DNA of 64,000 nucleotides, taken from NCBI RefSeq assembly GCF_964355755.1, contig NC_092673.1:17047648-17111647 (forward strand). Reading direction: 5' to 3'. Each line of letters begins with the position of its first letter. The first letter of the stretch is position 1. The position numbers and the translations under genes were made by a program. The notes beneath the pieces were generated by a model. The model searched no databases. It saw only the letters and a list, made by a program, of their open reading frames with translations, and had not been told where the DNA came from. This stretch comes from Antedon mediterranea. Taxonomy: Eukaryota > Animalia > Echinodermata. This document shows, one piece after another, positions 1 to 64,000 of this stretch.

Positions 1-102
1 GAGTAGTATACTGCTACTCAGTCCTAACCAGCTAGGAAGTATATTGAGTCAGTAGCCTACTACACTAGCTAGCTATGGCCAGGCTAGGACGTCGTGTGGA
101 TA

Positions 103-2143
103 GGGGTAGTAACAAAGTGCGAGGCAGCGAGGCACGCGAGGCAGGGAAGGCATGCGAGGCAAGTCAGAAATTTATGCGAGGCATCGTTTTACCATCATCA
201 AAAAATGCGAGGCATCATTTTATCATTTCTCAAAATTGCAAGGCAGGAAATCACCGAAATTGAAGTAGCCTAGGCCTAGGCCCGCTAGGCTAGTTTCCTT
301 TTGCACCTGCCTTGTAATTTAACCAAGGCTTTATCCTGAATACCACAGCTTAGAATTAGTAGGCCTACTTTAATGAAGAAAAATCACATAAAAGTAACAA
401 TAAATCCATTAAATTGGTGATTTTACAGACGTTGTTTTTCTCGCATTCGCACACTCAATGTTCAATATTTTGGTTTCTATGGAACGCCAAAAGAGCAAAA
501 TTAATTAGAGGGCTAAAAACTCTGTGGAATCCATTTATATTTAACGCATTATTTGGTGAAAATCAAGTACAATTTCAATAGATTTTGTCACTGTCAGTAA
601 GGAAAAATGTTACTGTTGATAATGTACACGGTTTCGTTAACCTTTTAAAGAATAAAATAGAAAAATTCATCATAATATCCTTAGTAGGATGTCCTAGGTC
701 TAGACTAGGTAGTGATGTTGATTTAGGATCGATTATTATTCTTTGAAAACAGAACAGTATCAGCAGTAACATATTACAACATTTTTATTGACAAATTAAC
801 AAATATATTGAAATAAAACGTGTTTTTCACCAATAAATGCATGAGAAATTGACGCATTCCACTGAGTTTTAGTCCTCTATTATCGTTGCTATTTTGGCGC
901 TCCATAGAAACAAAAATATTGAACATTGAATAAGTGAAATTCGCGAACAGTGTGCGAGAAACACGCCTGTAAAATCATTAATTTAAGGATTTATTTGTTA
1001 CTTTTTATGTGATTCTTTCATTAAAGTACTCATGAGGTATACTTCTAAGGTGTGGTATTCACACGATAAAGTTAGTTATCAAATTTGGAGTAAAAATACA
1101 AGCGAAGGAAACTAGCGCCAGGTTTATTAGTACGTACATGGACAACAATAAATAGAAATCGTTCGTAATATACCTAGCTTACTAAAACAGGAATAGTGTA
1201 TCATTATTAAATATTACACCAATTATTATTTTATCAAAATTGATTAAATTATTTTCTACATAGGCCTTTATCTAGGTTAGGGCTAAGCATATTAGCTAAA
1301 GTTTAATTTTAGGCCTAGTATTACAATTGTCGGACGTAAGTCTTTTTTTCACACGCGCTCCAGAATTCTGTCGCAATTTTTTTCTTTGCGGCATGTTATT
1401 GGATCGGCATATCAGTTACCTTTTATTCACCGCCAGTTATTGAACTTGTCCTGGCAATCGCTGTTCACCTTATTTGCGAGAGAGGTACACGTGTTGTTCC
1501 TAGAGAATGGAATGTCAAAAATGTCTTTGGCACGCCGCTCAGAGAGAAATCTGTGCGTTGCTGCTGAAACCACGTGCTATAGGAGGGGAATGCACCACAA
1601 TCCTCTGAGCTGAGGGCTGAATCATTCCGCTACCTGCTAAATAGTAAAGAGGGATTTTCCATCTCTCGGGTCTACCGGATCTAGGCGCAGGGGTGTGACA
1701 AAATATTATTTTCACTCTGCTATGTTCGAGAGACATGTGAGTGAACACGCTCGAAATGCCAACAAACATTGCAGTCATTTGATGAGTGTGTCGCTATAAC
1801 AATTATTGTTTATCGAAAGTTGAAGACTGTCGTTCAGATTTTTTAACCGTAGTTTGGGCACTTTTGTAAAAGTAAAATTTGACACGATATGACTTGAATG
1901 AAAAAACAATCGTTACATAAAAATAAACAACATGATGAGTGTATACACGAATCTATTTAGATACGCTTGTATCGATTGATTATTAGGCCTATAATATAGC
2001 ATAATAGCACGTTAAGATATGCCTCGCACCTTTTTGAAATTGTAAACTATATGCCTCGCACTTTTGGAAATGATAAAATGATGCCTCGCACAAATATTTG
2101 GCTTGCCTCGCGTGCCTCGCTGCCTCGCACTTTGTCAACACTC
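103..2143. mobile_element. Non-autonomous TIR DNA transposon with 8-bp TSD (hAT/MULE/P-like, superfamily unresolved)
   Basis: Inverted ends acaaagtgcgaggcagcgaggcacgcgaggca / tgcctcgcgtgcctcgctgcctcgcactttgt, with repeated GCGAGGCA subterminal motifs. Direct repeat tgtggata at 95-102 and 2144-2151. Confidence 0.8.
288..1119. mobile_element. Fold-back MITE nested in the element above
   Basis: Long imperfect inverted arms (tgaataccaca..ttagaa / ttctaaggtgtggtattca). A second family copy lies at about 43963-44870. Confidence 0.75.
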
Positions 2144-2180
2144 TGTGGATAAGCTAGGCTAGCAATCTTTTGGCCTCTTA

Positions 2181-4333
2181 AGCCTGTTTTCCTGTCGACG
2201 TTGAAATACGTTGAGTTGCGTTGAGTTTAAAATCGTTAAAGTTGAAAAATTATAACGACAACGGTGATCGAGTCGGACCGCCAATATTTTACACAACTTT
2301 TAACGCTCGTTGAAGTTGGAATTCGAATCCAAAAATCGTACGTATATACCTTGAAAACCTGGTCCTCACATTTCGAAATATTTTATCGACATCTTTTGCA
2401 GTGAACTTACTTCCTGCTTTTGTTTGAATCATGGTGTTATTTAGCTCTACAGCTATTTGTTCTAAAGCTGTTTTTCTTGTTGTTCTTTTATTTTTGTAAA
2501 TTGAAGACTCGTACGTACAACAACTCGTACCTCTAACATATATTCATGACTATTTTTTCACATGAATCCATTCTGAATTAAAAAAAGGTTTATAATATTA
2601 CTGTACTACTAGCAGACCTACTACCTACTATGCCTAGCTAGGCCTACTATACAAATAATATTAATTAATTGAACCGGTAATCACTAGGCCTAGGACAACT
2701 TTTTTTATTTATTTATTTTTAAAATTTTTTTTACTACCTACTAGTACTAGCTACTCTTAGGTCTACTCTACTACATTAGCTACTAGGCCTATCCTTCCTA
2801 CTACTCTAGCCTAGCTTAGAGCAGGGCCTCTAGCTTGCTAAGCCTTCTACTCTACTACATTAGCTACTAGGCCTATCCTTCCTACTACTCTAGCCTAGCT
2901 AAGAGCAGGGCCTCTAGCTTGCTAAGCCTTCTACTCTACTACATTAGCTACTAGGCCTATCCTTCCTACTACTCTAGCCTAGCTAAGAGCAGGGCCTCTA
3001 GCTTGCTAAGCCTTCTACTCTACTACATTAGCTACTAGGCCTATCCTTCCTACTACTCTAGCCTAGCTAAGAGCAGGGCCTCTAGCTTGCTAAGCCTTCT
3101 ACTCTACTACATTAGCTACTAGGCCTATCCTTCCTACTACTCTAGCCTAGCTTAGAGCAGGGCCTCTAGCTTGCTAAGCCTTCTACTCTACTACATTAGC
3201 TACTAGGCCTATCCTTCCTACTACTCTAGCCTAGCTAAGAGCAGGGCCTCTAGCTTGCTAAGCCTTCTACTCTACTACATTAGCTACTAGGCCTATCCTT
3301 CCTACTACTCTAGCCTAGCTTAGAGCAGGGCCTCTAGCTTGCTAAGCCTTCTACTCTACTACATTAGCTACTAGGCCTATCCTTCCTACTACTCTAGCCT
3401 AGCTAAGAGCAGGGCCTCTAGCTTGCTAAGCCTTCTACTCTACTACATTAGCTACTAGGCCTATCCTTCCTACTACTCTAGCCTAGCTAAGAGCAGGGCC
3501 TCTAGCTTGCTAAGCCTTCTACTCTACTACATTAGCTACTAGGCCTATCCTTCCTACTACTCTAGCCTAGCTTAGAGCAGGGCCTCTAGCTTGCTAAGCC
3601 TTCTACTCTACTACATTAGCTACTAGGCCTATCCTTCCTACTACTCTAGCCTAGCTAAGAGCAGGGCCTCTAGCTTGCTAAGCCTTCTACTCTACTACAT
3701 TAGCTACTAGGCCTATCCTTCCTACTACTCTAGCCTAGCTTAGAGCAGGGCCTCTAGCTTGCTAAGCCTTCTACTCTACTACATTAGCTACTAGGCCTAT
3801 CCTTCCTACTACTCTAGCCTAGCTAAGAGCAGGGCCTCTAGCTTGCTAAGCCTTCTTGCCTATATTATATACTAGTGCCTGTCTAAGCCTGGTTAGCTTA
3901 CATTGCACAGACCTACAAAAAGTTAACAAACTGGAAACAAATTAAAATGTTTTGACTTTTAATTCTTTTCAATTTAAATTATCGCGCGACGAAAAAAATG
4001 TACGTATAGTATATCGTCTGTTTATCAACAAAGATTACATAATTTGTTAACCATTTGATTGGTCAGTTTCAACGATCGAATGACGTAATTTGCTAACCAT
4101 TTGATTGGTCAGTTTTAACGATCGTGCCGTTGAAGTTGGACCGAGTTCAACTTCAACGATCGTAATCGTTAATTTGTTTCAACGATTTTCAGCGTCGAAA
4201 ATTACCCGTTTTCCTGTAAATCGTTGAAATTTTAAGGAAATGTACAATGACGACGTAAAGACAGTTTTACCCCTTAAAATCATCTCGATTCAACGCAACT
4301 CAATGTATTTCAACGTCGACAGGAAAACAGGCT
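2181..4333. mobile_element. PIF/Harbinger-like non-autonomous element carrying an internal satellite
   Basis: TIR agcctgttttcctgtcgacgttgaaatac of about 45 bp. TTA TSD at 2178-2180 and 4334-4336. Confidence 0.85.
2763..3856. repeat. 84-bp tandem satellite, about 13 near-identical copies
   Basis: Unit ctactctactacattagctactaggcc...gcttgctaagcctt. Sequence lines recur every 420 bp (5 units). Confidence 0.95.
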
Positions 4334-4465
4334 TTATTTTCTCTAAACTGTGTTTCTAACAAACCATAATCATACACCATGTTGAGCAGGAACAATTTTC
4401 ATACAAGCATATCATCTTTTTTCGCTGAAAATGTCTGTTTACAACGTTTGTTTAAGTCAAAATAA

Positions 4466-5217
4466 ATAAGCGGAGGTCCAATAGTTTGTATAGAGAGGTC
4501 CCATTGCCATGTTTCTACACACTCAGCACACCAACTTTTTTTGTTATCTAATACCCTGAGACAAAATAATCACGAGGTGTGCCGTTGCAAATTTACTGCG
4601 GTCACCTTGAAATCCAAGATGGCGTCAAAAATGGCCGCCATTTTATAGTGATGCACTTTATTGTCCATAACTTAATAAATATTTGATGTATTTTGTTGAA
4701 AATAATGTTGATTAATAGCTATTTACATTATCTATTCAATAAAATAATTTTATTTTAACTTTACTGTAATGAAATAACCTTTTTTAAGCAAAAATATAGA
4801 ATTTTAGCAAAAAATTCGGAAAAATGTGCGATATATCATATTTATTATGTTAATTAAGGCAAGAAGCCATAATTATTTTTTTTTCAGATATGCACAAAAA
4901 CTGTCCCAATATATACTTTAAAAAATGTGTAAACTACATGTGCTTGTAAAAAGGCAAACATAAGTTATTAACGATTAAGTTTGTGTACTTGTAGCAGGGA
5001 TTTAATAATGTTTAGTGAAATTGTGAAGTTGAGGGCGCTATTTAAGTAAGTGAAAGGTACTCTATTTTCGGTTGTAACTCATTAAATACTTAACCGATTA
5101 TGATGAAAATAGATTTATTTTATAAATAATTAAACCTTCTTCCTTATTAATTATTTAATAGTCATGTTAGATAATAAATACATATGAAAAATGTATTATT
5201 TGTGTAAATATAATTAA
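4466..5217. repeat. Dispersed repeat (probable long transposon end, Academ-like), copy 1
   Basis: About 750 bp highly similar to 62799-63553. Starts taagcggaggtccaatag and contains atccaagatggcg. Confidence 0.8.
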
Positions 5218-5693
5218 AACTATATCTTTTTATGAATTATGTTATGAATTATATTACTTCCTCGACTCGCTCGCGACATGTGTTGATTCTGTACACACTG
5301 CTGCACTCCGCGCGTTTTGGGGGATTCCCTAATCTGTAATCATAATATGATTGGTGAAATACAATCACGTGATACATATTTTTGAACTTTGCGGATAATT
5401 TTGAACATGTTTCCTTTGCGGGACCAAATCACTCATGCCGATACATCACGATGCATATCAAAATAGAGTACCAAAATCAATCGATCATTTCTCAAAATTG
5501 CCACGCACGATTCTGGAGAACTTGTTGTTATATTGTTAACTATAAAATTAACATTTGTAAATATGTTAAGAAATTCTAGACCCCTAACACTGGAACGAGA
5601 TGAAACTATACGATTTACTGCTTATGGCCTATTAGGGGAATAGAACTATTATGAAAGATTTATATTTATTTTTACTTTATAATTTTATATTAG

Positions 5694-5859
5694 AATTGTT
5701 AATTCCTGCCGAAATATATGCCAGAGGTGCAGATGCAATTAAGATATATAAAGATGAGCTAGAAAATGGTGAAATTGCAGTTGTAAATGCAAGGTGTATG
5801 TTCCTTGGAAAAGAAGGTGTAGGCAAGACTAGTTGTGTAAAGGCTATGCTTGGAGATAG
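5694..5859 (+). CDS. Roc1 exon: pre-Roc helix and P-loop (LLIPAEIYARGADAIKIYKDELENGEIAVVNARCMFLGKEGVGKTSCVKAMLGD)
   Basis: Acceptor ttag at 5693, donor gtaaaa at 5860, GxxxxGKT motif. Phase-1 start implies upstream exon(s). Confidence 0.9.
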
Positions 5860-8800
5860 GTAAAAAATAAAATTGATGTGTGTATATGTAGTAACTCTTT
5901 AAGTTTTTAAACTAAACAAAAAAACAAAAAAAATGTGTGTTCATACCAAGCTCGCTATTGTTTACTTGCTTTGTCCTATTGTAAACTAAAGCCTAGTTTG
6001 GCTTAGTTCACACACTACCAGTCGATTATCTTGTGATGACCATCACCTCAGCTACTTTATATTCGACTATCTTTACTTATACCTAACATTCTCCTAAAGA
6101 CGGTTGTAGCATATAACATACTTTATTTCCTTTTGGAAACGCCTGGTGTACCACAAACCTGGCTCTACTATTGGCACCAAGAAACTTTATTCTCTGCTAA
6201 ACGATTGCAATGAAATGTTTTTGGAATTTTAGGAAAATTAGACACTGAAATATAAGAAAAATATTAGGTTAATTTTGATTTCAGATTTTTAAAATTTAAT
6301 TTTTATAATTAAAGATGTATACATATGTGGGATTTCAATCTTGAGATTTTTCTTTTTAAAATTATTGTCAAACTTATATATTAACTATAATACAACTTAT
6401 AAATATTGTTCAACTTTACTAATACATTGTTATAATAGAAACAATTCCAGAGAACCATCTACTGATGGTATCGTTACAACTACAGTGTTTCAGGCAAAGG
6501 AGGATTGTAGCAAATGGAAAAGGGTGAAAGATGTAGATGGTAAGAGTCAAAGAAATGCTAGAGGATTGATTAATTTCCGTATATAATATGTTTAATCATC
6601 TAATGAATATTTCAGATTCAAAATGTTGCTATAAATTTAAACCTTAGTTTTGGAGTTCCATTATTAATCTAATACTGTACATTGTATAACAGCAGTTTAA
6701 TGACATTTTGAACAATGTTATTAAGTAGGCCTACTGTAGTTAAAAGTGTAGCCTCTACACATAAATCTGATAGTAGGCCATGAACCCTTAAATAACCCCT
6801 AACCTATAAATATGATTCAATAACACAATAGTGATAATTGAGTTTACTACACATTAATATAGTGTAAGATGGAAACACAGAATATTTGTCAAAGGGTTCA
6901 GTTCCATTTTGTAATTCCTGCCGACGTTCTCTGTTCCGTTTCTTATTTTTGTTTGTTTTGTATGCTTTTACTAGCAATAAAGAATAAAATAAAATCTCCC
7001 TCCTTATAAACAAATTATTTCATCACAATAGTTGCACCCAAAATAACGAGTCATGTTGGCTGCATGTTAACATCCTTTTCTTACATTTTTTATAAAGATT
7101 GTACTAGAATTTTTCACTCTGTTCCAAAACTTAAAATTACAAAAAACTTATCAATATCCATTTAAAACTTTTGTATTTTACCTCATACAAACTAAATATT
7201 TACCTATTCTTCTTTCTTTGTATAGATGTTGAGCTTACCAAGAAATTTCTTGCACACGCATTAGCAAAAAATGTTGATAGGAAATTAAAGAAAGGTTTGC
7301 ACATTACTGCATTCAAATCTAAATATCATACCAGATTGCATTCATAATCATCTAAAAATTAAGAATAACATACTTATAATGCTTATTAATGATTTTTTGT
7401 TTAGAAAGCAATGATACAACACTTCAGGCTAAATTAAAAAATGTTGTGAGTCAAAATGTGGGAACAAGAAAGGTAAATGTGAGCGACATAACTAGTATAT
7501 GGGACTTTGCTGGTCAACTAGACTACTATATAACACACAGGGTATGTTTGTCTTAATTATCATTAAGTAAAATCTTCTTTTCTTTTACTTCTTATCTAGA
7601 TTTAGATACAAGTAATTGTATCTGTACCATCATAATAAAAATGACAATAGAAGATGTTGGGCAATAGTAACCAACATAATACTGACAATAAATGAAACAT
7701 ATATATCCTCTGTTTTGTTTGTGCCATAGCAAGTTTTTCACAGTTTTGTATTTCAGTTATTTTCTATATCCAACAGTATTCATTGATATTAACCTTTTAC
7801 AATTTACTAAAGTAACTAACTATTGAATTTAAATAATATTCTAGGTGTCCGTAATGTTACATTATTTCAAGTTAAGACTTTTAGACCATTTTGAACTTTT
7901 TTGGTAGCCAACATTTGAAAAACCTATGTTTCTTTATTATTTATAATTATAAATGTTGACTTTATTTAGGGCATAATATGTAAAGCCTCTATGCACTTAA
8001 AAGTAACAAGTTTTCAATTAAAAAAACAAAGAAATAAATGAAAAATAGGTATTCATTTTGTTTCATTTTAAGTTATTGTTTGGACGCACTTTATCAATGC
8101 AGTGTGCCACTGTTGTAAAAGTAAGGTTTAATTATAGTATTCTATCTATTAACCTTTACGTTGCATTTATATCTTTCAGTTCTTCCTGACAAACAAAGTA
8201 TCATACTGTGTTACGTTTAATGTGATGGATAACTTGGATAAACCAGCTCATCCACGAGATTCATCAATTGTAAGTTCACCAAGTATTTCAGATTATTTTG
8301 TCAAATTTATCAACAGAGAATTGTTTATTTTCTAATTACATTTTGATTTTAGGATTCACTGGGAATGACTAATTTGGACATGAATTTGTTCTGGATAAGG
8401 TCTATTTATGAACATACTGTGCTACAACATGGTTCAGGAAACCTCATTTTAATTGATGGCAAGAGTATAGCATCGCCTCCTATCTGTTTGGTTGCTACCC
8501 ATATGGATAAATTGTTAGGGACAGAATCAGAAAAACAGATAAAGGTAATAGCTATAGTATACATTTATAACTTAAATATTATTTGACTCTACACATCTAC
8601 ACACATTGCTTATTTATGAATGGTACATCAGAATGGATAAGCATCACATGAAATAAAAGAAGAAACCTTTTTGTGTATTGTTAATATAAGAATACAATTT
8701 TACTAATTAAAGGCTGAGAGGATGTTCATGCAGATGTTCAATGCAATGAAAGGAATGCCATATGCCAAGCATGTAGATCGTGAAATGTACATGGTGGATA

Positions 8801-11800
8801 ACACTGTAAAATCACATGAAGGTATTGAAAAACTTATAAGAAATGTTGGTAGATACATGAAAGCAATGGTGAAGAAAGTTCCAGTAAAATGGGTTGATTT
8901 GCAAGAAAGGTTACAAGTAATTGGAAAAAGGAGATTATATATTACTTTAACAAAGGTAAGAGTTTGTTTTTCAAAATACAGTATATACAAACTATAGCAT
9001 TTTCTCTAAAAACAAATCTAAGTTTATACAGATTATTAGCAATAATATTTAACATTTCAGAACAGTTAATAGTGCTATGTGCTTTTTAACCCATTGACTG
9101 CCGGATGTTTATTAGCCCATTGTTCTGTACTGCCAGTACATTTAAGTGAGGTATTTCCTGCTTGCCAGCTCATTTTTTATCAACGAGAATAAACAAACTT
9201 TTTTACAGGGTAGTATTATTATTATAAACTATTGAAAATTTGAGAAAATAAATAATAAAACAAATATTCATCAGACATTTCTACATACAAATGTATTTCT
9301 ATTATAAAGTTTTTAGCAATATTTGTACAGCTAGCTATATCTAGGCCAAGCTAGCTAATAATATAGTAGTAGTAGCCTAGCGCATACCACATTGCCTGCC
9401 TTGGCCTTCATCAATTTATTTCTAGGCCTAGCTAGCTATCAATATCTAAGCCATCATGATCAAGCCCAGTAGCGACAACTTCGCGGTATAATACTGCTTC
9501 ATTTTCATTTCAAACCGACATTTTAAACCTCAAAATACTCAAATTTTTAATATAGTAAGCCCTACAAATTTTCGCGTCACAATATAGAATGGTTCATTGG
9601 CTTTCATTAATAATGCATGTCAATACAATTAGACTCGATGAAGACGTGATGTAGGCTATTTTATTGCGACGTTAATTGTTTCGCATTAACGCGAAGTTGG
9701 CACAGCCAGTACAACTAGCCTAGTTGGCAGTCAATGGGTTAATCTATAAAAGTTATAAAATTTCTTCTAGTATTAATTATTTATTTTTGAGTGAATTTTT
9801 AATTCTATTTTAGGTTTCAGAGCTTGCTACCCAATGTGGAATTTCTAAACACATGCTCACCGCTGCAATAACGTATCTAAATGATGCCGGAATAATCATG
9901 TATACCGGCACTAATGAGAAATTAAAAAACATTGTGATAACAAATCTTCACTGGATGATTAACATTTTGACAAAAGTTATCACAGTAGTTACACCAACTA
10001 TTATCATGGTAGGTAAATGCATATTATATGATATACTAGATGGTGAATAAAAGTAAAATAGCCTTATTATATATTAATTTTGGTCTTAGTTTGCTTTAAC
10101 ATATCAGTATTTTTATTACCTTTAGCATCCATTTGTACTGTGTTTTTTTATACATAGAACGATGCAGAAGACAGGAAGCAATTACAGAGGCTGTGGAAAA
10201 AGCTTGACTGCGAAGGAGTTCTTGAAGAGAAGTTACTACGTTATTTGTGGGGGAACGAAGATGGAGATCTCTTTGATGTTTTTGTAGAACTGATGAAAGT
10301 ATTTCGTTTGCTCTTTGAGAAGACAAAGGTAGGCACATAGTATACACTTTTAATGATTTAAAAAAATTATACTGTAAAGCTCTTGCATAAAAACATATTA
10401 CTGTAATACTAACCACTTGTACCAATTTATGTGTAATTCTGATATATTATACTATAATAACAGGGAATTAAAGAAGGTACCCGGATATTTTTCATTCCCT
10501 GTCGAATGAAAGTTGACAAAAAAGACATTTTGAAAGTCACAGCAGATGACAGACAAACATTATCAATTTACCTGACTCCAACAGACTTTCTTCCTGACGC
10601 TGTGTACAACACATTGGTTGTTGCATTTCTTGAATTGATGGCAGAAAAGGGTAGTGATGATTCAGAAGTGTTCCGGAATCGTAGTGACTTTACATTTAAT
10701 GGTCACACTTTAAGCTTAGGTTCTGTCAAAATTAACCATGAAAAAGAAAAACCATATGCTTTAAAGGTATGAAATTAATTACTATTTTTTCTATTAATTA
10801 TATTCTACTTTTAAGATTTAATATAAAATTTGTATTTAAAGAGAAAACATAAAACCAATTAACGTTGAATATAGTATATATATGCATTCTGTTCTATGTC
10901 TATGTATTACGCACTTTTTTCTTTCATAGTACTTCAAACCTAGCTCTACTATTTTTGTTTATTTTAACGATGTATTGTTCCCCCAAAAACATGGCAAATT
11001 AATGATGTTAAATAGCCCATTTTGCAGATTTAATCAAGTTGTTCACTTCAGTGAAAAAAACAACAAACAAAAGTAATATTTTCACTTTTTGAAGACAAAA
11101 CAAATGGTTAAAAAAAATTGTTTCAAACCAAATAATATGTGACATTAAATAATAACATACTGTATTAACAAAATTTACAATTTTCATATATAGTATATCT
11201 TTAACACAACAAGATGTTCAATTTCTTTTGAATTCATGATCCATTTCAATGTTTATTTGTTATTATGTATTTATCCATCTGTATTAATTATATGCATGCA
11301 TAGATAAATGTCAAACGATACTGTTTGAATGTTTTTCTTAACAGCTTGAAATATCACGCTGGACTGACATTAAGCAAACTATAACTACAGTAGATGATGG
11401 AAAAGAAGGAGAGGTGATATTTGAACTGCAACCAAGTGTCTGCATGGAGGTAAAAAATATGAGATTATCACTTTTAAACAAAATTATTATGTTATATAAA
11501 TTATAAATAACATTTTATTCCCATGTTTTAGGTACTAAGCTATTTGAAAGAGCAACTAGAAACTGTCTGCAATATATACGAGGGCATTGGCTACACTCTG
11601 CGTGTGTTATGTACTGCTTGTGATCCATATGAACATCACTTAATTGATCTTGAAAAGTGTTTGAATTCCGATTCTGTTCCATGTGGAAGAAGAACTGCTA
11701 TGGATACTGCTCGTATAAAGCACTTATTTTCAACGAGTAAGTTGGTTTGGTTATTCTTTAATGTTGTCATCACCATTACTTCATTCTAATGAATTCTCAA

Positions 11801-14800
11801 TTTTTGTCATCAACAAAGATAACTTCATCTTACAAAATTTGCAATCATCTTAATTTGGACATACTGTACTATGAAACCTTCACTGGTCTAATGTTAGACA
11901 CCAATCTATTGATATGCTGGCCATGTCATTTTTTCTCAAATAGTTTCTAATCTTTACCATTGCACATTATTCGCATAATGCCTTTTAAATGTAATTTAGA
12001 GTTAAATTTTGTTGTATTCTAATATCCGAGTAACACTTTATGTAAGTATTTATTTTTTATCATTAAAAAATATGTTTTTGTATTACTGTACTCGGTAGAT
12101 AATATACTGTATATAAGAATGAAGATTAGATTGATCACCAAGCTATGCTATGAAAACAGTTTTTCTTTCTATACAACTACTTGGTGTATTTGATGCACAA
12201 ATTTTACCTCAAATTGTGGGTGTGTCTTATACACAGGTCACTTCTTCACGCACACCAAAAAGCCACACAAAGTTAACACTACAGCAGTAGCCTACAACAA
12301 CTCTTACTGTAGGCCTAGCTAGTTCTAATTTTATTGCAATAATGTCTTGCATAGAGGGTCGATTACTACATAGTGCATTAGATATTCTACCTAGGCCTTC
12401 ACCTATTCTTTACTACTCTGAACTTGTGTGTGCGTAGCTAGATCAAATAAAACACAATTATGGCAAAGTCCACTAATTACGGTGATTATCACGTTTTAAT
12501 TACACTTGATACTGTGGTTTATTAAATTACATCCCTATGTTAACAGTCACATATTTCTGTAATCATATAGACAATAGTTTATACATCAAGTGTCATCTAA
12601 AAGAACTTGTTTTTAAAGTGCTAATAAGCTTCCCCTAAGTTCATATTTGTATTGTACAACCGTCAGTGCTGGCACATGGTTAGTGTCCTACAGACTAGTA
12701 TTGACATGCATTTTTATAATAGACTTAGTTCAAAATTAATAATGATATTGCTGGTTTATTACCAGCCCTGGAAACTTATCATTTGAATTGATTTAAATCA
12801 AATGGTCACACACACAGTAACAAGGTATATATTTAAATAATATATGCAATTAAAGTAACTTAATTATGATTGTTATTAGACATAGATACTGTAGATAGGC
12901 TAAGCCCAACCACACAGTGCATTGTAACTGAAGAAATATGGGTATTTCCCTTTTCACATACTGATTACGATGTATTAATAGCTGGCCCAAACCAAACTGA
13001 AACTGATATATTGGGAAGAATAAACTATATTTAAACAGATTTTCTAACTGCAAAATTAGAAAAATTAATTTGACATCCAAGTCATTGCATTAAGATTCAA
13101 GAACATAATTCCAATTTATAGAGATAATAAATTATTTAATTCATCACAAAGAGTAAAGCTAGAGTTTAGCTTTACATTCAAGTAGGGTAGTGTAGTTTAG
13201 TGGTAATGTGCTTGCCTTCCAATCCCAAAATATGGGGTTCAATCCTGACTCTTCCAACTCCACTCCCTGACCCTCAAGTTTATGCTTGCTGTTAGATGTC
13301 TATGAAATAAGACCAAAAAAAAAAAAAAAAATTATTTTACTTTGTTCACTCTCACAAATGTGTTCCTCTAAATATTATTTTGTTATCAGTCGAAAAAAAT
13401 ATTCCATTTGCTGTTGCTGTTCATGGGAGAGACTTTAAGGAAGCATACAATGAAGCCTCGAAAGAAGGATCCGTCAAAATCAATCTTGGAATGCTTAAAG
13501 TAATTTAGTATATAGTATAAGAATGTATATGAAACATAGGTTGTATTTTTGCAAAGGGTTACCTTGGACAACATACTGTACCAGTATATATCTGTCTATA
13601 TATCAAGATGTGTCATCACTATCTTGTTTATATTGAAGTGGATTCTATGAATAGTATTGGTACAGTATTATAATTTATGGTATATCTTAAATCCTGTTGA
13701 ACCAAAGTTTTAGAACATAATATTGTGGCTACTGTAATGTTAAATTTAACTGAGGCTAAATTTCTAAAAAACCAGTACTATGGTCAGATTTAGACTTCCA
13801 AGGAGTGAGTGGCTTATATTGATTAATTATCTCCTGTACAGTACACCATGTTGGCTGTAAAGTCTTGTGGTTTAAGTGGTCAATTTCACTTTTTCACAGA
13901 CCTGCAATATGATACACTGCATTTTGTCAATCTATATATATAAATTATGGTTAATTCTGACATAGGCGAGCACAATGCAAAAACTTCGGTACAAATCTCC
14001 GCCTTGGATACCTACCTGATCTATCTCAGATGTACCGCGAAACGTAGATTTGATAACATTAGTTTTCACATCGACACTATTGTTCCATATTTCTATCTTA
14101 GGAAGATATTATAAAGAGTTTTTTACGAAAATTTATGATTTCAAAAGTATATTTTCAACTCAATTTCAATTCTTCGCAGGTCAAAGTAATTTCCGGGTTC
14201 ACCTTGCAACAACCTGGTTTCAACTATTTTCTCTCTTTTATACACAAGGGAGCAGTTGAAATAATAGATTTGACCCTTAAGGTGACTGGAAACAGGCACT
14301 TTCCATCAATCAATACAGTGTCCCTTTGGAAGAAGGAAGACAAAAACCGATAGTAGGACTATAGCTTAAGTTGCATAGCCATTTAAGGTTTTTGTTTATT
14401 TTAGGAACGGACCGCGCGTGTGTGAAGGTACAGTAGTTAAAAAATAAAAATTATACTGAAAATTAATAAAGATCAAATTAAATATAGGTCATAAAGAATC
14501 GGAATATATTGTGGGAAATAGTATTATAAAATTACATAGGGAGATTTGATGATAAGACATTTTGTTTAAAATCGAGTGAAATCCCGATAGTTGATTGAGT
14601 AAGCTGGCAGGAATAACTGTAGGCTATCTGTGTCCTGTTAGGACCGAGATGTCTGCCCATGTTGCAAGCCGTAATGTCTTCTTTCTTGGGCCCACTCTAT
14701 CACGGCAGTTGGTTTCAAAAGATGTTTAAATTAAATAATGTATTAATAATTATTAGGATGGTATTTATTTGAATAAACGCCTCTCCAATAAAACATCACT

Positions 14801-17800
14801 TTGAATAATAATCATTATATATTCATCGCACTGTTATCTACAATTTACCAAGCATTTGTTATTCGTTTTTACCACTTTTCATATCTGTTAGAGAATTCCA
14901 TTTGATTATAAATGTTCCCTCGAATAAGCACCCTCCTCAAATGAACTCCGCCTCCCCACCTCCGCCCGATAAGGGCCCTACCAAACAATAAACACTATAC
15001 TTTAAAATGTTATTAATCATCTAAAACACTGTGAAACAGAGTAGTTTAGTTTTACGAATGTCAAGCATTTTCAATAATGGTAACCGACAGAAAACGTACA
15101 AGGAGAACATTTTTATCATTCCGAGAACCATCGTCTACACTTCCTAGAGGGGGAGCGAGCGAACGAAGCGAGCTCACCCTCTAGTATTCTTAAATAAAGT
15201 CTAGCCAAAAATATGATTAGCAAACACTAGACTTTGTTGTTTTCTTAATCTATCCATTATCATCAGTCGGATTTTTTAAATTAACAATTCAGTTATCATA
15301 TTAAAATAATATATTGTTATCATGGCCACTGATCCCATAGTTTTACAAGTCTTTTTGCAATGCAGATCGGTTTATTTCTTGAAATGTTGTAAACAAGGTC
15401 GTGATTATAGAAATGAAATTATTTGCACCATTCCACGAATATAAAAACATTCACTATTTGTTTTATATAACATCTAAGTAGATTCATGCATTTCATTTAA
15501 ATTGTCATCTTAATGGGATTGTCCACTGAGTAGGGGTTGGCCGTAGTGGTAAAACATATATTGCCCTTTGCTTTGCAGGGGCTTACCAAAAGGGGCTCTA
15601 CTGTATTATACATGAACATTAATAGCTTGCTGAATTAATTGCCATTTGAAGTCATTGCATTCATTGCTTTAAACATATTTTAATTTATAGATAATTATTT
15701 ATCACAAAAGAAAACAGTTATTGATTTTTTTATTTCTTAGACTTATATGGCATGGTTGGTTTATCAGATGAGAATATTCCATCTGCTATTACTGCTCATG
15801 GTACAGATGTTCAGGAAGTGTACACTAAGGCATTGACTGAGGGATCTGTCAAAATCAATCTTGGAATGCTTAAAGTGATTGGGCCGGAAGGAGTAGGTAA
15901 AACATGCCTCATAAATGCTTGTCTTGGAAAGGAGTAAGTAATAGTTAAAGGACAGTGAAATGAACTATGAACTATGCGAGTTAACTATTAAAAAAATATG
16001 ATTCATTTTAATAACCAATTCCCTAATATCGCAGCCTTAAGAGTAACTCAAGTTCACTAATGGTTTCAAATAATTTTCACTTCAAATTTAATTCCAAGCA
16101 TAATGTTTACAGCACTTAAAAGTGACCCAAGTTCATTATTGGTTTCAAATGATTTTCACTTCAGATTTAACCCCAAACATGATGTTACAGATGGAATAGC
16201 AGTGATAAGAACTGTAAGCACAACATGGACAGAAGATTATGACGATAGTGGTAAACATAAATATATTTAGATTTTCATCCCTCTTGCAGTGAATTATGAT
16301 AAAATATTGAAAGATAAACTGGAGATCAATACCACTACTGACACACAGTAGTATATTGTTGGATACTATGTTAATGTTGATATGAACAGTCGTGTAACTG
16401 GCTGATTTCTGCATGATTTTTTTTTTACATATTAAATATTGTTACTCCTGATCTTTTCTGATGCAAAACATTTGATAGTTTGCTTCTTTCAGGATTGTAT
16501 TTCATGCAATTTACATTATCAAGTAGTTTTAAGAGTGCTTGTCACCAAAAATCAGACATATTCGTAATTTAGTGGCAAGGGTCAAAATTTCGAATTGGCT
16601 CATATTTTGCACATTGGTAGACCTTGATGTAAGTAAATCTGATGTGTAGTTTGTTTGGTAAAATATCGCTTAGTTTTCGAGAAAATCGAAAAATAACGAT
16701 TTTCGGCCAATTTTGTTAATTTTTGGTGTATAATTTACATTAAGTGTAACAGCCTCTGGAAGCCAAATTTTGCAACCTAGCGTTTTAATATTTTACACTT
16801 ATGTTAACTAGCATCTTGACAATAATTTAGTAAAGTTTCAAAAAATTAAATGAAATTCTAATATTTTTACTAATTAATTACTAATTAGCGTATATAAAAC
16901 TCTTTAAAAAGTAGGGTAAAAACAAACGCGTTTTTTTTCATGTGCGACGAATTTTTTTTTAATAAAAAAATCGTCAATCTACTGTTTAGATACTAATATT
17001 TATGAATCAAGTAAAAACAATTTGGGGAAACTATTTTCCGCTCCGCGCCAGAGCCACAAAGTTGTAAGAAATTCAAAGATTTTATCTGTCGGCAAGATCA
17101 ATCAGTTGTACCTATTGTTCTCTATTTACAGATTTAAGGTAAATTTTACTACGAGAAACAAACTTTAAAGGTAAACTGAAAGGTCCTGAATAATTTGGAA
17201 TTACGATTTAATATAAAAACATCTAAAAATAAATTTCTAGTCAAATTTAAACGACTAACCCATGAAATTAAGCAATTACTATCTGAACTCAATAGTATAA
17301 CTCGCTTAGCTTCATCACCTGTTATATTTTCCACTAAGTGAATTTATTCTTATTATTATTATAATATAATAATAATAATATTATTATTTTTTGCACTATA
17401 CGCGCGCATGCGCAGTTTATTTTTATCAACAAAGTGTTCCCTTTGACGTGCGCGTATACGCGAAAATGTTTGATTTGCGCGAATAATTTCGCCTAGTGGA
17501 AAACAGGCTGATAATGTTCTTATCTTCTCATATAGGGAGTATTCGCACAAGCACGTTAACGCTATTTTCCAAGCTCCGCCCACTTTGTAAACAACTTGCT
17601 GTGCATGCGCAAGCATTACGAAAAACTTTAGTTACGTGCGTCGAGAACCTTATTTTTAAAAAATAGCGTAAATGAAAACGTTAACCAAAACATGATTAAA
17701 CATGCCTGGCTAGGCTTAGTCTCTATAAACCCAAGGTATTCCATGATTTGTTTTAATACGTGTGGCGTATGTTGCGTGCGCTACACATGCGTTGCGTTCT

Positions 17801-20800
17801 ACACTTCCCGTCGAAGCGCGAAATCAAAACGAACAAGTACGTTAACGCAAATGTTCACTGAACTCTGTTGTTATGCAAATGAGTAGAATGTTGACATCCG
17901 ATAACGTTCATGTGCTCGTGCGAAATTTCATAATAATTCGTAGCCTAAACAATAACTTGTTTGTAAACTTGTAAACCATTGTTTCATCCCTTCGCTTTAT
18001 TAAAAATTTACAGAATCGTCCCACATATTAAATTGTTATTTTAAAGAATTCTTACAGACATAGTTTTACCTTCATATACCTTAATCACTCGAGCAACTGC
18101 ACATGGAAACCATCTTTCCAAGCAAATCAATGTATGGCTTCTTGCGCTTTATGGTTATATCTGTGGTATCAAGTTCAAGAGAAGTACACATTTCTTGCAA
18201 CAGTGGCAAAGAGAATCTGGAGAGTTTTTCTTGAGCTTTCAGTTCACAAATATTATGCATTCAAACATTATTGGCTGCTACAAGCCTATTGTGTCCAGTA
18301 CGGTTTGCGACAAAAGTTGAATTTCTCTTTCCTTTTCCGTTTTTGAATCGTCTCCATTTTCTTCGACTTCGTCACCATCTTCATTACTATCGTAATCATC
18401 ATCTTCGTCATCATCATCATCATGAACGGCTGCATCTGTCCTCCTTTTTTTAGCCAAGTGTGAGAAAAAACTTGCAATCTGCTGTTAAAAATTCAGTCTT
18501 GCTACTAAATAGATGTGAACCATCGCTGTGCCTGGCCGATCTCATCTCTCGTGAGACATCACATGGATCAGCTTTCTGTCCCGTCTGCTCTCCAGCGTCA
18601 AAAACATGAATAAGGTAGGTTTTCTGTGGTACAGAAAATCGGGGTTTTTTTGCAGAGGACTTTAACGCCCAGCCCATTTTCAGTTTGGGGCCAATGTCAA
18701 ACCGTGGCAAATCGTTGGTTCTTGTTGGTTCTGGATTTTTAGAAGTACCCTCTTCTAGTTGTGTTGATTAATTTCATTGCCCTGTCATAAAGTGTTTCAT
18801 GTTCTAGTGCGTTCTTGTGATTTTCATAATCTAAGTGTTTCTCTAGGGAAGAGTACCTCTGATATGACCTAATGCAACCTTGTTCGCGACAAAAGAACAG
18901 TTTGCTGAGGGTGCCAGGACTTTTCTATTTGTTCGTAGTCTTTTATATCAGCTTGTTCTTCATGAGATGTCTTGGCTTGTATTCTTGCTTTTACTGCAAT
19001 AGATGATACTTGATTTATTTTAATCAGACGTTGTATCTCGGTTATGAATTAAATTGGGTAGCTTCGAAGGCACACAGAATTTACTCAAAAGTAGATTTTG
19101 TCCTGCACCAACACCATACGCCATCCACACCTTCATGGACCTGCTTCCATACTCTATGTTGTTGATGTGACTCACGCCTTTTATTTCCATTTCCCTGCTG
19201 CACAAATAGTACCACTCACTATCGATGCCTGTAAACCTAAACATGTATCTGTGTGCAGCGATTTCCTTCTGGCATGCTTGTAAAGGTAGGACTTCAGTGC
19301 TCTGTTTGCGGTCTTTTCTATCGAATCCACAAGCTCCGCCGACAACCGATTTAAAAGAACATTAAAGCCATCAGACAATAATTATATATAAGAATTATTT
19401 TCAACACGTCTCTACATTGTAAGACATAAACTAAAATGGATAACAAATCTGTTCCGTTGTCAACGTCAATGAAGATATCGTTATCTATCGAATATACGCA
19501 GTAAAGTGTTTTGTCTACTGTGGTTAATGTTTTGAAACATTCTCGTTGAGTAAGTTCGACCAGGTTCGACAAACAGGAAAACGATAACAAGTTAAAACAA
19601 ATTTGTTTTTCAGTTTTATCCTATAAACTATGAGAGGATGGAATAATTTATAATAATGTGGTTTGACAAAGAATAAGCGAGTGATTTTTAGTTAATTGCT
19701 TAATTTCGTATATTGGTTAGTGATTGAAATTTTACCAGAAACGTATTTTTAGTTTGTGTTTAAATTGAAACTTAATTCAAAATTTATCTTTCAAGTTTGT
19801 TTCTCGTAATAAAAGTTTGGCTTAATTCGACTTAGATTGCTAAATAGAGAACAATAGGTACATCTGATTGATCTTGCCGACAGATAAAATCTTTGAATTT
19901 CTTACAACTTTGTGGCTCTGGCGCGGAGTGCAAAATAGTTTCCCCAAATTTTTTTTACTTGATTCATAAATATTAGTATCTAAACTTTAGATTGATGACT
20001 TTTTTATTTTACAAAAATTCGTCGCACATGAAAAAAAAAACCGTTTGTTTTTACCCTACTTTTTAAGAGTTTTATATATGCTAATTAGTAATTAATTAGT
20101 CAAAATCTTAAAATTTCATCAAATTTTTTGAAACTTTACTAAATTATTGTCAAGATGCTAGTTAACGCAAGTGTAAAATATTAAAACGCTAGGTTGCTAC
20201 GTTTGGCTTCCAGAGGCTGTTAAACTTAATGTAAAGTATACACCAAAAATTAACAAAATTGGCCGAAAATCGTTATTTTTCGATTTTCTCAAAAACTAAG
20301 CGATATTTTACCAAACAATCTACACATCAGGTTTACTTAGATCAAGGTCTACCAATGTGCAAAATATGAGCCAATTCGAAATTTTGACCCTTGCCACCTA
20401 ATGTTTGATTTTTAATGACTGGCTCTCTTAAAGTGGTAACCTAATAATCAACTATTATTCACTTAAATCTAGAACCTAGAGAAATAAATAACTTTGTTTT
20501 GTTATTTTCAGGTAATCCCTCAAAACAGTTTACAAAATTTGTCGCTGATAAAATGAGAACAATGACTGAAAAAGTATGTCAACAACATTTTATTAAAAAC
20601 ATTAAAATAATACAAAAGGCATATATACTATTTTTTATTTTAAAGATATCAATCTACTTACTAAATCAGGTCTAGTAGACTAGATTGACATCTTTCCACA
20701 AAAAAAAATATTACACTACGTGGATGAATGAGAAAATTCAAATCCGCATTTATAATATAATATATACTGTACTATATTTATTACTATTACCGGTATTATT

Positions 20801-23800
20801 ATTACTAGCCAAAACTGAGGGCTTTGTTTTCTTAATGATCAATGATTCAAAACTAATGTAGTTTGGAAGGTAAAATATAAGGTTTGTTTTCATTGTATGT
20901 AGGCTGTCCAGAGACCACCTACAGATGATGATGAGTCTGAAAATGTTGAAGGCTACAATGATGATAGTGATGACAACTACAGCAATGATGATGATGACAA
21001 CCACAGCGATGATGATGATGATGATAACCACAGCAATGATGATCATGACAAACAGAGAAATGATGTTGATGACAACCACAGCAATGGTGATCATGACAAA
21101 CAGAGAAATGGTAATGATTAATTTTTGTAACTTTCAAAATTCTGTTTTTTTAAACAATAGTATTAAGAATTATGTAATATTATATTATATTGATGAATCT
21201 TTTTAAAATGGACCTGAAATGGATTTTCGATTTTTTTCATTTAAGAATGATGTTTTGGGGGCTATTAGGTGTTGCTAGAAGGTATATTGTTACAAAATAT
21301 AAATTCGCCCTTTTGGGTTAAGCCCCATTTGAAAATCAAAAAGAATCGTGGGTGACGTCACTTTGCAAATATATTCCTATCCCTCCAATGGACAATTTGC
21401 AGTTTTTTGGCTATAACTTTTGGAATTTATGAATTATTTTCTAAAAAATGCTTGTGCTTTAGCAGAAATGTATTTAGTTACTTTCTTTAGTTTTTAGTAT
21501 AGCAGAATTAAATTAGTAATATAAGATGATTTCATTAGAAAGATTCATTTGGTTGGTATTCCAAATAAAATATAATAGTTAATTATATCTCAACCGTAAT
21601 AGTAATAGTAAATAACGATTATTTTATTTACCCGACGTTTCGCCAACTATCAGTTGGCTTTCTCAAAGTGTAGTGACACGTATGTCACAGTTGACCTCTA
21701 GATGACGGGGTCAACACATTGGTCCACACTTGACTGAGTTTGTAACCGCCCTCATCTCTATTAAAATTGGGGGTCTTCCTAAACTCAGTCAAGTGTGGAC
21801 CAATGTGTTGGGGACCTGAGGATGAAAGTAGCCCAGACAATTGGTACTAAAAAGCCTCCTAAATCCAATGTGTCTAAAGAAGAACGACAGGTACTTTACA
21901 AACTGAAAAAAGAACCAGACATCTTAGTTCTACCAGCGGATAAAGGCAAAGCTACAGTTGTAGTCGACATAGAAAAAGTATCCGACATGCTAAGGGAGGA
22001 GAAGACTTGAAGAAAGATCCAATATAAACGACAGTTAGTGGACATTTTACAGAGATTAAAAAAGGAAAAAAAAAATAAACGAAGGTCAATATAAATTTTT
22101 GTATCCGACTGCAGAAAACATACCCAGGATATATTGTACTCCAAAAATTCACAAGGCAGGAAATCCATACAGGCCTATCATAGGTTACACAGGCTCATCG
22201 CATATAATGTATCTAGAAGTGTTGCTGACATTTTAGCCCCCTTAGTAGGTCAAATAGAACATCATATATTAAACTCCAGTGAACTTGCAAAAAAGTTGTC
22301 AACAATCAAAATAGGTACGAATGAGATGCTATAGTATCCCACGATGTAGTGTCATTGTTGTAGTGACAATGAGCAGCAAGTTGTTGATATCGCTTTGCGG
22401 AGCCGGCCTCGCATGGGTGGTCGATCGACTCTGCGCGCCAGGGGCCTAGGCCCTAGTAAAGGTTAGTTACGGAGGTAGGCATAGGCTAGGCCTTCTAAAT
22501 TGAGGTTTTAGAACAAACAAAAGTACATTTTTGGGCACTATATTTCAACAACATTTGATATTGAATAAATTAGTATTAGCGTCAACGCTTCGCGTATTTT
22601 TCCGTGCTGTCAATCATTCACTGACTATCGCGCGGCATGCACACTCCTCTCAATCGTGTAATGTGTGACGTCATGAATATAGATGTTCCCGACGGCCGTT
22701 GAAATAGAATATTGTAATGGCGGGAGTAATTTTCGCTAATTTACCAAGCTATCTTTTTCTCAAAATACTAAAATACCATTTGTGAATTTCTTGAAAATCG
22801 AAAATCCATTTCAGGTCCATTTTAATGACTGTAACATAACATGTGTAATACTGAGATTTGATCCCATTCACAATTATAGTGGAGTTATATAACTGTACCT
22901 TGATCGTGCCGTTTTACAACCATTCATTAAATTGGAAGGTAATACTGTATCTGCTGTAATAGAAATGTAATTATTTGCAGTTCTAAATTAATTTGTTTTT
23001 CTAGTATTTTCCAACTTGACTAAAAGTACTTTAAGAAATTTATTTGTATTTATATGATTACATTTTGAGTAAAATAATCACAACTGCTATAATTTATAAA
23101 GATAATGACTACAACAGAGATAATGATAATGACTAAATCAATGGCAACTGTGGTGATGATATAATGACTATAATGATAAAACAATGATGAGAATGATTGT
23201 TATGAGTATAATATTGTTGACAATTACAATGATGATGATGACCGTGATAATAATGTTAATTATGACAAAAACTACATAGTACAACATTGATAATAATGAA
23301 GATGACAACTACAACATTGATAATAATGAAAACTACAACATTGATAATGACACTTTCGTGACACCCCCTACTGTAGTGTTAATTATGTCAACAAATGACC
23401 AAACAATCCTAGGCCTAGCAAGGCTAAAGCGCCTAGGCATAGCCTAATACTAACAGTAACAGGCCTCTGGTAAGGCTAGAAAGGCAGCGATACCATTACA
23501 AAATTTCGACAGGCAACTGGAACTCATCTAGGCTAATTCTGCTAATTCCTTTTCAAACTTCTTTATTAACTATTCAAATCTGAGACGTCACTCAATTCTA
23601 TACTGTGGTCCCAAATTTAAATGGCACTCACTACCTTTCTCTCTCGTTAACAAACCATCAATTACTAGTTTCAAACTAAATCTTAAACAAGCACTGATCA
23701 CTGCATATGACGATTAATTCATAAATAATTTAAATGCTGGTAAATCTTTCTCTACTAATGGTTTTTTTAATGTCTTTTTATGAGCTCGAATGATTTAAGT

Positions 23801-26800
23801 CCTTGTCTGTCCGGTGTTTCGCTTTTTTTTTTTGGGGGGTTTCTCTTTTCACTTTTGTTTTTTTATATTGGTATATATGGTTTTTCATTTGTTTCAACCA
23901 TTGTTATTTTGTTTGTTACTGCAGGGAGTCTAGGCTTAAAGTTTACTTGTTTGTAACAAAAAACTTATCTAGGCTTCCTTCTACACATGCTTTTTACTAT
24001 GTAACATCTTGTATTTTTTTGTATGTGTAGAGAATTGTTTAATAAACGAAACTAAACAAAACTTAATTTTGTACATTTCTTAGTTTTTAATCTTAATCTT
24101 TCTCAGTTTACTTTAACATCTAGTTTTTTGTTTAAAAAAAAAAATTAATTTAAAAGATTTAAGAGATACTATAAAGTTCAGTTCAGTGTATTTCAAAAGC
24201 AATTTTCAAATCAAAAAGATTTTTTTTTATACACAAAAAAACTACAATCGTCCAATCAAATGTGTTATAAAATAACCAATAACAACAATTATGAATTTTT
24301 AATGACTATAATGATGATAGTGATAACAACTATGATAATGAGATCACTACAATGGTGTTTTTTGCATGTGGAGTATTACAAAAAAAATCTGTTTCACCTA
24401 CAGATACTGACATTGCTGACATTGATACAGATCAGCAGTTCGATATAGATGTAATTCAGGATATTGAGGAAAATAAGGAGGAAACCTTTAAAGACACGTT
24501 CAACATCTGGGATCATGGTGGACAACTGATATATCATGGTATACATCGGGTAAGTAATGATATATGTATTTGTCTATTTATTATACATGGTATTCATCAA
24601 CATAATAATAACGTTATTTTTTATATGCAGACATTGCTCAAATAGTTTCTACACAAAGGCTCTGTAAAGAGTATTCAAATAGTTCACTACAAAAACCTTA
24701 TAACTCTACAGTATGTTGGCCAGTTTAACTATGAGAAAAATGTAACCTAAGGAAATACAAATATACAGAACATTTTAGTGAAAATATTGCTAGTACTTAC
24801 TTGTCTTCTCATCTGCCATTTGGAAGGTACATGACCTCCTCCACACTTTTCTATTTAGTGTTTCTTCAATATTTATATTGTTTAATCTATATAGCAGAAC
24901 TTTCTTTTTCCTTCTTCTTCTTTTACCATCATATCTTTTCTATTAACAATTTTCAATAGTCCTCCTTCCCTCCTTTCAGATCCATACAAACTTTGAAGGT
25001 GACATACATGATTTTAGTTTTCCTATTATTTTTTTCCCCTTATGTATTCTATCCATTGTTATTATTATTGTTATTATTATTAATCGTCGTCATCATCAAT
25101 GTCATCATCAATATCAGTATCAATATCATCATTATCTTCATCATTATCATTATTATCATTATTATTATTAATATTAATATTAATATTATTATTAATATTA
25201 TTATTAATATTATCCGTTGACAATTCATTATATACAGTATTTACAGTAAATCCTATTAATCCATAATTTCTGTTTTTAATGTGTACTGCTTCTAGTTTTC
25301 TTAGGTGAGTTATTGTATATTTCTGCAAAAATGTTGTTTTAAATGAATTTGTACAAGAGAAGAAGTATTTGGTAAAAAAATAAATTGTATTAAAACATTT
25401 TATATAAAGTTCTTAGTTATAGATTTGTCTAAATATCAGAAAGTAGTTTATAACCAGTAAAATACTTGCTTTTTGCAGATGTTCATGACATTGGAAGCAC
25501 TTTATATTGTTGTATTTGATCTTAGTGTGAACCTTGAGGATCGTGCTATTTTCATTGATGCAAATGGAGTAAGTATTTGTAGGCCATGTAAAGTAATGTT
25601 TTGGAGGGACCTTAGTAGCAGTTAACCCACTAGGCTAAACTGGAGGAGTTACCCTCTTTAAAGATGGTTGAAATATAAGTATTGTAGTTATGTCCATGGG
25701 CTGGGAGCAGTAACCCCCTGCAACCTACATTTTTGGTATTTTTATGTACCTAAATATCCGGTGAACTAAAAAATATATGTTAACATCAAATATCCTCATT
25801 CCCGAGATGGGTTTTTAACAGATTTTTAAAAGCGATTTAATTTCAGATTTTTTACCAATTTTGGGGTAAGGGGGTAATACAAATAGCCATAGGTACAGTT
25901 TTCCTTGAACATTAATTCTTGGTATCAATGTATAGAGTATTGTCTGTTCTACAATTTGATATAAAATATGTGGTAATTAAATAATTAATGACATTACAAA
26001 AGGTCACTTCTTTTTTGAAAATGGAAAAATTCTGGTATCTACAAACATGTCAATATATCTTTTAAATATGCCAATATTATTGTTTTAAAATTGGCTAAAG
26101 TGATTCATATATGATAGGTATACACATTCTGATTCATATAACCATTTTTAGGTATGTATGTATATACAGTAGCTATAAATATGTACACAACTTAAACAAA
26201 ACAATAAGTTTCATTATTTTCCGTACATTTTTGGGGTAGGGGTTAATAACAGTAGTGATAAAGATAATTTTCCTTGATCAAATCTTTACAAATAGATATT
26301 AGTATGTAGAGTAAGTCTGTCTATTTTCCTTTTTGATTTTACATTTAGTGTAATTGGATAATTAACGACCTCATATTAGGTCAAAAGGTCACATTTAGAA
26401 AAAAATAGGTACTGTATCTACCAACCTGTAAATGTATAATTAAAATACCTAAATTAATCTTCATCTGAATCACTATCTTCACCGTAAGAAAGTTCACTTG
26501 CATCAGAATTACGCTCCTCATCATCTTCCTGAAATTTTTTATTATCTAGTTTATCAAGAATATCAACTAGGTTTTGTGGTAAAATTTTGTTTGATGTCCA
26601 TTCTGATCCATTATCTGTTGCAGTCCACCTCTAAATAATTTGTATTCCAGATAACTGAATGGCATGATGCAGCAAAATAAAGAAGATGTCACTGTCAGGA
26701 CTCCTAATTCTAGCATATTTAAAGCCCCTCTCTCTTCCATAAAAGCAATATAGTATCACTCTTGAGTCTGTCTCTTCTTGACTGGATTGAAGGTTGATCC

Positions 26801-29800
26801 GCTCTGTTGTTGATATGGTACTATATACCGTCTGATATTATCTGATGTGCTTTCCATCACAAATAAAAATCACTTCTCTATCTACTAGCTTTGTTGCAAA
26901 TGAGTTGAATAAGCTTCAAGTTTAATTGTGGCTAAAATAATTAAATTGTATGATAGTTTTTTTATAATATATATAAATAGAATTTTTTTTTTTTCAGGAT
27001 GAACGTAAACATCATTGGACCAATCTCCAATTCATATTATCTTACATCCTGTCAGTTTATTCTCATAGTCGTGATATAAGAAAAAACAAAGACAAGAGAG
27101 TTCACGAACCAACTATCCTTATTGTGGGTACACATAAGGCTGAGCTTGGTGGAACTGAAGAAGAACAAAATGCTGAGGTAATACTGTTTCTATTTTTACG
27201 TTTTAGCCACAACCAAGAATACATTGCAGGTCTATATTAGAAACTGAGTACGGGAGTAGTGTATCAATTAATTTGATTACTTAAGTCTATCCTGCAATTA
27301 ATAAAAGTGGTAGTCCAGAGTTACAAAAAAGTTTTTGAATATTACTTTAATAAATGACATTAATTGACCCATGTTATGATATAAATATATATTTTTTGTT
27401 ATTAGGCAAAATCAAAATTTGAAAAGCTTAAACATGCACTTGGAGAGAAACTGAAAGTTCATGTGTATAACACCTATTTTGCCATCGAAAACAGTAAAGA
27501 AACAACAGATGAGAGCTTTAGCAAACTCAAAAAGGTTATTGATGAGCTTATGGAAACTTTAGAAAGGCCTGTTCCTTTGAAGTGGATGCGTTTTCGATGT
27601 GACATACATAAACTAAGGAGAGAAAAACACTTTTCTTTGTGTCATGTTGAAGAGGTAAATTAAATTTAATGTTTTGTTTTCGGTAGTAATAATAGAATCT
27701 AAAAAAGCATAAACAAAATAATTTTCCCACTATTAAAAAACAATTAATGTTAGTAAATATAATAATATTGATTAGTAATATGATCCTATCCTAATCATGT
27801 TAGTATGGTTTCTTATCTGAGCCAGACCACTAAAAAACCTAGTAATATTTATGGAATATTCATTGCTATGTTGCCATTCTGTGAGAAAGAAATGCTGTAT
27901 AATCCCCCTTGGCTATGTGAGAGTGGCATTTTCCTTCAGATCCAACATTATGCAGTAAATGACAAAAAATGAACTTTTCTATATGGTAATTGTACATCAA
28001 AATATTTCGTGCTGTAAAGCGTCGTTTCACAAAGTATGGCCCGCAGCCCGAAACAGAATGTTTCAGCATGTAAGATCCTTTATTTTAACATAAACTTTGC
28101 GGAATACTACTGTAAATGACAGAAATAATGTTATAAATGACGTATACCTACCTATGATTTTATTTTTTTTCTTTAGCTCAAAAAGCTAGCAAGTAAGAAT
28201 GGTATTGCAGATGAAAAACAACAATCAACCCTTCTTAACTTCCTGTATGATCTTGGTGAAATTGTTTACAGGCCTGACAACAAATTATTAGAAGATAAAG
28301 CGGTGTTAGATCCGATGCGGCTTGTTAAAATTGTTACTGCATTTGTAACAGTCATTAAACAAGAAGATCCAGTAAGTAGGCTCATAAAAATATTAATTCA
28401 GTGTTCCTTGGGGAAATAATAGGCACATGTGAATTCCTATATTAGTCATGTATCAAATGCAATATCTGCAAGTTACCTTATACAATAGTTTAAATTTGAG
28501 TGGTATATTGTATATATATGTAATTTAAATATATTTGTTTGTTTTTTTTAGCCGGCCATGGATATTGATGCCTTTGCTAATCTTGACAAGGGCATACTGG
28601 AGGAAGACTTGTTGCGAGAATTATGGAAAGAGCATAAAGTTGACGAAGGAAAGAATTTTAAGTTTCTTGTAGCACTGATGATCCAATTAGGTTTCATTTG
28701 TGAGAGAAAGACAACCAGCAGCCAAGATGTGGCAAGTACATCTACAGTATGTTTTGTTAAGTTTCTATTTCTAACATGTTATGTTTTGCATGAAGCTAAT
28801 GTGAAAAAAACGATTTTTTATATGATACATAATTGGTAAAATTTTACATACAATTTCTAATTATTTGTAGCGTTATGACATATTTTGATTAAACTTTCTG
28901 CTGAAAGATGTTTTTAACATGTACATGAAATTAGTTTTCTTAAAAGAAATTTAAATGGCATTTTTACAAATCAACAATTTCAGGAATCTGTTGGAAAGCA
29001 ATCATTTTTTGTGCCACTACGGCTTGCTTTCAAGACATCAAGTGAAGTGAAAGCAGTGCCTGATGAATTTCCAGCTATCAGTATCTATTACGACTTTAAG
29101 GGATATCTGCCAGATGTATTGTTTCCATATATGATTATTGATTTCCTCAACAAATTTCAAAAGAAAGACGTTGACCCAATACTGTCATATAATCATGCTG
29201 AACTTTACTTCGACCAAGATCATCATCTGACCTTATCTCTTGTCAAATTTGTGACTACGGAGGATGAAAGAAAGTTCTTGTTAAAGGTACTGTATCATAT
29301 AATTTGTTGTGAATAAGTCATAATCTAAACATAAACTCAAATTCAAATATCAAAACATCACTTTTCTTCTTTTTTTCAGGTGACTATTAAAAGAACAAAT
29401 GCTCCTAATGAAGCGAGTAATGAAGAACCTTCTTCTGAAGCATGTAAAGAGGTTTGTTATCATTTCATATATCAGTTTGAAGAAGTATATGATTTTGTAT
29501 AGATATTTTTGTTGATATCTATCTTGTATTATATAACACCTATATAAATTCCTGTCATTTGATTGGACGAATGTGGGTCACATGGCGTGCAATAGTACGC
29601 ACTATTCAACGATCGTTAAATAGTACTTTTTGAAACATTTTTGTGTACGAAAAAAAAACGTCTAGATGTTATATAAAACAAATAATGAATGTTTATGAGT
29701 GCAATGGTACAAATAATGGCACGAGGTGAATGATGAAAGGTTATATCAACAAATTTCATTGTATTTGACTGGTGTTTTCAATAATAAAAAAACAGCTGAC

Positions 29801-32800
29801 TATATTGCTAAGATGAAAATCTACTTATAGAATTAAACTTGATGTGGAACATACTTTTTCATTTTAATTTGCTTCAGTTAACATTATTAATTAAATATGA
29901 ATGATTATTCACAATTGCCTTATATAGCATTACATCTTTAAAAAATCAATGATATAATCTTCATATGATATAAATTTTAAACACCTTAAAGTACAGTTGT
30001 CAAAACTCAAACGTAATTCATTTTTAAAGCTGCCAGTCAATAGCATGCCTACAAACTCTGAATTGTTATTATTTTAAGACCAAAGTATGGTTATGAACTT
30101 GCAATTGAAACTTTAAATTTGGTAAGATTTTATAACATACAGTACATTGTGAACTATGTACAATGTTTGTATAATAGTGATACTTTTTTGTTTTACTTTT
30201 CCCTTTATAACTATATTGTATTGTAAATGTTTAGTGAACACTACATTTTAAGAGTGTATGCTGCTGATTCAAAGTTGCTACATTGTGTTATATTCTCAAT
30301 TACAGTTAACTGCTTGTTCTTGGAAATCAACATTCAATTTGTATCTTTAGGTTTTGTTAACAATCCAGAAGTCAATTGAACCTTCTAAAGATGGTGGTAG
30401 AAGAGGGATTCAATATGAGAGATGCATGCTTTGTGATGTATGTAGTGATAATACATCAGAAAGGAAGCACATTCAAAATCTTGATGACTTCCAGTACGAG
30501 AAATTGACATGCACCAAAACTGGCAAGTCTGTTACGATGGATGTTAAACGTTACAAGCAGCTATTTGTAGGTAAGAGTAATAACAGACAAGTTTATTTTC
30601 ATTTATTTGACAAATAAATAACAACAGTGTATAAACAAATAGACTCAATTGATAAACAAGATTATGATAACTTCTAGAGTCAGCAGTCCCATCGTCTTAA
30701 AATTAAATATATCTATAATAATAATAGTCAAATGACAATGTGTAAATTATCAAAATGATTGACACAGTACTCATATTCGGAAAATGATCTCATAATCGTG
30801 TCGAGCATAGCTCATCACCGAAAGTTACATATTTTTTAGTTGTATGAAAAAATGTCTCTGGCAGGATTCGAACCTGCGACTTCTTGCTTACGGGGCAAAT
30901 ATCATACTATTAGACCACAGACACCCTCACAATCAGTGGAGACTAACTAGTCATTGATCTCATGGCAGTCTTAATAAATATTATAGGATTGGCATAATTA
31001 TATCTATACTCTCACAATAGAATTGTTAGAGGTTAGGAATTGGACTAGCATGTGAGAGGCATGGGTTTGTATACTAGGCAACATGCTTTAGTCTCATTCT
31101 ATAATCCTTCAGACGGGATGTAAAGCTGTTGGTCCTGGGTACATAAAATGTAAATGTCTACTATAAAAATATGGTACACTTTATAAAAGGCACAAGGACA
31201 TTGTTCAGATGGATTCATTCATATTTGTTAAGAACAATGACAATCGATAGAAGTTCTAAAGATTTTCACACCTATAACATTTCTAAAAGCGGGAAATGCA
31301 CTTTCCTGAATTTTGGAAGGCAAAAACACACATACAAAAGCAAATATAATTTTACAGTATCAATGTATACACATCTGAAAGGATACAGACAATTTGGAAG
31401 GCACAAATACACACACACAAAATGTATGTAGACATAAGGATACAGACAATTTGGAAGTCACAAACACACACACACAAAATGTATGTAGACATAAGGATAC
31501 AGACAATTTGGAAGCCACAAACACACACACACAAAATGTATGTAGACATTAGGATACAGACAATTTGGAAGGCACAAATACACACACACAAAATGTATGT
31601 AGACATAAGGATACAGACAATTTGGAAGGCACAAACACACACACAAAATGTATGTAGACATAAGGATACAGACAATTTGGAAGCCACAAACACACACACA
31701 CAAAATGTATGTAGACATAAGGATACAGACAATTTGGAAGTCACAAACACACACACACAAAATGTATGTAGACATAAGGATACAGACAATTTGGAAGCCA
31801 CAAACACACACACACAAAATGTATGTAGACATTAGGATACAGACAATTTGGAAGGCACAAATACACACACACAAAATGTATGTAGACATAAGGATACAGA
31901 CAATTTGGAAGGCACAAATACACACACACAAAATGTATGTAGACATAAGGATACAGACAATTTGGAAGTCACAAACACACACACACAAAATGTATGTAGA
32001 CATAAGGATACAGACAATTTGGAAGCCACAAACACACACACACAAAATGTATGTAGACATTAGGATACAGACAATTTGGAAGGCACAAATACACACACAC
32101 AAAATGTATGTAGACATAAGGATACAGACAATTTGGAAGGCACAAACACACACACAAAATGTATGTAGACATAAGGATACAGACAATTTGGAAGCCACAA
32201 ACACACACACACAAAATGTATGTAGACATAAGGATACAGACAATTTGGAAGTCACAAACACACACACACAAAATGTATGTAGACATAAGGATACAGACAT
32301 TTTGGAAGTCACAAACACACACACACAAAATGTATGTAGACATTAGGATACAGACAATTTGGAAGCCACAAACACACACACACAAAATGTATGTAGACAT
32401 AAGGATACAGACAATTTGGAAGTCACAAACACACACACAAAATGTATGTAGACATTAGGATACAGACAATTTGGAAGTCACAAACACACACACAAAATGT
32501 ATGTAGACATAAGGATACAGACAATTTGGAAGTCACAAACACACACACACAAAATGTATGTAGACATAAGGATACAGACAATTTGGAAGGCACAAATACA
32601 CACACACAAAATGTATGTAGACATTAGGATACAGACAATTTGGAAGTCACAAACACACACACACAAAATGTATGTAGACATTAGGATACAGACATTTTGG
32701 AAGTCACAAACACACACACACAAAATGTATGTAGACATAAGGATACAGACAATTTGGAAGTCACAAACACACACACACAAAATGTATGTAGACATAAGGA

Positions 32801-35800
32801 TACAGACAATTTGGAAGTCACAAACACACACACAAAATGTATGTAGACATAAGGATACAGACAATTTGGAAGGCACAAACACACACACACAAAATGTATG
32901 TAGACATAAGGATACAGACATTTTGGAAGTCACAAACACACACACACAAAATGTATGTAGACATAAGGATACAGACAATTTGGAAGCAACAAACACACAC
33001 ACACAAAATGTATGTAGACATAAGGATACAGACAATTTGGAAGGCACAAACACACACACACAAAATGTATGTAGACATAAGGATACAGACAATTTGGAAG
33101 GCACAAATACACACACACAAAATGTATGTAGACATAAGGATACAGACAATTTGGAAGGCACAAATACACACACACAAAATGTATGTAGACATAAGGATAC
33201 AGACATTTTCCAAAGGTAGTTTAGCTTTTCAATTTTTAGTACCGATCTTAACCAATTTAAATTTGTTTTAAGTTTTATTTCTATTGAAAGAGTAAGTTAT
33301 TATTTTAAGATAAAACAAGAACTACACAATCATGACATTTCACAAACTAACAAAAGCTATGACATTTTAAAAAAACATTTTTGTTTTATTTCAGAGAACC
33401 GGTGGAAAGTTATAACAGTGTTTAGTTTTCTAATTGGAGTTTTTGCTGTCTTGATAAATATACTTGATGGACCAGCAAGAATGGCAACTTGCATTGGTGT
33501 TCTTGTATTAATTCTTGTTGGATTCTGGTGTCTACATCATCAATTGTCCAAGTCTTGTACTCAGGAAGGTTATAAATCAATGGATGTTAAACGATACAAG
33601 AGGCTATTTGGAGGTAAAAATAATGAAACAAGTTTAATTTAATTTGTCATTTTTTACCAAAAAAAACAAATAAGTACAGTAACAACATTACAAAATAAAT
33701 GAAAATAGAAAACAAACTGTTAAAGTAAACAGTAGTACCAGTAGTAGTACTATCAGAATCATTAGTGATAATCTATACATTGTTACAACATGCTGCTATT
33801 AGCTGTGATATCTTCATTCCTCTTACCAGTAGTAGTACTATCAGAATCATTATTGATAATCTATACATTGTTACAGCATGCTGCTATTAGCTGTGATATC
33901 TTCATTCCTCTTACCAGTAGTAGTACTATCAGAATCATTATTGATAATCTATACATTGTTACAACATGCTGCTATTAGCTGTGATATCTTCATTCCTCTT
34001 ACCAGTAGTAGTACTATCAGAATCATTAATGATAATCTATACATTGTTACAGCATGCTGCTATTAGCTGTGATATCTTCATTCCTCTTACCAGTAGTAGT
34101 ACTATCAGAATCATTATTGATAATCTATACATTGTTACAGCATGCTGCTATTAGCTGTGATATCTTCATTCCTCTTACCAGTAGTAGTACTATCAGAATC
34201 ATTATTGATAATCTATACATTGTTACAACATGCTGCTATTAGCTGTGATATCTTCATTCCTCTTACCAGTAGTAGTACTATCAGAATCATTATTGTGATA
34301 ATCTATACATTGTTACAACATGCTGATATTAGCTGTGATATCTTGATTCCTCTTACCAGTAGTAGTACTATCAGAATCATTATTGTGATAATCTATACAT
34401 TGTTACAACATGCTGCTATTAGCTGTGATATCTTCATTCCTCTTACCAGTAGTAGTACTATCAGAATCATTATTGATAATCTATACATTGTTACAGCATG
34501 CTGCTATTAGCTGTGATATCTTCATTCCTCTTACCGGTAGTAGTACTATCAGAATCATTATTGATAATCTATACATTGTTACAACATGCTGCTATTAGCT
34601 GTGATATCTTCATTCCTCTTACCAGTAGTAGTACTATCAGAATCATTATTGATAATCTATACATTGTTACAACATGCTGCTATTAGCTGTGATATCTTCA
34701 TTCCTCTTACCAGTAGTAGTACTATCAGAATCATTATTGTGATAATCTATACATTGTTACAACATGCTGCTATTAGCTGTGATATCTTCATTCCTCTTAC
34801 CAATAGTAGTACTATCAGAATCATTATTGATAATCTATACATTGTTACAACATGCTGCTATTAGCTGTGATATCTTCATTCCTCTTACCAGTAGTAGTAC
34901 TATCAGAATCATTATTGATAATCTATACATTGTTACAACATGCTGCTATTAGCTGTGATATCTTCATTCCTCTTACCAGTAGTAGTACTATCAGAATCAT
35001 TATTGATAATCTATACATTGTTACAACATGCTGCTATTAGCTGTGATATCTTCATTCCTCTTATCAGTAGTAGTACTATCAGAATCATTATTGATAATCT
35101 ATACATTGTTACAACATGCTGCTATTAACTGTGATATCTTCATTCCTCTTACCAGTAGTAGTACTATCGGAATCATTATTGATAATCTATACATTGTTAC
35201 AACATGCTGCTATTAGCTGTGATATCTTGATTCCTCTTACCAGTAGTAGTACTATCAGAATCATTATTGATAATCTATACATTGTTACAACATGCTGCTA
35301 TTAGCTGTGATATCTTGATTCCTCTTACCAGTAGTAGTAGTATCAGAATCATTATTGATAATCTATACATTGTTACAACATGCTGCTATTAGCTGTGATA
35401 TCTTCATTCCTCTTACCAGTAGTAGTACTATCAGAATCATTATTGATAATCTATACATTGTTACAACATGCTGCTATTAGCTGTGATATCTTGATTCCTC
35501 TTACCAGTAGTAGTACTATCAGAATCATTATTGATAATCTATACATTGTTACAACATGCTGCTATTAGCTGTGATATCTTCATTCCTCTTACCGGTAGTA
35601 GTACTATCAGAATCATTATTGATAATCTATACATTGTTACAACATGCTGCTATTAGCTGTGATATCTTGATTCCTCTTACCAGTAGTAGTACTATCAGAA
35701 TCATTATTGATAATCTATACATTGTTACAACATGCTGCTATTAGCTGTGATATCTTCATTCCTCTTACCAGTAGTAGTACTATCAGAATCATTATTGATA

Positions 35801-38800
35801 ATCTATACATTGTTACAACATGCTGCTATTAGCTGTGATATCTTCATTCCTCTTATCAGTAGTAGTACTATCAGAATCATTATTGATAATCTATACATTG
35901 TTACAACATGCTGCTATTAACTGTGATATCTTCATTCCTCTTACCAGTAGTAGTACTATCAGAATCATTATTGATAATCTATACATTGTTACAACATGCT
36001 GCTATTAGCTGTGATATCTTGATTCCTCTTACCAGTAGTAGTACTATCAGAATCATTATTGATAATCTATACATTGTTACAACATGCTGCTATTAGCTGT
36101 GATATCTTGATTCCTCTTACCAGTAGTAGTAGTATCAGAATCATTATTGATAATCTATACATTGTTACAACATGCTGCTATTAGCTGTGATATCTTCATT
36201 CCTCTTACCAGTAGTAGTACTATCAGAATCATTATTGATAATCTATACATTGTTACAACATGCTGCTATTAGCTGTGATATCTTGATTCCTCTTACCAGT
36301 AGTAGTACTATCAGAATCATTATTGATAATCTATACATTGTTACAACATGCTGCTATTAGCTGTGATATCTTCATTCCTCTTACCGGTAGTAGTACTATC
36401 AGAATCATTATTGATAATCTATACATTGTTACAACATGCTGCTATTAGCTGTGATATCTTGATTCCTCTTACCAGTAGTAGTACTATCAGAATCATTATT
36501 GATAATCTATACATTGTTACAACATGCTGCTATTAGCTGTGATATCTTCATTCCTCTTATCAGTAGTAGTACTATCAGAATCATTATTGATAATCTATAC
36601 ATTGTTACAACATGCTGCTATTAGCTGTGATATCTTGATTCCTCTTACCAGTAGTAGTAGTATCAGAATCATTATTGATAATCTATACATTGTTACAACA
36701 TGCTGCTATTAGCTGTGATATCTTCATTCCTCTTACCAGTAGTAGTACTATCAGAATCATTATTGATAATCTATACATTGTTACAACATGCTGCTATTAG
36801 CTGTGATATCTTGATTCCTCTTACCAGTAGTAGTACTATCAGAATCATTATTGATAATCTATACATTGTTACAACATGCTGCTATTAGCTGTGATATCTT
36901 CATTCCTCTTACCAGTAGTAGTACTATCAGAATCATTATTGATAATCTATACATTGTTACAACATGCTGCTATTAGCTGTGATATCTTCATTCCTCTTAC
37001 CGGTAGTAGTACTATCAGAATCATTATTGATAATCTATACATTGTTACAACATGCTGCTATTAGCTGTGATATCTTGATTCCTCGTACCAGTAGTAGTAC
37101 TATCAGAATCATTATTGATAATCTATACATTGTTACAACATGCTGCTATTAGCTGTGATATCTTCATTCCTCTTATCAGTAGTAGTACTATCAGAATCAT
37201 TATTGATAATCTATACATTGTTACAACATGCTGCTATTGGCTGTGATATCTTCATTCCTCTTACCAGTAGTAGTACTATCAGAATCATTATTGATAATCT
37301 ATACATTGTTACAACATGCTGCTATATAGCTGTGATATAGTGTAAAGCGGAAAAAAATAATTAGGTTATCATTTAGAATAAAATGATCATCTATTGTTTT
37401 TGTATGAAATCTTTGTTATTCTTCTTCTTTCACTACACTATTTTGTGTAACAATTTTCTCAAAAAGTTAAATGTCAATGATGACAAAAATTTCACATTGT
37501 CTTTCAAACAATTTAACTTAATCCTAATAAGCTTTTCAGCGTGATCACTCATCCGTGACATTTATACGCCATTTTGTGAAATCACATTATCAATCATATC
37601 TCCATAACTTGTCATATGATATCAATAAAATTCACTACACATAGTGAAGTGTAAAAATATTAGCAAATAAAAACGCACACATACCCAGTGTCATGCGCGA
37701 GAAATTGCACGTTAACAATTTAAAAAGCTGAAAATTACATTTTTATCAATTTACTGTGCAAAAACATGTTTTTGCGCGCACAATACTTAAGAAATTACTA
37801 ATTGTTTATACAAATCACATTCTACTCACCCTCCTTAGTACATTCACCACATTTTAGTCCATTCTGATCTAAAATAACGCTATAAAAGCGACAAAATGAC
37901 AAAATGCGCACATTAATGCAAAAAGTGCATACAATTATTTTTAAGGCATTTTTAAACGTGAATTTAAAAATTAGGTTTTTTTTTCTTTCGTCATACATTG
38001 TTACATTAAAAAGACCAGATCTTGTTTATTTGGACTCGATATGCTTTCTCAATTAATTCACTATCTTTTGAAATTGTCATCTTTAAGTTTATTTTGTTAA
38101 TGTCATCATACCAAAAAATTATAAGATGAGGTGTGTCACGTAGTTTCACGTATGCTACACTGTACACAAAAATAAAGCATATACTCCTAATTATATAATT
38201 AAATTCTAGTTTTTATTTTATTTGCAGACAAAAGTGGGCCAAAAGAAAGAAAAGGAAGAGAAACGGATCAAGGTAATTGATTGAAATATGTTGGAAAATA
38301 AGTGGAGAGAGAAAATAAAAGCAAATTTAATATTTCGACAAAATGACAAAATGCGCACATTAATTTCAAAAAGTGCATACAATTATTTTTAAGGCATTTT
38401 TAAACGTGAATTTAAAAATTAGGTTTTTTTTTCTTTCGTCATACATTATTACATTAAAAAGACCAGATCTTGTTTATTTGGACTCGATATGCTTTCTCAA
38501 TTAATTCACTATCTTTTGAAATTGTCATCTTTGAGTTTATTTTGTTAATGTCATCATACCAACAAATTATAAGATGAGGTGTGTCACGTAGTTTCACGTA
38601 TGCTACACTGTACACAAAAATAAAGCATATACTCCTAATTATATAATTAAATTCTAGTTTTTATTTTATTTGCAGACAAAAGTGGGCCAAAAGAAAGAAA
38701 AGGAAGAGAAACGGATCAAGGTAATTGATTGAAATATGTTGGAAAATAAGTGGAGAGAGAAAATAAAAGCAAATTTAATATTTACAAATTGGTCTCAAAC

Positions 38801-40206
38801 TGGTTTTTTTTTTCAGAATTAGAGGAAACAATAATGATACATATCTCTTGGTATCTTTATTTAATTTCAATCTTTAAACATAAAATATACAAATAAAAAT
38901 CCATAGCAGCCAAAAAATTTAAATTGGGGATTTTTTTACAAACACCTTAATATAAATTTCACATACTTTCAAATAAATATTATATAATAATAATAATGAT
39001 AATAGTTCATTCTTATATAAGCAAGCTCTCAATGTGCCGAACATTATTACCCTAGTCATTTTTTTGTTGATCAAACGCGTATGGAAACATGCTTCCATAA
39101 TGCAGCTAGTAATCAGCGCAAAGTTGTGTCTTGATCTAACCGGGTACCCATTTATACACCTGGGTGGAGAGAGGCAAACGTAAGTAAAGTATCTTGCCTA
39201 CGGATACAAGCAATGGGAAGAGAGTTGGATTCGAACCTTGGTCTCACGATCAGTAGTCCAACGTCCAACACACTGCGAGACACGCCTCACATTATATATA
39301 CGGTATTAAACAATTTAAGAATTACACACACATAAAAGCAAACAAAAGACACAAATAATTTGTGCAATAAATGTGTGTGTGTGTTATTGTTGTTTATATT
39401 TAAGAAGAATTTCTATTGTTATTTTATTATGATACCTGACAAATAAAGCTTTTCATATTTCAGTACTTTTCTGTAATTTTATTTGCAGGAAACACAATGG
39501 CAGATTCTGAATCTTTGAACAATTTCCGAGACCTAAAAGCTGGTCTCAGTAGGTGCTTTGATGGTGATAGATACCATTGGTTAAGGTTTCTACTATTTGA
39601 TAAGTTGGATGTCGGTGACATTACAAATCAAGATTTCAATGGAAATAACTTACTCAATGCACTTGAAGACAAAGATTTCATCTCACCAACCAATGTTAAC
39701 TTGCTGTTAGAGATTGTGAATACATCTGAAATGGCACAAGCCAAAGATCTTGTATCAAAGTATATGAGTGAAAACAAAGTTCAGAATAGACATACTGGTA
39801 AAACCAAGTTGTCGTCTTACAGAAAACGACTGTTCAAGGCCCTGAAACAAGTTGACCCAGATGCATTACGTAATGTTACTGCTTACTATAAATTGACAAA
39901 ATATAACTTCTCCAATGTATGGAATGCAGTTCTCCGTCTGGAGATTGAGCAAGAATTATCTGATGATTTAGACAAAATACAGATGTTTGCAGGTCGTCTT
40001 AGCAAAGTAGCAAGTAACATACTACTTGGTATGCATATATTCTTTGTTTTGTATTAAGTTATTTGTAAAGTTATTGAATCTTTCATTTTTAAACAGTTTC
40101 AGTAATTGTAATTTGATTCAAATTAATAATATCTGGTTTACTTTATTTATTAAAGTTAATTATTTACATTAAATGATTATTTATAGGCGATAGTGAGAAG
40201 AAATGA
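5694..40206 (+). CDS. Spliced Roco-family gene (5'-incomplete): Roc-COR / Roc-COR / 2-TM hairpin / tandem DED-like; about 30 exons, about 1,680 aa inside the window
   Basis: Hand-assembled GT-AG exons join in one open frame. Module 1 is 1977 nt in 12 exons and module 2 is 2199 nt in 13 exons, followed by exons of 219, 45, 45 and 540 nt and a TGA at 40204-40206. There are two sets of G1-G4 motifs (GKEGVGKT/STDGI/WDFAGQ/THMD and GPEGVGKT/VTDGI/WDHGGQ/THKA), each followed by COR motifs (VPxKW, L[NY]D[AL]GxI, F[IV]PxR). Confidence 0.82.
6439..6539 (+). CDS. Roc1 exon with G2/switch I (NNSREPSTDGIVTTTVFQAKEDCSKWKRVKDVD)
   Basis: atag acceptor, gtaaga donor, STDGI motif, frame continuous. Confidence 0.88.
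7226..7294 (+). CDS. Roc1 exon (DVELTKKFLAHALAKNVDRKLKK)
   Basis: Polypyrimidine tract plus tag acceptor, gtttgc donor, phase 1-1. Not in the ORF track. Confidence 0.75.
7405..7541 (+). CDS. Roc1 exon with G3 (ITSIWDFAGQLDYYITHR)
   Basis: ttag acceptor, gtatgt donor, canonical Roc WDFAGQxxYYxTH. Confidence 0.92.
8180..8269 (+). CDS. Roc1 exon (FFLTNKVSYCVTFNVMDNLDKPAHPRDSSI)
   Basis: ttcag acceptor, gtaagt donor. 90 nt, the same size as paralogous exon 25479-25568. Confidence 0.88.
8353..8544 (+). CDS. Roc1 exon with G4 (PPICLVATHMD)
   Basis: ttag acceptor, gtaata donor, TH-x-D motif. Confidence 0.9.
8713..8955 (+). CDS. Roc1 end / COR1 start exon (YMVDN...VPVKWVDLQERL)
   Basis: aag acceptor, gtaaga donor, COR VPxxW motif. 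Confidence 0.88.
9090..9738. mobile_element. piggyBac-type MITE in an intron
   Basis: TTAA on both sides; 13-bp TIR cccattgactgcc / ggcagtcaatggg. Confidence 0.88.
9814..10008 (+). CDS. COR1 exon (AITYLNDAGIIMY...IVITNLHWMINILTKVI)
   Basis: ttag acceptor, gtaggt donor, COR L-x-D-x-G motif. 195 nt, like paralog 28177-28371. Confidence 0.88.
10158..10328 (+). CDS. COR1 exon (LWKKLDCEGVLEEKLLRYLWG...FVELMKVFRLL)
   Basis: atag acceptor, gtaggc donor, 57 codons open. Not in the ORF track. Confidence 0.85.
10464..10766 (+). CDS. COR1 exon (FFIPCRM...DFLPDAVYNTLVV...YALK)
   Basis: acag acceptor, gtatga donor. 303 nt, like paralog 28984-29286. Confidence 0.88.
11345..11449 (+). CDS. COR1 exon (LEISRWTDIKQ...QPSVCME)
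   Basis: acag acceptor, gtaaaa donor, 35 codons open. Confidence 0.78.
11532..11736 (+). CDS. COR1 terminal exon with Cys/His cluster (CTACDPYEHH...PC...MDTARIKHLF)
   Basis: ttag acceptor, gtaagt donor, ends in phase 1. Confidence 0.87.
13185..13331 (+). mobile_element. Short tRNA-derived SINE / retroposed tRNA-like sequence with poly-A tail
   Basis: A box tagtttagtggt, B box ggttcaatcc, poly(A) at about 13315-13331. Confidence 0.6.
13390..13508 (+). pseudogene. Truncated duplicate of the first Roc2 exon (EKNIPFAVAVHGRDFKEAYNEASKEGSVKINLGMLKVI*); possible alternative terminal exon
   Basis: Shares gtcaaaatcaatcttggaatgcttaaagt with about 15848-15876 and has a homologous ttatcag acceptor. 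The upstream intron (about 13080-13150) resembles 15650-15710. It stops just before the P-loop. Confidence 0.75.
15144..15185 (+). mobile_element. Helitron-like 3' end (hairpin plus CTAGT)
   Basis: ctagagggggag...cgaagcgagctcaccctctagt forms a GC-rich hairpin ending in CTAGT. The 5' end was not located. Confidence 0.45.
15741..15933 (+). CDS. Roc2 exon with P-loop (ENIPSAITAHG...KVIGPEGVGKTCLINACLGK)
   Basis: ttcttag acceptor, with an alternative in-frame ttatcag at 15767. gtaagt donor. Phase 1 is compatible with the exon ending at 11736. Confidence 0.9.
16165..16250 (+). CDS. Roc2 exon with G2 (FNPKHDVTDGIAVIRTVSTTWTEDYDDS)
   Basis: ttcag acceptor, gtaaac donor, TDGI motif. Confidence 0.87.
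16533..20427 (-). mobile_element. Sola3-like DNA transposon, internally deleted, with very long TIRs
   Basis: TTAA TSD (16529-16532, 20428-20431), GAG...CTC termini, about 600-750 bp inverted arms. Decayed protein fragments on the minus strand at about 18300-19330 (GWALK...RFS..QKTYL...GQKADP; INNIEY...VWMAYGVG). Confidence 0.8.
20512..20573 (+). CDS. Roc2 exon (GNPSKQFTKFVADKMRTMTEK)
   Basis: ttttcag acceptor, gtatgt donor, phase 1-0. Positional paralog of 7226-7294. Confidence 0.72.
20903..21110 (+). CDS. Asp-rich low-complexity exon within Roc2 (AVQRPPTDDDESEN...DDHDKQRN)
   Basis: gtag acceptor, gtaatg donor. Phase 0-1 exactly bridges the neighbouring exons; 69 codons without a stop. Confidence 0.7.
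21207..22821. mobile_element. TTAA-flanked TIR element (Kolobok-like MITE) hosting a Penelope fragment
   Basis: Perfect inverted ends ttaa-aatggacctgaaatggattttcgattt / aaatcgaaaatccatttcaggtccatt-ttaa. Confidence 0.8.
21625..22360 (+). mobile_element. Penelope-like retroelement fragment (decayed RT on +, inverted 3' end on -)
   Basis: KPPKSNVSKEERQVLYKLKKEPDILVLPADKGKATVVVD, PKIHK..PYRPII and VSHDVVSL, with frameshifts. The minus strand at about 21713-21760 reads RDEGGYKLSQVW (GIY-YIG C-terminus). Confidence 0.85.
23560..24062 (+). mobile_element. Decayed 3' end of an L2/CR1-group LINE
   Basis: ILYCGPK..W.SLP...SITSFKLNLK-like C-terminal RT signature, followed by a T-rich UTR and aataaa. 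Confidence 0.5.
24404..24549 (+). CDS. Roc2 exon with G3 (TFNIWDHGGQLIYHGIHR)
   Basis: tacag acceptor, gtaagt donor, DxxGQ motif. Confidence 0.88.
25479..25568 (+). CDS. Roc2 exon (MFMTLEALYIVVFDLSVNLEDRAIFIDANG)
   Basis: ttgcag acceptor, gtaagt donor, Roc ALYxVVFDLS strand. Confidence 0.9.
26620..26830 (-). mobile_element. Academ-type transposon protein fragment (XPG/PIN-like nuclease motif)
   Basis: Minus-strand translation NLQSSQEETDSRVILYCFYG...RIRSPDSDIFFILLHH shows the EE[AT]D[TS]R and SPD[TS]D acidic motifs. Family assignment is from memory of AcademX proteins. Confidence 0.6.
26998..27177 (+). CDS. Roc2 exon with variant G4 (PTILIVGTHKAEL)
   Basis: poly-T cag acceptor, gtaata donor, 60 codons open. 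Confidence 0.9.
27406..27654 (+). CDS. Roc2 end / COR2 start exon (YFAIENS...PVPLKWMRF)
   Basis: ttag acceptor, gtaaat donor, VPLKW motif. Confidence 0.88.
28177..28371 (+). CDS. COR2 exon (LLNFLYDLGEIVY...AVLDPMRLVKIV)
   Basis: tttag acceptor, gtaagt donor, COR FLxDLG and VLDP motifs. Not in the ORF track. Confidence 0.9.
28552..28746 (+). CDS. COR2 exon (KGILEEDLLRELWK...LVALMIQLGFIC)
   Basis: ttag acceptor, gtatgt donor. Paralog of 10158-10328. Confidence 0.88.
28984..29286 (+). CDS. COR2 exon (FFVPLRL...GYLPDVLFPYMII...FLLK)
   Basis: ttcag acceptor, gtactg donor, 303 nt. Confidence 0.88.
29380..29451 (+). CDS. COR2 exon (VTIKRTNAPNEASNEEPSSEACKE)
   Basis: ttcag acceptor, gtttgt donor. 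Paralog of 11345-11449 (ends CxE). Confidence 0.8.
30351..30570 (+). CDS. COR2 terminal exon with Cys/His cluster (LCDVC...KH...TC...MDVKRYKQLFV)
   Basis: tttag acceptor, gtaaga donor, ends in phase 1. Paralog of 11532-11736. Confidence 0.87.
30780..30925 (-). mobile_element. tRNA-derived SINE head
   Basis: Minus strand has A box tggtctaatag and B box ggttcgaatcc, then a T-run. No proper acceptor stem. Confidence 0.6.
31380..33210. repeat. 57-bp tandem satellite (about 32 copies) with an internal (CA)n
   Basis: Unit cacaaaatgtatgtagacataaggatacagacaatttggaagNcacaaa(ca)n gives the 19-aa periodic ORFs. Confidence 0.95.
33395..33613 (+). CDS. Symmetric cassette exon with two predicted transmembrane helices plus a duplicated COR tail (MDVKRYKRLFG)
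   Basis: ttcag acceptor, gtaaaa donor, 219 nt, phase 1-1. Hydrophobic stretches VITVFSFLIGVFAVLINIL and MATCIGVLVLILVGFWCL. Confidence 0.72.
33737..37338. repeat. 88-bp tandem satellite (about 41 copies)
   Basis: ORF starts recur every 88 bp. Unit accagtagtagtactatcagaatcattattgataatc...cctctt. Confidence 0.95.
38228..38272 (+). CDS. 45-nt linker micro-exon, copy 1 (DKSGPKERKGRETDQ)
   Basis: tttgcag acceptor, gtaatt donor, phase 1-1. Confidence 0.7.
38676..38720 (+). CDS. 45-nt linker micro-exon, copy 2 (identical to copy 1)
   Basis: Same splice sites, inside a tandem duplication of about 447 bp. Confidence 0.65.
38990..39292 (-). mobile_element. tRNA-derived SINE (CORE-like body) with (ATT)n tail
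   Basis: B box ggttcgaatcc on the minus strand. Body ggtacccatttatacacctgggtggagagaggca...gtaaagtatcttgcc is typical of invertebrate SINEs. Confidence 0.7.
39489..40028 (+). CDS. Exon encoding tandem death-effector-domain-like folds
   Basis: ttgcag acceptor, gtatgc donor, 540 nt, phase 1-1. DED-like pattern FRDLKAGLS...LRFLLFD...LLNALEDKDFISPTNVNLLLEIV...AKDLVSKY, then a second weaker unit SYRKRLFKALKQVD...AVLRLE. Confidence 0.8.
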
Positions 40207-40244
40207 GGCAGCATCATCAAGTCACCAATGTGAACAAAGTGAAG
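40187..40244 (+). CDS. Short exon containing the stop (GDSEKK*); looks frameshifted
   Basis: ttatag acceptor and gtaaat donor, 58 nt. TGA at 40204 in the incoming frame, but another frame reads NEAASSSHQCEQSE up to a phase-1 donor. Confidence 0.55.
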
Positions 40245-40908
40245 GTAAATTGTTCATTAAAGTTGGGAGATAAACATAAAAAAGGAAGATCATATATGAT
40301 GATATATGATATGATAATATGATTAAGATGATAAAAAGTTGGTGATATTGAGGATATTACTCTAAAATTTAGGATTTATAATACACAGAATATAATAATG
40401 TAAATTATTATAAAAGAATAAAATGTGAGTGAGTAGTTTTGTTTTACTGTAGTTGTTTCTAAAAACTGATTATAGATAAACAATTATTGAATTATAATTA
40501 TATTATAATCATATTCAAACAGTGATGATTATTAAACAATAATTATAACAATGCTGAATTATTTACTTGAAATTTGAAATGATTTTGTGGTCTTTCGTGA
40601 ATTTTTATTTATAAATCTTAAAACAGTAGGGTAATTATGATAAGAATGCTATCTACTGAATTTATTTCCTTAAATTGGAAATGATTTTGTGGCGTTTCAT
40701 GAATTATACTGTGATCATATTCAAATAATGATTATGATTTCAACAATAATTATGATGCTAATCTACTGAATTTATTACATTGGAAAATATTGTGGTGTTT
40801 TATGAATTTATATTTATTATTCAAAATCTTAAAAAACAATTACACTTTCCACAATAATCATGATAACTGGTATACTAAATTGATTGATACTGTTTTTCAT
40901 CCGTATAG

Positions 40909-40964
40909 ATCTCTCAGAGGATGATGAAGACTTAAGTAACAGACTTAGCCCAATGATGCAATAA
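40909..40964 (+). CDS. Possible last coding exon (DLSEDDEDLSNRLSPMMQ*)
   Basis: Pyrimidine-rich tatag acceptor, phase 1, acidic linker-like peptide, TAA overlapping AATAAA. Confidence 0.4.
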
Positions 40965-41177
40965 ACAAGAACATTCTATTCATACAAATGTTAGAGTTAA
41001 AGTGTTGAAAACTGGTACCAGTACAACCTCTTTTATCTCCGAATTGAGTAGCGATTTGGTTGCGATGTAATGTTAGTGTGTCATACCTCAATGTACAAAA
41101 GCGTAGATACCTTGGTATCCCAGAATTAAAACACACTAGTTATTGTCTGTGGTGTTTTCTTTCTAAAAAAAAATATC

Positions 41178-41398
41178 TGTCCCCTTATAATAGGATTAAA
41201 TCAACCATTTGGCACTCTTAAACGTGTCCCTGTCCCTTTAATAGGATTAAATCAACCATTTGGCACTCTCAAATGTGTCCCTGTCCCTTTAATAGGATTA
41301 AATCAACCATTTGGCACTTTTAAACGTGTCCCTGTCCCTTTAATAGGATTAAATCAACCATTTGGCACTCCCAAACGTGTCCCTGTCCCTTTAATAGG
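41178..41398. repeat. 51-bp minisatellite, about 4 copies
   Basis: tgtccctttaataggattaaatcaaccatttggcact...gtgtccc repeated. Confidence 0.9.
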
Positions 41399-41467
41399 GG
41401 TGTCCCCTGATTAGGAGTTGGCTGTAGTGTTAAAACATATATTTCCCCTCGTTTTATGAGGAAGTTT

Positions 41468-42142
41468 CCCCTGAATAGGGGTGTCCTAAAGTAGGGGTTT
41501 ACTCCAGTAGTAAAGAGGAGGGGTGTGTCCCCTTAATATGGATATGTCCCCTGAATAGGGGTGTCCTAAAGAAGGGTTTACTCCAGTAATAAAGAGGATG
41601 GATGTGTCCCCTGAATAGGGGTGTGTCCTCTGAATGGGGGTGTCCTAAAGAAGGGGTTTACTCCAGTAGTAAAGAGGAGGGGTGTGTCCCCTTAATATGG
41701 GTGTGTCCCCTGAATAGGGGTGTCCTAAAGAAGGGGTTTACTCTAGTAGTAAAGAGGAGGGGTGTGTCCCCTGAATAGGGGTGTCCTAAAGAAGGGGTTT
41801 ACTCCAGTAGTAAAGAGGAGGGGTGTGTCCCCTTAATATGGGTGTGTCCCCTGAATAGGGGTGTCCTAAAGAAGGGGTTTACTCTAGTAGTAAAGAGGAG
41901 GGGTGAGTCCCCTGAATAGGGGTGTGTCCCCTGAATAGGGGTGTCTTAAAGAAGGGGTTTACTCCAGTAGTAAAGAGGATGGGGTGTGTCCCCTGAATAG
42001 GGATGTGTCCCCTGAATGGGGGTGTCCTAAAGAAGGGGTTTACTCCAGTAGTAAAGAGGAGGGGTGTGTCCCCTTAATATGGGTGTGTCCCCTGAATAGG
42101 GGTGTCCTAAAGAAGGTGTTTACTCCAGTAGTAAAGAGGAGG
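41468..42142. repeat. Compound GC-richer minisatellite (about 60-77 bp units)
   Basis: Recurring cccctgaataggggtgtcctaaagaaggggtttactccagtagtaaagaggagggg. Confidence 0.9.
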
Positions 42143-43962
42143 CGTTCTACTATTGAAAGATTTATTATAAGATTTCAGTGTACTAAACGGTACATGAATG
42201 TTAGTAACAAAAAAAAGACAACAAAACAAAATAACAATACTGGAATATTTACAAAAAATAACAGTAGGCCTACAAAGATTTTTTATAAGATTTCAGTGTA
42301 CTAAACAGTACATGAATGTATGTGGGTATAAAACATTGCTACTGTTCCTGTTGCAGACATTACCTATTGCTATATTTAGAGATAAGACCATTTTAACTGT
42401 TTTTATATTTTGTTGTGCATTTATATTAGAGTCTCTAAGGTTGAGATTACAGGCAAAAATCACGACAAATATACATTTTTTGAATAAGAATTGAGTTATG
42501 TAAGAGTTATGTATGTGCTACCTCAGACCTCAATGCCATAAAAGAATAATGGATTAATAAATGAATTGTAGATTATAATTAGGATGTCTTGAGGAACAAA
42601 ATATTTTTTTTTCTTACATTTTGAAATAAACTATGAATATTATTTTTCCATGAAAGAAATTTATCAAACAAGCCTTTATCTACTTCATTGATTACATTCT
42701 CTCCAATTAAGAGATCCAATTTTGTTTAAAATGTTTCTTCTGTTTTGAAAAATAATCCAAAGGTCAAAGTTCACTCTTGATTCCCCTTTTTATTAAAAAC
42801 AAAAATGTTCCCGTGAAGGAATTCAACCGACAACATTATAGTACAGTACAGTAAATGAACTGAGATTAAATATTAAAAATAAAGAGGAAAAAAAACACCT
42901 AGGAACTGGAAGTAGTTGGAATGTCTTCCAATTTTTGTTTAACTTCAGAGAACCAGTTAATTATATAGTTAATTTATTTTTTTTATATGCAGAATTACAA
43001 AAACAAAACGGGACAAAAATAATATGCAAATGAGACCAGGTAAACGGAAGAACAGAATCAGAGCTCACCACCATACTAGACATAGACACAACTTTGTTGA
43101 ATCTCACTGTGCTACTAAACAGCACTTCTCTAACCCTGTTCCATATTTGATCCAATTATTAAACAAACAATGCTTAAATCTAAATTAATGTTTGATGAAT
43201 GATTGTTTATACAGTAGTGTTCAATTTTTTTTTGTACAGTACAAATTATATATTTGTTATGAATGAATTTTATAATGTCTATTTGTTGAATGAATATATT
43301 TTGATGTTTTTTCACTTTTAATTCAATTTTAATTAAACTCAATTCAGTATGCTGCTATGTTTTAATGTTATTCATATTTTTTAATAAATACTAAATTATG
43401 AATGAAAAACTTGTTTGTTTATTTGTAAGGATAGTGTTTTTTGAAGGGGGAGATTTTAACACCGAGGATATAAAATTATACGTGCTAGCTATTGTTAAAA
43501 ATGTATTGTATATTATAGGAATAATAATATCCATTTCAACAACCCGCTGGAGGTCGAGTAATAAAGTTCTTCGATAATATTGCAGCGATAAAAATATGTA
43601 GACAAATTGTGATTGCGCCCTCTATAACAAATAAAGTTTATCACCAACCACCACACGTTTTTATATGCAGAAGAATAACAAAAACAAGAAGTAAGTTTTG
43701 TTTCATTATTATCATACCATATCATATACGGAATTCTTTATACTGTATTGTTTTAATAGCAGGTCTTTATTTGGATCTTATATTCGTATCCTAGGGCTAG
43801 GCTATAGGCCCTACCTAGCTAAACTAGGCCAGGTCTAGGGCCTATAGGCCTATATGCCCTAAATAGTAGGCTAGGTAGCCTAGTAGATAGGGCCTAGGCC
43901 TCTACTAGGCTACTACTACTAGCTAGGCCGAGCCATCTACGTACTACACTACTAGGCCTAGG

Positions 43963-44870
43963 GGCGCTAGTTCCGTTTCGCATCTGTCTTTTATCTCGAC
44001 TCCAAATGTGTTAAGGAACTTTATCCTGAATACCACACTTTAGAATTAGACCTCATAAGTACTTTTACGATGGAGAATCACAGAAAAAGTAACAAATATA
44101 TCCTTTAAATCGATGAAATTAAAGACATGTTTTTTGCACGTGGTTTGTGAATTTCGCACACTCCATGTTCAATATTGACATTTCTATGGAGCGTCAAAAG
44201 AGCAACTATAATAGAGGGCTAAAAAGGCAGTGGAATGCGCATATTTAATGCATCTATTGGTGAAAATTACGTTCAATTTAAATATATTTTATCAATGTTA
44301 CTACTACTACTACTACTGCGTCGAGCTTGCTCGGATCAAAAGAAGAAGAAGATTATCAATGTTAATACAACTAAACTGTTGATACTGTACATGGTTTTCG
44401 ACAAATCGACAAATTCATCATCATAAGATGTACTGTAGGTTATATACCTCAATGATCTAAATAATATCCGTTTTAGTCCTGGACATAGACCAATTAGATG
44501 CTGATTTAGGGTCGTTTAATGTTCTTTGAAAACAGCACATTATCGGCAGTAACATGTAGCAATTGACAAAAAAATTGTGAATTAAAACGTGTATTTCATA
44601 AATAGATGCATTAAAAAAGTAGACGCATTCCACTGAATTTTTAACCCTCTATTTATATAGTTGCTCTTTTGGCGCTCCATAGAGACGAAAAAAATGAACT
44701 TCGTGTATGCGAAATTCGCGAACGGTGTGCAAGAAACACGTCTGTAAAATCATCAATTTAAAGGATTTACTTGTTACTTTTTATGTGATTCTTCTTCATA
44801 CAAGTACTTATGAGGCTCCAATTCTAAGGTGTGGTATTCAAAATAAGTTTGGAGTCGAAATAAAACAGCT
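43963..44870. mobile_element. Fold-back MITE, same family as 288-1119
   Basis: Shared arms (ctttatcctgaataccac; tctatggagcg.caaaagagcaa) and shared core (ttctttgaaaacag...gcagtaacat). Confidence 0.78.
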
Positions 44871-45201
44871 AGGGCCAGGCATGGCCCAGACCCAGGCGAT
44901 CGGGGAGCCCAATAATCTTGTAAGACGATTGGGACAAGAGACGATCGGGCACAAAATAAAAATGTAGGGTCTCACAACTAAATGACAACTCAAACAAATG
45001 TTTGTGCTCCCGAAGCCATCTTGCAGAGATGACCAGCTGAGAGTAAAAACGGAGAATATATTACAAGAATGAGTAATCTGCAATTTTTGCATTAGAAATT
45101 TGTAACAGAGCATAAATGCCCACCCTCATGAGGGCGGATGTATACAGACTAAAGAAGACTTGATTTGACAGATATTATGTCATAATAGAATTATGATAAT
45201 A

Positions 45202-45713
45202 CAGTAGAACCTTCATTTTACGTACGGTACGCGTGAGACCAAAAGACGTACATAAAACATGGGATTCGTAAAATCCAGGTTGACCTTAAATTGACCCCAA
45301 ATACGTAGATTATAGCTAAAAAGGCTGCCATGTTTGCCTACAGTACTTTACTGCACAGCATGCAGGTTTTCACTAGCTAGGCCTAGACTAACCTAGGGCC
45401 AGGCCAGGCCAGGCTAAGCAGGCCTAGCAAGATGTGAGGCCTAACTAGAAAAGTGCAGTAATACAGGCTGTGCGATGTTTAAATAAAGTGTTTTAAATAA
45501 AATATCAATGTTCTTGTATTTTTCATAATAAAAACAGTCACTGCTGTAGGTGGAATGCACATGTGTAGCTTGTCTCTCACACAGCAGAGTTCCTCACACA
45601 CAGCCATGACTTTGTGCTTGTTAAATTGCGCCCTCAATGTAAGAAAATGATGATGTCATCAGTCATTTTAAGCGTACGTAAAATCCAGGGAACGTAAAAC
45701 AGAGGTTCTACTG
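45202..45713. mobile_element. Tc1/mariner (pogo/Tigger-like) MITE
   Basis: TIR cagtagaacct..ttttacgt / acgtaaaac.gaggttctactg. TA on the left, TG on the right. Confidence 0.75.
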
Positions 45714-47353
45714 TGTATTTAAATTTGATTTCTTTTAATTTAATTTATATTGTTACATGTTTATGTCTCGTCATATTTTTGTGAGGGTCCCTAATGGTCA
45801 GCTTCGGCTGGATGGACCACCCTCCTAAAATATTGTTGAAATAAAAATAAATAAATAATACATTTTATAAAACATTTTTAATAGCAAACTATGGGTACAT
45901 TCACTTCTACAGAAAATTATTAAAGATGTATTGTCGCTTGAACACAAAAAAATGAAGGTCAAAATATTCTAAATTTAAATTGGCCATACCAAAGTAATAT
46001 TAAAGTTATTCACTTTAAGTTGAAAATTTGAGCCAGAAACAAAAATTTTACGTAATTAACAGCTAAATTAATTTGATTACATTTCGTCTGGAAAATCGTC
46101 GCGAGCGAAATTAAACAAAGATTTCAAACCTTGAGTATACATTTGCATGATGCTAATTAGGATTGTTTACAACTTGTCACGGTTGAGAAGAAGGTGTTTT
46201 CACACAGATCGCGATGAAGTTTTATGATTATGCATACAGAGTAGCCAAATAAGCGCGTTGCATTATGAGATATGTTTTGATCGAAAACTTTGACTGGAAG
46301 TCAAAGTTATTTTGTGAACCAAAAAACGTCTGTATTTTAGTTAAATGATTTTTTTTTCTACTAATTTTTGGTGAAAGTTAATAACTATTATGATACTTCA
46401 AAATGACCCACTTTTTTCGAAATCTTTTTTTTTTTTTTTTTTGGAATTTGACAAAGGGACAATACAACTTTAAATTAGTTCACAAAGAAAGACCGAACCA
46501 CAACAACAAACATCTACCCAGCGTTACTCAGCATGGTCTATTCTTTGCTGCGTAATAATCTATGCCTGGTAAATTAAGTAATTTATTTATGATATAAATG
46601 TTACATTTGATTAATATTTATTTTTTCTACTAGAAACAAGTTAAATAGATATATTATTAAACTATCCTTCGTGAAAACAAGTCAACAACAATCTATCTGC
46701 TATGCTATGCCAGGGCTAGGTAGTGCCATTGTTAACCCACTCACTATAGTTCATCCTCATTATCACTTTGGTAATAGTAGTGTACAATGACAGAGTATTG
46801 ACATATTTCATTTTATTATCACTCTGTGTAAATATAACCAAAATGGTAATAGTACAGAGAGTTATAAACTGCTGTGTGTTCTATTTATTATCTTTGTTGA
46901 ACATTAGAATACAATGTTAATATTAAATCTATGGTAAAGATTATCTGATAACAAATTGTATAACAGGAACTCAATAATCAAAACAAACAAATCATTAATA
47001 ACAATTTCTACCCTGGTTTTCTGTATAAGTGTTATAATGAACTTGTTATCATATAAACTGTCCGACCAGAGCAATATGTACAACAAATATATTTAGATTA
47101 TATAAAGATAATAACTGTTTGCTAAAGTATTCTGACTGTATATAGACCCTGAACCAGACCAGATCAAATGTGAGATAACAAATTACCTATCAGAGGTCCC
47201 TGTAGCCCATTCAAATAAGACCAATTTTGACAAATATAGTCAGGGCCATACACAGGATTTTATTTGGGTGGATGCTGATTAATATATTTTGGACCATTTT
47301 CATAATATTGAGTGAAGACGATAAGACCCTATAAATGTGGACCTTTTGCAATT

Positions 47354-50300
47354 GGGGGTGTGCGTCATCGTCGCCCCATCGCAAAGTAGCCCCATACAAA
47401 GTCACCCAATACAAAGTCGCCCCATCGCAAAGTCGCCCCATAACAAAGTCGCCCCATCACAAAGTCGCCCCATCGCAAAGTCGCCCACGGTTTTATTTCG
47501 GTATGACTATGAAGCGCCGTCGCTGGTAGTACGCTGTTGTTTTAATCATATCGGTTGCGTTTGATATTGATCGTTACTTTGGTCGCGCTAAATGTCGTAT
47601 ACATTTTAATGTTTATCCTATTATATATGTAGCAGGTCACTCACTCTCCTGGAATTCATGTGGTTTTCCATACTTAACTAATGTAGACTATAGACCAGTG
47701 GCCGTATTCACCAATCTCACTTAGGCTAAGGGAAATACTTACCCTTAAAATTTAAGAATTCCCTTAACAAAGGGAAACACTTAAGGGGTATTCACAAATG
47801 AGTTAAGGGATTCACTTACCTAAGGGAAACACTTAATTTAAGGGTAAAACTTAAGGGTAAAAATAATCATAAATATTCATGAGTTGTCCCATTGTCCAAT
47901 CACAGAGGATTTAATTCCCCTATGGTCCAATCACTTTCCTCTCCAAAACTAATTTGCATATTTAAAAAAAGAGTAAGGGGTTGGGGGGACGGGGAGGATG
48001 AAGAGAAAAATGTATAGACGTGACGATGGCAGTCAAAACAAAAACAAGTAAATAAATATTAAACCTAGACTAATTTGTATGAGGATCAAGAAAAATAGGT
48101 CTAGCCTAGATGCTACTAACAAACCAACATTCTGTGTAGGCCTAAACCTGTCTGTATTGAGGCATATGCATCCTAGGCTGGTTACTGGGCAGACCAACAG
48201 GGGGCCTAGCATCTCTACCTAGCCTACTAGTACTAGAATGGGGCTAATTTCTATTACAACGAAATTGGGCTAATTTCTATTACAACGAAATTGGAAGCCA
48301 TCTTCCACAAAAATAATGGCAGTCAAAACAAAACAAATAAATCAATATATAGGCATAGACTAATTTGTATGGGTGGGGATCAGCAAAAAAAGGTCTAGAT
48401 GCTACTCAAAACCAAACATGAATCCTAGGCTGGTTAGTGGGCAGACCAACAGGCCTAGCATCTCTAACTAGCCTAGACTGGGGCCATCTATAAGTAGGCA
48501 TAGTACTCGCACTTGCAGAATCGTCAGCAAAACCAAGGTACGAATAGAGTTAAGGGAACTTTTAAGGGACCTCTGAGGTCCCTTAAAAGTTAAGGGAAAA
48601 ATAGACCAAGTTAAGGGTTTCCCTTAACCTTAAACCCTTTGTGAATACCACTTAAGTGAAACCCTTAATATTTTCTTGATTTAAGGGAAATCCTTAGGAT
48701 TTAAGGGAAATATCTCACTTAAGTGTGATTGGTGAATACGGCCACTGGGCTGTAACCACTCGGGTGTCAACTCCTAATAATTAATTGCCTTATTCTATGG
48801 AATTGGTAATAACTTACTAATGATTACTTGGGTGTGATCTTAATGGATATACCAGCTCTTGGGAGGGGACAAGGAGGGTCACTGAACTGATAAGTCACCT
48901 CACTGGGCTACTCCTTAAAATAGTCATGTATGTTCTGTAATTAACACTTCTGGTAGATTAACACAATTTGGAAATAACTTGAACTGATAGCTACTTAATC
49001 ACTCTCTGTGTACCTGTATAATGTTGTGAGGTGGTTTCCCGATTAATCGTATGATCAAAACGGTACTGGGTATGATCAACTAGCGTTCGTGTTCCCACCT
49101 AATCATCCATTCATAGAAGTACTGATGAAGATATCAATCTGTGGCGACAATAGAATGGACCCGAGACCTGGCTATCTTCGACTTTTAAATAATAGAAAGT
49201 TGAGAAAAATGTTTTTGTTAAACTAGAAATGTACGTTGTATGTATATAGAAAATGGTTGTAGTTTTCAAAATTACGTTGTATAAGTTGCGATGTGAAAAA
49301 CTGTTATTTGATCGTTAGTTGTCGTGTACATAAAGCAAAAATATAAATAGCCTATTATAATAAAATAAAATAAAAATCGTTAGTAAAACTTTTAAAAAGA
49401 GTAAAGATATAAGGAAGAAAAGCAAAGAGATCATGGAGCGGCTGTACCAGAATATACAACACTAAGTATTGTAAAGTTAAAAACTAAAAATTTAGGCGAT
49501 CTTGTCAAAGGTCAAGCGCCTTCAGCCTGCCACGTTTCGATATTCAATATTGAACTTGACCTGACGTGGTTCCACAATATCTTTATATGAAAATGGTAGA
49601 ATTGATAGAAAATAATAATTCAAAATTTACCTAAAAATGGTTTTGAACTGAATCGATGGATGTCTTGTCGTTGTATGGTTTTGGTTTGGTTTAAAAGTAT
49701 GTTCGATAAAGTGCGTGAGCGTATTAGAATGAAATGCTAGCGTATACAATGTGCGCGATGTCAAGTTGTGTACTGTGTGATACATGTAAATAAAGTACCA
49801 TTGAGAGAATATAACAACAGTCTGTGTCATTTTATATAAAGAGTGCTACATATACATAATTTGTGGTTTAATTTTTATTTTACAGGTTTTAATGGAGTGA
49901 TAGTGAGTGAAATAGTTCCTTGTTTGAAAGTTCTAAAAAGATTATCCCTGATTTATAGTTTCGAAAATGTTATATTTAATATGATTTTAAAATTAGTTAC
50001 GAATCTTTCTTCAACCTACCCGTGGATACCAGCTCATTTTTTAGGATAATAATAATATATAAAATGTATAAATGTGTAGTAGGCCTTCGTATAGATTAGT
50101 TAAAACAATAACAGCGTTGTAAAGACAATGAGTGTTATAGGCTACTTATTGATCATTTTGCATTTATTGACAAGTTATGTGTATATTGTTATTTAATTTT
50201 ATTATGACTTTTCAAAATGAAGAAATAAAAAATACTAAAAAAAAAAAGGATTTCATCGCCGATATGATCGTTTTATACATGCAGGTATTTTAGCAAAATT

Positions 50301-51493
50301 AAAACGCTACATTTTGACCATGGAAAAACCATCATATATACAGTATCGTGTGCGTGTTTTTTAAAAAGGGGAATCCCCGACGGTCAGCAGAAAGACGTAG
50401 CAGCTGTGGGAAAACAGATACCAGAAGGCACAGCTTCGATTGGTTTCAGATTGCGAGTCGCCTTTTATTCGACAGTACAGTGATCATTTTAAGTGTAGAA
50501 ATTCTTTTCAACCCTTTTGGTTATAGAACATTCTAATTATCATGCCTAATAAATATCCTCATATCGGGTGTTTATTTAATTTTAAATTAAACAAGACAGT
50601 GAAGAGGCACGGAATAATACGTACACGGACGTACGACGAATACACACACGCACGCCGTCATCATTGACGACATATAGGCCTAGTGGTGATATATGATGCA
50701 ATTTTATAATGGATAATGATGGGATTGCCTTTCCAGGCTTATAATCAATGTTAACTGTAATACTAATAGTAAACTGAATGTTTATAAATAAATTGTTTTA
50801 CGTAATTTGTTGCATATAAAATAAGACACAGATGTAGCCTATGTTCCGTTCACATTTAAATAATTATGTACGGTTAAATAACATTATGCCGAATAATACT
50901 ATAATCTTAAACTATGTTTACAAATTGTCATTTTTTAAGGCACACATCTTTCTCATCATACACCTGTAAAATAAAAAAAAATAAATAATTAATATAGCCC
51001 TAATAATAATAAATATTCATCGACCAAAGTAAAAATAATCTAGATCGTAACTTCATTTTATCGCGACCAAAATTAAACACGACCGATTTCAAACGCGACT
51101 GATATCATCGTAAAACTCCGGTGGGGTTTCCCCATCTTCAGATGGTGCGTTGTATAGCGCGACAACGGCGGAGTAATTACGGGGGTTTCCCTCTGGTGAG
51201 CTCAGTGATGCGACCGTGGAGTGATTAGTCGGGGGATTCCTCTCTGATGATGGGGGAGCGTGCCGATCGTGTGACCTGAGACTACATGGCGGGGCTTTCC
51301 ATTTTATGCCTACACGTTCTGTGTTATTTTGTGTATCATTGTGACATTTTACGCACTTGTAAACTATTTTAACGTGTTGGGGCGACTTTGCGATGGGGCG
51401 ACTTTGCGATGGGGGCGACTTTGCGATGGGGCGACTTTCCGATGAGGCGACTGTTTTGGGGCGACTTTGCATGGGGCGACTTGACTAGCATCC
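47354..51493. mobile_element. Large non-autonomous TIR element with arrays of AAAGTCGCCCCAT subterminal repeats (MULE-like?)
   Basis: Repeat arrays are inverted between 47370-47490 and 51378-51485. There is an additional inverted match 47548-47595 vs 51055-51105. No clear TSD. Confidence 0.65.
47695..48748. mobile_element. Nested MITE (Harbinger-like) with TTAAGGG subterminal repeats
   Basis: TIR ccagtggccgtattcaccaatc / gattggtgaatacggccactgg, with an internal direct duplication offset by about 290 bp. Confidence 0.8.
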
Positions 51494-52091
51494 AGACCGT
51501 GATCCATGCAAAGTTTAGAAGAAAATAGAGTGCAAAGGCTTTGCCACTATGGCTATGTTGAAAAAAACCCTTATGACATTTTCTTTAAAGAAATTTAATT
51601 TCTTAATTGTAGAAACAAACCCATTTTGAGTAAGAAATAGAAAAATGTGAAACTAGAGAAATAAAAGAGGATAAAATATGTTTTTTAATAATTTTTCTGT
51701 ATATAACATACTCAATGTTTGACAATTTCATAGCTAAAACAATTTTTGTCAGAGATTTTTCTTATGAAAAAAAGTAATTGTTCAGTAGGAGTTGATCAGG
51801 AATTGTGTTTCATTTCGGAATCCTTTTAGCCATGTTTGTTTTTGTATTTGAGAAAAATGTTATGCAGATTGTCAACAAGCTTACATTGAGAAAAACAAGG
51901 GGCCTGATTATTATTAATGACCATTGTGTGTTTGTGTTTACTGTTTGCCTGTTGCCCCTAGATACAGCCAGACAAATCCTATCAAAATCATTATCGTCAG
52001 TTTAATATTAACTTTGTATTTAAACAAAAGATAAAGTAAAAACCATCTGATTGTTTGAAACATGTATAAAGGTTATAGAAATGTTTGGTTA

Positions 52092-55000
52092 TTACTTTAT
52101 GATCCATTTATTAATAGACTAAAATGCACTGCTTCAGCAGGGCTGTTAGTCAGGGTATTTGGATGGGGTATTGTACTACCTTACTTTATGATCCATTTAT
52201 TAATACACTAAATGCACTGCTTCCCCAGGGCTGTTAGTCAGGGTATTTGTGTGTGGTATTGTACTACCTTACTTTATGATCCATTTATTAATAGACTAAA
52301 ATGCACTGCTTCCCCAGGGCTGTTAGTCAGGGTATTTGTGTGGGGTATTGTACTACCTTACTTTATGATCCATTTATTAATAGACTAAAATGCACTGCTT
52401 CCCCAGGGCTGTTAGTCAGGGTATTTGTGTGGTGTATTGTACTACCTTACTTTATGATCCATTTATTAATAGACTAAAATGCACTGCTTCCCCAGGGCTG
52501 TTAGTCAGGGTGTTTGTGTAGGGTATTGTACTACCTTACTTTATGATCCATTTATTAATAGACTAAAATGCACTGCTTCCCCAGGGCTGTTAGTCAGGGT
52601 ATTTGTGTGGGGTATTGTACTACCTTACTTTATGATCCATTTATTAATAGACTAAATGCACTGCTTCCCCAGGGCTGTTAGTCAGGGTATTTGTGTGGGG
52701 TATTGTACTACCTTACTTTATGATCCATTTATTAATAGACTAAAATGCACTCCTTCCCCAGGGCTGTTAGTCAGGGTATTTGTGTGGGTATTGTACTACC
52801 TTACTTTATGATCCATTTATTAATAGATTAAAATGCACTGCTTCCCCAGGGCTGTTAGCCAGGGTATTTGTGTGTGGTATTGTACTACCTTACTTTATGA
52901 TCCATTTATTAATAGACTAAATGCACTGCTTCCCCAGGGCTGTTAGACAGGGTATTTGTGTGGGGTATTGTACTACCTTACTTTATGATCCATTTATTAA
53001 TAGACTAAATGCACTGCTTCCCCAGGGCTGTTAGTCAGGGTGTTTGTGTGGGATATTGTACTACCTTACTTTATGATCCATTTATTAATAGACTAAAATG
53101 CACTGCTTCCCCAGGGCTGTTAGTCAGGGTATTTGTGTGGGTATTGTACTACCTTACTTTATGATCCATTTATTAATAGACTAAATGCACTACTTCCCCA
53201 GGGCTGTTAGACAGGGTATTTGTGTGTGGTATTGTACTACTACCTTACTTTATGATCCATTTATTAATAGACTAAAATGCACTGCTTCCCCAGGGCTGTT
53301 AGACAGGGTATTTGTGTGGGGTATTGTACTACCTTACTTTATGATCCATTTATTAATAGACTAAAATGCACTGCTTCCCCAGGGCTGTTAGTCAGGGTAT
53401 TTGTGTGGGTATTGTACTACCTTACTTTATGATCCATTTATTAATAGACTAAAATGCACTGCTTCCCCAGGGCTGTTAGTCAGGGTATTTGTGTGGGGTA
53501 TTGTACTACCTTACTTTATGATCCATTTATTAATAGACTGAAATGCACTGCTTTCCTAGGGCTGTTAGTCAGGGTGTTTGTGTGGGATATTGTACTACCT
53601 TACTTTATGATCCATTTATTAATAGACTAAAATGCACTGCTTCCCCAGGGCTGTTGTTAGTCAGGGTATTTGTGTGTGGTATTGTACTACCTTACTTTAT
53701 GATCCATTTATTAATAGACTAAAATGCACTGCTTCCCCAGGGCTGTTAGTCAGGGTATTTGTGTGGGGTATTGTACTACCTTACTTTATGATCCATTTAT
53801 TAATAGACTAAAATGCACTGCTTCCCCAGGGCTGTTGTTAGTCAGGGTATTTGTGTGTGGTATTGTACTACCTTACTTTATGATCCATTTATTAATAGAC
53901 TAAAATGCACTGCTTCCCCAGGGTTGTTAGTCAGGGTATTTGTGTGGGGTATTGTACTACCTTACTTTATGATCCATTTATTAATAGACTAAAATGCACT
54001 GCTTCCCAGGGCTATTAGTCAGGGTATTTGTGTGGGGTATTGTACTACCTTACTTTATGATCCATTTATTAATAGACTAAAATGCACTGCTTCCCCAGGG
54101 CTGTTAGTCAGGGTATTTGTGTGGGGTATTGTACTACCTTACTTTATGATCCATTTATTAATAGACTAAAATGCACTGCTTCCCCAGGGCTGTTAGTCAG
54201 GGTATTTGTGTGAGGTATTGTACTACCTTACTTTATGATCCATTTATTAATAGACTAATATGCACTGCTTCCCCAGGGCTGTTAGTCAGGGTATTTGTGT
54301 GTGGTATTGTACTACCTTACTTTATGATCCATTTATTAATAGAATGCACTGCTTCCCAGGGCTATTAGTCAGGGTATTTGTGTGGGGTATTGTACTACCT
54401 TACTTTATGATCCATTTATTAATAGACTAAAATGCACTGCTTCCCAGGGCTGTTAGTCAGGGTATTTGTGTGTGGTATTGTACTACCTTACTTTATGATC
54501 CATTTATTAATAGACTAAATGCACTGCTTCCCCAGGGCTGTTAGTCGGGGTATTTTACTACCTTACTTTATGATCCATTTATTAATAGACTAAAATACAC
54601 TGCTTCCCCAGGGCTGTTAGTCAGGGTATTTGTGTGGGTATTGTACTACCTTACTTTATGATCCATTTATTAATAGACTAAAATACACTGCTTCCCCAGG
54701 GCTGTTAGTCAGGGTATTTGTGTGGGGTATTGTACTACCTTACTTTATGATCCATTTATTACTAGACTAATATGCACTGCTTCCCCAGGGCTGTTAGTCA
54801 GGGTATTTGTGTGGGGTATTGTACTACCTTACTTTATGATCCATTTATTAATAGACTAAATGCACTGCTTCCCCAGGGCTGTTAGTCAGGGTATTTGTGT
54901 GGGGTATTGTACTACCTTACTTTATGATCCATTTATTAATAGACTAAAATGCACTGCTTCCCCAGGGCTGTTAGTCAGGGTATTTGTGTGGGTATTGTAC

Positions 55001-56401
55001 TACCTTACTTTATGATCCATTTATTAATAGATTAAAATGCACTGCTTCCCCAGGGCTGTTAGCCAGGGTATTTGTGTGTGGTATTGTACTACCTTACTTT
55101 ATGATCCATTTATTAATAGACTAAATGCACTGCTTCCCCAGGGCTGTTAGTCAGGGTATTTGTGTGGGGTATTGTACTACCTTACTTTATGATCCATTTA
55201 TTAATAGACTAAAATGCACTGCTTCCCCAGGGCTGTTAGTCAGGGTATTTGTGTGGGTATTGTACTACCTTACTTTATGATCCATTTATTAATAGACTAA
55301 AATGCACTGCTTCCCCAGGGCTGTTAGTCAGGGTATTTGTGTGTGGTATTGTACTACCTTACTTTATGATCCATTTATTAATAGACTAAATGCACTACTT
55401 CCCCAGGGCTGTTAGTCAGGGTATTTGTGTGGGGTATTGTACTACCTTACTTTATGATCCATTTATTAATAGACTAAAATGCACTGCTTCCCCAGGGCTG
55501 TTAGTCAGGGTATTTGTGTGGGTATTGTACTACCTTACTTTATGATCCATTTATTAATAGACTAAAATGCACTGCTTCCCCAGGGCTGTTAGTCAGGGTA
55601 TTTGTGTGGGGTATTGTACTACCTTACTTTATGATCCATTTATTAATAGACTAAAATGCACTGCTTTCCTAGTCAGGGTGTTTGTGTGGGATATTGTACT
55701 ACCTTACTTTATGATCCATTTATTAATAGACTAAAATGCACTGCTTCCCCAGGGCTGTTGTTAGTCAGGGTATATGTGTGGGGTATTGTACTACCTTACT
55801 TTATGATCCATTTATTAATAGACTAAAATGCACTGCTTCCCCAGGGCTGTTAATCAGGAGTATTTGTGTGTGGTATTGTACTACCTTACTTTATGATCCA
55901 TTTATTAATAGACTAAAATGCACTGCTTCCCCAGGGCTGTTAGTCAGGGTATTTGTGTGGGGTATTGTACTACCTTACTTTATGATCCATTTATTAATAG
56001 ACTAAAATGCACTGCTTCCCCAGGGCTGTTAGTCAGGGTATTTGTGTGGGGTATTGTACTACCTTACTTTATGATCCATTTATTAATAGACTAAAATGCA
56101 CTGCTTCCCCAGGGCTGTTAGTCAGGGTATTTGTGTGGGGTATTGTACTACCTTACTTTATGATCCATTTATTAATAGACTAAAATGCACTGCTTCCTCA
56201 GGGCTGTGTTAGACAGGGTATTTGTGTGGGGTATTGTACTACCTTACTTTATGATCCATTTATTAATAGACTAAAATGCACTGCTTCCCCAGGGCTGTTA
56301 ATCAAGGGTATTTGTGTGGGGTATTGTACTACCTTACTTTATGATCCATTTATTAATAGACTAAAATGCACTGCTTCCTCAGGGCTGTTAGACAGGGTAT
56401 T
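52092..56401. repeat. 89-bp tandem satellite (about 48 copies)
   Basis: Unit ttactttatgatccatttattaatagactaaaatgcactgcttccccagggctgttagtcagggtatttgtgtggggtattgtactacc. Confidence 0.95.
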
Positions 56402-56722
56402 TGTTAAGGTTGTAGGATTGTGAGCCATATCGATAACAGTATTTGACGCAGATACAAAATGTTCTATCTAGAACTATAATAATTTTATTGTAATAAACTA
56501 TACAAAGTACACATCTACACAGTAGGAATAAATATGGAAGAGTGATTCACATAGAAGAATGTTATCATCTTAAGGAGTGAGCAAAGCAATGACGGATTGC
56601 TTTGTGGGGGACAGTTCCGGTATATCATCTATTTCTTAGAACAGGAACTTTCACTTATCTATAGGTGAATGACCAGTAGGCTATTGGTAACATTTATTGT
56701 ACAATGAGAGCACATGTTAACA
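56402..56722 (-). repeat. copia 3' LTR (about 321 bp)
   Basis: TGTTAA...TTAACA inverted termini, preceded on the minus strand by the polypurine tract aagtgggag. Confidence 0.75.
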
Positions 56723-58357
56723 CTCCCACTTGTTCTCATTTTTCTTAATTTTGTAGTAATACTAATAATATTAAAAATCAAATATAATACAACATGCATA
56801 TTCATCAAATTATAAAAGTATAAAAATGTTTCTCTAATTTACCATATTAATTTTATAAAATGTATTACCTTATTACATTGTGCAGTGTGTGTATCACAAC
56901 ACATCATTGTCCAAAAATAAAATTCTTAAATTTACTTAACTTTAATTTTGTTGCTGGCTTAGTCATAATATCAGCAACCATTTCAGCTGTTGGACAGTAA
57001 ACAACATTTATTTTACCATCATTTAATACATTTCGTATGAAGTGATATCGGATGTCAATGTGCTTGGACCTTTGTCGACTTACTGGGTTTTTAGTTAAGG
57101 CAATTGTGCCTTGATTATCTTCAAAAATTTGAATAGGCCCATATTGATATCCGCTAACAATTCCATCTAATAGTTGTATAAGGTACAAACATTCCTGAGT
57201 TGTTGCAGCTAGTGCCATGTATTCAGATTCACATGATGACAGTGCTACTGTGGTTTGCTTCTTTGATTTCCATGAAATAAGTGGACCACAATTATTTAAA
57301 CTAAAACAGTAGCCAGTAGTACTAGTCTGTCCTCTGGGGATGATGTCCAATCAGCATCACTATAAGCCATCAATCTTAAATTTTCAGAGCACTTACTGTA
57401 ACACAACTCATGATTAATTGTACCTTTGAGATACCTTAACACATGTTTAGCTGCCACCCTGTTCAATTTTTGGATTTGACAAATATTGTGACAACTTTGT
57501 AACTATCCAGCCTATATCTGGCCGGGTACATGTCATAGCATAAATTAAACTACCTACAACTTCATGATATTTTGTAGGGTCAATGGCCTCCTGACTATTA
57601 CATTCTAGTTTCTGTTCACATGGAGTAGACCTTGGTTTACAATCGGTCATTCCAAATTTGTCTAGCATTTTTGCTATATATCGACTTTGATTCATTTTTA
57701 CGAAAACTTTGGATTGTTTAAAATCAATACCAAGCAAATATGAAAGTTTACCAAGATCTTTCATATGAAATTTAGTTTTTAACATTTCTTTAACATTTGT
57801 CATCATGGACTCATTACTTGTCTTCAATAATTAAATCATCAACCCATATGAGTAGTACAATCATCTCATTTTCTAAATATTTAGTGTACACAGTGATCAA
57901 CAGGGTTTTGTACAAAATTATTTTCACATAGAAAAGTATGCAATACATTGTTCCAATTTCTGCCAGATTGTTTCACACCATACAATGATTTATTTAATTT
58001 GTATACTAACTTTTTGTTAGAATTTGTAGGGACTTCAAAACCCTCTGTTTGCTCCATATAAATTTCACAGTCAGTTGGAGCATTAAGATAAGCAGTTTTC
58101 ACATCCATCTGATGTAAAATCAGATCATGTTGTGCTGCAATTTGCATCAAAATACGTACGGATGTCATACTGGCAGTTGGAGCAAATGTTTCATTATAAT
58201 CTACACCTCTTATTTGGCTATACCCTTTTGCAACATATCTTGCCTTATAGTTCTTTGAACCATCGGCAGTTTCTTTAGTAGTGTACACCCATCGTCCTCC
58301 CACTGAATTCATACCTGTGGGTAGGGTAGTTAAAGTGAATGTGTTATTTTCCTTAAG

Positions 58358-60549
58358 TCAAGTCAAGTCAAGTCAAGTATCATTTATTATCATTTGTTTT
58401 AGGAAAAACATAGACATTCTGTTTGCTCTGTTGGCGGAGCACAATATCCAACGGACACAACACGAACTCAAAAACAAAAACATTACAAAAAAAAAGTCTA
58501 CATCATATTTAAGGCTCTAATAGATCCTGGAAAGAAACTATTTGTAAATCGTGCCTTATTGGCCTTAATAGAACGAAATCGCCGACCGCTGCGCATCAAC
58601 TGGAACATACTAGAGGCCGGATGAAAATGATCATCTTTGATAGCCACTGCCTTTTTCAGAAGACGATCCGAAAATATGTTCTCCAAAGGCAGTTGTGTAG
58701 ATCCAATTATACGCGATGCGGTCTTGACTATTCTATTTAGGTCACGCTTTTCATTTTCGGTAGCGCTACCGAACCATACCGTTAAAGAATACGTTATTAC
58801 ACTCTCTATAACTGACCTATAGAAGGACGACATTATTTCAGAGTTTATACCAAATGATTTAAGTCTACGTAGGAAGTAGATTCTTCTTTGGGCCTTTCTA
58901 ATAATGTTACGTGTGTTAATATGCCACTTCAGATCATTTGAAATATAAATACCCAAGAATTTAAATTCTTCTACAAACTCAACTGATATACCATTAATAA
59001 ATATTGGATATTTGACATTAAGTGATTTACGGAAATCAACAACCATTTCTTTAGTCTTAGATACATTCAAGAACAGATTGTTTTCGTTACACCAGTCTAC
59101 AACTCGTTTAACTTGGTTGCGATAATTAGACTCATCACTGTCATCATTGATTAGACCTACAATGGTAGTATCATCCGCAAATTTAGCGATGTGACAGTTA
59201 CTGTAGTAGGTAACACAGTCATAGGTAAATAAAGTAAAAAGAAAAGGCGACAGTACACAGCCCTGTGGTACACCTGTATTTATAATACGCTTATCTGATA
59301 TAATGGTACCCACTTTAGTACGTTGGGGTCGATCAGTTAAAAAGTTTAACACCCAGTTACATATAGAAATATCGAAACCGATTTCAACCATCTTAGTGTG
59401 TAACTTATACGGTACAATCGTATTAAATGCTGAACTAAAATCTATATATAAAATCCTAGCATATCTTTTATCACGTTCGAGATGCTCTAAGATCCTATGC
59501 AAAGTGATCGATACAGCATCTTCGGTAGACCGGTTTGGTCTATAGGCGAACTGATATTGGTCAAGATCTCGAGGACACTTGGCCTTTAGGTAATTAAGGA
59601 CTATATGTTCAAAGCATTTCATCAGAACCGATGTTAATGTTATAGGTCGATAATCATTCAGGGTTTCGATTGGGGAACGTTTCGGAATTGGAACTATTAT
59701 AGAATCTTTAAAACATCGCGGAATAATTTGAGATATAAGAGAGAAATTGAAAATGTATGTAAAAATATGGGCAATCTGTTTGCAACAATGTTTAACAAGC
59801 ATAGGGGATATACCGTCTGGACCAGCTGACTTATTTGACTTACATCTACTAAACTCAATACAAGTATTCTCTTCAAGAACAACTAACGGTACATCATTAC
59901 CATTTTCATAATTATTGTCCTCATGGAGAGGGGGAGTGTCAAAACGACTGAAGAAATCATTCAGTCGTTGGGGTAGGTCATCATTTGAGTTAATTTTATC
60001 AGATTTTGGTTTGTAGTTAGTTATTTTATTTAAGCTTTTCCATAACTCTCTGGAATCGCCGGAAGATATATCTTCCTCTAACCTATTTTTTATTCTTTCT
60101 TGGCTTTATTTATTCCCTTTCTTAACTCGTATTTTGATTTCTTAAATAGATCCTTATCATTTGATCTGAAAGCCCTGTCTCTATTTCGTATCAGATCCTT
60201 AATAGACTTATTAAACCATGGGTTTTGATTTGGATATATCTTAACTACGTCTTTATCAATACATTTGTCCTGGCAGAATTTAATATATGAAATAACGGAT
60301 TCAGTACATAAGTTAATGTCCGAACTGTCCTTAAAAGCATTCCAGTCTGTACAATCAAAGCAGCCTTGTAGTTTCATAATATTATCCGGTGTCCATTTGC
60401 TAATCATGCGTGATTTGACAGCCTCGCGCTTGAACTGACATCTGTATCGTGGTATCATGTAAATTAGGTTGTGGTCGGACTCGCCAAGTGGAGGTCGCTT
60501 TAGTGACCTGTAAGCATCTTTAATTGTTGTATAACAATGATCCAAGATG
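58358..60549 (-). mobile_element. 5'-truncated Rex1/Babar-type LINE inserted into copia pol
   Basis: End of APE domain (LDHCY...LGESDH) and a 434-aa RT ORF (LNDYRPITLTS, QFAYRPNRSTEDA, DFSSAFNTI, GVPQG, FADD, NSFFP..IR.LN). (CTTGA)n 3' tail and TTAAG TSD. Confidence 0.9.
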
Positions 60550-62330
60550 TTAAGGGATTTCATTTCGTCTGCCATTGCAGTTTGCCAATAGTTTGACTCT
60601 GGTGAATTAATAGCTTCCCTAAAAGTTTGAGGAAACTCTGAAATTTTGTAGCAATAATCAATATTGGATAATAATTGGTCATTATTGTCCTCTAACTAAA
60701 TCGGTAGCATAATCCTCAAGATACGCTGGAGGTTTTCTCTCCCGCCTTGGATACCTTACATTTTCGTTACCCAATTAATTAATTACCCTTTGATCCTCAG
60801 GCTGGGGTCCTAGATTGGATGGATCAGCAGTCTCCTGTATCCGATCAATATGAGATGAATTAACAGTTTTACCCTTATTGGAATCTAATGGAATGTAATC
60901 GTCATCTTCGGTTTCTGTTTGGAATCTGTTGCTCAACATTCTTATTTGTGTTAAATTTAACAATTCTATATTTCATTATCTTTCTACTCTCAGGGAAATA
61001 TACTAAATAAGCCGGGCTGTACTTATCATATCCAACAAATATACCCTTAATACAACGATCATCTAATTTACTTTTGTCTTGCTTGTATGCATAACATTCA
61101 GATCCAAATACTCCCATGTTGGACAAATTGGGTTTTCGACCCGTCATCATAAAATATGGAGTTTGTTGCACACGATTGTTAAAACATCGATTACGTATAT
61201 ATGCCGCAGTTAGAATTGCATATGGCCAAAAATCTTTGCCTAAATTTGACTGTGCAATCAAACATCTACCCATCTCAAATAATGTTCGCCAGTTTCGTTC
61301 GGCAGTCTCATTTTGGTGAGGGGAGTAGGGTGCAGAAGTATCGTGTCTTATACGATTCTTTGTAAGGAGTGAGTTAAACTCCTTTGAAGTGAACTCGGAA
61401 CCATTGTCTGATCTAATACACTTTACATTTCCCAGTAGGGAAGAGTCTGCCAGAAACCTTTCTGTGGCAGATATAGTGTCACTTTTATTTTTCAAGAAGT
61501 ATACAAACACAGCTCCTGAATAATCATCTGTAAATGATATGGCATACTTAAATCCCTCTCTAGAGACTGGGTTAATTGGTCCAGCCAAATCGGTGTGGAC
61601 CAATTCTAAGAGTTTGTTTGCACGGACATCAGGCTTTCTATTTCTACTTTGCGTCATTTTACTAATAGTGCATATCACAAATTTTGGATTTATCACCTCT
61701 TCCCTGTATGTTCATACCATCTACTACATTAGGTAGTTTCAATATATCATCATAATTACAGTGCCCTAAAACATTGTGCCTACTTTGTAGGTCACAAGTC
61801 ATATTAACTGAATCATCATTACAAGTATTTAAATAATATAATCTATTTTCCTTTACAATATTGAAAATAGAGCCATTAGGAGCCTTAAGTTGGGCTGAAT
61901 ATTTTTCAAAATTAATTTGTGCTCCCTTATTGGCCGCAGCCTGAACTGACAAAATATCTTGTTTATATGAGGGAACATATAAAGCATTTTCAAGAGTGAC
62001 TTTGTGTTGATTGCCATTTATATCATATATTAGAGCATTAGCATCTCCCTTACCAATGACTACCCCATTTGTTTTAGTACCATTAGCCAATTCTATGAAA
62101 TGGGTTTCTGGATTGAAGCTCTTATCAAGGTTTATAAATTTTGATTTATCATTTATGATATGGGATGTTGCCCCGCAATCTACTAATAAATTAACATTAC
62201 ATAAATTACTATTAATACTTGCTTTGAATGCAACTTCAACTCCATCCAGATGGGCTAGCAGAAAATGAGTGGACCATAATTCATAATGTTCTGCTTCCCC
62301 GTCAAAATAAAGTCGTTAGAGCTTGTGATG

Positions 62331-62344
62331 CTGGGCCCATAATC
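62331..62344 (-). promoter_or_regulatory. copia primer-binding site for a half-tRNAiMet primer
   Basis: Minus strand GATTATGGGCCCAG directly follows ..AACA and is one mismatch from the GGTTATGGGCCCAG PBS of Drosophila copia-type elements. Confidence 0.75.
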
Positions 62345-62798
62345 TGTTGTATCCAGCTCGGCCATTTTAGGTTAAGTCCTAAGGACACCAACACTCAATT
62401 GAAATTAATTGCAAAAATAGTATTTCTATGCTATGTACGCTATGTGCACAAAAGTGTGTGTGCAGTGCAAACAATTTTGTTATGCTCAAAATTAAAGGTC
62501 TGCGAAATTGATTTTGAGCATTTTAACACACCATTTTTATTTTATAAAAGAGGCATTCCACAGTAATTGTGACATAAGCTGACAATTTTAAAATTGTGTA
62601 TTGTGCTGTACATAAATTTGAACATATTCAGATTCAGATTTGATTTATTAAGTCATTCATCATCATACATAGTACAATGTTAATTGTTTTCTTGGCAAAA
62701 AAACACAAACAAAACAATACACACATAATATTTACATTCATGATCAACATGGAACTAACAACTGATAAAGCAATATAAAATACAAATAACTTCATCTT

Positions 62799-63553
62799 AT
62801 AAGCGGAGGTCCAATAGCTTGTTTAGAGAGCTCCCATTGCCATGTTTCTACACACTCAGCACACCAACTTTTTTTGATAGCTACTACCCTTAGACACAAT
62901 AATCACGAGGTGTGCCGTTGCAAATTTACTGCGGCCATCTTGAAATCCAAGATGGCGGAAAAAATGGCCGCCATTTTATAGTGATGCACTTTATTGTTCA
63001 TAACTTAATAAATATTTGATGTATTTTGTTGACATTAATGTTGATTAATAGCTAATTACATTATCTATTCAGTAAAATATTTTTATTTCAACTTTATTGA
63101 AATTAAATTACTTTTTTTAAGCAAAAATGCAGAATTTTAGTAAAAAAATCAGCAAAATCTGTGATATACGATATTTATTATGTTAATTAAGGCAAGAAGC
63201 CATAATTATTTTTTTTTTCAGATATGCAAAAAAACTGACCCAATATATACTTTAAAAAAATGTGTAAACTACATGAGCTTGTGAAAAGGCAAACATAAGT
63301 TATTAACGATTACGTTTGTGTACTTGTAGCAGGGATTTAATAATGTTGAGTAAAATTGTGAAGTTGAGGGCGCTATTTAAGTAAGATACAGGTACTCTAT
63401 TTTCGGATGTAACTCATTAAATACTTAACCGATTATGATCAAAATAGATTTATTTTATAGATAATTAAACCTTCTTCCTTAATAGTTATTAAAAATTCTT
63501 GTTAGATAATAAATACATATGAAAAATGTATTATTTGTGTAAATCTAATTAAA
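62799..63553. repeat. Dispersed repeat, copy 2 of 4466-5217
   Basis: Colinear high similarity, same orientation. Confidence 0.8.
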
Positions 63554-64000
63554 TTTTGTATCATCTTGTAAGCTAAAAAGAAAGGATTTGATTTTTTAAA
63601 TACAGTATATACTATACAGTATCAGTGTACCGTGAAACGAATGAGGATCGTGATGAGTTTGATAGAAAATTGATTGAACAATAAATAAATTTTAAACAAT
63701 ATTTTTTTTTTAAGTCATGCTTCTCTAATAGGACGTGACACCATGGAGGTAAAAAATACCTCCATGGTGACACTAACATATCTTTAGTTGGCCTTAAATT
63801 AGCACAATAAACAACTAAATATAACAAGCATAGTGGAGTCTGTTAGGGATAATTTGGTTCAGTTTTTTCCAAAAACACCAAATTTGGTATACAGGTTGCC
63901 CATCATATACGAATTCATTTTGATGGGCATCAAGCAAAATGACCCATTGGGTCACTTAATTTGCATAATTTAAAATGGCGAACATTTTCGCTTAAACACT

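Follow-up and report, generated by a model that had tools for sequence, protein, structure and literature searches.

Two diverged Roc-COR modules and a predicted tandem death effector domain at a crinoid Roco locus

A locus of the crinoid Antedon mediterranea raises the question of whether two Roc-COR modules, a membrane hairpin and a pair of death effector domains (DEDs) can be encoded as a single protein, and, if so, how such a gene could have been put together. We addressed it in a 64,000-nucleotide stretch of genomic DNA (the window, to which all coordinates refer).

Exons and domains of the locus

We rebuilt the gene from the window sequence and obtained 30 exons, all with GT-AG boundaries, which join into one frame of 1656 aa on the forward strand between 5694 and 40206, with its stop codon at 40204-40206. 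The predicted chain consists of Roc-COR1, Roc-COR2, a predicted two-helix transmembrane (2-TM) hairpin and a tandem DED; the 12 exons of module 1 and 13 of module 2 are followed by exons of 219 nt (hydrophobic), 45 nt (linker) and 540 nt and by a short final exon (Table 1). Since the first exon begins in phase 1, the 5' end of the gene must be missing from the model. No ankyrin exon was found upstream in window positions 1-5693, and no additional family exon downstream in 40207-64000. Splice sites were scored with a matrix derived from those of the gene itself; two alternatives that would extend the frame, an acceptor at 40194 (score -5.0) and a candidate exon near 40910 (-12.0), both scored poorly and were rejected.

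Table 1. Coordinates of the features of the locus in the window.
Feature	Position	Strand	Remarks
Roc-COR module 1 (type 1)	5694..11736	+	12 exons, 658 aa; 87% identical to module 1 of P0014
Module 1 exons, part 1	5694-5859, 6439-6539, 7226-7294, 7405-7541, 8180-8269, 8353-8544	+	
Module 1 exons, part 2	8713-8955, 9814-10008, 10158-10328, 10464-10766, 11345-11449, 11532-11736	+	
Module 1 motifs			G1 GKEGVGKT; G3 DFAG; G4 THMD
Truncated copy of module-2-type first exon	13390..13508	+	81% identical over 108 nt to 15773-15880
Roc-COR module 2 (type 2)	15741..30570	+	13 exons, 723 aa; 73% identical to module 2 of P0014
Module 2 exons, part 1	15768 (or 15741)-15933, 16165-16250, 20512-20573, 20903-21110, 24404-24549, 25479-25568, 26998-27177	+	
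Module 2 exons, part 2	27406-27654, 28177-28371, 28552-28746, 28984-29286, 29380-29451, 30351-30570	+	
Module 2 motifs			G1 GPEGVGKT; G3 DHGG; G4 THKA (no Asp)
Predicted two-helix membrane hairpin exon	33395..33613	+	hydropathy peaks 2.68 and 2.25
448-nt tandem duplication (98%)	37889..38783	+	two copies of 45-nt phase-1 linker exon; second 38676-38720
Tandem death effector domain exon	39489..40028	+	179 aa; AlphaFold pLDDT 92.7, 35 sequences
Last coding exon with stop	40187..40206	+	rebuilt frame; end shared with NCBI model P0001

Single exons of the window matched the Pfam COR-A family twice, just under the gathering score (E 2e-7 and 3e-8), and gave weak Roc pieces and a weak DED match (E 0.006) below gathering. 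When Pfam was run on the NCBI models, Roc exceeded gathering in P0014, P0005 and P0007, and COR-A did so in P0001 and in P0014, where it covers two stretches. A profile of the family also matched the Roco protein of Chlorobium tepidum (CtRoco; 3dpu, E 8e-13) and LRRK2, the Parkinson's protein. According to the COR-A matches and the domain order, COR follows directly after Roc in both modules, and each Roc domain carries the G2 threonine alongside G1 and G3. Together with these motifs and the open frame, the matches bear out the initial annotation in describing two intact Roc-COR modules. A protein kinase domain was matched in none of the 19 exon pieces of the window, nor in P0001 or P0014; the 5' end of the locus lies outside the model.

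The two Roc domains differ at G4, whose aspartate confers guanine specificity. Of the type-1 motifs, 25/25 end in Asp (three further domains gave no match); 22 of the 24 type-2 motifs have Gly or Ala there (one domain gave no match, and the locus contributes two entries, the window model and P0001). Loss of the aspartate is nevertheless a weak sign, because it is also absent from 45 of 82 other Roc motifs of the invertebrate type and present in the remaining 37. Within Roc2, 24-nt tandem repeats at 20903-21110 encode an Asp/Asn/His-rich insert that varies in length among the paralogs P0014 and P0042. Both COR domains end in a conserved Cys/His cluster (11532-11736 and 30351-30570), which may bind zinc.

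Compared with each other, the modules are strongly diverged, as annotated, with 26% identity over 583 aligned positions (E 8e-44). Their intron positions do match: ten of the 11 internal introns of module 1 have a counterpart in module 2 in the same phase and no more than two alignment columns away, and the unmatched introns sit within the variable Roc insert. The exon pairs of identical size (90, 195 and 303 nt) are real, and choosing the acceptor at 15768 adds a fourth, of 166 nt. Each module begins and ends in phase 1.

The rest of the window contains mobile elements. An intron of module 2 holds 579-nt inverted repeats (91%) around 2.7 kb (16567-20402), likely a DNA transposon. Copia-like retrotransposon pieces (Pol_BBD, rve and RVT_2) lie on the reverse strand at 56907-62315 and are split by an RVT_1 element whose frame, at 58501-60105, encodes 535 aa; a weak match to the MADF DNA-binding domain (E 0.001) at 2292-2543, also on the reverse strand, is possibly a transposon remnant.

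Proposed origin of the double gene

Is this arrangement found elsewhere? The DED exon retrieved 13 proteins, all of them NCBI models from Antedon mediterranea on one 36.2-Mb contig, while a module-1 exon retrieved 20, of which 16 are from Antedon (four contigs) and four from Anneissia japonica. None of these 20 is identical to module 1; the best, at 89%, is P0014 (XP_071947615), an NCBI prediction of 1681 aa from the same contig as the locus with the order ankyrin-RocCOR1-RocCOR2-TM and no DED. The model of P0014 has the same passage from Roc-COR1 into Roc-COR2, so the double module is no isolated case. In a partial protein, P0018, COR1 leads into the beginning of a type-2 Roc; P0042 is closely paralogous to module 2.

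The shared intron positions had been taken as the trace of an old whole-module duplication at this gene. This interpretation failed in the trees (FastTree with 59 rows, modules shorter than 440 aa being left out, and IQ-TREE with 20 rows): the two modules belong to separate subfamilies that include single-module genes. Module 1 nests in both trees among stand-alone type-1 genes on other contigs, with the Anneissia proteins outside them, and module 2 nests, again in both, in a type-2 clade that comes mostly from the same contig. Forcing the five double-type modules into a single clade cost 985 log-likelihood units, and duplication in place was rejected (AU p 1.7e-42). The long branches of the amphioxus, Hondaea and P0122 modules make their deep placement unsure.

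As judged from these sequence comparisons, the double gene arose by fusion of members of two old Roco subfamilies, each of which also occurs on its own; the duplication would be old and the fusion that joins the two subfamilies likely recent. We envisage that phase-1 exon shuffling put a type-1 module, normally part of an ankyrin-RocCOR-DED gene, in front of a type-2 module within a tandem Roco cluster. The double gene would then have been duplicated to give P0014 and perhaps P0042 and P0018, and a later recombination in the present copy would have brought a neighbouring type-2 gene's COR-end, linker and DED exons behind the terminal TM exon.

The module junction and the tail

The initial annotation spliced the two modules together in frame from 11736 to 15741. 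One open frame, canonical sites and the same junction in P0014 speak for this part of the claim; against it, no joint from 11736 to either 15741 or 15768 is among the 15 of 98 joints listed, and all modules are bounded by phase-1 introns, so that any tandem pair would be in frame whether or not it shared a transcript. Module 2 can begin at either of two in-frame acceptors. The one at 15768, which is modelled in P0014 at the equivalent position, yields an exon of the same size as the first exon of module 1, and is degraded in this copy (score -0.7, compared with 10.1 for 15741).

The locus could accordingly be read as two neighbouring single-module Roco genes, or as a broken-up locus, with the double protein an artefact of gene models built on phase-1 modules in a tandem cluster. 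The remnant exon at 13390-13508 suits this reading, as it combines a strong in-phase acceptor (score 10.6) with a stop at 13506-13508 and is a possible terminal or poison exon ending module 1; module 1 might also end by intron read-through, and the model of P0018 does read through the equivalent donor after COR1. An NCBI model identical to the locus, P0001 (XP_071948759), likewise begins only at 25485, inside Roc2. When short proteins lying across the COR1-Roc2 junction were sought, all 14 matches were NCBI Antedon models, none came from a transcript assembly, and P0018 was the only one to cover both sides.

Reads from four of the five sequencing runs that cover the region, aligned to 11300-16000 only and including paralogs at 85% likeness, bear on both readings. 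None of the runs is on record as RNA; we treat one, X1, as putative RNA, and its depth is RNA-like, at ~240-260 on the last COR1 exon vs 2-4 just after it. X1 gave a 320-nt contig that aligns exactly from 15768 to 15930, with extra unaligned letters on both sides, and bears P0014-type substitutions at 15803 and 15824, as a spliced paralog exon would. This spliced-looking contig, which starts at the 15768-equivalent acceptor and continues upstream, argues against separate genes, as do the absence of X1 cover at 13397-13398 within the remnant exon and the junction in P0014, itself a prediction. Much of the 4-kb intron between the modules is, moreover, high-copy repeat, with a depth of 10^4-10^5 over 13812-15224 in X2, X3 and X5. 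X1 has no cover at 15741-15759, all of its depth at position 15885 carries the paralog letter, and none of this copy's alleles is apparent among its reads over 11300-16000. An independent start at ATG 15752 was rejected as a conserved feature, since the ATG is absent from a paralog-like DNA contig (place 15754).

We consider separate genes rather unlikely. A single double Roc-COR transcript is quite probable for the gene family and somewhat favoured for this particular copy; for the full chain through to the DED the odds are about even.

Behind module 2, the exon annotated as 2-TM is indeed predicted to form a hydrophobic hairpin. The exon looks chimeric, since at its 3' side it repeats the closing stretch of the last COR2 exon together with the donor (49/59 nt identical). 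At a hydropathy threshold of 2.3, seven of 181 proteins were flagged, six of them with the segment near the C-terminus, and only at this locus does a hydrophobic segment precede a DED. The annotation of the next large exon as DED-DED-like was likewise supported. Foldseek placed caspase-8/cFLIP tandem-DED structures at the top for the AlphaFold model (TM 0.69-0.73), and VIA-align gave Z 15.4 for 4zbw, 13.5 for MC159, 12.3 for single DEDs and 9.9 for pyrin domains; the model superposes on the caspase-8 tandem DED with an rmsd of 2.4 A over 154 residues at 18% identity. With tandem DEDs in all the top ranks, the 179-aa exon is predicted to fold as two packed DEDs.

For the linker and DED the nearest sequences are P0002 and P0045 (82%), and for module 2 P0014 and P0042. 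We infer that recombination between two genes of the cluster made this tail, and the order of TM then DED looks like a recombinant special to this copy. Large minisatellites with units of 84 nt (2762-3856), 57 nt (31379-33209), 88 nt (33736-37338) and 89 nt (52092-56404) are found in the window; the TM exon lies between two of them, at the proposed recombination site.

The proposed switch and its relation to known systems

Our main reading, to which we give a probability of about 0.5, is that the locus holds two intact Roc-COR modules, one from each of two old subfamilies of crinoid Rocos, and likely encodes one membrane-anchored, GTP-controlled immune or cell-death switch, with the predicted tandem DED as its output. 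With a hairpin as the anchor, the two Roc-COR modules and the DEDs would all face the cytosol. By analogy with bacterial Roco proteins, nucleotide state would control pairing through COR: CtRoco is described as a dimer when empty or GDP-bound and a monomer with GTP (PMC5714945). Each module would most likely pair with its own type in another molecule, giving a two-valent scaffold that could cluster the DEDs and seed a FADD/caspase-8-like assembly. Roc1, with its canonical G4 aspartate, would be the main switch, and Roc2, which lacks it, may bind nucleotide differently. An immune role is suggested by analogy with the expanded AP-GTPase/Roco systems described in PMC8195603 and PMC3341825.

Alternatively, COR1 might fold against COR2 of the same chain; the resulting internal pseudo-dimer would imitate the Roco homodimer and gate the signal from the DEDs. 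In its favour, the C-terminal portion of COR is where Roco proteins, CtRoco among them, dimerise (PMC6337361), the G4 difference between the two Roc domains is what an asymmetric pair might show, and an amphioxus protein also has divergent modules that directly abut. We favour pairing between chains, like with like, because the modules evolved apart as single-module genes (they are only 26% identical, and their subfamilies have such genes on several contigs) and abut without a dedicated linker, the end of COR1 running directly into the pre-Roc segment. Internal folding thus seems distinctly unlikely; the fuller proposal, that crinoids fused two anciently diverged modules, one canonical and one without the G4 aspartate, into a membrane-tethered, single-chain asymmetric pseudo-dimer wired to a tandem DED, is likewise unlikely.

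The two modules together comprise 4149 coding nt in 25 exons with no stop or frameshift. In simulations of neutral substitution to approximately the terminal branch lengths, which ignored indels and splice sites, the frame stayed stop-free in 22/400 runs for module 1 and 2/400 for module 2. Since so few did, both modules have probably been under selection since the split from P0014, which says nothing on whether they are joined. That the double family is real and this copy a recent recombinant decaying without a full-length product, as might be suggested by a TM exon that looks chimeric, a second copy of the linker exon, the degraded acceptor at 15768, the lack of an ankyrin exon in the 5.7 kb upstream and the lack of any sign of its own alleles in X1, is very improbable given this intact coding sequence and the strong in-frame acceptor at 15741.

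The architecture thus appears, from sequence, to be real, unusual within the Roco family and new in detail, with the module junction a prediction. If it is correct, two different Roc-COR modules share one natural chain and each half could be mutated separately. The need for a dimer is debated for Roco GTPases such as LRRK2 (PMC6337361; PMC5714945); if the modules do form a pseudo-dimer, the protein would be a natural tethered Roco heterodimer for testing how dimerisation controls the GTPase, with an independent recurrence in amphioxus. If the modules are separate genes, the locus remains an ordinary member of the crinoid Roco-DED expansion. In any case it brings to light an extensive family of exon-shuffled Roco-DED genes in crinoids, which resembles an intracellular immune-receptor repertoire and of which we found no description in the literature searched.

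Searched with a profile, 1.84 billion representatives yielded 8231 matches at E 0.001, of which 150 were examined. Among the 181 proteins collected, COR is followed by another Roc in five, all predictions: P0014, P0018 (partial), P0142, P0150 and P0122. COR is followed by DED in ~40 of the 181, a set biased towards such proteins by the choice of queries. Roc-COR-DED would thus appear to be the usual arrangement of the family in crinoids, with the double form rare but recurrent. Other shuffled relatives carry a DED on a very large GTPase (P0013), four tandem-DED units before Roc (P0058), TAZ-KIX-RocCOR-DED (P0067) or DED-Macro-RocCOR-Death (P0069), and a Lingula protein, P0176, is RocCOR-caspase.

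The available text of the literature searched, including PMC11378527, PMC6337361, PMC3341825, PMC9334734, PMC4104024 and PMC8195603, yielded no description of two full Roc-COR modules in one chain; Marin's evolutionary papers may bear on this point. The 'duplicated ROC' of PMC3341825 refers, in the portion available, to duplicated loci and not to two modules per chain, and the accessible part of the PMC8195603 supplements has no COR+AP-GTPase or COR+APGTPase string.

How does the locus compare with known systems? Like the Roco proteins LRRK1/2, DAPK1, MFHAS1 and CtRoco, it has a Roc GTPase followed by COR-A and COR-B; unlike them, it has two such modules, no kinase, no LRR and a predicted membrane hairpin. 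DAPK1 carries ankyrin repeats. It has, besides Roc-COR, a death domain (PMC6337361), where the locus has a tandem DED. The modelled DED fold is that of caspase-8, cFLIP and MC159 (Z 15.4), from which the locus differs in having no caspase domain and in placing its DEDs at the C-terminus, behind the predicted hairpin. Two Roc and two COR-A domains per chain, as predicted here, are otherwise found in XP_071947615, XP_019630255, GBG34516 and P0122, all uncharacterised gene models. The Antedon paralog among them differs from the locus in its ankyrins, terminal TM and lack of a DED, and the amphioxus protein (P0142, Branchiostoma belcheri; LRR-RocCOR-RocCOR-GT4) in its LRRs and GT4 domain. The Hondaea fermentalgiana protein (P0150, GBG34516) is set apart by a TIR domain and by modules that are an internal duplication, 62% identical. 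Further close relatives in design are the lineage-expanded candidate immune Rocos and AP-GTPases of Ectocarpus, Trichoplax, sponge, brachiopod and sea urchin. Ectocarpus has Rocos with one or two C-terminal TM segments (PMC3341825), Trichoplax has 17 Rocos with CARD or death domains, three of them with an extra Ras-like domain (PMC4104024), and the Amphimedon sponge has an APGTPase+COR+DED+TRADDN+caspase protein (PMC8195603 supplement). These families, as far as the cited sources describe them, are clustered and exon-shuffled and have acquired death-fold or TM additions, as seen here.
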